Shown here: positions 1 to 64,000 of the stretch, one piece after another | How positions within the stretch are numbered: position 1 is the stretch's first letter | How the letters are laid out: each line of letters begins with the position of its first letter | NCBI GenBank assembly: GCA_047495785.1 | Contig: JBLDXI010000074.1 | Location: 930,001 to 994,000 of the forward strand | Length of the DNA: 64,000 nucleotides | Source: Lepidodermella squamata | Taxonomy: Eukaryota; Animalia; Gastrotricha | Reading direction: 5' to 3' | Notes under the pieces: generated by a model | Told to the model about the DNA's origin: nothing | The model's input: only the letters and a program-made list of their open reading frames with translations | Databases searched by the model: none | Program-made: the position numbers and the translations under genes

Positions 1-479
1 TGGGGTCAACGATGACGATAATTACGTTATAGATGACGTATTGTTAAATTTACGTTAATTTTATTGTATTGCCAAATAGCGGAATAAAATGAGGATGACT
101 CAGACTGGTTTTATTACCCTAGGTCGTGTGATCATGATTATTCTTATTATTGGCCGTTTTTATTCGCGAACTCAGCAGTTTTGATGATGAACACAAGTCA
201 AAAGCAGCGCGCGTGCGTTGCGCAACCGAGTGGGGTCAAATGAGCGCTGAAAATAGCCATTGAGTGCGCATTACTCAATATGACGGCGGTTCGAGTGCCA
301 ACAACTGCTCGCATATCAACAAACGCTATAATAGCTGTGTAATTTGACAGACAGGCTACAACATCAAACCCAGCGTCAAATTAACCGCGCGCTCACCAGT
401 ATCGTATTCACGTTGATCCTCATTTTCTTCATTTCATACTCACTATCAATTTTTTCGGATTTAATCTATACGGAGGCAA

Positions 480-1443
480 ATGTTGCCGCACCCTCAGCCT
501 GGTCAGTGCTACCACCAGTACCACGTTCTCTCGATGAAGGACGCGCCTTTCAGCGGCGATGTGGGCATCTTCGATGAAATCGAGCAAATGTCACTGCCGC
601 GGCTTATCACCGTCATCAAACAACCGCAAAAAGTTATTTTTTTTTCAACACTTTTAATTAAGGTGGATTAAGGATCAAATTCTAAGTGTGCAACAACCTT
701 TCTGCGTTCGTTCAATTTTTTCCAATTTTTCGAATGTTCAGGACAAAAAACAACATTTTCCTGAATTCATCTCGAGTTAGGAAAAAAAGATTACCTAGCA
801 TCACAGGATATGAATCACCTCATTTTTCTACCTGATCATGTTATTTGGAAATCTATAGAAACAATTATTTAATAAAAGAGCTCTTTATTGTTTTGAATTT
901 CAAATTTTAAGAAATCAATTTCATCACATAAGAAAATCGGCAGCGCATTATCACTTTGCCTAAAATTGGAAAAATAGTAGGAAAAAACTAGGAAAGACTT
1001 CTGTTTTTTTTCAATTTTTCATTATTTTTTTGTTTTTTTTTTACCGCAAATAGTTTTCCGGCAAAGATGTGAGCGCGAAAATCGAAGATGATTACCTGGT
1101 GGGCGGTCTCTGTTCGAGCTGTCTCGATCACAGTTCAACGTCCGATCTCGCACTCGCTCTCTTCTGCCCTTGTATTTTATCTTGTCGGGCCGCTCGTCGC
1201 CTCGACGAAAACTGCTGTCTCCCCCTTCTCACCTGCGGACCTTACCCTCTCAGCGTTCGATTTCGAACCCTGGTCGGTATCAATCACGACATGTGCGACG
1301 AAGCTTGTCAATTCTGCTGCTGTCCTCAGTAAGAAAAATTCGTAAAATTACTCGTAAAATTATTTCTAATTTTTTTTAGACTGGCGATTTTACGTCTCAT
1401 CAATGAAATGAATAAGCGGAATTTTTCTATGGAACGGAGTTGA
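480..1443 (+). CDS. PLAC8/cornifelin-family Cys-rich protein; exons 480-631, 1054-1328, 1380-1443
   Basis: Spliced frame gives GGLCSSCLD...LFCPCILSCRAARRLDENCC...RFRTLVGINHDMCDEACQFCCCPQLAILRLINEM, the PLAC8 pattern. GT-AG junctions are in phase; AATAAA follows at ~1518. Confidence 0.85.
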
Positions 1444-2259
1444 AATCAAAGACACAATAATTTATCGTAGATCACTTGATTATTATTTGGTGGCGTTTTT
1501 GCGTATGGTTGACTGAGAATAAAAGAGGGCACGTGAAATTGCGTAATTCATTTTTTGCCTGAAGCACGAGCTGCTCTTCCAATGTAATTTTTCAATTTAT
1601 ATTCACCATCGATTTTCTCCTCATCGTCGTTTTGCAGTGCAATCAAAATTGACAAATTGCTGTATTATAATGCAATGAAAGTCACAACGGAAAAATGCGA
1701 GACAAGCAGCAGCAATTTGAATTGGGTCACTCCTAGCAATAAAAAGTCGCATTGCACGCGCTGTTTTGAGGAGTGTACTTTTCAGAAACACAACGACGAA
1801 TTTTTGATAAATCGCGCCTGCGTGGCTGTTTGTGTGTGTGTGCGTTATGTGGCTTGCTTACCTTGGACTTTCGTCGTGTCGACATACAGCCGACCAGCGA
1901 CTACACAATATAAATAACCCCGGCCTCTCTTTTGTAAGCAACACATGTGTAGTAGTAGCTGTTGTATTATTTATAGGCTTTTTGGCTGATGGAGCAGTAC
2001 ATTCATGCGGCATGGCTTACCATTCGCATACACACACACACAACCCGGCTTCAATGAGATAAGCTTCTTCATTTATTCGCATTTTTTCTTGCTTTTCATC
2101 GTCCATTTTTGTTGTTCTTGCATATCTATAGCTCTTCAGCGTGCCTGGCACAATTAATTTGGTTGAAAATGTCGCAGCTTTTAATTAGATGTTCTTGTTT
2201 ATAGGCTCGATGAACTGTCTTGTACTGCGAGGGTGAATTTCGATCGTTTATCAATTAAA

Positions 2260-2792
2260 TCAATTTTTTGGAGTTTTTAGGATTTCTTTACACCAAATTC
2301 ATAAGTCGAGATTTGTTGCTGTTTTAGAGATCCGCATTCCGCCAAATCTGTAGAAAATTCTTAAAAAAAATCCACCTTGGACATTTTTGAGCAATAGATT
2401 TCGAAGCTTTTTTTACTCGCATTTTGTCGTTCCTGCTCAGCCTTGCATGCGAATTATTGAACAACAATGCGCTGATATTTTATCGTAGAGCCAAATTGAA
2501 CTTTTCACTCGTCGTCGAAACAATTTTTTGAATTTTTTGGTAGTTTTCACAACTTCGTAGCACGAGCATTGTTGAGATTTATTGCTGCTTTTGAGATCCG
2601 CACTCCGCGAAATCACGCCGACAGTTTTCTCGGCAGGAAGCAATTCAGGGAAGAAAAATGGTCTCAGTTTTCTGTAGAAAATTCTTTAAAAAATCCACCT
2701 TAAAATTGTTGAGCAATAGATTTTTAAGCTTTTTTTACTCGCATTTCGTCGTTTTCTACTTTAATCAGCCTTGCATGCGAATTATTGAACAA
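2260..2792. repeat. Imperfect tandem direct repeat (~200-270 bp x2)
   Basis: gagatccgca...tgtagaaaattct...cagccttgcatgcgaattattgaacaa occurs at ~2325-2465 and ~2592-2792; the second copy has a ~55-bp insert. Confidence 0.75.
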
Positions 2793-2950
2793 AATTTCGC
2801 TCTCTCAGGCTGCTGCTGATGGATCAATCTAGATTTTTATCTCAATTATCTTCAAGACCATTCTTCTTGTCAAATAATGTTGCGAAAACGAGTTTTTTGT
2901 GTTCGATTTTTTTTGTAATTTTTAATTAATTCTTGATAGATTTTATTCGC

Positions 2951-5900
2951 ATGTGGCGAGTGGTGTTGAACCGCCGGACGCGGCGGACGTTGTTGCAATT
3001 TATCGTCGTCGTGCTCGTATTCTGCCTGTTATTCTACCTAACCGTCTCAATCACGGGCCATAATCGCTCAATTATTAACACCGACTCGACAAACAATTAC
3101 GATTCAGGTGCTAAATTATCATCGTCCGACGGCGACGGCCCGTCATCTATAGCACAATACCGCCATGACCGCTATAATCGGCGTAATGACCCAGATGTGC
3201 GGCCTGGCGCGTGGGGCAAGGCGCATTATTTGTACCTGTCAGGTCACGAGAAGGAACGCGAGGATAATTTAACGAAAAAAGAGGCTTTCAACATTCTCGT
3301 CAGCGAACAAGTACCGCTAAACCGATCACTGCCCGACTTCCGCCCAGCCGCGTGTAAGGCGCTCAAATACGACATCAACTCACTCCCAACCGCCAGTGTC
3401 GTGTTGATTTTCAACAACGAAGCATGGACTACGTTAATGAGGACAGCGCATTCGGTTGTGAATCGATCTCCGCCGCAGTTGTTGAAGGAAGTAATTCTAG
3501 TCGATGATTTCAGCGACCGGCCTGAGTTGACGGGCGATAAGCTGGACGTGTACGCGGCGAAAGAGTGGCCGGATGGCGCTGTCAAGGTGGTTCATTTGAA
3601 GGAGCGGTCCGGCCTGGTTGTGGCGCGACAACGAGGTGCTGAAGCTGCGACGGGCGATGTTGTCATCTTTCTCGATGCTCACTGCGAAGCTTCTGAAGTA
3701 AGCAACTTTACTTATGTTTTATTTCTTTCCTGATCGCAGCCAAAACTATTTCCCCCAATTTTGGAATTTTTTGAAATTTTCGCTAAATATTTATCGATTG
3801 GGGAAAAATTCAAATTTTTTAAATATTTTTTTATGCTCTGACTTCTGACCGACGATGTTTCAATATTAAATTGAATCAGTATTGGAATTTTAAATTGAAG
3901 GCAAAGGGCAATAGAATAGATTTTGACATCGATTCGATTCCACTTAAACCAATTTAGCTTAGAGATTTGAATTGCTTAATTTATTGAACAAATTGCGTAT
4001 AAAAACTTGTTTTCAAGCAAACATTTTCAAAATTGTGTTTTCGACAAATTCAATAAATTGCAGTTAAAATCCAATGCCAAGAGCTAATGCCAGTATTTGA
4101 ATGAAAATAAACAATCAAGAAACTTAGTAAGGTGTCGAAATTTTCGGATTTTTTCTGGATTTTCGTGAAATTTTAGAAGTGGCGAGAAGAGGGTTTTTCG
4201 GTTTTTAAGGGTGTGAATTAGAAGACTCTTGTTGAAGAAGAATTCACCTGGATCAGAGCTTCATATCTATATGTACAATCTAGCACGGTCTTGTGACCAC
4301 TGTAGAGCGATCAGCTGTACATATGGCAGACATAGGATGAGCTCGATGTATCTAACGCGAGACTTGCAGCTTAAAGGGGGCAGGTAGGACATTTTCATGG
4401 GTCTCAGTGATAGATTTAAAATTATCACTGATGATTGTGATAAAAGGACAGCAGAAAATTAGCTGGAGAAAAATTGTAGCACTGGGCGTAGACTAGTTGA
4501 TTCAACCACCCATCGGGTCCGCATTGCTGAAAACTTCGTTAGGATTGACAGTGGGTTCGATAGGGTCGATCGGCTGGCTGCTTGAAGCCTCAGCGCTGCT
4601 TTAGTAGGCTTCCAGGCGGCGCAGCTCCTCGAGGTCAGCCGGTGAAAGAACGAGTTTGCCGTCCTTGAATTGTTTCCGTCTGTCTCGCAAATCAGATCGT
4701 TAGTTTTGAAAGCAAGCTGCGGCAGCCTCGAGTCTCTACTTTCCTTGAGGATGGGAATAATAATAGCAATTTTCCAGTTTCTTGGCGCAAAGCTGTAGTT
4801 TAAATTCAGTTTATCACACTCAGCTGAAATAGTTGGCCAATTCTCCGCGACCTTCTTCGTCCAAGTATAAGCCAATTGCCAGTTGGTCGCTAGTAGTTGG
4901 ACTGGTTTTATTCTCGACGAGAGTGCAAGTGGTCATGCGCTCCTTGTTGTCTTGTAACCACATTCTCGCCATCTTAATCTGTAAAAATTAGCACGTTTAG
5001 AGGACCGCAAATTTTTATAAAATAAAATTTCGGTTTAAGGTTCGATAAGATGCAGTGTTAATACGTCAGCAAATTCTCGTCTCTCCCGCCCGCCTGTAGG
5101 TGGATCAATTGATTCCGATGTCAGAATTTGGGTGGCCCTGCTGGACAGTTTTTTGGCGTGTTAGAATTGCGTCAAACTAAAGCAAAATTAAATAATGATG
5201 AACTTTGGAACTTCAAGGGGTAGTTCCGCATAGAGGCCGCATAGAGGAAAGCACGCTGGCCATCTGGTCTAGTTTTAGAGGATGAAGCATGAAATTTAGT
5301 AAATGGATTGCATTTTCGAGTTCACTGAAATTTAAACTGCCTTTTTAGGTACAGTTTAGATTCCATTCGAACCTTATTCCATCTAATAAGCTCAAGGCAG
5401 GTTTAAAAAGCTCTCTGAACTTTTGGCGGGACACTATAAATTTGAGTTGAGGTTAGAAAAAGAAACGAGAAAGAGAAAAAGAATTATCCCATAATTTATT
5501 TAGAGAGTTCAAAGTGCATTCAATTCGTTGAAATTTTATAAGAGAAACGTGTACGCTTATTTCAAATGAAATTTAAAACGTGAAGTAAGTATATTTTATA
5601 AGCAAAATCGATCAAATTTCGATGCGATTTTCAACTGAAACCAAGAAAAGTTTTCACGATTTGGCGGCGAGCAGTAACCGTGGCGTTCGGTTGCACGACG
5701 AAAATTCGTAAAATTCTAGCACTTCGTTGATTCGTTGGCCGTTAGCATTGTTCAGGTTACTTAGCAGGCGAGGTGCAGCGAACTCTGGAAGATGAAGTGT
5801 TCGATTTCGCGGATAGCGAATTGCAATCACTTCACCCAGGCCGGCCGTCTGCTGATGGTTTCGGTTTTTCTTTTGCACATCCGAGAGAAGCCTGTTAAAA

Positions 5901-8900
5901 TCAGAGGAAAATCGAATTTTCCAGGCCGCTTGCTTTCTAAGAAGTCATTTGAAGTAAAAAAGATAAGAAAATAGTATTGCTTAAGAATTTCGAGCGATCA
6001 TAATTGGCTATGGTAATCGTTGACGCTTCGTAAAGAGCCCGCTTTTGTACAAAATTAGTTCCCCTTGCGTTCGGAAATTTCCGATATTAAAAAGAGTCTA
6101 TTTAATAGAAATTGTACAGCATGCTAGCCGATGAGAAATAACAGCCCGAAGTTTTGAAGCCAAGAAAGGTTTTCACGATTTGGCGGTGGACAGCAAGCGT
6201 GGCGTTTTGTGCAACGGGTAGACCGTAAAATTCGAGCACCTCGTTGATTCTTTGGCCATTTGCATTATTGAGGCTGGTAAGGAGTCGTGGCTCAGCGAAA
6301 TTGACGCGATGCATCTTTCGATTGGGCGGGTATCGAATGGCGGTCGAATCGCCCGGGCCGGCTGCCTTCTGATGAGCGGTGTTAAAATTTTGCACCTCGA
6401 AGAGTTGCCTGCGAAAAGAGATTCACGTTGAATAAGCAACAAGCATCAATAAATTTTAATTATTAAAAAACGCTAGTTATTGAAGCATTTTTTAAAATAT
6501 TGAAAAATATTGGTTTTGAACGATTTTGCGGAAAAATCAAAATCTTACCTTTCGTACTGCGCTTCGTTGGCCCGCTATTGTTCCGCTTGAATCTCAGCGA
6601 CTGCTTGGTTGTTGACGATGACTCGAATGTCCTCTATCGCGGTCATGACATTCGCCAAAGCCGCCATCACTTGGTCGTGGTTGGCGAGCGCAGGAGCTCC
6701 TGCGTATCGAATAGCTATTGAATCTCCCGGACCAGCCGACTTCTGATGCTCGTGGTTTGTTTTTTGAACATGTGATAGTTGCCTGATTCGTTGCCGGGTC
6801 CACTTTTCTATAAAAGAAATTCAGAAATTTTCAATATTAAGGATGAGCCTATTAAATAGAAGTTGTACAGCGTCATGCCAGCTGATGAGAAATAACAGCC
6901 CAAAGCCTGATGTGTAGATTTTAATTAGCGAGAAAGAAGCCATCATTGTAATTTTGAGGTTTTTAGAAGTCACCAGACATATCGATGCATTTTTTATTTA
7001 ATTTTAATTAATTTAATTTTTGCAAAGGGTAACATTGAATTACTCTTTAAGGCCTAGTTTAGCATAGGTTTGAAAAGCACTCTTCAAATGATTTTCCGCT
7101 TTTTAAATTTGAAATTCAAAAAAATATATTTGAAAGTTTTGTGCAATAGGAAGAAAGTGAAGAATTTTGCAAAGGTTTAAGAATTGTCATCACTTATATC
7201 TGAATTTTTTTATTAGGGATGGATTGAGCCGCTGCTGCATCGGATAAAAGAGAAGCGATCGGCCGTTGTTTGCCCGATGATCGGCAGCGTCAGTGCCAGC
7301 GATTTTGCGGTGAGTGGCGGCGGTTCGGGCGGCGACGTGGGCACGTTCTGGTGGTCGCTTCACTTCAACTGGCGGCGGGCACCGCAACGCGAAATGCGCC
7401 GGCGCAAGAACCCGACCGACACTTACATGTCGCCAACGATGGCCGGCGGTCTGTTGGCTGTCGAACGAAAAGTAAACATTTGAAAATATTTTATACTAAT
7501 TAATGCATTTTTCTTCATTTTTATTGCAGTATTTCTTCGAGCTTGGTGGCTACGATACGGGCATGGACATCTGGGGTCAGTTTGATTTTTGATATTATAA
7601 TTATTAAAATTTCCATGGAGCACAGTAACTTTGCAGCGAGATCTTCAAGACCTAGAGCTAAACAGCGGAATAATGTAAAAAGGAAAAATGAAAAGTGAAA
7701 TCGAGTTGTGTAACGCGCTACACGAGTGCTCGAAAAGTGTCGCACCCGGGGATCGAACCCACATGTAACGCGCGGGATCGAGATGGCGGCTATCAAGCCG
7801 GGTTCGCCCTGCTGGGTGTCGTCGGCGATTTGCTGAAGACCGGGGCAAAGAATGATGTCAAAGTCGTATTCGCTGAGTTCTTCGATCCATCGCCATAGGC
7901 GCCTGCTTGGATTTTCCAGCAATTTTATCCGTAGCAAGGCTTTATAGTCCGTGATGACCTTGAATTTTGAGCCGTACACGTACAATTTGAATTGCTTTGT
8001 TGACGCCCAGTGAATGGCCATCGCTTCGAGTTCAGTTGCGGAATAGCGAAGCGCGGCGCCCGATAGCGCTTTACTTCCGGCGGCGATAACTCGTTCGATG
8101 CCGTCTTGGATTTGTGTAAGGACAGCGCCAAGAGCGGTTCCGCTGGCGTCGCAGTGGATGCGGTAGGGCAGAGCCGTGCCTTGCCTGAAAGGCAGCCCGG
8201 GTTTGATCCCCAGGTACGACACTTTTCGAGCACGTTACAAGTTCTTAATTCGATTGGGTAAGGCAACGGTTGAAGCCTTGGTGTTTGCCACCCGTATGGC
8301 AATCTTGTTGTTTGCCTCGCCGCTAGAAAATATGATAGACTCATAGATGGGAGTGATCGACCGGGTCCCATGCAGGCTGAGAGACAGGCTGAGACACAGG
8401 CGTCCGATCGAAGGACTGATTGATGGTCGTTGATGTGATCGAGGCAGGCTACGAGACAGACTGTGTGACAACTGTGTAGGAGAACTCACGATTCAGCACT
8501 GAAAATCGTGAAATTAATGCTCATGTTGGGGCCCCGACGAAAAAAACTGACGTCAGAGGTTACGAAGAAGAATCAGGTTTTATTGCTCACCCTGATTCTC
8601 CAAATCGCCGGTACCTTTCAATCGTTACTTGGGATGTAAGTGGGCGATGTGGTAGAATAACTTGAGCAACCTTCAATTGTGAATCAAAATGAAATATCAC
8701 ACTTGGATAATAGCCTTCAAAATAAATTAAAATTTCGAATTTCACCGTAGCGTCTTTCGATCAAAAATCTGTACCTAAAATATTTTTAATTAATCGGAAA
8801 ATATGTTTTCATAGGAGGCGAAAATCTGGAAATTTCATTCCGAACGTGGATGTGTGGAGGCTCAATCGAATTCGTACCGTGTTCGCAAGTGCCCCACGTG

Positions 8901-11900
8901 TGGCGCGATTTCCACCCGTACACGTTCCGAAACGGCAAGGACACGCACGGGCTGAACTCGATTCGCCTTGCCGAGGCTATGATGGACGACTACAAGCGGT
9001 TCTACTACTGGAACCGCGACTCGCTCACCGCGGAAATGGGCGGCGATGTTTCCGAACGCTTAGCGATTCGAAAGCGACTCAATTGCAAATCTTTCAAATG
9101 GTACCTGGATAATGTTCACCCGGAAAAGTTCATTCTAGACGATCACGCCCTTGGTTACGGCTATGTCAAGAATGAGGTCGCTGGCCAGTCGCTTTGCCTC
9201 AACATTTTGAACCGCGACGAGGGCAAACCGTTTATTTTAGGTGAGTACTGAAACATTTCGAAATCTTTCGACCGTTTGAAAAATCGAATTTGACATTTTC
9301 TAATTTTTTTCGGGCTACGTTTGAACCCTTTTTGTCGGTGAAATTTTTTAATTTAATTCTCCGGTAATTGGTCAGCGACTCTACCGCCAGTCATCAAGTT
9401 CCAGATTAATTGCTTAAATTATTCGAAAATTACTTTTTTATTCTTGAGACGTAGAATCGATGGGTCTCGAATCTACAACCCGTGCTTTGGAGGGCGGTCC
9501 TTGCCTTTTCTCTATCGACAAGACCCTAGGCTCAATGAACATTGAACGTAGTTCCTTTTTAAAAAAGAAATTAAAACAAGATTGAAATATGAGTAGAAAC
9601 GTTGAAAACATTAGGAATGCATTCAGTTCATAAGTTGGATCATATAGCCGTGAATCAGCCATCCCAAGTCGGCGAGGAGGCTGGTTCCAAAAGCCAATTT
9701 TCCGAGCTGAGCTAAAGCTTGGCTGAAATAAAAGACAGTCACGAAAGCCGCGATCATCAATCTTGAGGTTCTCAATATAGTAAATAGATCTGCCAGCCCA
9801 GAATCGTTGGCGTTGAACACATTGCCTCGCGTTGTGAAACCATTTGGCGCATTTGTCGCACTGAATGCCCTTTAGATTGCGGCTGCTCGGCAGTAATGCA
9901 GCTTTAATCATCTGATGTACCGATGATTAGCGGATGGCATGATCGTGTCCCATGTTGTTCACCAGAGGACGTTTTCGATGGTGGAGTAGTGATGCTGGTC
10001 TGCTAGGCTCGATGAACGTTAAATGTAGTTCCTTCTTAAAAAAATATTTTGAAAATTGAAGTTTGGTTAGAAACGTTGAAAATATTAGGAATGAATCAAC
10101 CAATAAGTTGGATGAGATAGCCGTTCAGATAGATCACATGGAATCATTGGTCTTGAACAAATTCTCCGTTATTGATGCGTTGTTGTATTATTACTTCGTG
10201 GTTTATCGAACAAAATCGCGAACAGATGAATGTCAAGTGAAAAGAACTTGATCAAACTGAAAAGAGCGTCTACCTTTCAAAGGTACAGGCGACCGTATTC
10301 TTCTGAATTCGCCGAATCTCTAGCAATAAGTCGCGCACATCGTCGTTGTTGGCTCTGGCTTTGCCTCGCATCATTAGATATCGAAGGAAATCGCGGACGA
10401 ACGTGAAGCGCAGAACAGCTTTTATTTAAAAAAAAGATAACAGTTGTCAAATTAAGCACAAAAAATTGCCTATTTCAGCTGGTTTTATAACTGGGCCGAA
10501 CTAGATTCACTGTGCAACAAGTATCTGCAGGAGGCGCTCAAAGTCATCGGGTGCTTCTTCGTGAGGGGCAACGGAGGCTCGTCGGCGAGTGTAAGGGTTG
10601 CGATGGCTTGAAGCCTTGTGCCAGAGTTTCCTATTCTGCCAGGATTCTTTTAAGTCTTAACCTTTCCATGAACGCCGGAAATGACCAATTAAAAGGCTCA
10701 ATTATTCTACAAAACAAATGTTTACGAACCTTCCGAAAGTGTTTCGCAGCAGCCGTAGCATGTCGGCTTGCTGGCGGGCGAACTCGGTCTGCTGAAGGCG
10801 AATCTCGCGAAGCAATGTGTAATCGTTTCGGGGCTGTCGGCTATCATTCGCTGGCTTCGTTCCAGGACGTACGCAACAAATCGGCGCAAGTTGTAGACTG
10901 CTGCGAAAGCTGAGAGATGAGTAAAAGGAAAACCTGTTGGAGTTCAAAATTGAGGGACCTCTTGGTTGTTACATGTATATACCTGGGCCATGCCAAATGA
11001 GCTGGATGAGCATTAACACCAGGGTTAAGAGCTCATCCGGGGCTCCCTGTGGGGGCAACGTCGACACGTCGACGAGAAACGTCGCGTTGGCGACACGTGC
11101 GGCCTGATTCGTCAAGCCCGCTGCTAATCCGCTATCAGCACGAATCATCTAGCCCGAAAAAAACAAGCTTCATTTCATTTGTTAAGATGCTTTTCTTAGA
11201 AGCAATTTCAGACATTTTGAATGACCGATAAAAAGTTGAGAACTTGGTCATTGCAAACTCGTATTTTTTACAAGAATTTAGTCAATTCTAAATTTTAAAA
11301 ACTAAAAATATTAATTTGGGGCGAAAGTTGGTTTGTGAGTTTAGAAATTAGAGCGATATGAAATAATTGATAATTAGTAGAAACCCAAATATAATCAGCG
11401 AAATAGATTGCCTCGATATTGGTAACTATCAAGTCTCCCCGTGTCTTTTTTTCGCTGTGAATTTCGCGATTTTAAAAATAATTGGTCTCTCATTCTAGGC
11501 GTTTATGGCTGTCACGATTTTCGAGCCATGAACCAGTTCATGTCGTTCTCGCTGTGGTCGGAACTGCGGCGCGATGAATCGTGCGCTATGCTCGACTCGT
11601 CGGCGAAAAATCTCGACGGCCCGCCGGTGAAGGTCAACATGCGGTGGTGCACGAGAGAAGCCAACGACGTGCCGGCCGACCCGGCCGAGCTGTGGCGGTA
11701 CAATCCAACAACCGGGCATTTGCAACACGTCGAATCAGGTAAAAGCAAAACATTCAGATAAAAATTAAAAGAAATCAATTTTGCTAATAAATTCAAGCAT
11801 TTTAGAATTTGTGAAAAAAATGTGAAATTTTTTATAATTATTTTTCTTAAGGTTAAATGATCGAATTTTTTTTTATTTTTTCATCAATTTTTTAATCAAA

Positions 11901-12113
11901 TATTACAATGTTGTGAATTTTTGAATTTTTCATATTCCTTCAATTTATTTTTTAGGGCGTTGTTTGACAACTCGCGGCCTAGTCGGCGGTTCTGACGTGT
12001 TAGCCGTGCGTTGCGAGAATTCCGACCCGCACCAGGTGTGGAAATTTGAAACGTGGCGAACTGGCGATCTGGCATCGTACAACGTCACATTTCCTACTCC
12101 GGTCCTTTCCTAG
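2951..12113 (+). CDS. Polypeptide N-acetylgalactosaminyltransferase (GT27, GLY-9/PGANT4-like), paralog A; exons 2951-3697, 7217-7471, 7530-7575, 8815-9240, 11499-11738, 11956-12113
   Basis: Type II TM anchor; motifs NEAWTTLMRT, LVDDFS, FLDAHCE (DxH), SPTMAGGL, DIWGGENLEISFRTWMCGG; C-terminal ricin lectin. All exons join in frame at GT-AG sites. Confidence 0.93.
4560..4980 (-). mobile_element. Degraded fragment with a LINE RT-like motif, in GALNT-A intron 1
   Basis: PRNWKIAIIIPILKE resembles the non-LTR RT N-terminal motif P.WK.A.IIPI.K; surrounding frames are broken. Confidence 0.35.
5641..6810 (-). pseudogene. Nested antisense Mug135_C-like coiled-coil gene remnants (exon ~6807-6549 with in-frame TAG, exon 6408-6102, frameshifted duplicate 5641-5895)
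   Basis: In-phase GT/AG splice joins a helical segment to ...LNNANGQRINEVLEFYGLPVAQNATLAVHRQIVKTFLGF. The HQKxAGPGDSxAIRY-type module occurs three times. Confidence 0.5.
7709..8239 (-). mobile_element. 531-bp element with tRNA-Ala-like terminal inverted repeats enclosing a Ty3/Gypsy RT-associated RNase H fragment
   Basis: Termini TGTAACG...CGTTACA; inverted match between 7709-7761 and 8198-8239; flanks agttg/agttc. Internal minus frame reads IHCDASGTALGAVLTQ...YSATELEAMAIHWA...KFKVITDYKAL...RLWRWIEELSEYDFDI. Confidence 0.8.
9438..11100 (-). mobile_element. Degraded transposon-like DNA in GALNT-A intron 4 (PHD-finger fragment, ~130-bp direct repeat)
   Basis: IQCDKCAKWFH is a partial PHD motif; ~9526-9651 is repeated at ~10003-10124; a hairpin lies at ~11000-11045. 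Confidence 0.35.
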
Positions 12114-14172
12114 CTCAGACTAGACAAACTAGTATAATTTATTATAGAATTAACTTCACGAATCACGCTGCTAAAAATGATGGTCTTTTTCGTCTTCATT
12201 TTGTCTCAAAGAACTGCAGTTTTTATTTTAAAATCGTTTTCGAGGTGAAATTGAATAATTTGTGAAGAAAATCCGGAGATGTGTTGAATCAAAAAATTGA
12301 TGGAATTTTCTCACGAATCCGAGCCGCTCGCTCTACTTATTGCATGTGCGCATAATCGGTTAATTTGTGAGCACTTGATGTAATTTTTTGGTGTTTTTTC
12401 CCGTTAGGATTCACGTATCTTGAGCGAACTCAATTTTTGGGCTTTTACTGTGCTCTTATATAATGGATAAATTAATGTATATTAGCATCGCCGTATAATC
12501 TTGATGATTAGTGATTGAAGAATGTGATGGCTGAATACGGCATTTTTTATATAAATTTTTTGTGGAGAAAATTGAATAAAAATGTGAAATATTTTGAAAA
12601 CTGATTTTTTCTTATTTTCACGTCCTATAGTATTTTAAATTTACAGAGTAAATAATAATCGGTAGTCCGCCGGCTGTTAATTTTGGCTGAATTCTTCCTT
12701 TCTTATATAGCCATTTTATTTCGATTTTACGCAGGGAGCATGACTCTGGTAGGTCAATTGCTGCTAATGATTTCTCTAAACCAGGTAAATTTTATCGATT
12801 TTCATCGATCTGAATATAAAAACTACGCTATCGAATCTCACTGCCACTCTTCAGTATGCGGCATGGATAGTAACAATTTCCTGCCTGGGCTGGCATACTG
12901 CTGTGTTATACAGTATAGTCTAGGCATAGTCGTCGTTTGTTTGGCCATTTTGTTTACGGCGTTTTGTTTGTTTTATTACTACCTGCTGCTTCATGGGCAG
13001 TGAGCGCTACGATATTTTACAGCACCTTGCTGAATGCATGAATTTTTAACCAAGAATCCGCAGTTATAGCGAAAACAATAGGCTTCATTGTCGAATTGAT
13101 TACACTCTAGTGCTAATTTTATCTCATTCTCTTACTTAGTGATCACGTTCTCCTCCTCATGAAAAATCTTGGTTTGCAATTCGCTCAGAAATTGTCGTAA
13201 GTTTCGGCTACTTTTCCTTATCTGATCAAGTCTGTTGAACACCTTGCCATTGCGAATCCGGTGTATAAATTTGAATTTTTGAATTTTGAACAGGTGCATT
13301 TCCATGTAATCGTTGGGAAAATAGCTGGAAATGCATTACCTTGTTTTATTCAAAAACCGGACAAGCCCAATTTAAATCAGAAGCCGCAATTCTTAATACC
13401 AGCCTTATCACCCAGAACTCTATCAAAAAGCGAAGATTTTCGGGTGTGACTTTTTTCATCCGACAACCAAAAATGTGACTAAAATCATCAAACATAAAAA
13501 TATGAATTTTCTCGATTTTCCCGAGTTCGATTTTTCCGTAAAAAGCATACCGCTTTTATGCACCCTACTTTGGCCCCTGAACCAGCAGAATTTTATGGTG
13601 GTCATTATGGTGATCCGAGTTGTCAATTTTTTACTGTAATTTTTTGAAAATAATGAAAAAGCAAGATAAAAAAAGACATTGGTTGTGGATGAAAAAAGTT
13701 TTCCCCAGAGTTTCATCGCTTTGTCTTAATTCCGATGTCTTAATACTTAATACGAATTCAATCGTAGGCAAATTTGTAAAATAATTATTAATACATATAG
13801 GTTTCGCATTTTGAGAGCCGCGGCCTGCGATAATTATTCCTCTGTTTCTTCGCCGAAGGGCTGAAAACGCGGCGGTTATTCGAGTGCGGTTTTTTCCGTG
13901 GTTCAACCATAATTTTTTCGAAAAATCGGTAATTAGGATTCTGTTGCGTATAACAACCAAAATCTCGATTTTTATTCTGCGGGAGTGGAGGCTAAGAAAA
14001 TAAATTCTCCTCTTTCATTATTCGGATACATTTCTTTGTGAAGAATCCAAACTGTGTTGATGGCAATGGGAAGCATCGATTTGGGAACGGTTTAACGGCA
14101 AACTGCCACAAATTCGCCCATTAAATGTTGCTATTCATTATTATTTTCGTATTTTTATTTTATTTACTAGGA

Positions 14173-17100
14173 ATGTGGCGACTGATCACAAATCAGCGCC
14201 ACTTTTTTAAACGCCGAATATTTTACGCCCTCGCCATTGTTGTTGTCTTCGCGTATGTTTTCTACTTCGGCGCATCTCAATCTTCAAATTCAGCCTCAGA
14301 TGGCTCATACAACCAGCAACTGTCAGCAGGCGAAAAGACCGCGGCAGGCTATCAAAAATTGACAAATATCGCGAAATATCGCCTCGAGAGGTACGCCCAT
14401 CGAAACGACCCGGACGACCGGCCTGGCGCCTGGGGCCGGGGCCACAATCTCAACTTGAGAGGGGCGGATAAAGAACGGGAGATCAATGTAACTAAAACCG
14501 AGGCTTTCAACCTTCTCCTCAGCGAGAAAATTCCGTTAAATCGGACTCTGCCAGATTTTCGCATGGAAGAGTGTAAAAACATAAAATACGACCTTGATAA
14601 CCTGCCTACAGCTAGCGTTGTGCTTATTTTCAACAACGAAGCCTGGACCACGTTGATGAGAACTGCCCATTCTGTGATAAATCGATCTCCGCCGCAGTTG
14701 TTGAAAGAAGTGGTACTAGTCGATGATTTCAGCGACCGGCCTGAGTTGACGGGCGACAAGCTGGACGTGTACGCGGCGAAAGAGTGGCCGGATGGCGCTG
14801 TCAAGGTGGTTCACTTGAAGGAGCGGTCCGGCCTGGTTGTGGCGCGGCAGCGAGGCGCTGAAGCTGCGACGGGCGATGTTGTCGTCTTCCTCGATGCTCA
14901 CTGCGAAGCTTCTGAAGTAAGCACACTTATTTGTTTCACTTATTGTCTAATTGGAGCGAACATCATTTTGCGCCAATTTGAATTTTTTTGAAATTGTCTA
15001 CCAAATAAGTACCTAATTTCATTATTGTTGAAACATTCGAAGTTTTATGATTTTCATGCTTTGACCAAGGATTTGAATTGTTCATTTATAAAAAAAATTG
15101 CGAATAAAAAAACTAGCGAAAAATTCAAAAATTAAATGTTTTGAGAAATCAGGAAATTGCTGCTAAAATCCGATTTCAGAAGTTATTACTCATCTTATTC
15201 GCATGAAAATCAAAAGTCTTAAAAACTCGATAAGGTGTTTGACTTTTCGGATTTTTCCGGATTTTCGCGAATTTTCAGAAGTGGCAAGTACCTGATTAAT
15301 CAGCAAGGAAATGACGGTATCCAAAAATCAACTAGCGAGTTGGGTGTTCTGATCAGAATGTAGTAGGCTTCACAAGAATTCACTTGATGAAATTGCTCTT
15401 AGCCTAAGACGGGCTGTTCGAAAAATAGGAAGTATTATCTCATTTATTAGTGGGTATTTATTTGTAGCGTGGATATTTGTGGGTTTCATCGACGTGTATA
15501 GCCATAGCGTAGGTATCTTTATGGCTTCTACAAGCAAAGTGATGCTCACTCAGGCGTTTGTAGATATTTCTCAGATGGTGGAGATCGGAGCTTTGGATTT
15601 TTTAATTGATCTGACAAAACGCGGCTCAAATTTTTTTCTAGCTACGTCCATTTTCAGAATGTGAATAAGAAATTGAAGAGGGGATTAACATTTTTGAAAG
15701 TCTCAGAAGTAGCGGGTAGCAGCCCTGAAACGAGATTTCGAGAAGTGAGTGACCCAGCGCATTGTAGTTGGGAACAGCCATTGCTTGGCCATGCTGGTAG
15801 TAATGTGGAACCGCCATCGCTTGGCTCTGTGGGTTGTAGTTGATAGGTGCCATCTCCTGGCCATGCGAATTGTAGTAATTTTGAATTTGCAAATTTGTTA
15901 GCCAATCGCCAATCGCTTCTTGCTCCTTTAAAGTGGTAGCAATATGCCTCCTTTAGGCAACGGAAGATTCATCTTTTTATGAAAATCGAAGCAAAGGCCA
16001 ACTGGGAGAATTAACGAACGTAGCAAAATCATGCAGTTTGTTGCATCTTGAGACCAATACGCCGAATGCATGCTGAGAAGTCTTGTTAGATATTTCGAGG
16101 AAAATAGCGGACTTGGTTTTCCATTTAGTTCATATTCTTCACATTAGCCTTGTGACCATCGGCAGTTGTCGCCAAGACCTCACTGGACTTGAATTCTCCT
16201 TTGAGTTCCCGCAAGAGAACGGTTGGACTCTTGGGAAATTTGACAAATTCACAAATTTCGCTTTAGCCTATTTCGTATCAGCTTCGCATGATCTTCTAGC
16301 CGCGTAAGAAACAGTTGCGAACTCCTTTGTCTATTTTCCATCAGAGCGATATTTTGAATTTGAGAAAACCGAATCAAAGAGACTTGCGCTTGTTGATTTA
16401 CGATAAGATAACTTTTTTCGAATTCGCATTTTTAGGGCTGGCTCGAACCGATTCTGCAGCGAATCCACGAAAAGCGGTCAGCTGTTGTTTGCCCGATGAT
16501 CGGCGGCGTGAATGCGAATGATTTCTCAGCGAACGGCGGCGGCGGAGGCAATGGCGTGGGCGGCTTCTGGTGGTCGCTGCATTTCAGCTGGCGAAGTGCG
16601 CCCCAACGCGAGTTGAAGCGGCGGAAGGGACCTACAGATACCTTCATGTCGCCAACCATGGCCGGCGGCTTGCTAGCCGTTGAAAGAAACGTAAGTTGCT
16701 GTTTTGGTGGTCAAGCAATAATTTTTAACTGGTGATTTATTCTTCACAAGCACAGTACTTTTTCGAACTCGGCGGCTACGATACAGGCATGGATATCTGG
16801 GGTAAGTACTTCTAGTTGAAACCTCTTGATACAGTGTCTCATTGACACGTCTGGTAAAATGAGAAAATGTGGGATTTACTAGAACCCGACCAAAGCTTTA
16901 GAAATGTTCGAATATTTTGTCGCTTTCTGGTCCAAAACATTGTGCAATTCTCTGTCAATTCAATAAGGGGGTACTCGTTCGAGAAATGTGAAAGGAAAGC
17001 ATTTGACACATTGTACGCGGCTTAACTTAAGCTCTGTTATGCTGGCCAGCTTGTGCAAGCCCCAGTCGTGGCCGTTCGACTGCATGTTAATCGACTGAAC

Positions 17101-20100
17101 CCTAATTCACAGTTCATTCGAAACTCCATCGACGGCGTACTGAGACCAAACAGTAGGGGTTCGAGTTGAGGGCAGGAAGGGCGGGCGGGTAACAGGTACT
17201 GCGCCCTCTTCGCGACCGTCTTGTTAGACATCCAGCAGCGATCGAAGTAATCGCGATTGTGGCCCGGATCGGGCGATTTTAACCGTGCCATTGCCTACCA
17301 ACTCGCACTATTCGGCGTAGCGTTTTTGAAAGTCCGCCAGCGTGCGCACGTTCAGCAATTTCCGAGACGTCGAAAACACGACTTTTGAACTCTTGATCAG
17401 CCGATGAAGCTGACCAGCGGCAGCGAATGCAGTGCGCATTTCCGCAATTTCCCTTTTTGCGTTTTTTCTTTAGGGTCAGACCGGAGTGAATCGCCTGAAT
17501 CCAGCAAATCGGGGCACCAGTTGCCGCCTCTGTCAGTTCGATGTATCGCCCCGATGTTTGCTGTAGAAATCTGCAACCTCTTCAAGTTCCCCTTGTAGCA
17601 AGCGGAACGGCCCGCCCCACCCTCCAAAACGCGGAAAGGAAACGCGGTCAGATTGACAAAAGCTGGCCGGTTTTATTAAGCAACAAGTAACAGTCTTGAC
17701 AAGTATTTATGTATTACTCGACACGAATTCGATGCATAATAAGATTTTGTAAAGCCGCTTCTATCACCGAGCTGTCGACGAAGAGGGTAATTAGTGAAGG
17801 CAAGGAATCGCTTTCGAGAAACAGTGTAACGTTCATTCATGACAACCAGTTATTTAAAGCATCAGGAACACGGTTTGCTGCTGTTTGTCGTGTTGAATAG
17901 CTTCCACGGCGATGCGCCCATTTTTACAGCCAGCTGGCTGATGTTGAGAATATCATTGAATGGCGATTGATCAACTGATTCAGCAAGTGCATCCTTTTTC
18001 GCTCAGTGCTGGCAACAAAAAGCTGGTGAAAAAGTTCGAATTTGTCAAATATTAGCAGCTCAGAAGGCCGAATTTTAAAGCGCTCTGTCGCCTCAGGTTG
18101 CAGCTTTCAGTCGTAATATTCCTGGGCTAACTGCAACTGCCTTTAGGTGAATAGCCGCCAAAGTCTTCAAACTGATTGTTGGCAAGAGTTGCCGTGATGC
18201 GTTGCGCCGTATTAGTGATGAAAGTCGTATATAAATCGCGGACTTTGTGAGGTTGTATAAGTTTCAAAAACTTGGGATTCGATTTCATAAGTTATTAACA
18301 GGAATGGACAGAGTGCAGGCACCATTGTAATGATAATTCATGAGCAGGTAATAGGCGAAGCGGCGATCAGTCTGACCTGCCTGGTCGCTAGTCTCATTGA
18401 ACGCCCTCGTGAACCAAGGCATGAGACCCTCCGAAAAGAACAGCGAAAACCATTCTAGGGCGCCATGTCGAGCCACGCCGGAAGGCAGATGGCCGAGTAC
18501 GTGCAACCGAAATGTTACGAGCTGATTGCTGCCGAGTAGCACGGGAATATTTCACGGAAATGGTTGATTAAACGTGTAGAGGATCTCATATCAAGACTTG
18601 AGGAGTTGCATCTTCGTAGACTTGAAAAGATACAAGCCGATCTCATAGCATAGGATCAAGTAGACAATATCAGGTGGCTTAGCAGCGGATAAAGTCTGCA
18701 GCTTGAAGTGTTTAGCCTTCTTACTGCTCATTGTACTCGGCCCAAGCTGTCCATGCGGCAAATGATCTGGTGGATGGGGACGCTCATCTGCTTCAGCTGG
18801 AGTTCAGGCGAGCATATGCGATCGTGTCTTGCTGCTATAATATAAATTTTCATTCCGGACTCCGGACTCGGGTCGGGCTACGCTTTTGTAGTCATTGTAG
18901 TCATTGGTAAGATGAATTCATAAGAATTTACGCGAGAATTGGTAATAATAAAGCTATGATGGGATGTATAAAAAGTATATCAAGCACGAGGTATGAAAAA
19001 GTATCGCAGGCGCATCATGCTAAGTAGTCTTTGGCTAGATTTTAACTGGGATTTTCAAAGCTGCGAGGTGGCCCGCATTTCTCGCATCGGAAGGCCCTTA
19101 CGTTCACATTTTCATCGACAGCCGTAGTGGGGGAGCTACGCTTCTCGCGGATGAAGCAGCCGCAGCTAACCCCGCACGACGGCTGCCGAGAGCACTTGCA
19201 GCGATAGGTTCCGCCGTACCTCGCCAAATCGTCGTTTCGCCTTCGGAATTAATTCACTGTATTGGATTTCACGTTCATTTTCGTCGATGAGATTCCCTCA
19301 TTTCAGGTTCAGCTTTTCAAGGTGAAAGTAGACCTAGAAAGCTGGTGACATGGCCCCAACGGTTCAATACGGAGGGTTTGAAGGTGTGCCAGACCTCCTT
19401 CATATTTCCCTGACATTTTAGAGGCGTAGTCGTAGTGTGAATCATTAGTGAATTAGTGTCAATCTTCAAAGTGAATTTCTAGCTGTTCATCAGCGATACT
19501 TCTACCAGCGTGGCTGATAGGGTAGTACGGGTCTCCTTTCTCATTCGCTAGTTCATAATATTAAGCTTATCGTTGCCCTATAAAAATTGAATGACAAAGC
19601 TAACAATAATTGGCTAAAAATGGGAAGGAATGCCGAAAAAATATAAAAATGGGACGGGCAGAAATTTGTTAAAAGGATGTTCGCTCTCTTTCGGAATTCA
19701 CGTTTCTCATTGAAGCTATTTTCCATCCATTCTTAGGTGGCGAGAATCTTGAAATATCATTCCGAACTTGGATGTGCGGTGGATCAGTAGAATTCATCCC
19801 CTGTTCACAAGTTCCCCATCTCTGGCGCGATTTCCATCCGTACACATTCCGAAACGGCAAGGACACGCACGGGCTGAACTCAGTCCGCCTTGCCGAGGCT
19901 CTGATGGACGACTACAAGCGGTTCTACTACTGGTACCGGAGATCACTGACCGCAGAAATGGGCGGCGATGTTTCGGAACGGTTGGCGATTCGAAAGCGGC
20001 TCAACTGCAAATCGTTCAAGTGGTTCCTGGACAACGTATACCCGGAAAAGTTCATTCTAGACGAACAAGCGACCGCGTGGGGCTTTGTGAAGAACGAAGG

Positions 20101-20619
20101 TCTTGGCGGTCATCAGATGTGTTTCGACATTTTGAACCGCGACGAAAAGCGGACATTCAATTTGGGCCTTTATTCTTGCCAGGGTGGATCTTCGATGAAC
20201 CAAGTGTTTTCTTTTTCGTTTTGGAACGAATTCAGGCGAGAGGAATCTTGTGCCTATCTGGAAAATGAAGCAAAGTGAGTTGGCAGTTTTTCTCCACAGA
20301 GGTAGCACATCACTTTTTCTTTCATTAAATTTCTAGGAATCCTGATGGCCCACCTGTAACAGTGCCAATGCGTTGGTGCACCCGTGAAGCGAACGATGTG
20401 CCCAGTGCCCCTGTCGAGTTGTGGCGGTATGACCGTGAAACCAAGCAAATCATCCACCAGATGACGAATCGGTGCATAACAGCGAAGGGCGTTGAAAATG
20501 GTGGCGATGCGTTGGCTGTTAAGTGTGACGTTGCGGATCCGTTTCAGAGGTGGACGTGGGAAAATTTGCGGAAAGAAGAATCTCCGTACAACCCAACGGT
20601 TGTTCCTGTTTCTGTGTGA
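14173..20619 (+). CDS. Polypeptide N-acetylgalactosaminyltransferase (GT27, GLY-9/PGANT4-like), paralog B; exons 14173-14916, 16436-16690, 16756-16801, 19737-20274, 20337-20619
   Basis: Same GT27 motifs as paralog A (DAH, WGGEN, MCGG), lectin CFDILNRDEK...FRREESCA, in-phase GT-AG junctions, AATAAA at ~20747. Confidence 0.93.
15290..16310 (-). mobile_element. Degraded ORF-like insertion in GALNT-B intron 1, possibly transposase-derived
   Basis: Begins where intron-1 homology with paralog A ends (~15288). Broken minus-strand frames include QAMAVP-type repeats; no diagnostic motif. Confidence 0.25.
16850..19500 (-). mobile_element. Degraded Cys-cluster (CxC)-type transposon remnant in GALNT-B intron 3
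   Basis: Fragmented minus frames YRCKCSRQPSCGVSCGC...FRCEKCG and RAFNE...DRRFAYYLL with many stops. Confidence 0.3.
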
Positions 20620-21208
20620 TAAATATGGCTCAACGTTTTGGGAGTATGCAATTCTGTAACAATGACAGTTTAGTATTGAGTGATTGCCATGTAATCATGT
20701 CGCTTTAATGTCGATTTTTACATTTTGATGGAAAGCGGTGAAGATGAATAAATTATTTGAATTTCGACCAATTTCGGCAGCAATCTCATTCAGACACAGA
20801 TTTATTCGGGAAGACGCCTTTTTTGGAAATAGAGCGCAAACGCCAAATCATAAATCATGAATTTAAATAATGAATTTGATATAAATTCGAAATTTTTTCT
20901 CAAGCGTTGTATTTCCTGCTTTCCATGACTTTTCCGTCCCTAAAAAGAGTACAAATCCATGTAACATGTAAACAATAGAAACTAAAGATTCCCTAGAACG
21001 CAGGATCTCCCAGAATTCCTTGCTCTTGATGTTTCGCTCGAGATAAGCATGTATTTTCTTCCCTAGAAATGCGAGCTGGCGTTTGCCCATGCACCTTGCG
21101 CGAGATAAGCTTATTTTTTGGCTCAAGATATGACTATCACGATTCCAAGAAATTTAAAATGAATCATCCAACCAAATGAAAATGACTACTTCACCGCCGT
21201 CTCAAGGA

Positions 21209-21216
21209 CTATAAAT
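21209..21216 (+). promoter_or_regulatory. TATA box upstream of the small-ORF/ApoL unit
   Basis: ctataaat ~85 bp before the ATG at 21296. Confidence 0.4.
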
Positions 21217-21295
21217 ATTTCCCCTCGGAGAGAAAGCATAAGTGTAACATTTTTTCTTCACTGAGTAATAACTTGATCCGATACCAAGGGTTTTA

Positions 21296-21568
21296 ATGGT
21301 TTCAATGTTTCCTGATCCTTACAAATACGGCTCGGAACTTGCGCGAGGTATACTCGAAAAACTGGACGAACCAAACAGCCGAGACATTACACAAAGATTC
21401 CTGGTTTCCGCACGAAGACCAATCGACGCTGTGATCGACCGAGCTTACAGGCGAATTCTTTGGCTAATGACGATCGCATTTTTGTATGCAGTTGCTTTTC
21501 TTTTGTTTTGCAAATCAGACCTATCCAACTTATTCAACGGCAATAGAATAAATTTCGAGCTCCAGTAG
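21296..21568 (+). CDS. 90-aa single-TM orphan ORF directly upstream of the ApoL-like gene
   Basis: ATG-initiated, hydrophobic helix ILWLMTIAFLYAVAFLLF preceded by RR; follows a TATA box. Confidence 0.4.
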   Translation: MVSMFPDPYKYGSELARGILEKLDEPNSRDITQRFLVSARRPIDAVIDRAYRRILWLMTIAFLYAVAFLLFCKSDLSNLFNGNRINFELQ

Positions 21569-21631
21569 TTTCAAACAAAACTATTAATAGCAATTCAAAT
21601 TTGTATAGTTGTTTCAAAAATTATGTGAGAT

Positions 21632-22660
21632 ATGGTTGATTGGCTCGAAAATTTGGTAGCTAATATCGGGATCTCGCTTTTTGAGACTGATCGGCATGAA
21701 ACTGAAGAACCTGAATCTGAGCAATTCGGGCGAATAACCTGGAGAACTCTTTTTGGCATGCTCATCCTCTTCATCGCCATTCTTTTTTTGCTATGGTGCT
21801 TGCCATTCACGCTTGCACTAAGCCGAGTGCAGGCCTTAGCTCTTACTGCATCGGTCTGTGGGATCAGCTGCAATAACAGTCCTTCCACAGACGATGGAGA
21901 CGCCGAAGCAGATGATGAACCAGAGGAAAATCCGGCGGAGGAGGAATTGGAAAATCGCGACAATAAGAACTACATCTCGGTTGAAGATCCTGGCCACCCG
22001 GCTCTCGATAGCCTTCCTGTCGCAGGTCGGGTAACGACACAGCTTGGGAAAGCGGGTGTGGAAATAGCTGAGATCGTGACCGATGTTTCAAAAGCAGTCC
22101 TCAAAGCAGCCGATAAAGTTCAGGACGTTGTATCGCCGCTAGCGCCAGCCGCAAGGTCCACTCTGCAAGTTGCCGGTGTCGTGCTGTCGGCTGTGACGAT
22201 CCCTTTGGATGTTTGGATTTTGATTCAAGAGGCGTCGAAATTACACAAAGATGAACCATCCAAGTTTGTGAGGAAGCTAATTGATGCTAAAGTTCTGATT
22301 ATGGTATACCTCGCACGAGGGTTCGACAAAGCGGGAAATACTATAGATGACGCCACCCGGCAATCCTGGACCAATAGTGTTCGCGAAATGGAAGCTGCTA
22401 TCGTTGAACTGACTGAGTTGACGAGGGATGCCAGGATATGCCGAATCACTGGCGCTGTCGGTGGGATAGTGGGTTCAGGTCTTGCAATCGCAGGATTTAT
22501 TCTGGCTCCATTCACGTTCGGTGGTTCGCTTGGGTTGACAATTGCTGGTGGTGTTATCGGAGGATCAGCTGGTGCAACTGGAGGCGTGGCTTCACTTGTC
22601 GAGTTTATCAAGTCTCGCAAAGCCTCTAAGAAATATTCAGCAATAACTGATAACTTATAA
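21632..22660 (+). CDS. Apolipoprotein L-like protein, intronless, conserved halves in permuted order
   Basis: Contains GAVGGIVGSGLAIAGFILAPFTFGGSLGL (ApoL Gly-rich hairpin) and VAGVVLSAVTIPLDVWILIQEASKLHKDEPSK (ApoL C-terminal motif); AATAAA at ~22727. Confidence 0.8.
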   Translation: MVDWLENLVANIGISLFETDRHETEEPESEQFGRITWRTLFGMLILFIAILFLLWCLPFTLALSRVQALALTASVCGISCNNSPSTDDGDAEADDEPEENPAEEELENRDNKNYISVEDPGHPALDSLPVAGRVTTQLGKAGVEIAEIVTDVSKAVLKAADKVQDVVSPLAPAARSTLQVAGVVLSAVTIPLDVWILIQEASKLHKDEPSKFVRKLIDAKVLIMVYLARGFDKAGNTIDDATRQSWTNSVREMEAAIVELTELTRDARICRITGAVGGIVGSGLAIAGFILAPFTFGGSLGLTIAGGVIGGSAGATGGVASLVEFIKSRKASKKYSAITDNL

Positions 22661-24052
22661 CTTATAAATGTTTTCGATCACAGGATTCGTTTGACGAACT
22701 ATATTTTCTTAATTTATTCAAGCCCCAATAAAGCCTAAATGGGGCATTCGAGCTATAAATTTACACCGCGGAATAAGTACTGAACTTTCATTTTCTCATG
22801 TCAAACCTTGCCGAACTGCCAAACGTTAGAATTTATTTCAAACCTTGAAACAAGAAAAACCTGATAGTCCAATGCCGAAAACTAATGATCACTAACCATC
22901 ACCGATGACCATCACGTAAGAATTGTTGCGATATTCAGCGTCAAACGGTAGCATTTTAGTTTAGGAATGTAGGAATGTTCCACCGGCATGACTATGAAAT
23001 ACCAGTAACACATTTCTCGGGAAATAAATTTAGTTGCCGGTCAGGCGTATGAATGCACTGTGGTTGTCAAATTGATATATGCTGGCAAAACCACTTTCTA
23101 TGATGCTATGATGCTAACCCTCGCGTGATATGATGCGTGTTGTATAAAAAATCATTTTTAAACTATCGGGCTAATATCAATACTCGTTGAAGGATCTTTC
23201 CAGGCAGAACTGAACCTGCTTGAACAAGACTGGAATTCATTACCAAACAGTACTTTACCGAGTTGTGCACTGGGAGAAGATTGAAAAAACCAGCAGAACT
23301 TTGCCTGGCACCACATTCGGTTAATCCAAATTTTGAGCAAGATAAGCGCCGCTGATTCAATGGTATGACCTAATTAATAATGGTTATATCCGAAAATAGC
23401 TGAAAAATGAGCGCAATTTTTTGTTCGTTGAATCTTTTCTTGTTTTATTATCTACATAATTCCGGCAGTTAGATTGCGCCTTAGAGCCCTTTTTGGCATG
23501 TTGCCCTTTGAATGAATGCAACGGTCATTTGAACTCAAAATTGCATGAATGAAATGGCGTGAATTGCGAGTTGGAAGGAACATCCACGGCGAGCTTATTG
23601 ACAGCATTATCGGTAAGACCTGGAAACAACAACGCTGCACTGGGTCGCCTGGCAGCAATGTGACAGCTTGATGCGAAAAAACGAACCGGTCAAACTACGC
23701 ACCGACGCACGCTCCATTTCCTTTCACACGTAAACGATTAAATATTAATAGCCGCAAAATGCAGCCAACAGGGCATTGCATTTTTTATTCTTCAGCGATT
23801 AACAGCGTAGTGCTGGAGATCAATGTATGCAATTACCACGAATGTTATTGCATTCAATCAGTGGTAATTTCTGAATTTGCTTCCCATTTTCTTATCAATA
23901 GCAAGCCACTTTGAAGATGAATGGAAAAGAATGGAGTTTTTCAATACACTGGTTCAAGATCAGCGAGCCTAAACTTTAACCTCAATCTTACGAAGCCTTT
24001 TCTACTCCGTTAGGAATTAAATGTCAGACTTTTTTAAAATTGAACTTTCGAG

Positions 24053-24868
24053 ATGATTTTGGCGCTTTACGAGCGCAATGCAACACTGTACGCGGCGTGG
24101 AAGCGTCGCGGAGCTGACAAGTGCCTGCGCTGGATCGCGAGCTCAAATGGAGCTATTCCAGATGGGGCCGTGCAGGTCGGATTCCTTGGCGGCAGAGGAG
24201 GTGAACCGATTTACGTAGGGCGCATTTCTCTGCCAAATAACGACACTGTACCAGGTATGTTAAATGAATTTTTGTTTTTTGCAGTAGTCTCGGGTTCAGT
24301 TTCATCCCATTACAACCGTTCTAATGATGAGATCCTCTTCTACCTGTCCCCCGTTCTTCTGTTCTTTTGGTCATTCTAACCAGGAAAGTCTGAGATTAAA
24401 CTAAAGAACCAGAAAATCGAAAACCCATACAATCACATCTGTACCTCTAATGTTAGTTAGAGATTTGAAAGTTTTCTCCACCCTATTTCAGGCACTGTCA
24501 TACCTAGTCGAGGCGCATGTTACGCAGCGTGGCATGGCCGCGAACTTGAGGCCTTCGACTATGAAGTTCTCATCAACTCAAACCCTGACAAATGTCACCT
24601 GCACTGGTCAAGTTTAGGCCCCGAGTGCGAATTGCCAGACGGCGCTGTCAAAGCCGGCATAGATTTCGAATCGGACTCCTTGTTGTTCGTAGTTCGCGGA
24701 CGCCCCCCTGGCGCCCAGGGTGGGACACACACAGGCCAGCTCAAAAGTGGGGAAGCTATCGCGAAAATGTCATTCGACGGCGCCGAACATCAGTTGGATA
24801 ACTTCAAAGTGCTATGTCGGAGATTTATACATGCCTACTCTAACAACTACCGGCCGTTTACTTGCTAA
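24053..24868 (+). CDS. DM9-repeat protein; exons 24053-24254, 24492-24868
   Basis: WIASSNGAIPDGAVQVG...EPIYVGR...PGTVIPSRGACYAAWHGRE...YEVL, followed by a second repeat ending FKVLC. Confidence 0.88.
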
Positions 24869-25821
24869 TAATGAAATTTTATAAGTTTTCTGAAACATCT
24901 TGTGGGCTTTGTCGAGTTCTGCGATTATTCATGTATCTTAAAATGAACCTAATAAACCTCGCCTAATAAGCTGAGTTTCACAAGGTTTGAAAATAAAAGC
25001 TATTTTCGATATAGGTATCCCAACATGAAGCCTCGTGGACATAGGAATATTGGCCGCGCGCATGGCAATATTACGCCGATAGCAAATTTAGATCAAACCA
25101 TCCGCTGTTCAGGCAAACAAGCAAAAAACTTTAATCCACTGGCAGATTAGCGGTATATGCTCGGAAATTTATGTGAAATGAACGTCGATGCTATGTGCTG
25201 CTCGTAATAAAGACTACTGACGACATGAATAGAATTAAAAACCTCAAAGGAAGCAAGAGGCAAGAAAGTAAAGCTCAAGCTGCGAGGGGCTGGGGCTCCG
25301 ACCAACAGAAAAGTATTCCAACTTTTCACGTGAAGACATTAACCGGTAGCGAATGTAATCTCAACTTTGACAAGGCGTGTTTTTGTTCAAATGTGATGAA
25401 TGATCGTTGAAGCCCGAGCTTTAGCAAAACAATCGGTAGCCGTTAGCAGCTTATAGCGCCTTTATTCTAATTCCTTTAGCGTCCAGCATCCATCGGCTCT
25501 GATATATAGTTCGAAATAATACGGCAAATTCAAGAAGGGTCGAAATTAATAAACAACCTAAATGTCAGCCAGAGATAGCATATAGGTACATCACAAGAAA
25601 ATCTATCATGTGCTTTGTGTTCAGTGCTTTGTTGCGAGACACTTACGTGCTCCTCTTTAAACCTGGTTTTCGCCGGAGTTTGAGGGAGTTCTGCGGTTGA
25701 ATTTGGTAAAGAACGCACATTTTAACTGGTCATACATGCGGTTTCCATCGGTATAAATTTGATCAACTGAATGAAAGGTTACATTCGCCCTAGCTAATTT
25801 ATTTGCTAATCGAGAGTAACT

Positions 25822-26028
25822 ATATCGTTAGCGACGCGCCAAAACAACCACTTTGATGACTCATTTGATCGTACTTTGACGAGCCGAACGTAAAGAAGGA
25901 GTACGTTCGGCTTTTTGAGCACTGATCGTACTCATCGTAATTTGAATTTACGTTCAAAAGTCGAACGTACTTTCCATAAAAAAGCTATAAATAGTAAAGT
26001 GGTTGTTTTGGCGCGTCGCTAACGATAT
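25822..26028. mobile_element. MITE (~207 bp)
   Basis: ~33-bp TIR atatcgttagcgacgcgccaaaacaaccacttt and its reverse complement; internal palindromes. Confidence 0.75.
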
Positions 26029-26403
26029 TCATCATCGGCAAAGCCATTATCCTTTTGTTTTAACGATAGCGAATATTTCACCCTATTTACCTCTTTTACA
26101 TTCTTAAACTCAGCGAATGAAAAATAAGACATTAAAAATTTAGGCTACCTCCATATTGTTTACAAGCCAGCATTTTGTCTTTTTGTGCAAACGAATTTTT
26201 TATAAGATTTTAGCGTAGTACATATGAAAATTTGTACAAGAAGCCGATGCTGCTTCCTCCTTTGTTTTTTCATTCACGAAGTGCATAAGCTTCCCCGAAT
26301 CACATGAATGCATGCGAACTAGAGTTTGAACAGTTGGCTGTAGGAGCAATACTAAGCAGCAAAACTTCATCATCATCTTTTTATTTATAATCTTCGATCT
26401 ACC

Positions 26404-26721
26404 ATGAACAAGATCCTCCTTCTCACTCTTGTGGTGGTGAGTTTTACATCAGCATGATATCGTTTGGATTGATACCGTTTCATTTTACAGGCTTTCGCTG
26501 CTGTGTTGGCTGTATCGGCAGAGGAGAAAAAGTCCCGCAAGCCTAGCGGTTCAGCGGTCAAGGCCCATGCTGCTAACAAGAGCGGCCAAAAGGTCGGAAA
26601 GATTAGCGAGAAGATGGCCAAGAAGTTGGGCGAATTGCTCAAAAGGAAGCCCTTTGTCAGCAAGCCAGCTTTGCGCGAGGTTGACTCCGAAGAAGCGTCA
26701 GCTAGACGATGTAATTACTAG
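26404..26721 (+). CDS. Secreted cationic peptide precursor, family A copy 1; exons 26404-26436, 26491-26721
   Basis: Signal MNKILLLTLVV|AFAAVLAVSA, Lys-rich core with amphipathic KVGKISEKMAKKLGELLKRK, acidic tail LREVDSEE. The phase-0 signal-peptide intron is conserved in all three paralogs. Confidence 0.85.
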
Positions 26722-27431
26722 CTGAGCGATAGGGCTGTGAAACACTTGCTGTGTAGAGCCGATCGGCTGTGAGGAGTGATCGATTCAAATGATGAGCCTT
26801 TCCGCCATGGTGGGTATTTTACTGTTTGCTTTTTTGTGTGAACGTAGTGCTACAGTGCTTTCTTGAAATACATCAGCTATCAGGTGCAATCATATGAATA
26901 AATTATAACGGTAGCATTTATTTGAAGGATTCTTGTTACTGTATTTTACACTGAAACACGAATCAAAGTCACTGAATCCTCGGGAAATCCTCCAGCTTAT
27001 CAGTCGCATTATAATGCCGATAGTCAGAATGTCTCAGCTTCAGAATTAAGCTACCGTGGCCAACTTGTGGCCAAATTAGCTACTGTTGACTAGACCTGAT
27101 CCAGAATCCAGACGCGGCTGAATTTGTGGAAGGTTAACACTTGGCATTTCTAACGTCATAGCTGCGCAGGAATTACGCCTTCGCCGCGGTTTGGAACTGG
27201 CCATCGCGCAGTCGCATCAAAGCGTACCCATGCGTACCAAAGCATATACATCGCCGATCGATAGCCGATTCATGGCGGAATTTATTCTTCTTAATATCGA
27301 ATAGCAGGATAGGCAGGTCCAAGCCAGGAAAGGAAAGGAAAAGAAAGTTTCTAGCTTTTCATTTTACCCTGATCCTTGATGCTCTCTCTTCTCTCTCTTA
27401 AATTCTTCCCCTGGCAATTGGAAAAAATTAA

Positions 27432-28342
27432 GCACATTTCCCCATCCGCCGGTGTTTCCTCCGCGCGCGCGCTCCTATTGGCTGGGCCTTGTTGCGCAAC
27501 AACTGAGATAATTACAGCCTTCGTGCGCGCGCGCGCACGGATAAGAGCAAAGACGGCTGCGCCCTGCGCTGAGTCAGCGAAATGCTTTCAAGAAAATAAA
27601 AAAGCTTAAATTAAGGCAGATTTTGTTGTCGAAAAACTTGACAAAATATGGATTATCATGTATTTTGTTCGTATTTACCGATCTATTGAATAGAAAATAG
27701 AAAATAATGCGCGCGCAAATTAGAAAATTCAAATTTTAACTAACAAATTGCGAAAGCGCGCACGAACTATTTTCGGTGATTTTCATCAAAATATAGCTTG
27801 AGACTCCAACCATTTGATTATTTTCGCGCTACATCGAATTGATTAAAAAATGTTTCTTGCCCTTGAAAGTTTATGCCTTTGAAAAGTTACCGCTCATTAA
27901 AGCCGCTTATAATATAAAGTGGATGTAAAAATTCCTTAGAATGATCAAAACTCAAGCGCTTCTAAAAATGTAGAAAAATTGCGAATTCACGAAAGCGACA
28001 TAATATCATGATGAACCATAGTGGCGCGATTTTATTTTGCTTGGAAATATTTTTGAGCGCCCTGTCCATTTTAAGGCATCATTATTTCTCGCATATCTTC
28101 TTGATTTGCAATTTTTTCAAACTTGATACTAATTGAAAAATGTACTCTCGATGCGCGCGCTTCACATGATATACTGGACTTGTTCAATTCGGGCTAGCTG
28201 ACTTGTGGTTTTCTTGTGATTTTGCAGCGCGCGCGTAGAAAGCTGCAATTATTTGTTGCGCAATAAATGCGCGCGCCGTGCAATTACGCGTACCAATAGG
28301 AGCGCGCGCGTGGAGGAAACACCGGCGGATGGGGAAATGTGC
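27432..28342. mobile_element. Non-autonomous Mutator-like element (911 bp)
   Basis: ~50-bp TIR gcacatttccccatccgccggtgtttcctcc...; perfect 9-bp TSD aaaaattaa at 27423-27431 and 28343-28351. Confidence 0.9.
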
Positions 28343-28626
28343 AAAAATTAAAGATAAAGCTACTGCAAAATTCTATTGTTTGCAAGCCAGCATCGCATTT
28401 TTTACTTCTTGTGTAAATACATTTTTTATGCGGAATTTTGACAAGCCGATGCCACTTAGCCTATGTCTTACTGCTTTATCATTCATCGGTTCCCCTGACT
28501 CATGTTAATTCTCGTGTACTCGAGTTTGAACAGTTGGCGAAGTTTACCCTGGGAATGCCTATAACAGCGCAAGGCTGAGCAGCAATTTTTCATTATCATC
28601 TCTTCGTTTTAAATTTCCTATCTGCC

Positions 28627-28950
28627 ATGGACAAGATCCTCCTTGTCACTCTTGTGGTGGTGAGTTTCACATCAGCATGATATCGTTTGGATTGATACCG
28701 TTACCTTTTACAGGCTTTCGCTGCTGTGTTGGTTGTATCGGCAGAGGAGAACAAGTCCCGAAAGCCTAGCGGTTCAGCGGTCAACACCCAAGGCTCGAAC
28801 AAGAACGGCCACAGGGGCAACCACGCCGCCAACAAAAACGGTCAAAAGAAGCGCCACAATAGCCAAGCCAAGGCTGCGCCGACGGTTAAGTTCGCTTTGC
28901 GCGAGGCTGCCTACGAAGAAGAGATAGCTCGTGATATTAGGTCGGGATAA
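28627..28950 (+). CDS. Secreted cationic peptide precursor, family A copy 2; exons 28627-28659, 28714-28950
   Basis: Same signal/intron; Asn/His/Gly/Lys core; tail LREAAYEEE; TATA at ~28560. Confidence 0.85.
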
Positions 28951-29609
28951 AAACCAAGCGCGAAGCTGCCTTCGAAGAGGAGGTAGCTAGATAAGCCCTG
29001 AATTGATATTCTCTCTTGCCGGAGGCTTTAAGTTCTTTTCATTCAGAGATGCTCCGTGCTCCGTGATGGATCCCAGTCGCCGATTCCCGAAAAAACATTG
29101 CACGACTATCCGAATTAACTCAAGGTTTCATAAAATCGGCACAGCTCGATCAAAAATACCGCAAAATCATTCCGATCAGACCTTCTCTGTGGGCGCTCAA
29201 AGTCAAATTTACCTGTTGATGGCGCCTTATTGACCTAATTCCCAGGTAAGAAAAATGTCCCGTAAAGCCTTTTCACCATCCAACCTCAAATCCTGGAATC
29301 CATTTTTCAACAACGAGAATTTTAAATAAAAGTCACGGACGGCATTTTCGTCATCAATTGTTTCCCCTCGAACCGCATCCTAACGATAATTTGAGGATGA
29401 CAGTTCAGCCCATAATACATTAAATATGACGACGTTTCAGCCGACGACAATACAGCGCCAGCTTAAACTGTCATTTAGCTGCTGACGTTCAGAATTGCTT
29501 AGGGTTTGCTTAGCGCATTCTCCACCTCCAATACAACCCTAACGATTACTGGTTCCATCTCAAATATACCCCAGCATATATTTCTAAGAAATAAGGTATT
29601 AGGGGTAGT

Positions 29610-29737
29610 TAAGGTTGAATTGTCGCAGGCTAAAATGTCGCTGTTTTTTTAAATATGGGCTCTTATGTCGCGGGCTGAATTGTCTTCCAGCTCAATTGAC
29701 TGGGCTGAAAGGTCGTGGGCCTAAATGTCATACGACC
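29610..29737. repeat. Short ~15-bp subrepeat array (gggctgaattgtc-like), probable transposon end
   Basis: About six degenerate units such as ggttgaattgtcgc, ggctaaaatgtcgc, gggctgaattgtc, gggcctaaatgtc. Confidence 0.45.
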
Positions 29738-31852
29738 GATGTCACCGATGTTTCAGGTGGGGCAATCGGTCCTGGTCTTTCTGATGGCGTTATCCGTTTC
29801 CGCGTAGGATTCGGACCTATTGCGCCACAGGTAAAAATTGACAAAACCGTAAAAATTTCGGGCGCCTCGATTTCGCTTCCCTCGGGCACCTCATTTTCTC
29901 ACTCTGACATGCTCCGACGTTCACATTGTATTTTTAGAATTTTTTAAAATCATTTTGGAATCTAATGAATTAATGAACCGATCTCATTTTCATCTTTTCA
30001 TCATCGTTTTTGATTTTTTCAACCGAGTTTTCAAAATATTGTAGAGTGAGATTGCAAATTTATCTTCGAGACGATTCGGCCAGGTATGGACAATGCGCTT
30101 TTATCCGCGAATTTTCTCTCTTACCAATCGCTGCGGCATGGCGGCTATATTGGATTGTTGCACAGCTACGACGGGCAGTGACAATGATGCAAAAAAATAT
30201 TCCACACAAAATTTGAGGCGCACAATAAGTGTTCGTAAATAATTCATACGGTTTCGGTGCGTCAAAATGTAGGGTAAAACGTAACGATTTTCAATCAACC
30301 GCTTTTTTACTCGAGTCATGTTAGCGCGCACTGGCCTACTTACTGCTATATACTCGGTTGTGTGAGCTCATTAGTACAAGATCAAGGCGTTCGAGGTGAG
30401 GGAAAGCAGATTTCTCACACCTAAATACTACGCTATGAAACAATGAAGCAATCTTTAACGTATTATGAACGAAATGCCGAGAAAAATCATATATTCTAGA
30501 AATATTTAAAACTTTGGCTGTGGCTGGAAGCAGGTAATTTTTCTAACTTGATATAGATTAATTTTTTCACTTGGGTATGGGCCCAAACTATTTTGATTTT
30601 AAAATTTCAAAAAAAATAAAAAAATTTGCAACATTTCATTTTCAGTAAACAATGCGGGTATACGAAACGAATAATGCATGCGCAATCGACTTTCTGGCGG
30701 CATGAAAAAGTAATAAAAGTCACGCGCATATAGGCTATATAGCGTGAAATTTATAATGTCAAAATAACGTCAGCGTATAGGCTGAATCCAACCTATATAG
30801 CCGTGCAATTTATTGAAATGACCTATGCTAATATATGTAGCGTGTTAGAATAGAATCGACTGATTTTTTTTTCAAGCGGCAATCATGCGACCGATGAAAT
30901 TTATATAGGTAAATAAAAGTGGTCGCATATTTTGAAAATGTTTAGAATTCTTTGTAATATTTCCTAAATTTCACGTCGGCTTAATACACTATCAGCTATA
31001 TACTTGTGAGCATGCGAAAGTTTTACTCTTGTGCGATTTGTTGTGTGCTCTTCTGAAATATCCGTTGATGTCCTTCCGCGACAGAGTCACACCCACTCGC
31101 AGTCAAAATCACCCTAAATTATTTCTTTAACAAAGAAATCGGTGATTATCGATTATCGATTTTAAAACAAGCTAATTTTGTTATATTACTTCCAGTACAG
31201 CATGCGCTAATTGATATTTTTCCAGTTACTCAGCTCAATTTTAGGGAACACGCCAAGAGAAATATTAGCGCCAGGAATATAGTATCTTTATAGCTGCAAA
31301 ATCACGTGATTGCCGCGCTATTCGATTGAAATCATATTAGGCTAATTTCAAGGCTGCGCTTAATACTCGTTTTAGTATGCACAATTCTGATATTTATAGC
31401 TATTTACTCATGTGTGAGTATACTAAAATAGATCCTGATGCCCTATAGCCTTAGGCGAGCTTATGTTTTTCAGGTGTTGCGTACAGAGCCAGAAATGTCT
31501 TTCAACTGCATTGAATCATCGACTGAATCATCTCAGTCTTGTACATGACATGCAATCATCTGGGTGTCGAGTGTTTTTCCGGCGCTATTTCAACAACAAA
31601 ATGTTTCACGCGAACTCGCGCGTTTAGACTATGAAATGCAAAATAATAAAATTGGTTATTTTGTTGCTCTAATTTAAAGGTGAGAAACATAGTTTCAATT
31701 AGTAGGCGCGACAATTCTGTCGACTAATTTCTCAATCCTGACTAATTTCTTCACGCACCGCTGAGCATATTATATTTATTCGAGATTAAAGACTTGAACC
31801 AAATATTGATATAATATGGACAGAAAATTCTACAGTTTTTTCCTTAATAATC

Positions 31853-31976
31853 CAGAGTTGTCCTCGGGTCTGAAATTTTGGACCCGATCCGAATCGGACT
31901 TCGGAATCCCAAACCGGGATCCCATACCCGATCTGATCAGTGGTCCCGGAACCGATCCGACCCGGGGACAACTCTG
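31853..31976. mobile_element. hAT-type MITE (124 bp)
   Basis: TIR cagagttgtcc(t/c)cgggtc; 8-bp TSD taataatc/aaataatc (1 mismatch). Confidence 0.8.
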
Positions 31977-32350
31977 AAATAATCATCAGATACCAATAGA
32001 GGATTGTATGAATCGCAGCACAGAAAGGACCATTTCTTGCAATGAGTGCGGCACGCGTCCACTTTAGGCTGCCTAATCCGCTAATAATTAATATTATTAA
32101 TTAATTTCAAAATTCAAACACCGATTCCACAGATTCCTCTGACTTTTCCACATTTTCGGATTTTTCAATTTTTCAAAAAATTAATTTATGCAGTTCGAGA
32201 ATTTTTGTCGACCGGTAAATGTTTTGTTTTGATTTTCCGATTTATTTCTGGGTTCCTTCTGGCTTATTTCTGGGATTGTTATTTGCTAAATTATCTCTGA
32301 ACAAAGCAAATGTTGCTAAGCAAAATAATCGGAAAATCAAAATAAATTAA

Positions 32351-34406
32351 GGAAGTGGCTATATACACCCCCCAGTGGGTGTCAATAACTGACTATTTAC
32401 ACCCACTGGGTGTCAATAACTTGCTATTTGCACCCACCTGCTGGGTCGCATTAACTTGCTATTTACACCCACCAGTTTATAGCTAATCTTCAGCTATTTT
32501 CACAGGGTGGCTATGATTTTAAGCTGTCTTTTCAGAGAGACTGTTATCGTTTTTGGTTTTGTTTGTTATTGCGATAAATTTCGTCCATCTACAAAGAGTC
32601 CATGTGATACATGCCAGTAGCAAGAAGTGGTACCTGTTTCATATCTAACATTAGTTCAAAACTCCTCAATCATCGTCCGTCTTAACTTAGGTTACGATTT
32701 CTTCTCATTGATAATTCTTCATAAATTTACGAACAGCTCTATAGGCACCTGGTTTCCAATTATGCGAAATTATTTGTCGCATTACCATATCGTTAGCGTC
32801 GTTGAATGATGACTCGGATTTAGGCTTATTTAGTTTACTTCAGTTTTAAGGTGATGGGTGACAAGTAAAAGGTGGCGTTTTTCGCTTCGATTTGACGCAG
32901 TTTTTACGTCATCTTCAAACTAAAAAATAAACAACCCAAATCCGAGTTATTCAACGCCAATAACAATGCGCAAGCTCGCTAGCACGTCGGTATTTGTCGC
33001 TTCGGTATCGCGACATTTTTCACTCGCGAGTTTTTTCAGCTTCAGGAGGGCGTCAAGGCTTGGCCGTTGCATATATCGGCCCAACGTTTTGCAATTTTGA
33101 AGTTCAAAATCAGGTCTATTCACCATAAAAAGGGGAGTCCGATATGAAGTAGTACAGCCGGAGAAAAGCTTTGCCCAAAATTGGTGGGTTTGCGAGAGCA
33201 GAGTGCGCATTTTGTGCGCATTTTTTGAAAAGGTCCTGCTTAAACGCTAGCTTAAAGAAAACCGCTTCGAATTCATGTTTCAAGTTTCTAGCGTGAGTTT
33301 CCCATCTTTTACTTATGTTCTCTATGACTTCAAGTCTCACGTGATGCGCATCATGTGTAATTCTTCAACGAAAATTCTTATAATTCATCTATTTTTCTCT
33401 GATAAGGTTTCCGAAACTGCCCTAACCCTGGAATATAGATTTTGATTTACCGATTTTTTATCGAGAAGACGGCTGATCATCCCTAACGTCTGATCAATGA
33501 CCCCGCTAATACGTTTTGATCCCTTGCGAATTTTCGGCGGATAAAAGCGGATAAAAGCTGGTTAGCCGCGCAATATTGATAGTCTCGAAACCGCCACATT
33601 TAAAATGTGTTTTCTGCTCCAACAAACTTGTTCGCTTTGCCCATGAGCAATGTTATTTTCTTCGATTCACTGTCGTTAATGCAATGTAGGTTTTTGTTGA
33701 CTAATTTCACCGTGGCAGCAATTATAACATCGCGATAATTGGTGTAATAATGTCAAGAACTTAAATCGGAAATTCATGCAAATCTATGATACTTCTTATG
33801 CCAGTATATTCTAGCTGTTAGATGCTGCGATTCTCATTTTTTGTTGAAATTATGAATTTCGGCTATTGTCTACTTATGAAACTTTGATTTAATCGCATGT
33901 AATAAGAAACCGGCAATACGGGTTATTGCTTCCTCTCGATGTGTTACGTGTATATGATTTTTGACGTCAAGATAACGGAATCGCTAAGTAGTGAATGATG
34001 CTGGTCGCTGAGATAATTATTTGGAAAGCAGATTTGGAAAGCCAATTACTCACATACCTAATAGCTCAACTTTACTTGAAATGATATTATGAAAGCTGAA
34101 AATCACAGATTATGTTGGGCTCATAATGGTCCAAATACTAAGGCTATTTCCATTTCAACACCGCAACACAATTTCTCATGAACATTAATGCCTTATTACC
34201 TTCAAAACTTAAATTTTTACTGTTTTCTGAGCTAAAACTAAGGTAAAACCAGTGGGTGTAAATAGCAACTTAACGCGACCCAGCAGGTGGGTGCAAATAG
34301 CAAGGATTAGACACCCACTGGGTGTAAATAGCAAGTTATTGACACCCAGTGGGTGTAAATAGTCACTTATTGACACCCACTATGGGGGGTGTTGTTAGCC
34401 ACGACC
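32351..34406. mobile_element. Mutator/foldback-type non-autonomous element (2056 bp)
   Basis: ~130-150-bp TIRs built of ctatttacacccac/gtgtcaataac subrepeats; perfect 9-bp TSD ataaattaa at 32342-32350 and 34407-34415. Confidence 0.88.
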
Positions 34407-34742
34407 ATAAATTAATTACTCGGCGAATTTCATATATTCAGATAAGAGACAATTTCCAAAATGGATAAACTGAATTTTTTTTTAAAACGTAGTGCCTATA
34501 TTTGAGAAAGAATTATGTGGTATATAATGGCCACAGGTGTGCTACACTTTTAATAGCCTCCGAATTAATTTGTAGACAGATTTTTATACAGAGCATTATA
34601 CAGAATATACATTTCACCAACAGTTAAGCTGCATTTTTATTTTTTTAGTAAAAAATCCTAGCTATTTCCTTGCCTGTATTGTTGCAATCATTATTATTCC
34701 TAATATTGCTCAAGGCTATAATATTTGATTATTTGTAGCCTG

Positions 34743-36280
34743 ATGGCTGTTGGCTGGTGTCGGCGAATCGGCTTCCTTAGTTTCGCCTTGCTTCTTATGC
34801 TATTATCAATTCGATTTTTACCATCGACATTACCTCGAGACATACCTTCATTGCTGAGGCCATGCGAGTCTCATAACGAAAACACGGGAATTATCTCGAA
34901 TTCTATGCCTGAAAAGTCCCCTCACGCCAATGAAACTGCTAAAAATCAGGGAAATATCGACATTTCCGATCTGAAAGCAGCTTTTCCCAAAGCTGTCATT
35001 AAAGTGAGGTAAGACAAATTAAAAATTCTAAGATTTTTTTTCTAAAATTGTTTCAGGACTTTGAATGTAACTGGTCGTTGCGAAGCGGTGAAAGGCCGTC
35101 GAATTTTGATTAATTACGCTTCCAATTGTTGCAAAAAATCTCAGCCGAAAAACTGTGATACAGCGATAGGAATTGGCGGTTTTGATGTCTGCATCATGTT
35201 CAACGAACAATCACTGGATGACGACTTTAAAGCTCGAAATTCAAAAACTTTCAATGTTTCAACCGGCGGCGGATACTGGCTATGGTAAATCACTAAATTC
35301 TGTAAATTTCCTAGAAAATCTGGAAATCAATCGTAAAAATAATTTAAATTTGTTAAATTATCAAATATGTCGAAATGGTTTCTAAATGAAAGGTCCGAAC
35401 TCACGAATCTCTGAGGGTATCCCTCACTTGCGTATCCAAACTAAAGGTTAGATTCAGGGTTAGGGTTAGGGTAAGAGTTGACAATTAGTTCTAGATTAGA
35501 TGCGCAAGTGAGGGAATTTTTAATTTTTTTTTTAATTTTTTGAAGCTTCATTAAAATCTGGAAATTTCAGAGTCAATGAAAGGATTTTTTGTGTTTTTTT
35601 TTATAGGAAACCCTACTTGATTTTCCGAATGCTCTACCTCATCAAAGAAGAAGATGTATTATTTTACGCCGACGCCGGTACTCATCTTATCGCTAACATC
35701 GACCAAGCCCACGTTTGCCTGCAGCATGAACTCAATCAGGACATTGTCGTATTTTCGGTAACTGTTTGTAATCCTTACCGAACTTTTCACAAAATTTTTC
35801 AATTTTTTCAAGGACGCACATCCCGAACGCCGTTTAACGAAGCCCGACGCGTTCGTGCTGATGGATGTCGATAGAAACAACCCGAAATTTGCTGATTCGA
35901 ATCAGTTGATCGCGGCCTATTTTCTAGCTAGAAAATCGCTCCAATCGCTGCGGTTCGTCGGCGAGTGGCTGACCTATGCTCAAGATTATCGAATAATTTC
36001 GAATGACAAGAGCGTTTTCGGCGAGCATCCGCCAGATTATCGCGGCCATCGCAATGATCAAAGCATATTGAGCCTGTTGAGCAAAAAATGGGGCATCGAA
36101 GCGTGGCCGGACCCGTCTCAATGGGTTTGATTAATTTTGTTCAATTATCGCGCATAATTTTCATGATTTTCAATTTGAAAATTACAGGGTGAGAGCGGCT
36201 TCAATTTGGCGAGGAGACAATTGGACAAGTTCAGGCTGATATCTCGAACTTTTTTCGCGCATACTCGCGATAAATCTTGA
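34743..36280 (+). CDS. Type II membrane glycosyltransferase-like protein (GYWLWKP/HRxDQS family), copy 1; exons 34743-35008, 35057-35284, 35607-35757, 35813-36124, 36188-36280
   Basis: Motifs GGGYWLWKPY, LFYADAG, TKPDAFVLM, EWLTYAQD, HRNDQSILSLLSKKW, DPSQWG; five exons in phase. Confidence 0.85.
35420..35515. repeat. Small inverted repeat enclosing TTAGGG units (intron 2 of GT copy 1)
   Basis: tccctcacttgcgtatc ... gatgcgcaagtgaggga flanking gggttagggttagggtaag. Confidence 0.65.
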
Positions 36281-36721
36281 TGAAAAATTGCTGTAATTTA
36301 GAGCTAGAAATCAAAACCTGTGCAAATGATCTATACCTGTGATGCTTTTAATAAAAGATTATGATATCTATTTTGCTAGCATTTTATCTTTACTTCCAAA
36401 CAATTCCAACTTTCAGAAATTAAACTGATTAGCAAAATTCGATTGGATATGAAATCGCTGGGTTTCAGTTGATGGAATATGGCTCTGGGGATTGGCAAGT
36501 AGTTTCAAAGTTTGCAATTTCCAAAAGCTCTGGTTTTCTAAAATGAAAAAGGAACGCTGCATTTTTTATAAGCAGTACAAAAACAAACAAAGCCCAGCTA
36601 AGTCTCAATTCAGGTGCATTTTTCAACAATGCAGGCACTCCAAAAAGTCTATTCATTCTCACCTTAAATGAATTTGCATAAGAACTGAAACTTTCTCAAA
36701 GCTTTGCGCTGCCAACTCTGA

Positions 36722-38057
36722 ATGAAAATGTTTATGCTAAAACCTACAAACCTTTTGGTTTGGAAGATTATTTTCGCTTCAATTTTTCTAATCCTGCTCT
36801 TGAACTATTTGAACTCATGTTCGAAATATGATCGCAGTCCTATTATTTCCGCGTCAGATTTGCGAACAGTTTTTCCAAACGCCGAGTTTCGTTTCAGGTG
36901 AGCTTCTGTTTTATTTTCGGAATTTTCAGAACATTAATGCAGTTTATTTTCGAAGAAAATCTGAAGTAACAGGCCGATGCGCTCCACTTGATAAACGGCG
37001 GATATTAATTAATTATGCGTCGAATTGCTGTCGAAAATCGCAGCCGCTCAACTGTGAAACAGGCTTGGAAAAAGGTGGCTTCGATGTTTGCATCATGCTG
37101 AATGAAAATTCACTCGATGAGGAATTTCGACTTCGGAACAAGGCGATTTTGAAAGAGCGACAAGGCGGTGGACTGTGGTTATGGTACTTATGCGCGATTG
37201 TTTTTTTCAGTTTAAATATTTCCATAATTATTTCAAATTTTTCTCTCCGTAATATCGACTTTTTGAAAATTTTCCAATATTATTATAATTTCTCACATTT
37301 CTTCAAGTTACATTACAATTTTATTCACAGGAAACCATATTTGATCCTGAAAACGCTTTATGCAATGGACGACGGCGATATTTTGTTTTATGCGGATTCT
37401 GGGACTCAATTTGTTGCAAATGTTGACGAGGCCCATGTTTGCCTGCTTCATCACCTCAACCAAGACTTTGCCGTATTTTTAGTATAGATTTTTTTATTTA
37501 TTATTTGCCAATCCCTTCTGACTATTCCAATTTCAAAAGTTTACAATATAAATTTCTTTGTCGAATTTATTGTCGAATTTTTTCAATTTTAGGATTCTCA
37601 CCCGGAAAGATATCTGACAAAAGCTGATGCTTTCGTTCTAATGGGCGCAAATTATTCCGACCCGAAATATCGCGACGAAAATCAAGCAATTGCCGCCTAT
37701 TTTCTGGCTCGAAAATCTTTTCAATCGATTCGCTTCGTATCCGAATGGTTGACTTACGCCCAGGACGAGCGAATTATGAGCAATAGCCGAAGTCAATTAG
37801 CCACAGAATCGCCAGATTTTTACGCCCATCGCAATGATCAAAGCATACTGAGCCTGTTGCGTAAAAAGTGGGACATTGAAGCGTGGCCTGACCCTTCGCA
37901 ATGGGTAATTATTCTTCGAATTTTATTGAAATCAATTTGTCTGAAATTGAATGCCCAATAGGGTGAGAAAGACGTTTATCTGAAGCAGCTTCGTCAAAGT
38001 GATCGGTTTCGACTTATTAAAGGGACGTATTTCAATCACACAAGGGATAAATCGTAG
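36722..38057 (+). CDS. Glycosyltransferase-like protein, copy 2; exons 36722-36897, 36956-37183, 37331-37481, 37593-37904, 37962-38057
   Basis: TM anchor LLVWKIIFASIFLILLLNYL; same motifs and same four intron positions as copy 1; ends HTRDKS. Confidence 0.85.
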
Positions 38058-38371
38058 AGCTTGAACCAGTTTGGATTGATAGTTTCGATCGGCACCTGAG
38101 CCTCTAGTCTTCTATATTCACTTCAGACTTTGGTTTACACTATTTTTCCATAATAAATCAAGATCAGTGGAAGATCTTTTAAATTTTGATTTTGATGAAA
38201 TACCGCCCAAATGTCTCCAGTTCAAGAGATTGTGGTTATCATGAAGCTGGTGACTGAACGTTAAAAACAAAAAACAAATGGAAACAGGGACATGAATGAT
38301 TTATTTCATAGCATATCGCTTCAACTTCAAGCATCGTAATAGTTGGAAAAAAACAAAGTAACGAATCCGGA

Positions 38372-38941
38372 TTAAGAAACAACAACGAGAGCACCACCGG
38401 TTTTGCGAACAATCCTGTACTTCGGACGCAGACAGACAGTTGCTTTGTGCCAGTGAGAGTAGCAGCACGAGTGGCCCGTCGGCTGGCAGTCGTGGTGGTG
38501 CAGGCAGCGGCGAGCGTTGCGGAAAGCCAACGGAACCGAGTGAGTCCTCTCGCCTTCGCCATCCACCTCAGCATCGGCCTCAGCTGCGTCATTGCCTTCT
38601 TCGCCCTCCTCGCCTTCTCCAGCCTCGCCAGCCATCGGCTTGCCCAACGGACGGCCGTTGCTGCACATAGGGCCGTCGATTTTGTCGTCGTAGCGCGGAC
38701 CGCCCAGCTTCTTGTCACGCTTCACCTCTTCGAGGATTTCGCGCCACAGGCGTTCGTCATTCGCGACCGGATCGACGATTTTGCCAGGTCGGTGGGTTGT
38801 AGTGCTCGAAGTTGTAGTCCAGTCGTGGCGATCGTCGTTGTCCCCGTCACCGAAATCGCCTTCCTCAGCTTCATCGGCCGTAATGCTGTAGGCCGTGCGG
38901 AGGGCGATTCCGAAAAGACTCAACAAAATGAAGAATTTCAT
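38372..38941 (-). CDS. Secreted Cys-rich prepro-protein, family B copy 1 (intronless)
   Basis: Signal peptide, acidic pro, Thr run, DGPMC, acidic spacer, then C-x5-C-x6-CC-x9-C and a basic tail. Confidence 0.85.
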   Translation of the reverse strand: MKFFILLSLFGIALRTAYSITADEAEEGDFGDGDNDDRHDWTTTSSTTTHRPGKIVDPVANDERLWREILEEVKRDKKLGGPRYDDKIDGPMCSNGRPLGKPMAGEAGEGEEGEEGNDAAEADAEVDGEGERTHSVPLAFRNARRCLHHHDCQPTGHSCCYSHWHKATVCLRPKYRIVRKTGGALVVVS

Positions 38942-39412
38942 TATAAAATGTTATTAGATTAAATTGTGTACGTTTGAATGATGATCAACATCGCAAATTC
39001 ACCGGTATTTAAGATGCCATAACACAAATGTTAGACCAAAGCCACCTGTGTGATAGACGGCGCACGATTTGCTGATATTTGTGTTTGATTTTCTTTAGAA
39101 GTGTGTTTCTCAGCTGGTGCTATTATTTCATTGCACTATTTCCCCAATCTTTACCCAACTAAATCGGCTCAGCTCTAAAACGATGTCCTTAGCAAAAAAA
39201 ATCGGCGCTATTGTTTGAGGTTTTTTAGAACCCACTATTTTTAGAATCGAAACTTCGCTCTGACGGTTCGGGAAGTTGCAACTTCACCGATATTTGAAAC
39301 GTTTGGGGGTTTAGAAGGAATAAAATCGTAGTTCGAAAAAACTCTGCAATGCTCGAGTTTACTGCTGTTGGGAATGATGATACAGAATAGAATTGTTTTA
39401 ACAGATCAACGA

Positions 39413-40062
39413 ATGTTCAACTCAATAAATGATACTGCGAGATCGATTTTGTTGTTTTGGTTCATCGTCACATCTCTTGCGGAACAGAATTTCGGCGAGA
39501 CTATCATAATCGAAGGCGAAACTTACGATGGTGGCGATGACTTTAAAGAAACAGAATCGGAAGATGGCAGTGAAACGCGATGGTTTTTCAGTCTCATGGG
39601 AGTAATTTTAGGTCAGACATCATATTCTCAAGTTGTGTTCAAATTTTCCTTTTTTCATTCTCTCAATCAGGACCTTTGTACAAATCGCTAAATACTGGAT
39701 TCGACAGGGTAAGCTACCGAGAGTTGGTCGGCGGCCCAATTTGCGAAAAAGGAACTCCTTACAAGCTGCTCAACAATGGGAAAATTGATCCAGCCACAAA
39801 GAATTCTCTGGCTGATTATGAGCATGAGTTCGAACAAGAAGGTGACGTCGATGATGATGCGGCTGATGACGACGTGCATAGCTTTGAGCGCAGAGCTACA
39901 TCAGTTGTAGCCTTACCACAGTGTAGGCGGAATCGTGACTGTTTGCTGCCGTATCGCGTCTGCTGTCCTCGCGTCAATGCAACAGGCTTCGAATGTCGAC
40001 AACCAAGAATCACCATAACTCGAACTCGCTTCGGTACATTAGTAAACCTTGCTCAAACCTGA
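39413..40062 (+). CDS. Secreted Cys-rich prepro-protein, family B copy 2; exons 39413-39611, 39671-40062
   Basis: Signal, acidic pro ending ETR, WFFSLMGVILG|PLYKSL, GGPIC, acidic spacer, RR, 5-Cys domain. Confidence 0.85.
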
Positions 40063-40645
40063 TCATCGCAATCTCTAGTATTTTGTTGTGCCCCAACTTT
40101 TTTTGAAAGTTATGCTTTGATCAACCAAATAAATTCTGACATTAACGCTGTTTGATACCTATGTTTATGGTAAATCACTCGAGTTTTGGCGGCTTTTTTA
40201 TTGAACCTTTTCAGCTGATCCATACAGGCTATTGCGATCTTGGAACTTGGAAATACAAGAGCCGGCGAAATATTCACTTTATGGATGGGGTTATGGTTCA
40301 CTGATCAAGTGAATTCCGGTACGCATTACAATGGCATAATCATGGCAGCGTTTGAATTCGGCTTTGAGTTGAGGTTATGAAGGCCTCTGATAAAGAGGAT
40401 AACTTGATCACCGTTATATTATTTCATTCATTTTCAAGCGGAAAAAACCGACCCGCCATTTTTTAATAAAATTCGATCAGGCTAATATAGGCACTGAAGC
40501 CTTATTCCGATTGACTTTGAATTTTAATTTTCGTACCCGATGATTCATAGTAGCCTTTCTCAGCTTCAATCGTGAATTATCCTGAAGATCGTAAAAATTA
40601 GGACTCTCCTTTTAGTCAGGCTAGTTTAGTTCAACAGTTTAGTTC

Positions 40646-41405
40646 ATAGACATAATATCAGTATAGACTGAATACTCACGAGAAAAGGGCGCCAGATGGT
40701 CAGCTAATTCACCAGAGGCTTGGAGGCCAAGTAAACAAAATATTCGATTCATTTTTTGTTGGTTCCGATCACAGTTTGAAAATTTTCCACCTCTAATTCA
40801 ATCGAAATTGAAGCAGTTCTTCAGTGATCCGTGTAGACCAGATCGAGCTCTACAATTCGATACTTGGAGCGATCTTGGATGAATTTTTATCGATTTTCTG
40901 GACATTTTCGAAAATCGAACGTGTATTCATCTATTATAAAAACCTGGACTTGGTGGAGGATTCAATTCAGAAACTTTCTTGACAGCACGTGCGCCGCATG
41001 CACATGTTGTGGTTGGAGTATCGAATTGTAGAGCTCGATCTAGTCTACACGGATCACTGAAGAACTGCTACAATTTCGATTGATTTAGAGGTGTAAATAT
41101 ATTTTTATTGCATCAGCGAATTTCAATTTATTCAATTTGAGTGGTTCATATTGCTCCTAAAATTTTGGAAAATAACCAGCGTGTTTATTGTGATGTCACC
41201 TATTTGGAACCAACAACACAAATTGGAAATTTTTTAAAACGTGATCGGAACCAACAAAAAAAGAATCGAATATTTTGTTTACTTGGCCTCCAAGCCTCTG
41301 ATGAATCAGCTGACCATCTGGCGCCAATGGCGTACACCCTTTTTCACGCGAGTGGGCGATCTCTACTGAATTATATCTATGGTCTATACTGATATTATGT
41401 CTATG
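40646..41405. mobile_element. Foldback MITE with CATAG termini (P-superfamily-like), 760 bp
   Basis: catagacataatatcagtatagac...gtctatactgatattatgtctatg, >200 bp of inverted homology; 8-bp TSD ttttagtt/gtttagtt. Confidence 0.85.
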
Positions 41406-41548
41406 GTTTAGTTCAACAGTTTAGTTCAACAGGCACGACTCCATCTGTCGCTTCAGTACACCTGTGACCACGAGGCCAGGCGAAATTAGAACACAAGAAT
41501 CAAAGGCAACTCATTTCGTTTCCTGTTTGCAGTTACAAATTCAACAAA

Positions 41549-42331
41549 ATGTTGTTGAGTGTTTTTGCGTCGCGTTGTGTTGCGATTTTTGCGCTGTTCA
41601 CCGCAGCATCGGCCAGTAATTGGAACACAACTGAAGAAGATGACGGCGATCGACTGGTGAACGCCATTTTCGCAGTTCTATCGATCGGCCAGATGGCTTA
41701 CGACCTGATAGCTGGAGCTGGTGGTAAAGTTTCGAATGAAGCTAGGAAGTGCACGAGCACGGTTTTAGCAGCGCCTTACACGATAACCGAAGAAAAAGGC
41801 AAGAAAGTCTGCCCTCCACGTCAGCCCTCATCAATGTGCCGAACCTCGCCGAGCAAAAAATTCTTCACTTACAACTTTCAAATGTGCACGTACAACAACA
41901 ACGGCGATGTGAATCGAAACACGATGCAGGTTAAGGCTGAGCAGGGTAAAAAGGAAGATTTCTACCTGGCCCAGGACAACTTGGAGACGAAGAAAGGCAC
42001 CCTCCAGCGCATTGTTTGGGAATTCACGGGCCTTCATTGCGTTAACTATTTATCGGTGAGTTGCGGCGAACAGGTTCTGGGAACAGCTGGAGCTCGCGCC
42101 GTTAATTTCGTCATCGGCGCTAAAGAGCTGCGCGGACTGTATAGCAAAGGCAAGCTCTCCGGTATCACGACCTGCGGCCCGAATAAAGCTGGGATTCAGG
42201 CTGGCGGTAAAGTTTCGATGACGATCAAAGATCAGGCGTTCTTGAGGTGCAAAGAAGACGAAAAGGAGTGCATCAAACGTTATGTTTCCATCTCGACCTC
42301 GTGGTCTGGCTGCAACAACGGCAGGCAGTAA
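41549..42331 (+). CDS. Secreted 260-aa orphan protein (signal, acidic pro, amphipathic helix, 10-Cys basic domain)
   Basis: Intronless ORF with coding-like codon usage; EEDDGDR then LVNAIFAVLSIGQMAYDLI; AATAAA at ~42390. Confidence 0.85.
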   Translation: MLLSVFASRCVAIFALFTAASASNWNTTEEDDGDRLVNAIFAVLSIGQMAYDLIAGAGGKVSNEARKCTSTVLAAPYTITEEKGKKVCPPRQPSSMCRTSPSKKFFTYNFQMCTYNNNGDVNRNTMQVKAEQGKKEDFYLAQDNLETKKGTLQRIVWEFTGLHCVNYLSVSCGEQVLGTAGARAVNFVIGAKELRGLYSKGKLSGITTCGPNKAGIQAGGKVSMTIKDQAFLRCKEDEKECIKRYVSISTSWSGCNNGRQ

Positions 42332-42904
42332 AATTACATTTTTTGAGAAAATTCGTTTCTGTACCGCGTTTGACAAGCATTATGATTGAAATAAAATGAA
42401 ATTTCGCTTGGGCTCATTTGTTTCTTCAATTTGAAGGTAATCCGGAAGAATCTTTAGCCGTGAGTTTAGTTTTGCTCACACCTTAACCATTGCATTAATT
42501 CCTAGCTTAGCGCTGAAGTTCCTGAAGTTCCCTCTTGGGTTCAACGAGCTTTGGGAAATCGTAAGGAAGCGCAGCTGAGTGGAGATGACCAAATCGAGTG
42601 CGGAGAATCCAGATGTAAATGAATTACGAGTGCTATATCAATAAATATCGCATGGGCACATCTACCAACAGTATATTTTTCAAGCGAATGCTATATTTGT
42701 ATGATATAACATGAGTAGGAATCTATATTTGAGTGAAGCACGAAATATAGATCGAGTAAAACGAATGAAACGAGTGAAATCGAGGCGGAACGAGTCGGTA
42801 GGCGAGTGGAGACGAGATTTCACGAGGTGAATGAGTTTTACGAGATCTATACAAGTGCTTCACGAAAATATAGGTTTCTACGAATGTTGTATCGTAAAAT
42901 ATTA

Positions 42905-43698
42905 CACGGTGTCTATATTTTTCGCAACGCAAAATAATAAATAATAAAAAATCCAACTTAAAATTTCATTGAAAAATGGCTTTCTATTCATTCTCGCTCA
43001 TTTTTCTCATTTGTTCGAATTTCGTCTCGTTTTGAAATCGGCAAAGCGATTGGCAAAGCTGCCGCAATTGAAGCCGAATGGTTCGATAAACCATCAACCC
43101 TGAAACCTGGTTCCTTCGAAATCAACGTTCGCGAAAACCATGCGCCTTTACAATCCGAAGAAACTGGTTCGATTTGAACGACACGTTTGGTGGCGATGAA
43201 AGGTCGACAGCAGTCCGTCGGAATTTCATCTCTGGTTGTTGAAAATGGCTCAGTTTCGGACTAGCGCGTCGCAACGGTGCTTGGTGTTTGGTACGTCGAT
43301 GTTTTCAATGCGATCGAATCGGAACTGTCGATGGCAGAGTGCTCCAAGTTCAATCAAGTTTCAAGGTGGTGATTTCTGCGAATTGGGTCAAAATGCTGTC
43401 CGATTTTCTGGATTTTCTGCTCAGTGTTCCCGGCGCGTTCTATTGATCTAAGGAGACGACTTGCTGACCGTACCTGTTCGATAATGTTCTAAGCGATCCG
43501 GCCCACGAATCGCTGCAAATTCATGCACAGCGGGAACGAAATGCTGCCCGATTTTCCGGAGTTTTCTGAGAAATTCTGGTTCCTACGGCCAATTTTTGCA
43601 GCCCGCCTGCCAAGCTGTCCCCGTCTAAATTATTCTCAAAATTGATTTTCTCCATTTTCTTTCGTAATAAATTGCGTTGCGAAAACTATACCTCTGTG
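42905..43698. mobile_element. Possible old TIR element with CAC termini
   Basis: cacggtgtctatatttttcgcaacgcaa versus ttgcgttgcgaaaactatacctctgtg (imperfect inverted match); no TSD. Confidence 0.4.
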
Positions 43699-43962
43699 TT
43701 TTTCCGTTAGAATTAGCTGTTTCAAGACCTCGGAAGTATTGGGCTTGGAAATGGGCATCTATATTCAAAATATAGATTATCCAGCTCAAAAATATAGATA
43801 CACCTGAATCTATATTTCAGATATAGATCAGAAATATAGCTCATATTCAAATCTATATTTGAAGTATGAAAAAATATAGATTTGTGTTTCAAGGTTAAAA
43901 ATATAGACATACCCTAGACTTTGATAAATGAAAATTACACTTTGATAAAACTAGCTTTAAAA

Positions 43963-44074
43963 AGGGGCACCTCGGCCCCCTGGTGAAAACCTAGCTGGCA
44001 GCTTTTCGAAGACCTTGTGAAAGGCCTCCCAAAAAGCTACCAGCCAGCTTTCCCCAGGGGGCCGAGGTGCCCCT
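43963..44074. mobile_element. Palindromic MITE (~112 bp)
   Basis: aggggcacctcggccccctgg ... ccagggggccgaggtgcccct with further internal pairing. Confidence 0.7.
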
Positions 44075-44774
44075 CCAAAAAACTAGCTTCATCGCAGTAA
44101 ACTACGGGAGAGAAAAACGGGCAGAATAACCAACTAGAAATGATGCTTTATCGTCGAAAAATGCAGCCACCACGTTTTTTAGTAAAATGCGGCAAAGAAA
44201 TAACTTTGATTTGCATATGCGCGACAGTTTTTATTGCGAAAAACCATCATCAGCATTGCAGCTGAATTAGCGCTACGAGATCGCTCCCAGCTCGTGTTGC
44301 TAGTTTTTTTTGTGTCGATTCGCACGCGCGCATGGTTTTTTGCACTCACAAACAAGTGTGCATACGCAAATCATTGACCAGGAAGTAACGTAACCCATCG
44401 TAGCATGGGACCTTAATCAAAAAGTATCTCTTAAACTTTGGTAATTTCGAAAACTCTCCCCGTACTAACGAATTGGAGTTTTCTCCAATTCGTTAGTTTT
44501 CCCCGACTTTAAGTGCTGCCAAATTTCGTTTTTAGTGATTATTTCCTTTTTAAAGTCACTTTAAATTCACTTTACATTCAGGAAAAAATTAGTATACTAA
44601 ACTTTTTTTTCCAGTTTTCCCGATCCGAGAATTTGGGCTCAAAGTCCAAATTTTGCCTTGTAATATTTTCCGAATCAAAAACTTTTTCCTTGAAATTTTC
44701 TTTTCTTTTCGACCTTGCGGTTCGGAATTAAATCTAAAATTTTATTGGCCCATCCTTTCTTCTCTTCTTTCTCC

Positions 44775-46853
44775 ATGATCACCGTTTCTAAAACGGCTGA
44801 TCTTCTTATGCGTTTCGACGGTGAAGGCGAAATGCCTGAGCCTACTAACAGTGTGTCGCCCACTGCCCCGTCCGCAACGCCGCAGCTTGCCGAGTTCCTG
44901 ATCCAGGCTGGTCCTCAGCCTAGTACTAGTGTCCCCAAAAAAAGTAAGGGTGCAAGCGCTATGAAGTTAGGCTCGCAGGTTGACTCGACGTCCCTGTTAA
45001 CAAAGAGCGGGAATGGTTCAAGTTTAGGGGTTTCAAGCGCTTCTCAGTTAGACTCGAGAGTTGACTCGATGTCCTCTGCGACTGGGCGCGGTTCAAGCTT
45101 TAAGGGGCCCTCTTCCACCACAGGTGAAGTTGTTAAACGTAAGTCTGACAGCTCACCTGAAAGTAAGATACGCAAGGTAGCCTCAACAGTGAGGTTATCT
45201 GATTCTTCCAACGAGGAGTCCGCTGCTGTCGACGAGAACCAGGAGATGGAAGCCGAAGACCAAGAAGAAGGCGAGTACGTCGACCCAATCGGTGACCTAA
45301 GCGACAGCGACCCCGATACCGACGGCGACGATGACGAGGATGACGATGAAGACGAAGATGGCGAAATGGAGTGGACAACTATCAACGAAAACTCGAAGTC
45401 CAAGTTCCGTATCGTGATAGTCGACGGAATATCGCCGATTTTCTCGACCATCTACATGTGCCTAAGAGAACTGAACCGCGTGGCCCCAGACGTGAAACAT
45501 GTTCGTGTCTGGGTGTATCCCCGTGGCGCTTTTGGCATGCTCTGCAAGGATTTAGCCAGCGTCAACGCCGTCTTGAGCAAGGCCAACTGGCCTGAGAACG
45601 CCTTTGGCGGGAGAGCCCGACCACACAGGCCATCCAAGGTAGAGATTGATGAGGCACCAGGTGCCAAAGCGGTGTTGGAAGCGCAAGTCCCAACCGGCGA
45701 GCAAGCGGCGCGCATGGAAGCTCGAGCCAAGCATTTGGACGAAGACCGGCGTAAAGCCGTGTGTGTCAACTTCTTCGACGGGGCCTCTGTTGACGACATC
45801 CTCGACGGTTGGGAAGACGTCGTAGATCAGGTCTGGCCTATTAAAGGCACTACGACGTGCTTCGGGGTCCTCTGCAAATCGGTGCGTCTCTGTGAGGAAC
45901 TCGTGGCCAGAGGGCGCGACTTTCTTGGCCTCCGCATAGCCGCTAGGGTGTGGCGATCCGACCCAGAGGTAGAGATATGCGGCAGGTGTCTCAACATCGG
46001 CCATCTCACTGGGAACTGTCGAGCAGCTCTCCGGTGTGCTACCTGTGGGCAAGAAGGCCACGACAGCAGTAGTTGCAGGCAACAGGCGAAGAGGTGTGCA
46101 AGGTGTGATGGAAGTCATTCCGGCTTCTACAGAGGTTGCCGTATCGTTAAGAACGAGGCTGAGCGTCGCCGCAAAGCCGATGAAGCCGAAGCCAGAGCCA
46201 TCCGGAACCGAAGTGCCGGTGACGCCACCCTCCGAAATGGCATGTCATTCGCAGGAGCGACCGGAGGAAGACCAGTACCGCCACCAGTACCGCCACCAGC
46301 ACCACCAGGTTTCGAAGGATCTCAGCCCAACCCAGGGCTAGCAACTCGCAACATTCAGCCGAACGACTCGCTATCAACAGCTGAGCGATCTGAACTAACA
46401 GCCTTGCGCTTCAGCGTAGCCGCACAGGCGGCTGAAATTGACCGATTGAACAACTCCGTCGAGCGCCTCACTGCCGCACTAGAGAGGCTGATGAATCAAG
46501 GTCTGCCAGCGCCACCAGTAGCCGCAGCACAGCCTTTTCAGACACAAGAGATGGAGGATAGGCTGTTCAATAGGATTATGGACGCCTTCAACCGGGCCAA
46601 GATCGCAGGTGATATGCGGGCCCAAGCGTTCCCACAGCATATCATTGCTCGCCCAGCCATGATGGCTTCGCCGAACATGGCCGTCCAATCTCCTTCGCAC
46701 TACAGCGTCGAAAATCAAACTTCACCACCCTTTCAATGGGACGCTGGTCAGCTTGGTCAACCCATGGTGATCCAGTCGCAGTTCAGCCAACAGCCTACTT
46801 TCGTTCAGCGACCATTCTCTGGAGTGCCCCTTCAATACTCCAATAATGCCTAG
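44775..46853 (+). CDS. LINE ORF1 (gag-like, three CCHC knuckles), copy 1
   Basis: CGRCLNIGHLTGNC, CATCGQEGHDSSSC, CARCDGSHSGFYRGC; first in-frame ATG at 44775. Confidence 0.92.
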   Translation: MITVSKTADLLMRFDGEGEMPEPTNSVSPTAPSATPQLAEFLIQAGPQPSTSVPKKSKGASAMKLGSQVDSTSLLTKSGNGSSLGVSSASQLDSRVDSMSSATGRGSSFKGPSSTTGEVVKRKSDSSPESKIRKVASTVRLSDSSNEESAAVDENQEMEAEDQEEGEYVDPIGDLSDSDPDTDGDDDEDDDEDEDGEMEWTTINENSKSKFRIVIVDGISPIFSTIYMCLRELNRVAPDVKHVRVWVYPRGAFGMLCKDLASVNAVLSKANWPENAFGGRARPHRPSKVEIDEAPGAKAVLEAQVPTGEQAARMEARAKHLDEDRRKAVCVNFFDGASVDDILDGWEDVVDQVWPIKGTTTCFGVLCKSVRLCEELVARGRDFLGLRIAARVWRSDPEVEICGRCLNIGHLTGNCRAALRCATCGQEGHDSSSCRQQAKRCARCDGSHSGFYRGCRIVKNEAERRRKADEAEARAIRNRSAGDATLRNGMSFAGATGGRPVPPPVPPPAPPGFEGSQPNPGLATRNIQPNDSLSTAERSELTALRFSVAAQAAEIDRLNNSVERLTAALERLMNQGLPAPPVAAAQPFQTQEMEDRLFNRIMDAFNRAKIAGDMRAQAFPQHIIARPAMMASPNMAVQSPSHYSVENQTSPPFQWDAGQLGQPMVIQSQFSQQPTFVQRPFSGVPLQYSNNA

Positions 46854-49824
46854 TCTTAGTACACTTAGAAAAAGTAGAATCATCGTAATCCAGTGGAATT
46901 GCCAGGGCATCAAGGCGAAAAGAGCTGAACTTCTCCACATTATAGAGCAATATGGGCCTAATGTCATCCTGTTAAACGAGACATGGCTAAAGTTCGGCGA
47001 GAAATTCGACCTCCCTGGCTACACTGCTTTCCGCGTAGATAGATTAGGTGCGTCCGGGCTAAACTGTGGCGGCGTCGCAATCTTCATTAGTCAATCAAAG
47101 CCAATACTAGATTGTGCCGAAGTAAAGTTTGCGCCAGCCTCTAGAGGCGAGTGGCTTGCAGTTGAGCTGCTAGTAGGCGAAGTCAACGTCTCAACGAGAA
47201 TTACGATTGCCACAGGGTACAATCCTTCAAATAGCCCATTAGACACATCTTTCATTAGAGAGGTCTTGAGTGATCCGTCTACAAACTCGATCTTCGCTGG
47301 CGACTTGAACGCCTGGGCGGAGGAGCTAGGTTGCGCGGAATGGAACGTTCAGCGAACGGGAAGTGGCGGGCTCTTTTCGGAGTTCCTAAAAACCTCCCCT
47401 GTGGTATTGCATAGCTCACCAACTGCTCCCACGCGGTTCAGGGAAGGTCACGTGTCGCGAGTCTTAGATGTGTGGCTAAGTTCACTGGCTGGTGATAAGT
47501 GTTTCAACCGTGCGCCTGCTGTTCTAGATTGCTATCGAAGCGATCATGCCGTCACTATCGCGGGCCTCACACTCGTGCTCCCGGAGCGGAACTCCTGTTC
47601 ACCGTTGGCCAATGCCTCGGTGCCGGCAGCCGCTCGGGACGTTCGTTTCGATTTTTTGAACGCCGACTGGCCTGAATACCAGAGAGTATGCGCGGAGAAG
47701 ATAGCGCCAGTCGTTCGCCCAAAAGGCGGGGACTCGGTCAGGGCGCTGGACGTCTTCGCCGCAAGTATCTCCGAGGTAATAATGAGTAGCGCGAAAACCA
47801 CGCTAACTCGTGTGCCGGTGGCTAAATTGCCTAAGGTACGTCTAAGCCACGCTGTAAAGCGGGCTATCGAGGCAAGGAATCGGTGTGACAGGAAAAATCG
47901 GAACGAACGCTCTGCTGCGTCTAAAGCGGCTTTAAATGCTGCGACACGGCAGGTGGCGCGAGAGGTCGCGTTAGAGGCGGATAAAAAATGTCGGCGACGG
48001 TTGAACCACATAGCACAGCTTTTTCAGGCGCAGCAAGCTGCCCTGGCGTGGCAACACGCACAGCGTATTTTGGGGGAATCGAAAGGCTCGCAACGCGTGA
48101 TCCCCACCCTTGAATTAGCGAACGGGAAGAAGGTGACTGCAGACCCAGAGAAGGCGAGGGTTTTTGCTGAAAATTGGGCGCCGACGTTCCAGGCCGCGCC
48201 TCGTAGCTCACCGCACCAGGCGGACCAAGAATTTTGGGACTCGATCGACCAAGCATGCGAGGTAGACGAAGAGCTCAACGCCTCTCTAACAATACCAGAT
48301 AAGTTAGAGGTCATGATTTCTAGGAACGCCTTCAACTCCCAGCTTGCCCGGTTGAAGCTTAAAGCTCCTGGGGAAGATGGGATCCTCAACCCGTTGATTA
48401 AGAACGCCCCACCACCTCTCCTAGAGGCTATCCTTCTCCTGTTTAATTTATCTTTGAACGCCGGCTATCTGCCAGCTGCTTGGAAAATTGGAATTGTGGT
48501 ACCGGTGCCCAAGGCGGGGAAATCCCCACGGTCCCTGGATGGGTATAGGCCAGTTTCCTTAACCAGCTGCATGGCAAAGCTTCTGGAGGCCGTCGTGGCT
48601 GGGTTCATTCTCGAGTTCTGCTTGCGGAACAAGATTTTGACGCCGAGCCAAGTCGGGTTCCAGAAGTGGCTGTCAGTTTTGGATGCCATCCTCAGGCTTA
48701 TGCACGACATCACAGACGGTTTCGTGCATAAGGATGAGTTGGGCAGACCCGATAAATTAACTACAGTTGTGGCGTTCCTAGACTATAAGGCAGCTTTTGA
48801 TTCCATATGGCACAACGGTTTACGCATGGTCTTAAAAGGCCTTGGCCTACCCGTGGCCGTTGTGCGATGGATCTCAGATTTTTTACGCGACAGGCGTATG
48901 CGAGTCAGAGTAGGTGATAGCTGTAGTGAGGATGTCGAAGTAGCTTGCGGAGTCCCTCAGGGATCACCATTATCCCCGATACTCTTCATCATCTACACAT
49001 CTTCGTCCCTCCCAGCGGAGGTAGACAAGGACGACGCCCTCAAGAGAACTGCCGCGGCGGCATACGCCGACGACCAGGCTGTGTGGGCTACTGGGCGACC
49101 GGCCCCACTCGCAACTGCTCGTGTCCAAGCGGCACTTCGGGTCACAGAACGCTGGTCTCAGCGCTGGAGACTTGACCTGAACCCGAGGAAGTGCGAGTGG
49201 GTCGCATTCGGCGCCAACGTCAACCACACAGCTGGTCAACTCCAGTTGGGAGGCATCTGCCTGCCTAGAGTGCAACAGTTCAAGTACCTAGGTGTTTGGC
49301 TGTCCAAGCACTTGTGCTGGACGCCGCACTTAGAGCACGTCAGCGCACGAGCCCTTCCTCGTATTTTCGCCCTTTTTCGTGGCAGGGTAAAGACTCACCC
49401 CACCTTGGGTCTCCTGTTCTACAAGAGCGTCATCCGGCCGCTGTTGGAATTCGGTGCCCCGGCGTTCGCCAACTCGAAGCCACAGTTCATCGAAAAACTG
49501 GCGGTCTTAGAACGGCGGGCCCTTAAGATCATCTTGGGTCTCCCACGCCGGTGCCCGAATGAGATCTATCAGCGGCGGTTGAAGGCCACTTTTCCGGAGT
49601 TCCAGCTGATCGAAGAACGTTTGTCCACCCTATCGTTCAACTGCTTCAACAGGGCGCTTGAAGCAGGTAGCGTGCTAGGCGAAATAGTTCGTCAGAGTCG
49701 CGATAGGCCCGTGCCGGAGAGTATATCCCCAGTGCGTTTCTTTCTTGACCATCTATTGGGAGCTGGGCCTCTACCTTCGGTTAGATCGTCCTTTGATCGA
49801 CTTCCAGCGATCCTAGCAGTTTAG
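46846..49824 (+). CDS. LINE ORF2 (AP endonuclease + reverse transcriptase), copy 1
   Basis: QWNCQG, LNETW, GDLNA, SDH; YRPVSLTS, FLDYKAAFD, GVPQGSPLSP, YADD, KYLGV. No RNase H recognised. Confidence 0.97.
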   Translation: MPSLSTLRKSRIIVIQWNCQGIKAKRAELLHIIEQYGPNVILLNETWLKFGEKFDLPGYTAFRVDRLGASGLNCGGVAIFISQSKPILDCAEVKFAPASRGEWLAVELLVGEVNVSTRITIATGYNPSNSPLDTSFIREVLSDPSTNSIFAGDLNAWAEELGCAEWNVQRTGSGGLFSEFLKTSPVVLHSSPTAPTRFREGHVSRVLDVWLSSLAGDKCFNRAPAVLDCYRSDHAVTIAGLTLVLPERNSCSPLANASVPAAARDVRFDFLNADWPEYQRVCAEKIAPVVRPKGGDSVRALDVFAASISEVIMSSAKTTLTRVPVAKLPKVRLSHAVKRAIEARNRCDRKNRNERSAASKAALNAATRQVAREVALEADKKCRRRLNHIAQLFQAQQAALAWQHAQRILGESKGSQRVIPTLELANGKKVTADPEKARVFAENWAPTFQAAPRSSPHQADQEFWDSIDQACEVDEELNASLTIPDKLEVMISRNAFNSQLARLKLKAPGEDGILNPLIKNAPPPLLEAILLLFNLSLNAGYLPAAWKIGIVVPVPKAGKSPRSLDGYRPVSLTSCMAKLLEAVVAGFILEFCLRNKILTPSQVGFQKWLSVLDAILRLMHDITDGFVHKDELGRPDKLTTVVAFLDYKAAFDSIWHNGLRMVLKGLGLPVAVVRWISDFLRDRRMRVRVGDSCSEDVEVACGVPQGSPLSPILFIIYTSSSLPAEVDKDDALKRTAAAAYADDQAVWATGRPAPLATARVQAALRVTERWSQRWRLDLNPRKCEWVAFGANVNHTAGQLQLGGICLPRVQQFKYLGVWLSKHLCWTPHLEHVSARALPRIFALFRGRVKTHPTLGLLFYKSVIRPLLEFGAPAFANSKPQFIEKLAVLERRALKIILGLPRRCPNEIYQRRLKATFPEFQLIEERLSTLSFNCFNRALEAGSVLGEIVRQSRDRPVPESISPVRFFLDHLLGAGPLPSVRSSFDRLPAILAV

Positions 49825-51138
49825 GCTGTTGTCGGGTGTTAGAGGCGGCAAGCCAGCGGCGGGTGGCGGTCCACACGACCCGAGCGCAGCTTGTCGCGGG
49901 GAGGGCAGGTTCGTTGCGGGTGGCGATGAGAGCATCACTCCCTGCGCGGCCGGACCTTTCCGGTTCCTGACTAGTGGCGGATAGATGCTATCTGTGCGCT
50001 GTAGGTTCCCTCTCAGTTCCTCTCTTCTATCTTATTTCTTTCTCTAGTCCCCTAGGTCTTTTCAAATTATCTTTTCAAAATCTCTATGTATGTGAAAGGC
50101 AATCGGTTCGGGTCCGGTTAAATCGTATTTTGTTATGTGCCGCAAGAGGCCCCGGTTCGAGTCCGGCTATGTTTTCTGTTTTCTTGTCCTAGATCTTAGA
50201 CTTTTTAAAATTGAATTGTAATGCCGAGGCATGGTCCTTAAGGCATGTTCTTAGTTTGCGGATCGTCGATCCTGGTAGCAGTTGGGCCTCGGGTGGCGGC
50301 ACGCACCAAACGGCGGCCCGAGGCGATGAGTGGTTGGTTCCTTTTGGTGGCTGATGGACTATCTGTAGATTTTCGTCGATGCAGGCAGCGGTTGGGCCTC
50401 GGGTGGCGGCACGCGCAAAGCGGCGGCCCGAGGCGTTGGCTTGGAAGTATTCCCGTATTAACATTATAATGAACACTGTATATTTATAGTTATTTGTCAT
50501 TCTGTCGACCTCGCTTAATACGCGGAGCCGTAGCTGTGTATATTCAATTTGCTAACACTGAGGGGCCACTAACAGCCCGGTAATCTCCTATTTAGCCTGC
50601 GGGCTGAGGAATTGTTTTTCTAATTTACCTAATAAACCAACACTTCATAACGAATTGGAGTTTTCTCCAATTCGTTAGTTTTCCCCGACTTTAAGTGCTG
50701 CCAAATTTCGTTTTTAGTGATTATTTCCTTTTTAAAGTCACTTTAAATTCACTTTACATTCAGGAAAAAATTAGTATACTAAACTTTTTTTTCCAGTTTT
50801 CCCGATCCGAGAATTTGGGCTCAAAGTCCAAATTTTGCCTTGTAATATTTTCCGAATCAAAAACTTTTTCCTTGAAATTTTCTTTTCTTTTCGACCTTGC
50901 GGTTCGGAATTAAATCTAAAATTTTATTGGCCCATCCTTTCTTCTCTTCTTTCTCCATGATCACCGTTTCTAATACGGGTGATCTTCTTATGCGTTTCGA
51001 CGGTGAAGGCGAAATGCCTGATCCACACAGTGTGTCGCCTACTGCCCCGTCCGCAACGCCGCAGCTTGCTGAGTTCCTGATCCAGGCTGGTCCTCAGCCT
51101 AGTACTAGTGTCCCCAAAAAAATAAGGGTGCAAGCGCT

Positions 51139-53067
51139 ATGAAGTTAGGCTCGCAGGTTGACTCGACGTCCCTGTTAACAAAGAGCGGGATCGGTTCAAG
51201 TTTAGGGGTTTCAAGCGCTTCTCAGTTAGACCCGAGAGTTGACTCGACGTCCTCTGCGGCTGGGCTCGGTTCAAGCTTTAAGGGGCCCTCTCCCACCTCA
51301 GGTGAAACTGTTAAACGGAAGTCTGACAGCTCACCTGACAGTAAGGTACGCAAGATAGCTTCAACAGTGAGGCTATCTGCATCTTCCAACGAGGAGTCCG
51401 ATGCTGTCGTCGAGAACCAGGAGATGGATGCCGAGGATCAGGAAGAAGGTCAGCTCGTCGACCCAATCGGTGATCTGAGTAGCAGCGACCCCGATACCGA
51501 CGGCGACGATGACGAGGATGACGAGGATGACGAAGGTGAAATGGAGTGGCAAACTGTCAATGACTCGTCCAAGTCCAGGTTCCGTATCGTGATAGTCGAC
51601 GGAATATCGCCGATTTTCTCAACCATCTACATGTGCCTGAGAGAGCTGAATCGCGTGGCCCCAGACGTGAAACATATTCGCGTCTGGGTGTATCCCCGTG
51701 GTGCGTTTGGCATGCTCTGCAAGGACTTGGCCAGCGTCACCGCGGTCCTGAGCAAGGCCAACTGGCCTGAGGACGCCTTTGGTGGGAGAGCCCGACCCCA
51801 TAGGCCATCCAAGGTAGAAGTGGATGAGGCACCAGGTGCCAAGGCGGTGTTAGAAGCGCAAGTTCCAAGCGGCGAGCAAGCGGCACGCATGGAAGCTCGA
51901 GCCAAGCATTTGGACGAAGACCGGCGTAAAGCCGTGTGCGTCAACTTCTTCGACGGGGCCTCTGTTGACGACATCCTCGACGGTTGGGAAGACGTCGTAG
52001 ATCAGGTCTGGCCTATCAAAGGCACTACGACGAGCTTCGGGGTTCTCTGCAAATCGGTGCGTCTCTGCGAGGAACTCGTGGCCAGAGGGCGCGATTTCCT
52101 TGGCCTCCGCATAGCCGCCAGGGTGTGGCGTTCCGACCCAGAGGTAGAGATATGTGGCAGGTGTCTCAACATCGGCCATCTCACTGGGAACTGTCGAGCG
52201 GCTCTCCGGTGTTCTACCTGTGGGCAAGTAGGCCATGAAGGCAGTAGTTGCAAACAGCAGGCGAAGAGGTGCGCCAGATGCGATGGCAATCACTCCGGCT
52301 TCTACCGAGGTTGCCTTATCGTGAAGAACGAGGCCGAGCGTCGCCGCAAAGCCGATGAAGCCGAAGCCCGAGCCATTCGTAACCGAAGTACCGGAGATGC
52401 CAACCTCCGTAATGGCATGTCGTTTGCAGGAGCAGCCGGAGGTGGATACGCACAACCACCACCAGTACCACCACCTGTACCACCACCTGTACCGCAACCA
52501 GGACCACCAGGATTCAATGGAACCCGGCCCTACCAGAGACCGGCGTCTCACAACAACCACCAGGACGAGTCAACGCTAGCACCGGACGAACGAAGCGAGC
52601 TAACCACTCTACGGTTTAGCGTAGCCGCACAGGCGGCTGAAATTGATCGGCTAAACAGTTCTGTTGAGCGGTTGACGGCTGCCCTTGAGAAGTTACTCAA
52701 CCAAGGTCCTTCGATGCCAGCAATAGTACCACAACCGGTCGCACAACCGATTCCGCTCCAGGAAATGGAAGATCGTCTATTTGCAAGGATAATGGATGCG
52801 TTCAGCCGATGCAAGAACGCAGGCGATATGCGGGCCCAATCATTCCCGCAGCAAGTCATTGCTCGCCCAACCATGTTGCCTTCGTCGAACATGGTTGTTC
52901 ATTCTCCTTCGCACTACAGCGTCGAGGGCCAGAATGCAGTACCTTTTCAATGGGACGCTGGCCAGCTTGGTCAAGCCATGGTGATCCAGCCACAGTTCAG
53001 CCAACAGCCTACTTTCGTTCAGCGACCATTCTCTGGAGTGCCCCTTCAATACTCCAATAATGCCTAG
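51139..53067 (+). CDS. LINE ORF1 copy 2 (1-bp deletion at ~51123 uncouples the upstream ATG at 50957)
   Basis: Copy 1 aaaaaaagtaag versus copy 2 aaaaaaataag; the frame from MKLGSQ is open with three knuckles. Confidence 0.88.
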   Translation: MKLGSQVDSTSLLTKSGIGSSLGVSSASQLDPRVDSTSSAAGLGSSFKGPSPTSGETVKRKSDSSPDSKVRKIASTVRLSASSNEESDAVVENQEMDAEDQEEGQLVDPIGDLSSSDPDTDGDDDEDDEDDEGEMEWQTVNDSSKSRFRIVIVDGISPIFSTIYMCLRELNRVAPDVKHIRVWVYPRGAFGMLCKDLASVTAVLSKANWPEDAFGGRARPHRPSKVEVDEAPGAKAVLEAQVPSGEQAARMEARAKHLDEDRRKAVCVNFFDGASVDDILDGWEDVVDQVWPIKGTTTSFGVLCKSVRLCEELVARGRDFLGLRIAARVWRSDPEVEICGRCLNIGHLTGNCRAALRCSTCGQVGHEGSSCKQQAKRCARCDGNHSGFYRGCLIVKNEAERRRKADEAEARAIRNRSTGDANLRNGMSFAGAAGGGYAQPPPVPPPVPPPVPQPGPPGFNGTRPYQRPASHNNHQDESTLAPDERSELTTLRFSVAAQAAEIDRLNSSVERLTAALEKLLNQGPSMPAIVPQPVAQPIPLQEMEDRLFARIMDAFSRCKNAGDMRAQSFPQQVIARPTMLPSSNMVVHSPSHYSVEGQNAVPFQWDAGQLGQAMVIQPQFSQQPTFVQRPFSGVPLQYSNNA

Positions 53068-56038
53068 TCTTAGTACACTCAGAAAAAGTAGAATCATCGT
53101 AATCCAGTGGAATTGCCAGGGCATCAAGGCGAAAAGAGCTGAACTTCTCCACATTATAGAGCAATATGGGCCTCATGTCATTCTTTTAAACGAGACTTGG
53201 CTAAAGTTCGGCGAGAAATTCGACCTCCCTGGCTACACTGCTTTCCGCGTAGATAGATTAGGAGCTTACGGGCTAAACTGTGGCGGCGTCGCAATCTTTA
53301 TTAGTCAGTCAAAGCCAATACTAGATTGTGCCGAAGTAAAGTTTGCGCCAGCCTCTAGAGGCGAGTGGCTTGCAGTTGAGCTGCTAGTAGGCGAAGTCAA
53401 CGCCTCAGCGAGACTTACGATTGCCACAGGGTACAATCCTTCACATAGCCCATTAGACACATCTTTCATTAGAGAGGTCTTGAGTGATCCGTCTACAAAC
53501 TCGATCTTCGCTGGCGACTTGAACGCCTGGGCGGAAGAGTTAGGTTGCGCGGACTGGAACGTTCAGCGAACGGGAAGCGGGGGGCTTCTTTCGGAGTACC
53601 TAAAATCCTCCTCTGTGGTTTTGCATAGCTCGCCAACTGCTCCCACGCGGTTCAGGGAAGGTCACGTGTCGCGAGTCTTAGATGTATGGCTCAGTTCACT
53701 GGCTGCTGATAAGTGTTTCAACCGTGCGCCTGCTGTTCTAGATTGCTATCGAAGCGATCATGCCGTCACTATCGCGGGCCTCACACTCGTGCTCCCGGAG
53801 CGGAACTCCTGTTCACCGTTGGCCAATGCCTCGGTGCCGGCAGCCGCTCGGGACGTTCGTTTCGATTTTTTGAACGCCGACTGGCCTGAATACCAGAGAG
53901 TATGCGCGGAGAAGATAGCGCCAGTCGTTCGCCCAAAAGGCGGGGACTCGGTCAGGGCGCTGGACGTCTTCGCCGCAAGTATCTCCGAGGTAATAATGAG
54001 TAGCGCGAAAACCACGCTAGCTCGTGTGCCGGTGGCTAAATTGCCTAAGGTACGACTCAGCCATGCTGTCAAGCGGGCTATCGAGGCCAGGAATCGGTGT
54101 GACGAGAAAAATCGAAATGAACGCTCTGCTGCATCTAAAGCGGCTTTAAATGCTGCGACACGGCAGGTGGCGCGAGAGGTCGCGATAGAGGCGGATAAAA
54201 AATGTCGGCGGCGGTTGAACCACATAGCACAGCTTTTTCAGGCGCAGCAAGCTGCCCTGGCGTGGCAACACGCACAGCGTATTTTGGGGGAATCGAAAGG
54301 CTCGCAACGCGTGATCCCCACCCTTAACTTAGCGAACGGGACGAAGGTGACGTCAAACCCAGAGAAGGCGAGGGTTTTTGCTGAAAATTGGGCGCCGACG
54401 TTCCAGGCCGCGCCTCGTAGCTCACCGCATCAGGCGGACCAAGAATTTTGGGACTCGATCGACCAAGCATGCGAGGTAGACGAGGAGCTCAATGCCTCTC
54501 TAACAATACCAGATAAATTAGACGTCATGATTTCTAGGAACGCGTTCAACTCCCAGCTTGCCCGGTTGAAGCTTAAAGCTCCCGGGGAAGATGGGATCCT
54601 CAACCCGTTGATTAAGAATGCTCCCCCACCTCTCCTAGAGGCTATCCTTCTCCTGTTTAATTTATCTTTGAACGCCGGCTATCTGCCAGCTGCTTGGAAA
54701 ATTGGAATTGTGGTACCGGTGCCCAAGGCGGGGAAATCGCCACGGTCCCTGGATGGGTATAGGCCAGTTTCCTTAACCAGCTGCATGGCAAAGCTTCTGG
54801 AGGCCGTCGTGGCTGGGTTCATTCTTGAGTTCTGCTTGCGGAACAAGATTTTGACGCCAAGCCAAGTCGGGTTCCAGAAGTGGCTGTCAGTCTTGGATGC
54901 CATCCTCAGACTTATGCATGACATCACAGACGGGTTCGTGCATAAAGATGAGTTGGGCAGACCTGATAAATTAACTACTGTTGTGGCGTTCCTTGACTAC
55001 AAGGCAGCTTTCGACTCCATTTGGCACAACGGTTTACGAATGGTCCTTAAAGGCCTTGGCCTACCCGTAGCCGTTGTGCGGTGGATTTCGGACTTCTTAC
55101 GCGACAGGCGTAAGAAAGTAAGGGTAGGAGACAGTTTCAGTGAAGACGTCGAGGTAGCTTGCGGAGTCCCTCAGGGATCTCCTTTATCCCCGATACTCTT
55201 CATCATCTACACTTCTTCGTCCCTCCCAGCGGAGGTCGACAAGGACGACGCGGTAAAAAGAACTGCCGCGGCGGCATACGCCGACGACCAGGCTGTGTGG
55301 GCTACAGGGCGACCGGCCCCACTCGTCACTGCTCGTGTCCAAGCGGCACTTCGGGTCACAGAACGCTGGTCTCAGCGCTGGAGACTTGACCTGAACCCGA
55401 GGAAGTGCGAGTGGGTCGCATTCGGCGCCAACGTCAACCTCACAGCTGGTCAACTCCAGTTGGGAGGCATCTGCCTGCCTAGAGTGCAACAGTTCAAGTA
55501 CCTAGGTGTTTGGCTGTCCAAGCACTTGTGCTGGACGCCGCACTTAGAGCACGTCAGCGCACGAGCCCTTCCTCGTATTTTCGCCCTTTTTCGTGGCAGG
55601 GTAAAGACTCACCCCACCTTGGGTCTCCTGTTCTACAAGAGCGTCATCCGGCCGCTGTTGGAATTCGGTGCCCCGGCGTTCGCCAACTCGAAGCCACAGT
55701 TCATCGAAAAACTGGCGGTCTTAGAACGGCGGGCCCTTAAGATCATCTTGGGTCTCCCACGCCGGTGCCCGAATGAGATCTATCAGCGGCGGTTGAAGGC
55801 CACTTTTCCGGAGTTCCAGCTGATCGAAGAACGTTTGTCCACCCTATCGTTCAACTGCTTCAACAGGGCGCTTGAACCAGGTAGCGTGCTAGGCGAAATA
55901 GTTCGTCAGAGTCGCGATAGGCCCGTGCCGGAGAGTAAATCCCCAGTGCGTTTCTTTCTTGACCATCTATTGGGAGCTGGGCCTCTACCTTCGGTTCGAT
56001 CGTCCTTTGATCGACTTCCAGCGATCCTAGCAGTTTAG
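53060..56038 (+). CDS. LINE ORF2 (APE + RT), copy 2
   Basis: 992 aa, all catalytic motifs intact. Confidence 0.97.
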   Translation: MPSLSTLRKSRIIVIQWNCQGIKAKRAELLHIIEQYGPHVILLNETWLKFGEKFDLPGYTAFRVDRLGAYGLNCGGVAIFISQSKPILDCAEVKFAPASRGEWLAVELLVGEVNASARLTIATGYNPSHSPLDTSFIREVLSDPSTNSIFAGDLNAWAEELGCADWNVQRTGSGGLLSEYLKSSSVVLHSSPTAPTRFREGHVSRVLDVWLSSLAADKCFNRAPAVLDCYRSDHAVTIAGLTLVLPERNSCSPLANASVPAAARDVRFDFLNADWPEYQRVCAEKIAPVVRPKGGDSVRALDVFAASISEVIMSSAKTTLARVPVAKLPKVRLSHAVKRAIEARNRCDEKNRNERSAASKAALNAATRQVAREVAIEADKKCRRRLNHIAQLFQAQQAALAWQHAQRILGESKGSQRVIPTLNLANGTKVTSNPEKARVFAENWAPTFQAAPRSSPHQADQEFWDSIDQACEVDEELNASLTIPDKLDVMISRNAFNSQLARLKLKAPGEDGILNPLIKNAPPPLLEAILLLFNLSLNAGYLPAAWKIGIVVPVPKAGKSPRSLDGYRPVSLTSCMAKLLEAVVAGFILEFCLRNKILTPSQVGFQKWLSVLDAILRLMHDITDGFVHKDELGRPDKLTTVVAFLDYKAAFDSIWHNGLRMVLKGLGLPVAVVRWISDFLRDRRKKVRVGDSFSEDVEVACGVPQGSPLSPILFIIYTSSSLPAEVDKDDAVKRTAAAAYADDQAVWATGRPAPLVTARVQAALRVTERWSQRWRLDLNPRKCEWVAFGANVNLTAGQLQLGGICLPRVQQFKYLGVWLSKHLCWTPHLEHVSARALPRIFALFRGRVKTHPTLGLLFYKSVIRPLLEFGAPAFANSKPQFIEKLAVLERRALKIILGLPRRCPNEIYQRRLKATFPEFQLIEERLSTLSFNCFNRALEPGSVLGEIVRQSRDRPVPESKSPVRFFLDHLLGAGPLPSVRSSFDRLPAILAV

Positions 56039-57537
56039 GCTGTTGTCGGATGTTAGAGGCGGAAAGCCAGCGGCGGGTGGCGGTCCACGGAAGCAACGAC
56101 CCGAGCGCAGCTTGTCGCGGGGAGGGCAGGTTCGTTGCGGGTGGCGATGAGAGCATCGCTCCCTGCGCGGCCGGACCTTTCCGGTTCCTGACTAGTGGCG
56201 GATAGATGCTATCCGTGCGCTGTAGGTTCCCTCTCAGTTCCTCTCTTCTATCTTATTTCTTTCTCTAGTCCCCTAGGTCTTTTCAAATTATCTTTTCAAA
56301 ATCTTTATATATGTGAAAGGCAATCGGTTCGGGTCCGGTTAAATCGTATTTTGTTATGTGCCGCAAGAGGCCCCGGTTCGAGTCCGGCTATGTTTTCTGT
56401 TTTCTTGTCCTAGATCTTAGACTTTTTAAAATTGAATTGTAATGCCGAGGCATGGTCCTTAAGGCATGTTCTTAGTTTGCGGATCGTCGATCCTGGTAGC
56501 AGTTGGGCCTCGGGTGGCGGCACGCACCAAACGGCGGCCCGAGGCGATGAGTGGTTGGTTCCTTTTGGTGGCTGATGGACTATCTGTAGATTTTCGTCGA
56601 TGCAGGCAGCGGTTGGGCCTCGGGTGGCGGCACGCGCAAAGCGGCGGCCCGAGGCGTTGGCTTGGAAGTATTCCCGTATTAACATTATAATGAACACTGT
56701 ATATTTATAGTTATTTGTCATTCTGTCGACCTCGCTTAATACGCGGAGCCGTAGCTGTGCATATTCAATTTGCTAACACTGAGGGACCACTAACAGCCCG
56801 GTAATCTCCTATTTAGCCTGCGGGCTGAGGAATTGTTTTTCTAATTTACCTAATAAACCAACACTTCATAATGACTCTACACAAAAAACTACCATGCCAG
56901 GCCGGCTCACATGCTCGCTCCGCTCGCATGGTAATGGCGGCAAAGTATTGTCATGTTGTTTGAGTGATCAGCTATCAGCTGAAATCTCTGACTTGACCCG
57001 TGAAAGTGTACTATGGCGATTACTGACTGTAATTGCTTTTAACTAATAGCGAAGAAGACCAGAAATTAAGACCAGAAATGAACATGCCCTTTGATGAGGT
57101 GAACTTTCCCCTCTGCTTATCATGCATAGGGAACTGAGTGCTCAATGCTTTCTCAAATTCTCATCAATTTCTTTATTACATTTTTTTACTTCTTATTTAA
57201 AAAAATTCTACATATTTCATTTGTTTGCTAACCAGCCTCAAATTTTTAGTCCGTTACCTCCTTGTGTAAACAAGCCGCTAAATTTTAATAATATTTTAGC
57301 AATGTACGTGTGCAATTTTTGAGAATTGAACCGATGCCAGCTTGCCTCCGCCTTCGTGTTATCATTCACTAAGTGCATCGGTATACCCTATACCCGAAAC
57401 ACGTGAATGCACCTCGTCATACACGTGAAAACGAATTTGAACAGTTGGCGGAATTTACCGTAAAAATGCCTATAAAAGTGCATGACTGAGCAGTTAATTT
57501 TTACTATCCTCTTTTCGTTTTCAACTTTCGTACAATC

Positions 57538-57881
57538 ATGAACAAGATCATCTTTCTGACTCTTGCAGTGGTGAGTTTCCCGTCGGCGTTATATCTTGCT
57601 TATGATAAAACTTCATTTTAAAGGCTTTCGTGGCTGTTTTGGCCGTATCAGCGGAAGATAAGAAGCACAACACGGCCAAGAAGCCTTCGGGTGATGCATC
57701 CAAATCCCATGGTGCCAGCAACGGCGGCCACAACGCCGGAAAGCGTGCCCATGGCAACAAGCACGGCCACAAGAATTCCACCAGGGTTCACGGTGCCAAC
57801 AAGCCGCAATCGGCTCAGAAGCTCGCTTTGCGCGAGGCTGACTTTGAAGAGAGTAGAAAATTAGGTAGGTACATACGATGA
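57538..57881 (+). CDS. Secreted cationic His/Gly/Lys peptide precursor, family A copy 3; exons 57538-57570, 57624-57881
   Basis: Same signal and intron; HGAxN/HGNK repeats; LREADFEE; TATAAAA at 57471. Confidence 0.85.
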
Positions 57882-58190
57882 AGAGCTAGCTCGTGGAGAC
57901 AAGAAGAAGAAGGACACCATGCAAAAAACGCTGAAAAAGCCTTGAGCATGAAGCATGAATCACACTGTGTGGAGCCGATTCGGTATTGGCTGTGAAGCAT
58001 TTATATGTGGAGCCGTTCTTTGGTATTTGTCGGTTATTGTATTGTTTGCTGTGTTATTGTGTGACAGTAGTCTGGTGCTTTCATGAGTTTCGTGAGAGAT
58101 ATGGTGGAATGAGTTTCAAGAAATAAAGCATTAGAAAGGCATTATTTTTATAGAATTATATCTTTTCTTCGGCGTACACAAATTATACAG

Positions 58191-58390
58191 TTTACAATGA
58201 AATCGCTGGCAAGACTGGTTTCCACAAGGACCAGGCTCTAGACAAGAAGGGCGAAGCGATCAAGTGCAAGAGGAAGACGTTCGCCGACAAGAGCCACAAC
58301 AAGGTCAACGTGTTCAGCTATGAATCGGGCACCAACAACTTTGGCGACTACGACTCCGATTTTCATTGGACGAGCACGGCCGCCGGGTAA
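58191..58390 (+). CDS. Candidate alternative terminal exon of family A copy 3
   Basis: Donor G|gtaggt at 57864/5 and acceptor tacag| at 58190 join in frame, adding ~66 codons with G/C-ending bias. Confidence 0.4.
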
Positions 58391-59180
58391 GGAACCGCAC
58401 CCAAGGCCGGAATCAGCTAGATGCTAGATGTGACTCCAGTGAAAGAAAATTGGCTCGTCTGGTTGGTATAAGTCTTCTTCAAAAGCTTCTGTGCAGTCCA
58501 AAATGGTTTTGTCAAAGATCCAACGTAAAAAGTGGATTAGCGATTCTTCAACCATTGAACAGAGATGAAGGCTAACAGGCTAAAACCGAACGTAGCGATG
58601 ACTTTTTGTAATATTTTTGTGTAGTGCGAATTTTTGCTCAAGCTCAATGTTCTCATCTCGAAATAAAATGATCAAGTTTCAATGCCAGCTTTTGCGTCAT
58701 CTGGCTCACTCTGAAAACTGGTGATTCTTCATCTGGTGAAAACAGGTGATACTGATTCTGGGGCCATTAGCACCGATTTGTTTGCTTTTTCATCATTCTT
58801 GTTTATAAAACGCGTTTATTCCAACGTTTCCGTTATACTCAATAACCTTCTTCAGAGATAGGTTAAGAAATTAAATCGAAATTTTAAGTAAAGTTAAGAA
58901 TTAAGTTGGCTGTTTAAAGCATCTTGAAATTGTAATCTGGCTAGTTTTCCATCCTATTTTTACACCTCTCATGGAATATCGGCTCCGTTTTTTCATCATT
59001 GATGAATCAAGTTTGTTCTCTTTAGATATTGAGGAGATGAGACCATCCCTTATGATTTGATGCTAAAAGCACAGAAAGCATTTTGAGCTTGGCGTAAAAA
59101 ATGCCATCTTGTACAATGTACAAGATAGGTTAAACATTGTTTGAACTCTGTTCTACATTATAGAAAGATTTTTTATTGAA

Positions 59181-59914
59181 ATGCAGTGGATGCGAGTATT
59201 TCTGGCGCTATGCGTCTCGGCAACTGCCCCGATTATTGCGAGAGATATTTCAGAGCGAACATTCGAACCGGAAGATGATGTTAGTGCCCTGACTGATGTC
59301 GAGGAGGACGGCAGTTCAACTAGATGGTTCTTCCTCATTCCTTTAATTATCGGTATGAACACATTTATTCCTCATCCTGCCAGCATTTGGCTTATCCGAT
59401 GTTTCAGTTCAATTAGATGAATTGTTAAGTTTTTCAACAACTGTTCCGTAACTTTTAATTTGCTAAGAAAAATACTTCGAGAATGATTTCCGGCTCAAAA
59501 TGCTGAACGAGATTTCATGTTTTCACTCTAGGACCGTTATTCAAATTGTTAACGCCCGGGCCCGAAATCCCGGAAAAAGACTACAGCGACTACGTCGGCG
59601 GTCCCATCTGTGAAAAAAATGCATTGTATGGGAAGCTCAAACAGCACGCCCAAGTCAATCCGGCAAAAAATGTTCAAGCTGATGCAGGAATAGAGGAGAC
59701 TTACGATGAAGTCACAGCTGATCACGACCGCGACCGACGGGCAACCGCGCCACCAAATGGGATAAGGCACGAATGCCGACGCCATAGTGATTGCCTGAGG
59801 CCGTACCGCGTTTGCTGCTTGCGTAGAAACGGAGCTGGCTACGAATGTCGAGCCCCGCGTCTTGCTGTGACGCATACACGCTACGGCACTTTTGTAAACC
59901 TCGCAAAACAGTAG
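59181..59914 (+). CDS. Secreted Cys-rich prepro-protein, family B copy 3; exons 59181-59352, 59532-59914
   Basis: Signal, acidic pro ending STR, WFFLIPLIIG|PLFKLL, GGPIC, acidic spacer, RR, 5-Cys domain; same intron as copy 2. Confidence 0.87.
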
Positions 59915-60379
59915 TAAATCTTGATTTACGTTAGCTTTCAATAATAAACACCCCGAAACCTGTAATTTAATGTAGTTCAATAAACGCAATCGCTCATGCG
60001 TACCTGAGAATTCGTTTCTTTGTCTTGATTGAGGGAAAGTAGAAAGTAAAATGTTGAAACGATCATTGGCGGTGAGTGGCACGTTTAGCCCAGGCATTAG
60101 CCGTGCTTGGCCGAGGCCTTTCGGTCGTGTGCAGAATGTCATCTTCTCGCCAGCCTTGTACTTGGGAGCGCTGTGGGCATCACGCGCGACGGAGACCGAG
60201 GCGCGGCAGCGGTGCGCCTTGTTTTGCTTCGCATTTCAGATTCAAAAGCACCTAATAATTGAGATAAGGGAATTGTTAAACTAGAGATTAACTGCAAACC
60301 TCTGACAAAAACATCTAATACTTCAGCATAAAATAAGGATATTTGAGCAGTCCAATTTCAAGTTCTTTCATTTCCAAGC

Positions 60380-60620
60380 TTAATACCAATAACCACAACG
60401 ACGGCCATAGAAGTCGCCGGACGAGAAAGAGCCGCTGCACAGTAAACACAGCGACCACGACCGTAGAACCCGCGACGACCGAAGCGAACACCGTGACGGC
60501 CATAGATACCGCGTCCATGGCGCCGCCGTAGAAGGAACCAGACGAGCTGGATCCGCGGCGGCCGAAGAAGTGGCCACGGCGACCACGGTATAGTCGCCCG
60601 CATTCGCCGAGGCGTAGTCC
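60380..60620 (-). pseudogene. Gly/Arg/Tyr-rich (FYGRR-repeat) peptide exon broken by two frameshifts
   Basis: Stitching three frames gives GRLYRGRRGHFFGRRGSSSSGSFYGG/RHGRGIYGRHGVRFGRRGFYGRGRCVYC/SGSFSSGDFYGRRCGYWY*. Confidence 0.6.
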
Positions 60621-62595
60621 AGAAAATGACATTAATTGCATAGTTCGCAAATTTTCGAGACCCGTTTCCACCAAATTCTTTTGCAGAATTTTCAGTTATT
60701 TCCAAGTTGAACAAATGAATTACGACTTACCGGTCTCGCAAACTTTAGAACTTTGGCAGGTAATTCATTGCTTTTATTCTGATGAATCATTTGATACAAA
60801 ATTTCATTAGTAATTCATAAAATGCAATATAATGCAAAAATTAAATTCATTTAAAATTTGCAAAATTGTCTGAAATTTGTATGGAAGGATGTGTCTTATT
60901 GAAAGCCAATATATAGGCTAATTTTAGCTTTCGTAACGCACACTCTTTTGTCTTGTGTCCACGTCGATATCAAATTGAATCAGCAAATGGCAAATATAAC
61001 GGAAAAATTTATTTTTATCTTTTATTTAATTTTTAATTACAATAGTTGCTCTAAACTATATCATTTTCGCGCCAACTTGCTCATCGGCGATGATTTACGT
61101 CATCAGGTTATCATTTGCTTGCCACCAGCAGCTTCAACATGTAAATGGCTGACGTAATGGCTATTGCAACATTGATTTTTCGGCGTCTACACACGCCATT
61201 CTCGTTATTGAGCTGGTGTAGCGATACTACAACACAGCGATTTGTTATGGTTCCCGCGTGACACGTGGCTGCCTCGCCGCCACTCTGCGAAAAAAACCGC
61301 TCAACTTCATCAATAATTTACGCATCACTGCATTTCGATGCGATCTCCACGGCAAATAAGGCCTACCTACTTCGTCGGCGGATAATAATTGCTTCTCACC
61401 AGCTGTTAAAAACATTTTCCAAGTTGTAGGGACATAGCAGAATGCTTTTTATTTACTCCCGGAGAGGTTTCGCCATCGATTTCACATTCGTTGAAACTTC
61501 ATCTCAGTCACGTGATTGATATTTTCAGCCATATTTTGAAATTTTATGCATCGCTGAGGAAAGCCATTATAGATTATAGATCAGATTATACGGCAGTTCA
61601 AACTTTCCACTTAAAGTGACACTGGGCGATACTCAAAAGTTCATTCCTTCCGGATGAACGTCCGAAGCCTAATGTTGACGCTCACAATTTAACAAATTTA
61701 GAAGGTTAAAAAGATAGGTATCTACCTGAAACCTGCCCTTAGAAATCCAAAGCATTTCCCGATCTGCTGATAATTTTCTCGCTTATGAGCTGGGCGGCCT
61801 CCTCCAATTAGTCGCACAGGTTTGAAAGGGTCACGTGACCAACTTCTTGAATTTTTCTCTCCGACTTAATTTTGTAATGCAGGTAATTAGGAAAATGTTT
61901 AATCTTGAAAGGACATATTCTCTCATCGAACCTGGGTAAATCAATAATTAATCAGTGCGGTAAAAATAATTCTCTTAGTTGTTTATAAACATTTCTAATC
62001 ATGCAAGTTTTTTCATCGATCACCTCAAAATAGGCGTAATTCATAACAAATGGTGATTTTTTGTGCAAAAGAACGCGAGTATTATAGTGCGTGATGGCTT
62101 TTTTCTACAGAATTTACCACACCGAGAAAAATAATGACCAGGTGCCAACGAAAACATTTTTTATTCAGCGATCATCGATTACTAGTAACAACTTCGCCGT
62201 TATTATTATTATTATTGTATTGCTATCATTTTATATACTTGAGTAAATAAAACGTGCAGTATATATGTATGCTACAACAACATTGTGCGCGATCGAGCGC
62301 ATCGAGTGTGATGACGCACCCAGCCACGCGCGTCGATTATTTTTTTCTGGTCTGGTCTCGCTTGTGAGCGCGATTTTTTCTCGATATTATCATCACATTC
62401 GCGCGCATGTGTATACATTTTTCCGCACTACGGGTAATGTAATTAAAATATTCATAGAAATTATATACGCTTGTCATAGTCGGTGCAAAACACAATCTGA
62501 CCGAAAAATCGTCACGCTCTGATAGATTTGTTAATTTTTACCAGAATTTGTTTGAAGAAGCAAGATTAACCTTGCGAAATAATACCAACAGTGTA

Positions 62596-63321
62596 ATGAT
62601 AAGGTGAGGTACAATTTTATACTAAAATAGCTGAAAATCCTATCAATTTATTTTGTAGTGCCAGTTATTATCTGGTATCGAAAAAACACGGTCAAGCCAA
62701 ATCATTGGTGTGGATACCCTGTCAAAATGGCGACATTCCAGCTGGTGCCGTTGAAGTTGGCCGGTATGAAAAAAGCAGAAACTTCTAAATTAAAAAATAT
62801 TTATTATTGTCATCAAAAATTCGTGGAATTACCCTGATAAAATTAAAGAAATTAAAATGGATCTGAGTACCCTAAAAGTAGGGTTCAAGGCTTGAATTTG
62901 AGGCTCCAGCCCCAATTTTCCATTTCCCAACCAAAATATAGTTTGTCGTGTTTGTAATATCCTCTTTGGAATCTTAATTTGTCATTATCACGCCAATTTT
63001 TTTCCATCAAGATGAGATTCTTCGCGATTAATTATTATACATTATTATAAATTTTTGGACTATATTTATTCTTTTTTGTTTATTTTTAGATTTGGTGGCC
63101 GAGGTGGAGAATTTATGTATATAGGCCGTGTTGCGTTACCGACGAATGACGTGATACCGGGCACGGTGATACCAAGCCTGAACGCGTGTTTCGCGGCCTG
63201 GGAAGGCAAAGAATACGTCGCCAAATCTTACGAGGTGCTTGTCAATTCGCAGCCAGAAGTGACCCATTTACACTGGGTAATACCGAGCTATGAAGGCCAC
63301 ATTCCAAGCGATGCAGTGAAG
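62596..63321 (+). CDS. DM9-repeat protein paralog, 3' end not located in window; exons 62596-62603, 62659-62763, 63090-63321
   Basis: WIPCQNGDIPAGAVEVGR|FGGRGGEFMYIGR...PGTVIPSLNACFAAWEGKE...YEVL...HIPSDAVK followed by a GT donor. Confidence 0.85.
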
Positions 63322-64000
63322 GTTAGCAATTGCTGTATATACCATATACCAATCGCGAATTTTCATTTCAGAAATTAATTAGATTAGGTATTTAGCCTAG
63401 TTAATTTCTTGTGGATATTTTGGGACATAGAACAAAGTTACCTTTGAGCGTGTCATTTTATTTGGGAACAATTAGCGTGATGCCCATGTTATTCTTATAA
63501 ATTGATTAGGCTTTTTCGAGCATATTTATGCAGATTTTCACAGGTCAACGTCGATTGCACAAACACCGAGCGTCGATTAGCGTTACCTACGACGATTTCC
63601 TTCTTAAAATAACATTATCCCCATTATTTTATAATAATTTTGCCCGTAAAAAAAGATTTTTATAGTTGTGCCTAAATCGATGGCACTGCGCAATGGGTTA
63701 AGAGTTGATTTTTCGGGAATTTCTGAATATAAAACGGAGCCTCAAAAGCGCCGATTGTTCGCAAATCGAATTTCCCAATTTTCAGAAATAACGAAAAAAT
63801 CAAATTCATTCTGAACTTCGTTGATGGCTAATACCATCGGTTGTTTGACCGTGAGATTTTCAGATAACCAAAGAAGCCATTTCGAGACCACCACGGTAGT
63901 TTATTATAAAATTCTTAATAAAGCCGACGTTTAGGTGCACCTGTCTAATTAGCTGGTTGAAAAGCTAACTGTATCATCTATTTTATTTGCATATACGGAG

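Follow-up and report, generated by a model that had tools for sequence, protein, structure and literature searches.

An apolipoprotein L-like protein in which the pore-lining motif precedes the membrane-insertion hairpin

The reading frame at positions 21632..22660 (+ strand) of the window encodes a 342-residue protein, here called Q (its residues are written Q1-342), and sequence comparison confirmed that Q is a member of the apolipoprotein L (ApoL) family with inverted module order, the pore-lining motif standing before the Gly-rich hairpin. The window is the whole 64 kb stretch of DNA that was analysed (positions 930001-994000 of contig C74), and the assembly in which the searches were made is eukaryotic and comprises 121 Mb in 151 contigs. 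The inverted order is real and far beyond chance, since three independent methods (Pfam, a custom HMM, and BLASTP to paralogs encoded in the same genome) agree on it. It is without precedent both among the closest relatives, 151 in number, and in the literature that could be searched, where no permuted ApoL was found. Judged by its sequence, Q is a member of a known family and is new in the order of its modules.

The Pfam ApoL model PF05461, which has a gathering cut-off of 25.9 bits, matched Q with 46.3 bits in two stretches: Q145-208 aligned with model positions 211-274 (pore-lining motif) and Q251-338 with positions 69-156 (Gly-rich hairpin). The two matches thus lie in inverted order and are not colinear with the model, as the first-pass annotation had predicted for a permuted protein. 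Scanned alone, the hairpin part scored 37.9 bits and the motif part just 14-16 bits. The same arrangement was obtained with an HMM built from six canonical relatives, which placed Q142-217 at model positions 163-248 (26.7 bits, E 2e-10) and Q247-336 at positions 24-113 (87.1 bits, E 8e-29), and again in the BLASTP comparison with the paralog C32a, in which Q148-216 matched residues 324-391 (E 1.8e-7) and Q259-334 matched residues 172-247 (E 8.5e-16). The canonical paralogs on contig C32 are encoded in ~420-aa exons that are colinear with PF05461 positions 69-286. The premise that in ApoL proteins the hairpin normally precedes the motif held in 100/100 relatives in which both modules could be detected, and the observation that in Q the motif comes first and the hairpin last was borne out by all three methods.

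Along the chain, all segments being on the + strand, Q begins with an acidic N-terminal segment without relatives (Q1-37, 21632..21742, net charge -7). It is followed by a very hydrophobic, Gly-poor stretch (Q38-80, 21743..21871; 2 Gly in 43 residues, KD peak 2.77), which contains GRITW, PFT and LALT and in which the hydrophobic N-terminal helix occupies about residues 39-62, and by an acidic, Pro-rich linker with a net charge of -15 that is predicted to be disordered (Q81-130, 21872..22021). Both the N-terminal hydrophobic helix and the acidic linker described in the first-pass annotation are therefore present. The ApoL alignment starts inside this linker, residue 95 onward corresponding to the canonical middle region: in BLASTP with the canonical 253-residue protein P0032, Q95-218 matched residues 121-236 (pairwise E 8e-12), and several further relatives align with Q from residues 92-138 onward.

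The middle helices of the first ApoL unit (Q131-175, 22022..22156; helix 130-167) were delimited by HMM, BLASTP and AlphaFold, and the pore-lining helix module of the same unit (Q176-205, 22157..22246) by Pfam, the custom HMM and the family alignment. The motif LDVWILIQEASKLHKDEPSK covers residues 192-211 (22205-22264), with the codon of Asp193 at 22208-22210. In the family alignment the D193 column holds Asp in 96% of 98 relatives, and Q also agrees with the consensus of these relatives at G182, P191, L204, H205, K206, P209 and S210. The next segment (Q206-262, 22247..22417) comprises the C-tail of unit 1 (to ~218), a junction of ~16-28 residues, and the pre-hairpin N-helix of unit 2 (from ~235-247). 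The membrane-insertion module of unit 2, a Gly-rich helix-turn-helix hairpin, occupies Q263-322 (22418..22597; Pfam, BLASTP, HMM, AlphaFold) and has 16 Gly in 60 residues, a CRITG cap and an APFTFGGS turn. Q ends with a short basic tail of net charge +3 and the TAA stop (Q323-342, 22598..22660), so that unit 2 stops ~20 residues past the hairpin and is without a middle region or pore-lining helix of its own.

A structure prediction, which had been proposed as a check, was made with AlphaFold2 from a 62-row alignment whose coverage was ~12 rows at Q161-220 and ~58 rows at Q241-342. The model had a mean pLDDT of 72 and a pTM of 0.41, which are moderate values, with the first half thinly covered. 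It contains a helix at 31-75, disorder at 76-129, helices at 130-167, 172-204 (pore-lining) and 209-233, and a confidently predicted C-terminal helical hairpin formed by helices 240-291 and 298-341 with the turn at PFTFGG (pLDDT 80-89). Helix 209-233, which comes after the pore-lining helix, is internal and runs on into unit 2. A Foldseek search of the PDB with this model returned nothing at E <= 0.001, and neither Foldseek nor the sequence search found a full-length ApoL structure in the PDB. The matches of Q to PDB sequences were dismissed as chance matches to cytochrome b562 fusion partners.

As had been claimed, the frame is clean over its 342 codons. It was recovered from the ORF list, Pfam and the sequence itself as a complete ORF running from ATG to TAA on the + strand; the frame opens one codon before the ATG, which lies two codons downstream of an in-frame stop, and an AATAAA read from the sequence at 22727..22732 (+), 67 nt beyond the TAA, is a candidate polyadenylation signal. 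ORFs are sparse in the window and introns are present; the Q gene itself apparently, and probably, consists of a single exon. Codon periodicity was in frame in the two ApoL-homologous parts (p = 4e-9 and 5e-6). The coding signal of the first 94 codons was weak, frame 0 being favoured by ~20 bits with a periodicity p of 0.18, and the DNA flanking the ORF had a negative coding score in all frames.

Genome search found a single copy of the Q ORF. Truncation of the locus by a transposon was rejected, because the flanks on both sides are single-copy as well. No further ApoL module was detected by tblastn in the 64 kb window with three paralogs as queries, no ApoL exons or relics were detected near Q by a six-frame HMM scan of positions 15000-31000 with filters off (+/-6-8 kb), and none was found on contig C74 outside Q. 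Hidden flanking ApoL exons or relics were rejected on these grounds, and the suspicion that Q might be the middle exon of a multi-ApoL gene found nothing in the flanks to sustain it. The upstream neighbour is a multi-exon gene of the polypeptide GalNAc-transferase type with a GT2 domain and a ricin-type lectin domain (14125-20619, Pfam), and the downstream neighbour is an exon of a DM9-repeat protein (24053-24379; PF11901, E 3e-8).

Two other features of the window were recorded. A 90-aa ORF (21296..21568) lies in the same frame as Q, 63 nt upstream of it, and has a TM-like stretch of its own, RRILWLMTIAFLYAVAFLLFC; a TATA-like TATAAATA box is located upstream of it at 21210-21217. This ORF had no Pfam match; it may represent a small gene in its own right, an upstream ORF or a first exon. 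That it is a duplicate of the 5' end of Q was rejected: at the protein level the two are alike only in the TM stretch, the DNA alignment does not convince, and the z of about 4 obtained in the comparison with Q is inflated by composition. Farther downstream, a 992-aa ORF occurs twice (46846..49824 and 53060..56038), each time behind an ORF of 642-712 aa; the whole block (44715-56038) has a GC content of 49-56%, compared with ~42% elsewhere in the window, and resembles a large element or a pair of genes in two copies.

The exhaustive search of 1.8 billion protein representatives yielded 518 matches at E <= 1e-3, the best of them (E 4e-22) to the hairpin only. No match at 1e-30 and no ortholog of Q was found among these representatives, and none of the 518 matches extended to Q1-94. 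A word-indexed protein search gave two matches, both limited to the hairpin. The named matches were mollusc and fish ApoL-like proteins. When the module layout was scored in the best 151 of the 518 relatives, 100 had the hairpin followed by the motif, 47 had the hairpin only and four (P0012, P0148, P0005 and P0015) were tandem multi-ApoL proteins; the order motif to hairpin, which it had been suggested to look for in relatives, occurred in 0/151 of them and is found in Q alone. Since it has no ortholog, the Q gene may be young or idle.

Among the tandem proteins, P0148 of Condylura (mole) has three ApoL domains, and P0005 of Mugilogobius (goby) and P0015 of Caranx (trevally) have two each. P0012 of Haliotis rubra has a hairpin-motif-hairpin layout, and in BLASTP Q183-314 was colinear with it across its motif-to-hairpin junction (E 5e-10). 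In P0012 one segment is repeated exactly, and this abalone protein may derive from gene models that were merged. In P0076 a ricin lectin is fused to the ApoL N-helix and hairpin, PF05461 positions 63-155 being found at residues 180-272 of 292. The tandem-fused intermediate that is expected from permutation by duplication thus appears to exist in the family, and some of its examples may be merged models; tandems of the P0012 type and P0076, taken together, suggest that nature has produced the predicted intermediate and also proteins that end in the hairpin.

Other ApoL genes of the same genome were also noted. On contig C32, at about 2377200-2389100 (L001:1223-3661, L001:4238-6385 and L005:2009-4113), there are three genes in tandem, each consisting of an exon for a GBP-type GTPase N-domain (PF02263, E 1.2e-18) and, after ~260 nt, an exon that ends in a colinear ApoL (PF05461, 64 bits). 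The GTPase and ApoL exons were searched separately, not joined, and the three genes probably encode GBP-ApoL fusion proteins. Two further paralogs, on contig C7 (L002:2534-3442, -) and at C32:441189 (L003:2642-3427, +), are identical by eye over their ~246 first residues; from there on the C32:441189 copy departs from the other and ends just ahead of the pore-lining motif (…GMFVVSIDNNTIIMYYCLWL), and by its sequence would be a recent duplicate that either is without the pore-lining module or has an intron there.

Compact invertebrate ApoLs cover PF05461 positions about 64-291. In the same coordinates Q runs from ~178 to 285 and then from 69 to 156, which amounts to ~86% of the compact domain with each part present once; a 94-residue N-terminal extension has been added. 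Since the ~20-45 residues normally found downstream of the hairpin are absent, Q would not be a perfect permutation. The homology to unit 1 stops at Q218 and that to unit 2 starts at Q235-247, with neither a stop codon nor an intergenic remnant between them. An old C-tail that continues in frame into an old N-helix is the mark left when two units are fused tail to head, and Q probably arose in this way, by head-to-tail fusion of two ApoL units. Unit 1 would have contributed the middle helices, the pore-lining helix with D193 and the C-tail (Q95-218), and unit 2 the N-helix and the Gly-rich hairpin (Q235-342), cut ~20 residues past the hairpin; the outcome would be a near-complete compact ApoL whose segments occur once each, cyclically shifted, with the hairpin at the end. 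The earlier proposal of a fused tandem duplicate trimmed at both ends stands as far as the fusion is concerned, for which the in-frame junction between tail and N-helix and the tandem multi-ApoL relatives both speak. Trimming is shown for the 3' end only; of the first unit, the middle, the pore-lining helix and the tail are retained, from Q95 onward. To see whether the two halves belong to one lineage, their similarities to 102 canonical relatives were compared by rank correlation, which was rho = -0.08 for Q, a value to be read against canonical controls that gave just 0.05-0.44. We consider it rather probable that Q is a real stand-alone gene, probably with a single exon, in which two ApoL units are fused tail to head.

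Other explanations of the inverted order were weighed against this one. Misassembly is common in tandem gene families, and the Haliotis protein P0012 does resemble a merged model with its exactly repeated segment, but it is scarcely credible that the assembly created Q from pieces of two ApoL genes: the junction in Q is in frame, contains neither a repeat nor intergenic sequence and is located inside single-copy DNA, and the genome holds no other copy of either half above 47% identity, which leaves nothing to mis-join. It is also very improbable, though less so, that Q is one exon, internal or terminal, within a longer gene that is multi-ApoL or fused to another domain, and that the apparent permutation comes from viewing one section of a repeat. 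The relatives do include proteins in which the ApoL domain occurs two or three times (P0148, P0005 and P0015), the same genome joins ApoL exons to GTPase exons, and an ORF in the same frame lies 63 nt upstream; however, ApoL modules are absent from the rest of the 64 kb window and of the contig, the frame opens one codon before its ATG and closes with a TAA followed by AATAAA, inspection of the sequence near the 3' end showed no good GT donor, and the GalNAc-transferase and DM9 neighbours are unrelated. Somewhat less improbable, yet still quite unlikely, is that Q is a non-functional remnant, either what is left of a tandem ApoL array in decay or a frame that is not translated and is still open because the rearrangement is recent. 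The missing ortholog, the single genomic copy and the weak coding signal of the first 94 codons are all compatible with a remnant. On the other hand, 342 codons are open, 130 of them without ApoL homology, the pore-lining helix and the hairpin keep the invariant Asp and most consensus residues, and the flanks hold no decayed traces of the lost ApoL parts. Moreover, the halves of Q are just 33-47% identical to any paralog, which indicates that the event is old, and an unconstrained frame would by now hold stop codons.

The hydrophobic segment Q38-80 is either a new membrane anchor or the first unit's hairpin with lost glycines. The first-pass annotation had called this TM helix new; that it is a hydrophobic helix was upheld, but its newness is in doubt, as it occupies the exact place expected for the hairpin of unit 1, with which it has GRIT, AI, PFT, S and LxLT in common. 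In the 230-residue protein P0013, residues 31-222 are colinear with Q25-218, and the agreement includes EQFGRITW/EQIGKIAY, AI, PFT/PIT, S and AL..S..G; the distance from PFT to PLD is 133 residues in Q, and the family range is about 133-169. This colinear alignment and the spacing suggest a first hairpin in which the glycines were replaced, an origin that we regard as a serious possibility, short of an even chance. A hairpin HMM built from 156 segments gave only -1.0 bits on Q1-100, a score that was reached in 9% of cases after full shuffling and in 30% after shuffling in blocks, and a Smith-Waterman comparison of the N-terminal segment with Q's own hairpin gave z = 0.04 against shuffles. No recognisable first hairpin ahead of the pore-lining helix was found, therefore, by HMM, shuffles or self-comparison; a decayed hairpin is without statistical support and is retained on positional grounds.

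Taken further, the positional argument leads to a different description of the whole protein, in which Q comprises one and a half tandem ApoL copies: Q1-222 would be a whole canonical unit whose hairpin, at 38-80, had its glycines replaced and turned into an ordinary TM segment, and in Q223-342 a partial duplication would have supplied one more N-helix and hairpin. This description, the chief alternative to the permutation, is unlikely, though to be taken seriously, and the same holds for its consequence that two insertion elements would flank one pore-lining helix. Besides the colinearity with P0013 and the PFT-to-PLD spacing, it is favoured by the hairpin HMM, which puts 'PFTLALS' at turn positions 48-54, by the position of the ATG ~33 residues ahead of 'GRIT' (40-45 in compact ApoLs), and by the identical hairpin-motif-hairpin layout of P0012. 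It is opposed by the HMM score and the self-comparison just described, by the AlphaFold model, which has one straight helix at 31-75 with no turn at PFT, and by the DNA of Q38-80, which is T-rich, so that hydrophobic residues are easily encoded there by chance.

With the tail-to-head fusion as the preferred reading, a mechanism can be proposed by analogy with human APOL1, in which the Gly-rich hairpin forms the domain for membrane insertion (TM1-2), the helix bearing Asp348 is the pore-lining TM4, and a C-terminal zipper drives oligomerisation (PMC8446801, PMC8358165). The pore-lining Asp, D348 in APOL1, is conserved throughout APOL1-6 (its role is taken from PMC8358165), and a free C-terminal zipper beside the pore-lining helix is required for the opening of the APOL1 channel (PMC8446801). 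The N-terminal helix would keep Q permanently anchored in a membrane; on a pH or voltage trigger its Gly-rich hairpin would insert in the manner of the APOL1 membrane-insertion domain, and the D193 helix would then line a cation-conducting pore. Q would likely serve as an innate-immune or membrane-permeabilising effector, like other ApoLs. Both flanks of the N-terminal helix are acidic, and the orientation of the helix in the membrane cannot be called for this reason. There is no ground for the further claim that the permutation would change the topology. With four passes a bundle begins and ends on one side of the membrane, and in any bundle with an even number of helices a cyclic shift should preserve the relative directions of the helices and change the connectivity of the loops. 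The change in connectivity would be that the tail of the pore-lining helix is no longer free and the end of the hairpin is free instead. That Q is a functional, naturally circularly permuted ApoL channel is possible but doubtful.

The membrane fold of ApoL proteins is still argued from mutagenesis and accessibility mapping. Because Q keeps both the hairpin and the pore-lining helix with their order swapped, it would be a ready-made, natural means of finding out on which connections insertion, gating and oligomerisation depend. If the proposal is true, the insertion hairpin can be separated from the Asp-bearing pore-lining helix, the two modules can trade places in the chain, and a soluble conditional pore former has become a permanently membrane-anchored one, either through a gained TM helix or through remodelling of its own hairpin. 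Q and the probable GBP-type GTPase fusions would be signs of free recombination of ApoL modules in the same animal, which bears on the diversification of innate-immune pore formers. The value of the case is limited by its being a single orphan gene.

In the comparison with other helical pore formers, bacterial alpha-pore-forming toxins of the ClyA/AhlB/SmhB/MakA type occupied the top Foldseek rows with non-significant scores (E 0.16-0.7, TM 0.2-0.27). They share with Q a helical bundle with a hydrophobic hairpin, a generic resemblance on which no family claim is based. P0076 resembles Q in having the ApoL N-helix and hairpin at the C-terminal end, with 28 residues beyond the hairpin, but it lacks a pore-lining helix, and the module ahead of its ApoL part is a beta-trefoil lectin instead of the rest of an ApoL. 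The tandem multi-ApoL proteins (P0148, P0005, P0015 and P0012) share the motif-to-hairpin junction with Q; unlike Q, they keep a recognisable first hairpin and usually the last motif, and several may be merged predictions.

The compact ApoL-like proteins of invertebrates and fish (PF05461; P0001, P0032 and P0013; Haliotis, Mercenaria, Patella) share the modules of Q at 33-47% identity. Common to them and to Q are the N-helix, the CRITG-capped hairpin with the APFTFGGS turn, the middle helices and the P-L-D...L-H-K/G-x-P-S helix. They have the hairpin first wherever both modules are present, whereas in Q the order is reversed; at its N-terminus, Q furthermore carries a hydrophobic helix and an acidic linker that they do not have, and it is without the ~20-45 post-hairpin residues. 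Q and the other compact ApoLs are without the N-terminal ~68 Pfam positions of vertebrate ApoLs.

Q resembles human APOL1-6 (PMC8446801, PMC8358165) in its Asp-bearing amphipathic helix and in its Gly-rich uncharged hairpin, which is like that of APOL3-6, and from this likeness a pH- or voltage-triggered cation channel would be expected. The equivalence of residues between Q and human APOL1 is derived from Pfam and the family alignment, not from a direct comparison. In the APOL1 model the membrane-insertion domain with TM1-2 is followed by PTM3, the pore-lining TM4 with D348 and the C-terminal leucine zipper, and the order in Q differs from this: the helix after the pore-lining region of Q runs into unit 2, whereas its counterpart in APOL1-6 is a free C-terminal zipper.

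Follow-up and report, generated by a model that had tools for sequence, protein, structure and literature searches.

The window analysed here, a 64,000-nucleotide stretch of the Lepidodermella squamata genome, carries three genes (g1, g2 and g3). The best explanation, tentative as a whole, is that they are functional and belong to a secreted family of two-part proteins that expanded in tandem. Each protein ends in a small, positively charged domain, and a cysteine far upstream most likely serves as the missing half-cystine of its disulfide core, judging from the cysteine pattern. The cysteine framework is suggestive of a degenerate or stripped-down WAP core, which it fits better than a knottin. 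Disulfide bonding, cleavage and secretion are all properties that we infer from the sequences.

Gene models, transcription and family extent

The genes had originally been predicted to be three divergent paralogs, and all three ORFs were found at the positions given below. When the genome was searched in six frames, g3 matched g2 with an E value of 2e-24, far above chance, and the family profile retrieved g1 at E 5.8e-31. The features are as follows.

38372-38941, minus strand: g1, a single exon encoding 189 aa, stop codon included in the coordinates (ORF, alignment and cDNA)
38663-38665, minus strand: codon of the upstream cysteine of g1 (Cys93, in DGPMC), an invariant column in alignments A2 and A3
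38432-38506, minus strand: five-Cys core of g1, Cys146, 152, 159, 160 and 170 (C-x5-C-x6-CC-x9-C)
39413-39611, plus strand: g2 exon 1, with signal, acidic stretch, SETR and the first part of the hydrophobic helix (WFFSLMGVIL)
39612-39670, plus strand: g2 intron, 59 nt, GT..AG, phase 1, with the junction 39611/39671 seen in cDNA contigs of run X1
39671-40062, plus strand: g2 exon 2, with helix end, VGGPIC, acidic spacer, FERR, five-Cys core, cationic beta tail and stop
39742-39744, plus strand: codon of the upstream cysteine of g2
39922-39996, plus strand: five-Cys core of g2
59181-59352, plus strand: g3 exon 1, with signal, acidic stretch, SSTR and the first part of the hydrophobic helix (WFFLIPLII)
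59353-59531, plus strand: predicted g3 intron, homologous in position to that of g2, 179 nt, GT..AG, phase 1
59532-59914, plus strand: g3 exon 2, with helix end, VGGPIC, spacer, RDRR, five-Cys core, cationic beta tail and stop
59609-59611, plus strand: codon of the upstream cysteine of g3
59774-59848, plus strand: five-Cys core of g3

The g1 protein begins with a signal (aa 1-19), followed by an acidic/Thr-rich stretch, a charged Trp helix (ERLWREILEEVKRDKK) and DGPMC; its C-terminal half runs from an acidic spacer through NARR and a His-rich five-Cys domain to a beta tail. The part order that had been described for the three proteins was recovered in each of them: a hydrophobic signal-like N-terminal segment and then an acidic stretch, a single upstream cysteine (DGPMC in g1, GGPIC in g2 and in g3), an acidic spacer with a basic end (NARR, FERR and RDRR, respectively) and an exact C-x5-C-x6-CC-x9-C pattern, with a cationic tail that AlphaFold2 predicts to form beta strands.

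Both g1 and g2 are transcribed. A cDNA contig with a depth of 143 extends over g1 at 38330-38862, carrying at its end the SMART adaptor by which the run was recognised as cDNA-type, and a second run covers g1 at 38414-38952. For g2, cDNA contigs cover 39697-40076 and confirm the intron, and loose cDNA ends at 39612 and 39669 verify where exon 1 stops. The representation of g3 in the cDNA-type run was weak (0.10 of sampled words); its splice sites were derived from the GT..AG borders, the reading frame and homology to g2, cDNA junction support being confined to g2.

Searching the genome with the family profile yielded at least 17 loci, 15 of which lie on the contig of the window between 874 and 1141 kb (a stretch of about 270 kb), with one each on two other contigs. 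Among 1.84 billion representatives a single true relative was found, the distant P0001, a protein of 260 aa from a metagenome contig (E 3e-12) with the same order of parts and the motif AGGPWC. The known distribution is very narrow, comprising so far the L. squamata genome and this one metagenome relative, which adjoins Thr-rich mucin-like secreted genes.

Each copy opens with a predicted signal peptide and an acidic stretch. A conserved helix that contains Trp and is hydrophobic or amphipathic comes next, and after it the invariant motif G-[GP]-x-x-C; the spacer that follows is acidic and disordered, and the C-domain is cationic, with five cysteines (C-x5-C-x4-6-CC-x8-10-C-R-x-P) and a beta-hairpin tail. 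The predicted signal peptide of all full-length copies comprises a short polar stretch, a hydrophobic core of 10-15 residues and small residues. Cys, D, P and G columns of the alignment are invariant, as is the upstream cysteine, and G-P-x-C in the upstream exon also occurs in the two-exon copies and the outlying copies. The remark that this architecture is not recognised from any named family held, in that no Pfam match above cut-off was obtained and sequence and fold searches of the PDB were empty; the fold searches of the PDB and the Atlas gave no match to WAP or any other fold.

The dN/dS ratios (0.04-0.24 from the helix to GGxxC, 0.13-0.17 in the C-domain, 0.15-0.51 in the spacer) indicate that all regions are under purifying selection. 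Furthermore, a 93%-identical variant from another organism's run has, among the listed differences, only synonymous changes between the helix and GPMC, and five replacements in the spacer. In AlphaFold2 models the C-domain, a short helix followed by a four-strand meander, reached a pLDDT of about 84 (aa 141-189 of g1) and the spacer stayed below 50; for a construct of 89 aa, strands were predicted at the GGPVC segment with a pLDDT of about 66-73, and the spacer had values of 50-57.

The upstream cysteine and the cleavage site

The upstream cysteine is kept without exception across the 17 loci and P0001. With signal-peptide cysteines excluded, the counts are 6, 8 or 10, and the number in the mature protein is even in nine of the ten complete copies counted, the possible exception being L010(+) with perhaps 7. 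Because the counts are even, the simplest reading is that the upstream half-cystine completes the five-Cys domain, which agrees with the original suggestion that the sixth half-cystine comes from upstream. The lone upstream cysteine would then form a third disulfide with the domain, by which the N-terminal half would be kept covalently tied to the C-terminal domain.

A basic site before the C-domain, as had been proposed, is common: a furin-type or dibasic site precedes the domain in about 11 of the 17 copies. No second basic site was found after the GGxxC segment in any copy in the window, so at most one cut could be made and the spacer could not be excised in the manner of a C-peptide, contrary to what had been envisaged. 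Moreover, a dibasic site is absent from L009, L012, L010(+) and L017 (four or five copies are without any site), indicating that cleavage is not a requirement across the family. Of the disulfide-linked heterodimer that had been put forward, there remains a two-chain form that is possible for the roughly 11 of 17 copies with a site, and several copies are without one. In the mechanism that we propose, one cut in about two thirds of the copies would give a disulfide-linked two-chain molecule, the other copies would stay single-chain, and nothing would be excised.

Comparison with WAP and knottin domains

WAP domains have the pattern C-C-C-C-CC-x3-C-x3-C with the bonds C1-C6, C2-C7, C3-C5 and C4-C8 (PMC11509556). 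The present proteins have six cysteines rather than eight, with no equivalents of Cys2 and Cys7, which form one bonded pair in that connectivity (PMC11509556). The upstream cysteine would correspond to Cys1, followed by a long insertion and then by Cys3, Cys4, the Cys5-Cys6 doublet and Cys8, the pair Cys2-Cys7 having been lost. Shared with WAP proteins (PF00095: SLPI, elafin, waprins and crustins) are C-x4-D-C-x5/6-CC with a further cysteine 7-9 residues on, G-x-C(-P) at the first cysteine and a small cationic secreted domain, whereas the family differs by an acidic disordered insertion of 30-65 residues between Cys1 and Cys3, often with a furin-type site, and by an additional N-terminal Trp helix and C-terminal beta hairpin.

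An hhalign comparison of the family with 10 canonical WAP domains from this genome aligned 28 columns with five cysteines in register (P 8e-4), at a probability of only 22-25%; none of 300 column-shuffled WAP profiles reached the real score (21.9, against a shuffled mean of 10.2 and maximum of 21.6). The Pfam WAP model gave a weak match to g3 (15.6 bits, E 0.02), under the gathering cut-off of 20.8 bits, and none to g1, g2 and 11 of the 12 members scanned. A tandem neighbour of L014 shares the five-Cys framework, has AGPC upstream as well as RRRR, and scores 28.4 bits, enough to pass the Pfam WAP threshold; the bridge copy C14 matched the family profile at a non-significant E of 0.039. The 'C-P' after the upstream cysteine is kept in L014 and P0001, as in canonical WAP domains (GxCP). 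The upstream segment did not align with the N-terminus of WAP domains, whether the spacer was kept or deleted. Framework and profile comparison together suggest a known domain with a connectivity other than the one first proposed: in a WAP-type core the upstream cysteine would pair with the second cysteine of the CC doublet and not with the first, the predicted bonds being C0-Cd, Ca-Cc and Cb-Ce.

The original prediction had instead taken the C-domain for an inhibitor cystine knot without its sixth cysteine, the upstream cysteine pairing with the first cysteine of the doublet and the spacer being excised to leave a heterodimer, which we now consider very improbable. The invariant upstream cysteine and even counts accord with it, as do the basic sites before the C-domain in most copies, and the first five cysteines of a knottin could be spaced as C-x5-C-x6-CC-x9-C; a marginal match, P0004 (E 7e-4), even combines the same spacing with a sixth cysteine downstream, and two-chain knottins exist in spiders (PMC7232441). 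However, excision would need a second cut, four or five copies have no site, the predicted fold is the short helix and four-strand meander described above, and the profile comparison favours the WAP register. The searches with HMMs and Foldseek returned no knottin: Pfam knottin and conotoxin models matched 2 of 12 members, at E 0.67 or worse; Foldseek against the PDB gave no match at E 0.001 or better, and VIA-align nothing at a Z of 2 or more, knottins included, all three being weak negatives for so small a domain. In g1-g3 five cysteines form one block, with the sixth 30-65 residues ahead of it and none downstream, unlike the C-C-CC-C-C order of knottins, whose knotted bonds are I-IV, II-V and III-VI. 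There is a parallel in general layout, since knottin toxins likewise combine a small CC-containing disulfide domain with a signal, pro-peptide and mature precursor. In CsTx-13 of Cupiennius salei a protease opens a loop to give a disulfide-linked heterodimer (PMC7232441). CsTx-type toxins also join a Cys-rich domain to an amphipathic helix, but the helix of the present family is N-terminal with the acidic spacer between helix and domain, and CsTx processing uses PQM motifs rather than RxxR.

A second arrangement, a conventional precursor, also appears improbable. In it everything before the basic site, the upstream cysteine included, would be a pro-region that helps folding or masks charge and is discarded, and the released five-Cys peptide would either dimerise with itself through its odd cysteine or retain that cysteine as a free thiol. 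Defensin-type and toxin precursors typically run from a signal through an anionic pro-region and RxxR to a cationic Cys-rich peptide, which the order of parts in the family matches, and about 11 of the 17 copies have a furin-type site. Against this, the segment from the helix to GGxxC is as constrained as the C-domain, with the variant's listed changes there synonymous; the upstream cysteine is invariant even in the site-less L009, L012, L010(+) and L017; and the only furin-type site of P0001 adjoins the GGPWC segment and not the domain. Pro-defensins and the pro-piece of eosinophil major basic protein are examples of charge-masked cationic defence precursors, likewise with an anionic N-terminal region, a convertase-type site and a cationic Cys-rich domain. 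The anionic part of the present proteins differs in that it is under purifying selection, bears an invariant cysteine as well as a conserved helix, and exceeds the cationic domain in charge; some copies also have no cleavage site.

Possible roles

Many WAP proteins have a role in host defence. Crustins, waprins and other cationic WAP proteins offer an analogy, and cationic-peptide genes lie nearby; on these two grounds the likeliest role of the family would be host defence, through antimicrobial activity or the inhibition of proteases. The acidic half would serve the cationic domain as a mask or chaperone, and the helix of some copies may be hydrophobic enough for membrane activity of its own. 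Overall, however, the mature proteins carry a strongly negative charge, which makes simple charge masking a less than tidy fit. The fullest version of this proposal, a WAP/knottin-type core split in evolution by a long acidic convertase-site insertion to give a disulfide-linked two-chain defence molecule with a membrane-active Trp helix tethered to a cationic mini-domain, is possible but rather unlikely; it would represent a new class of host-defence peptide.

Two other kinds of function were weighed against defence. A structural or material role, for instance in cuticle scales, eggshell or adhesive glands, where the charged halves would assemble or coacervate and the cysteines cross-link molecules, draws on the opposite charges of the halves, the low-complexity D/E/G spacers, the lineage restriction, the high transcript level of g1 and the position of the metagenome relative beside mucin-like genes; we nevertheless think it very unlikely, as the proteins are small and non-repetitive, the compact conserved disulfide domain and even cysteine counts suggest internal bonds, and furin-type sites and a hydrophobic helix are atypical of matrix proteins. 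Still less credence is given to hormone- or neuropeptide-like signalling through receptors, comparable to expanded insulin-like families. A secretory precursor with convertase-type sites, a multigene cluster and purifying selection on all parts would suit such peptides, but the long low-complexity acidic spacer, the strongly cationic domain and the depth of 143 for g1 are more effector- or structural-like, relatives were found in one narrow lineage only, and paired dibasic sites are absent. The cysteine pattern is also unlike that of insulin and relaxin, whose B chain has C-x11-C and A chain CC-x3-C-x8-C: six half-cystines and a CC doublet in the C-terminal part are shared, but they are divided 2 + 4 rather than 1 + 5 with other spacing, the flanking dibasic pair of the C-peptide has no counterpart, and no homology was found.

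Centrocins, heterodimeric antimicrobial peptides of sea urchins, are made as a signal, pro-sequence, chain, interchain segment and chain, and resemble the proposed cleaved form in that two disulfide-held chains come from one precursor (PMC4805251). They differ in having a single disulfide, no Cys-rich domain and no sequence similarity to the family, and in the removal of a 24-aa interchain segment, where the present proteins have one candidate cut only.

We know of no described gastrotrich immune effectors. If the proposed reading is correct, the family would be the first candidate secreted effector family in gastrotrichs, and an apparent orphan family would join the WAP superfamily. It would also be a clear case from nature of a small disulfide domain with its half-cystines parted by a long, disordered, cleavable insertion, informing how disulfide cores tolerate splitting and how two-chain peptides originate. 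Should the WAP link and the tether both fail, it would be another lineage-restricted cysteine-rich secreted family of a kind common in poorly sampled animals; the first genome of Gastrotricha dates from 2024 (PMC11660948).

The neighbourhood of the genes also contains an ApoL-like gene and genes for Lys/His-rich peptide polyproteins.

Gene models and transcription of the three paralogs

Reading of the window sequence confirmed the three open reading frames of the original prediction, with the following gene models:

38372-38941, reverse strand: g1, single exon, 189 aa
39413-39611 and 39671-40062, forward strand: g2, exons 1 and 2, separated by a 59-nt phase-1 GT..AG intron
59181-59352 and 59532-59914, forward strand: g3, exons 1 and 2, separated by a 179-nt phase-1 GT..AG intron

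The single introns of g2 and g3 lie at an identical position within the hydrophobic helix, and the source genome is that of an animal with short introns. The alignment of the three proteins spans the upstream Cys, the spacer and the C-terminal domain, with G-P-x-C, D-C, CC, C, P and G invariant.

One contig end in sequencing run X1 is the reverse complement of what we take to be the SMART cDNA primer, and X1 was therefore treated as cDNA. In this run, g1 is represented by a contig spanning 38330-38862 at a depth of 143, the g2 intron is confirmed by loose ends spanning 39611|39671, and g3 is scarce (0.10 of the words sampled). Coverage in run X4, which derives from the organism that was assembled, is confined to the two genes g1 and g2 and does not extend into the intergenic DNA. 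The g1 helix is charged, not hydrophobic, and the g1 C-terminal domain (38432-38506, reverse strand) has an unusually high His content (six in CLHHHDCQPTGHSCCYSHWHK), a composition suggesting that the domain may bind metal or carry a pH-dependent charge.

Family architecture, conservation and predicted processing

Searching the genome (121.2 Mb in 151 contigs) in six frames revealed 17 family loci, 15 of them on the window's contig between 874 and 1141 kb and one each on contigs C13 and C14; the copy at 1028 kb has stops within it. All full-length copies share one order of parts: a signal-like N-terminus, an acidic stretch, a Trp-containing helix, [FM]-V-G-G-x-x-C, an acidic, indel-rich spacer usually followed by a furin-type or dibasic site, then C-x5-C-x(4-6)-CC-x(8-10)-C-R-x-P and a beta hairpin. 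The helix is very hydrophobic in g2, g3, L005, L003 and L004, and amphipathic or charged in g1, L006-8 and L017. A transmembrane role for the hydrophobic segment of g2 and g3 was rejected, because it has only 16-18 residues with Pro and Gly and would leave the Cys-rich domain cytosolic. The idea that the two halves balance each other's charge was likewise discarded, as the acidic half exceeds the cationic domain in almost every copy.

The original prediction drew a sixth half-cystine from the upstream Cys and named homologues lacking it as counter-evidence; every homologue retains this residue (17/17 loci), and such a role is plausible. This Cys is encoded in an upstream exon in the two-exon copies L003, L004 and L014. 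Excluding signal-peptide Cys, the mature proteins contain 6, 8 or 10 Cys, with the exception of L010(+), which possibly has 7. Two near-identical copies on different contigs, L009:1354-1977 (reverse strand) and L012:1360-1965 (reverse strand), have an additional four-Cys module on the C-terminal side (C-x5-C-x8-CC), resembling an incomplete repeat of the domain's first half, together with a tail rich in Gly and Lys (GKGKGKGKGG).

When 1.84 billion representative proteins were searched exhaustively by profile, a single convincing relative emerged, P0001 (260 aa, E 3e-12); the collection lacks the family's own proteins, so that absence elsewhere is weak evidence. P0001 comes from eukaryotic contigs of metagenome assemblies and has the same part order, with IWRHLWNLV, AGGPWC and C-x5-C-x6-CC-x9-C-R-S-P-R. 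Three marginal matches (P0002-P0004), Cys-rich or low-complexity and without a Pfam family, were not counted as relatives. No match was obtained in a word-indexed protein search with g3 exon 2 or in a PDB sequence profile search at E up to 10, and an ESM Atlas feature search with the whole protein and the C-terminal domain gave no usable match. Scanning metagenome contigs with a degenerate DNA pattern returned four chance matches, one labelled human-gut, none of them related; all four were set aside.

Between close paralogs, dN/dS is 0.04-0.24 from the helix to GGxxC, 0.13-0.17 in the C-terminal domain and 0.15-0.51 in the spacer. A 93%-identical g1 variant was found in a run from another organism; among the differences listed, those from the helix to GPMC (aa 59-117) are synonymous only, and the spacer (aa 118-126) has five replacements. 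The low dN/dS and the synonymous changes in the variant indicate that the N-terminal half is not simply disposable.

Candidate sites of furin or dibasic type (NARR, FERR, RDRR, RERR, KVKR, RRR, RKKR, RRKR and RRRR) occur where the spacer adjoins the domain in about 11 of the 17 copies and are absent from L009, L012, L010(+) and L017. The sole such site of P0001, RHKR, adjoins the GGPWC segment. No copy has a second basic site directly after GGxxC, so the chain could be cut no more than once and the spacer would remain on one chain; the proposed C-peptide-like excision of the spacer is thus unsupported.

The putative disulfide core

The AlphaFold2 model of g1, built with the family alignment, has a C-terminal domain with a pLDDT of about 84, made up of four predicted strands and a short helix that lies between the first and second Cys, and a spacer below 50. 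For the short-spacer copy L005 (158 aa), a construct of 89 aa was modelled; in it, MVGGPVC...YTP is predicted as two short strands (pLDDT about 66-73), with the spacer at 50-57. A complex prediction of the L005 N-segment with its C-terminal domain scored 0.03 and has no bearing either way. Foldseek against the PDB returned nothing at E 0.001 or better for either model; VIA-align wide gave matches confined to the signal helix for the full model and nothing reaching Z 2 for the 89-aa model; and the Atlas fold search, with a best TM of 0.39 and one weak Kunitz+WAP row, gave no usable match. The inhibitor cystine knot (knottin) that the original prediction completed with the upstream Cys found no support in these fold searches and appears improbable.

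The sequence profiles may point to the four-disulfide-core (WAP, PF00095) domain. Pfam gave a sub-threshold WAP match for g3 only (15.6 bits) and nothing consistent across members. At least 20 canonical WAP domains occur in the genome, and hhalign of a profile built from ten of them against the family profile gave a probability of 22-25% (P 8e-4) and aligned all five Cys of the domain (Ca, Cb, the doublet Cc-Cd, and Ce) as Ca = Cys3, Cb = Cys4, CC = Cys5-6 and Ce = Cys8. None of 300 column-shuffled WAP profiles reached the real score of 21.9 (mean 10.2, sd 2.1, maximum 21.6). The WAP alignment still stopped short of the upstream Cys (C0) when the spacer was removed from the family profile, and the family's N-terminal architecture was not found in the canonical WAP genes of the genome. 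A C-P follows the upstream Cys in L014 (SGPLCP) and P0001 (GGPWCP), as in canonical WAP G-x-C-P. On C14, L014 is followed within 3.5 kb on the same strand by two more five-Cys genes:

L036 (G000:C14:396000-402500), forward strand: tandem five-Cys trio including L014
L036:2492-2884, forward strand: divergent five-Cys copy with upstream SGPCP
L036:4683-4904, forward strand: L014 neighbour passing Pfam WAP (28.4 bits), with an upstream AGPC exon and RIRRRR

The last of these has no significant match to the family profile; judged by sequence, the trio may be intermediate between canonical WAP domains and the family. WAP domains pair C1-C6, C2-C7, C3-C5 and C4-C8 (PMC11509556). Equating the upstream Cys with Cys1 would make the two absent Cys precisely one bonded WAP pair, and the remaining six would pair as C0-Cd, Ca-Cc and Cb-Ce. 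This split-core WAP reading is coherent, not proven, and we put the chance of a WAP origin somewhat short of even. The family is new as a family and is best seen as a putative secreted effector, Cys-rich and WAP-like, with a split core.

Neighbourhood and candidate function

The cationic disulfide domain, acidic partner, hydrophobic helix and tandem expansion point towards putative secreted defence-type effectors, and the gene neighbourhood points the same way:

21632-22660, forward strand: ApoL-like gene, 342-aa ORF with an apolipoprotein L domain (PF05461, E 5e-12)
41549-42331, forward strand: secreted-looking 260-aa ORF, no Pfam match
L035:1631-3301 and L035:8272-8853, reverse strand: two polyprotein-like ORFs, 1.6 and 8.3 kb beyond the window end

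ApoL is a membrane-active family of innate immunity. The two L035 ORFs look like multi-peptide precursors, with Lys/His-rich cationic units (e.g. EDKKKGHKKGHKGNKKDKPKS) between invariant R-EAAYEEEVA-R spacers. The 260-aa ORF has a family-like leader (signal, acidic EEDDGDR and a hydrophobic helix ending AGGKV), followed by a larger Cys-containing domain different from the family's; the leader module may be common to neighbouring secreted families. Crustins and waprins serve as working analogues for the family; a signalling or a structural role is possible for the same proteins. Two-chain products from one precursor occur in centrocins (PMC4805251), and certain spider toxins join a Cys-rich domain to a helix, some of these as two chains (PMC7232441).

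The window also contains the following elements:

2933-3733 and 14125-14991, forward strand: glycosyltransferase family 2 domain, two exons (E about 1e-19)
7521-8222, reverse strand: LTR-retrotransposon RNase H domain, fragment (PF17917, E 5e-27)
44715-49824 and 51139-56038, forward strand: two tandem non-LTR retrotransposon copies, GC-rich (about 54%)

The two glycosyltransferase segments probably belong to paralogous polypeptide GalNAc-transferase-type genes. Each non-LTR copy encodes an ORF1 of 712 or 642 aa without a Pfam match and an ORF2 of 992 aa that combines an APE-type endonuclease with a reverse transcriptase.
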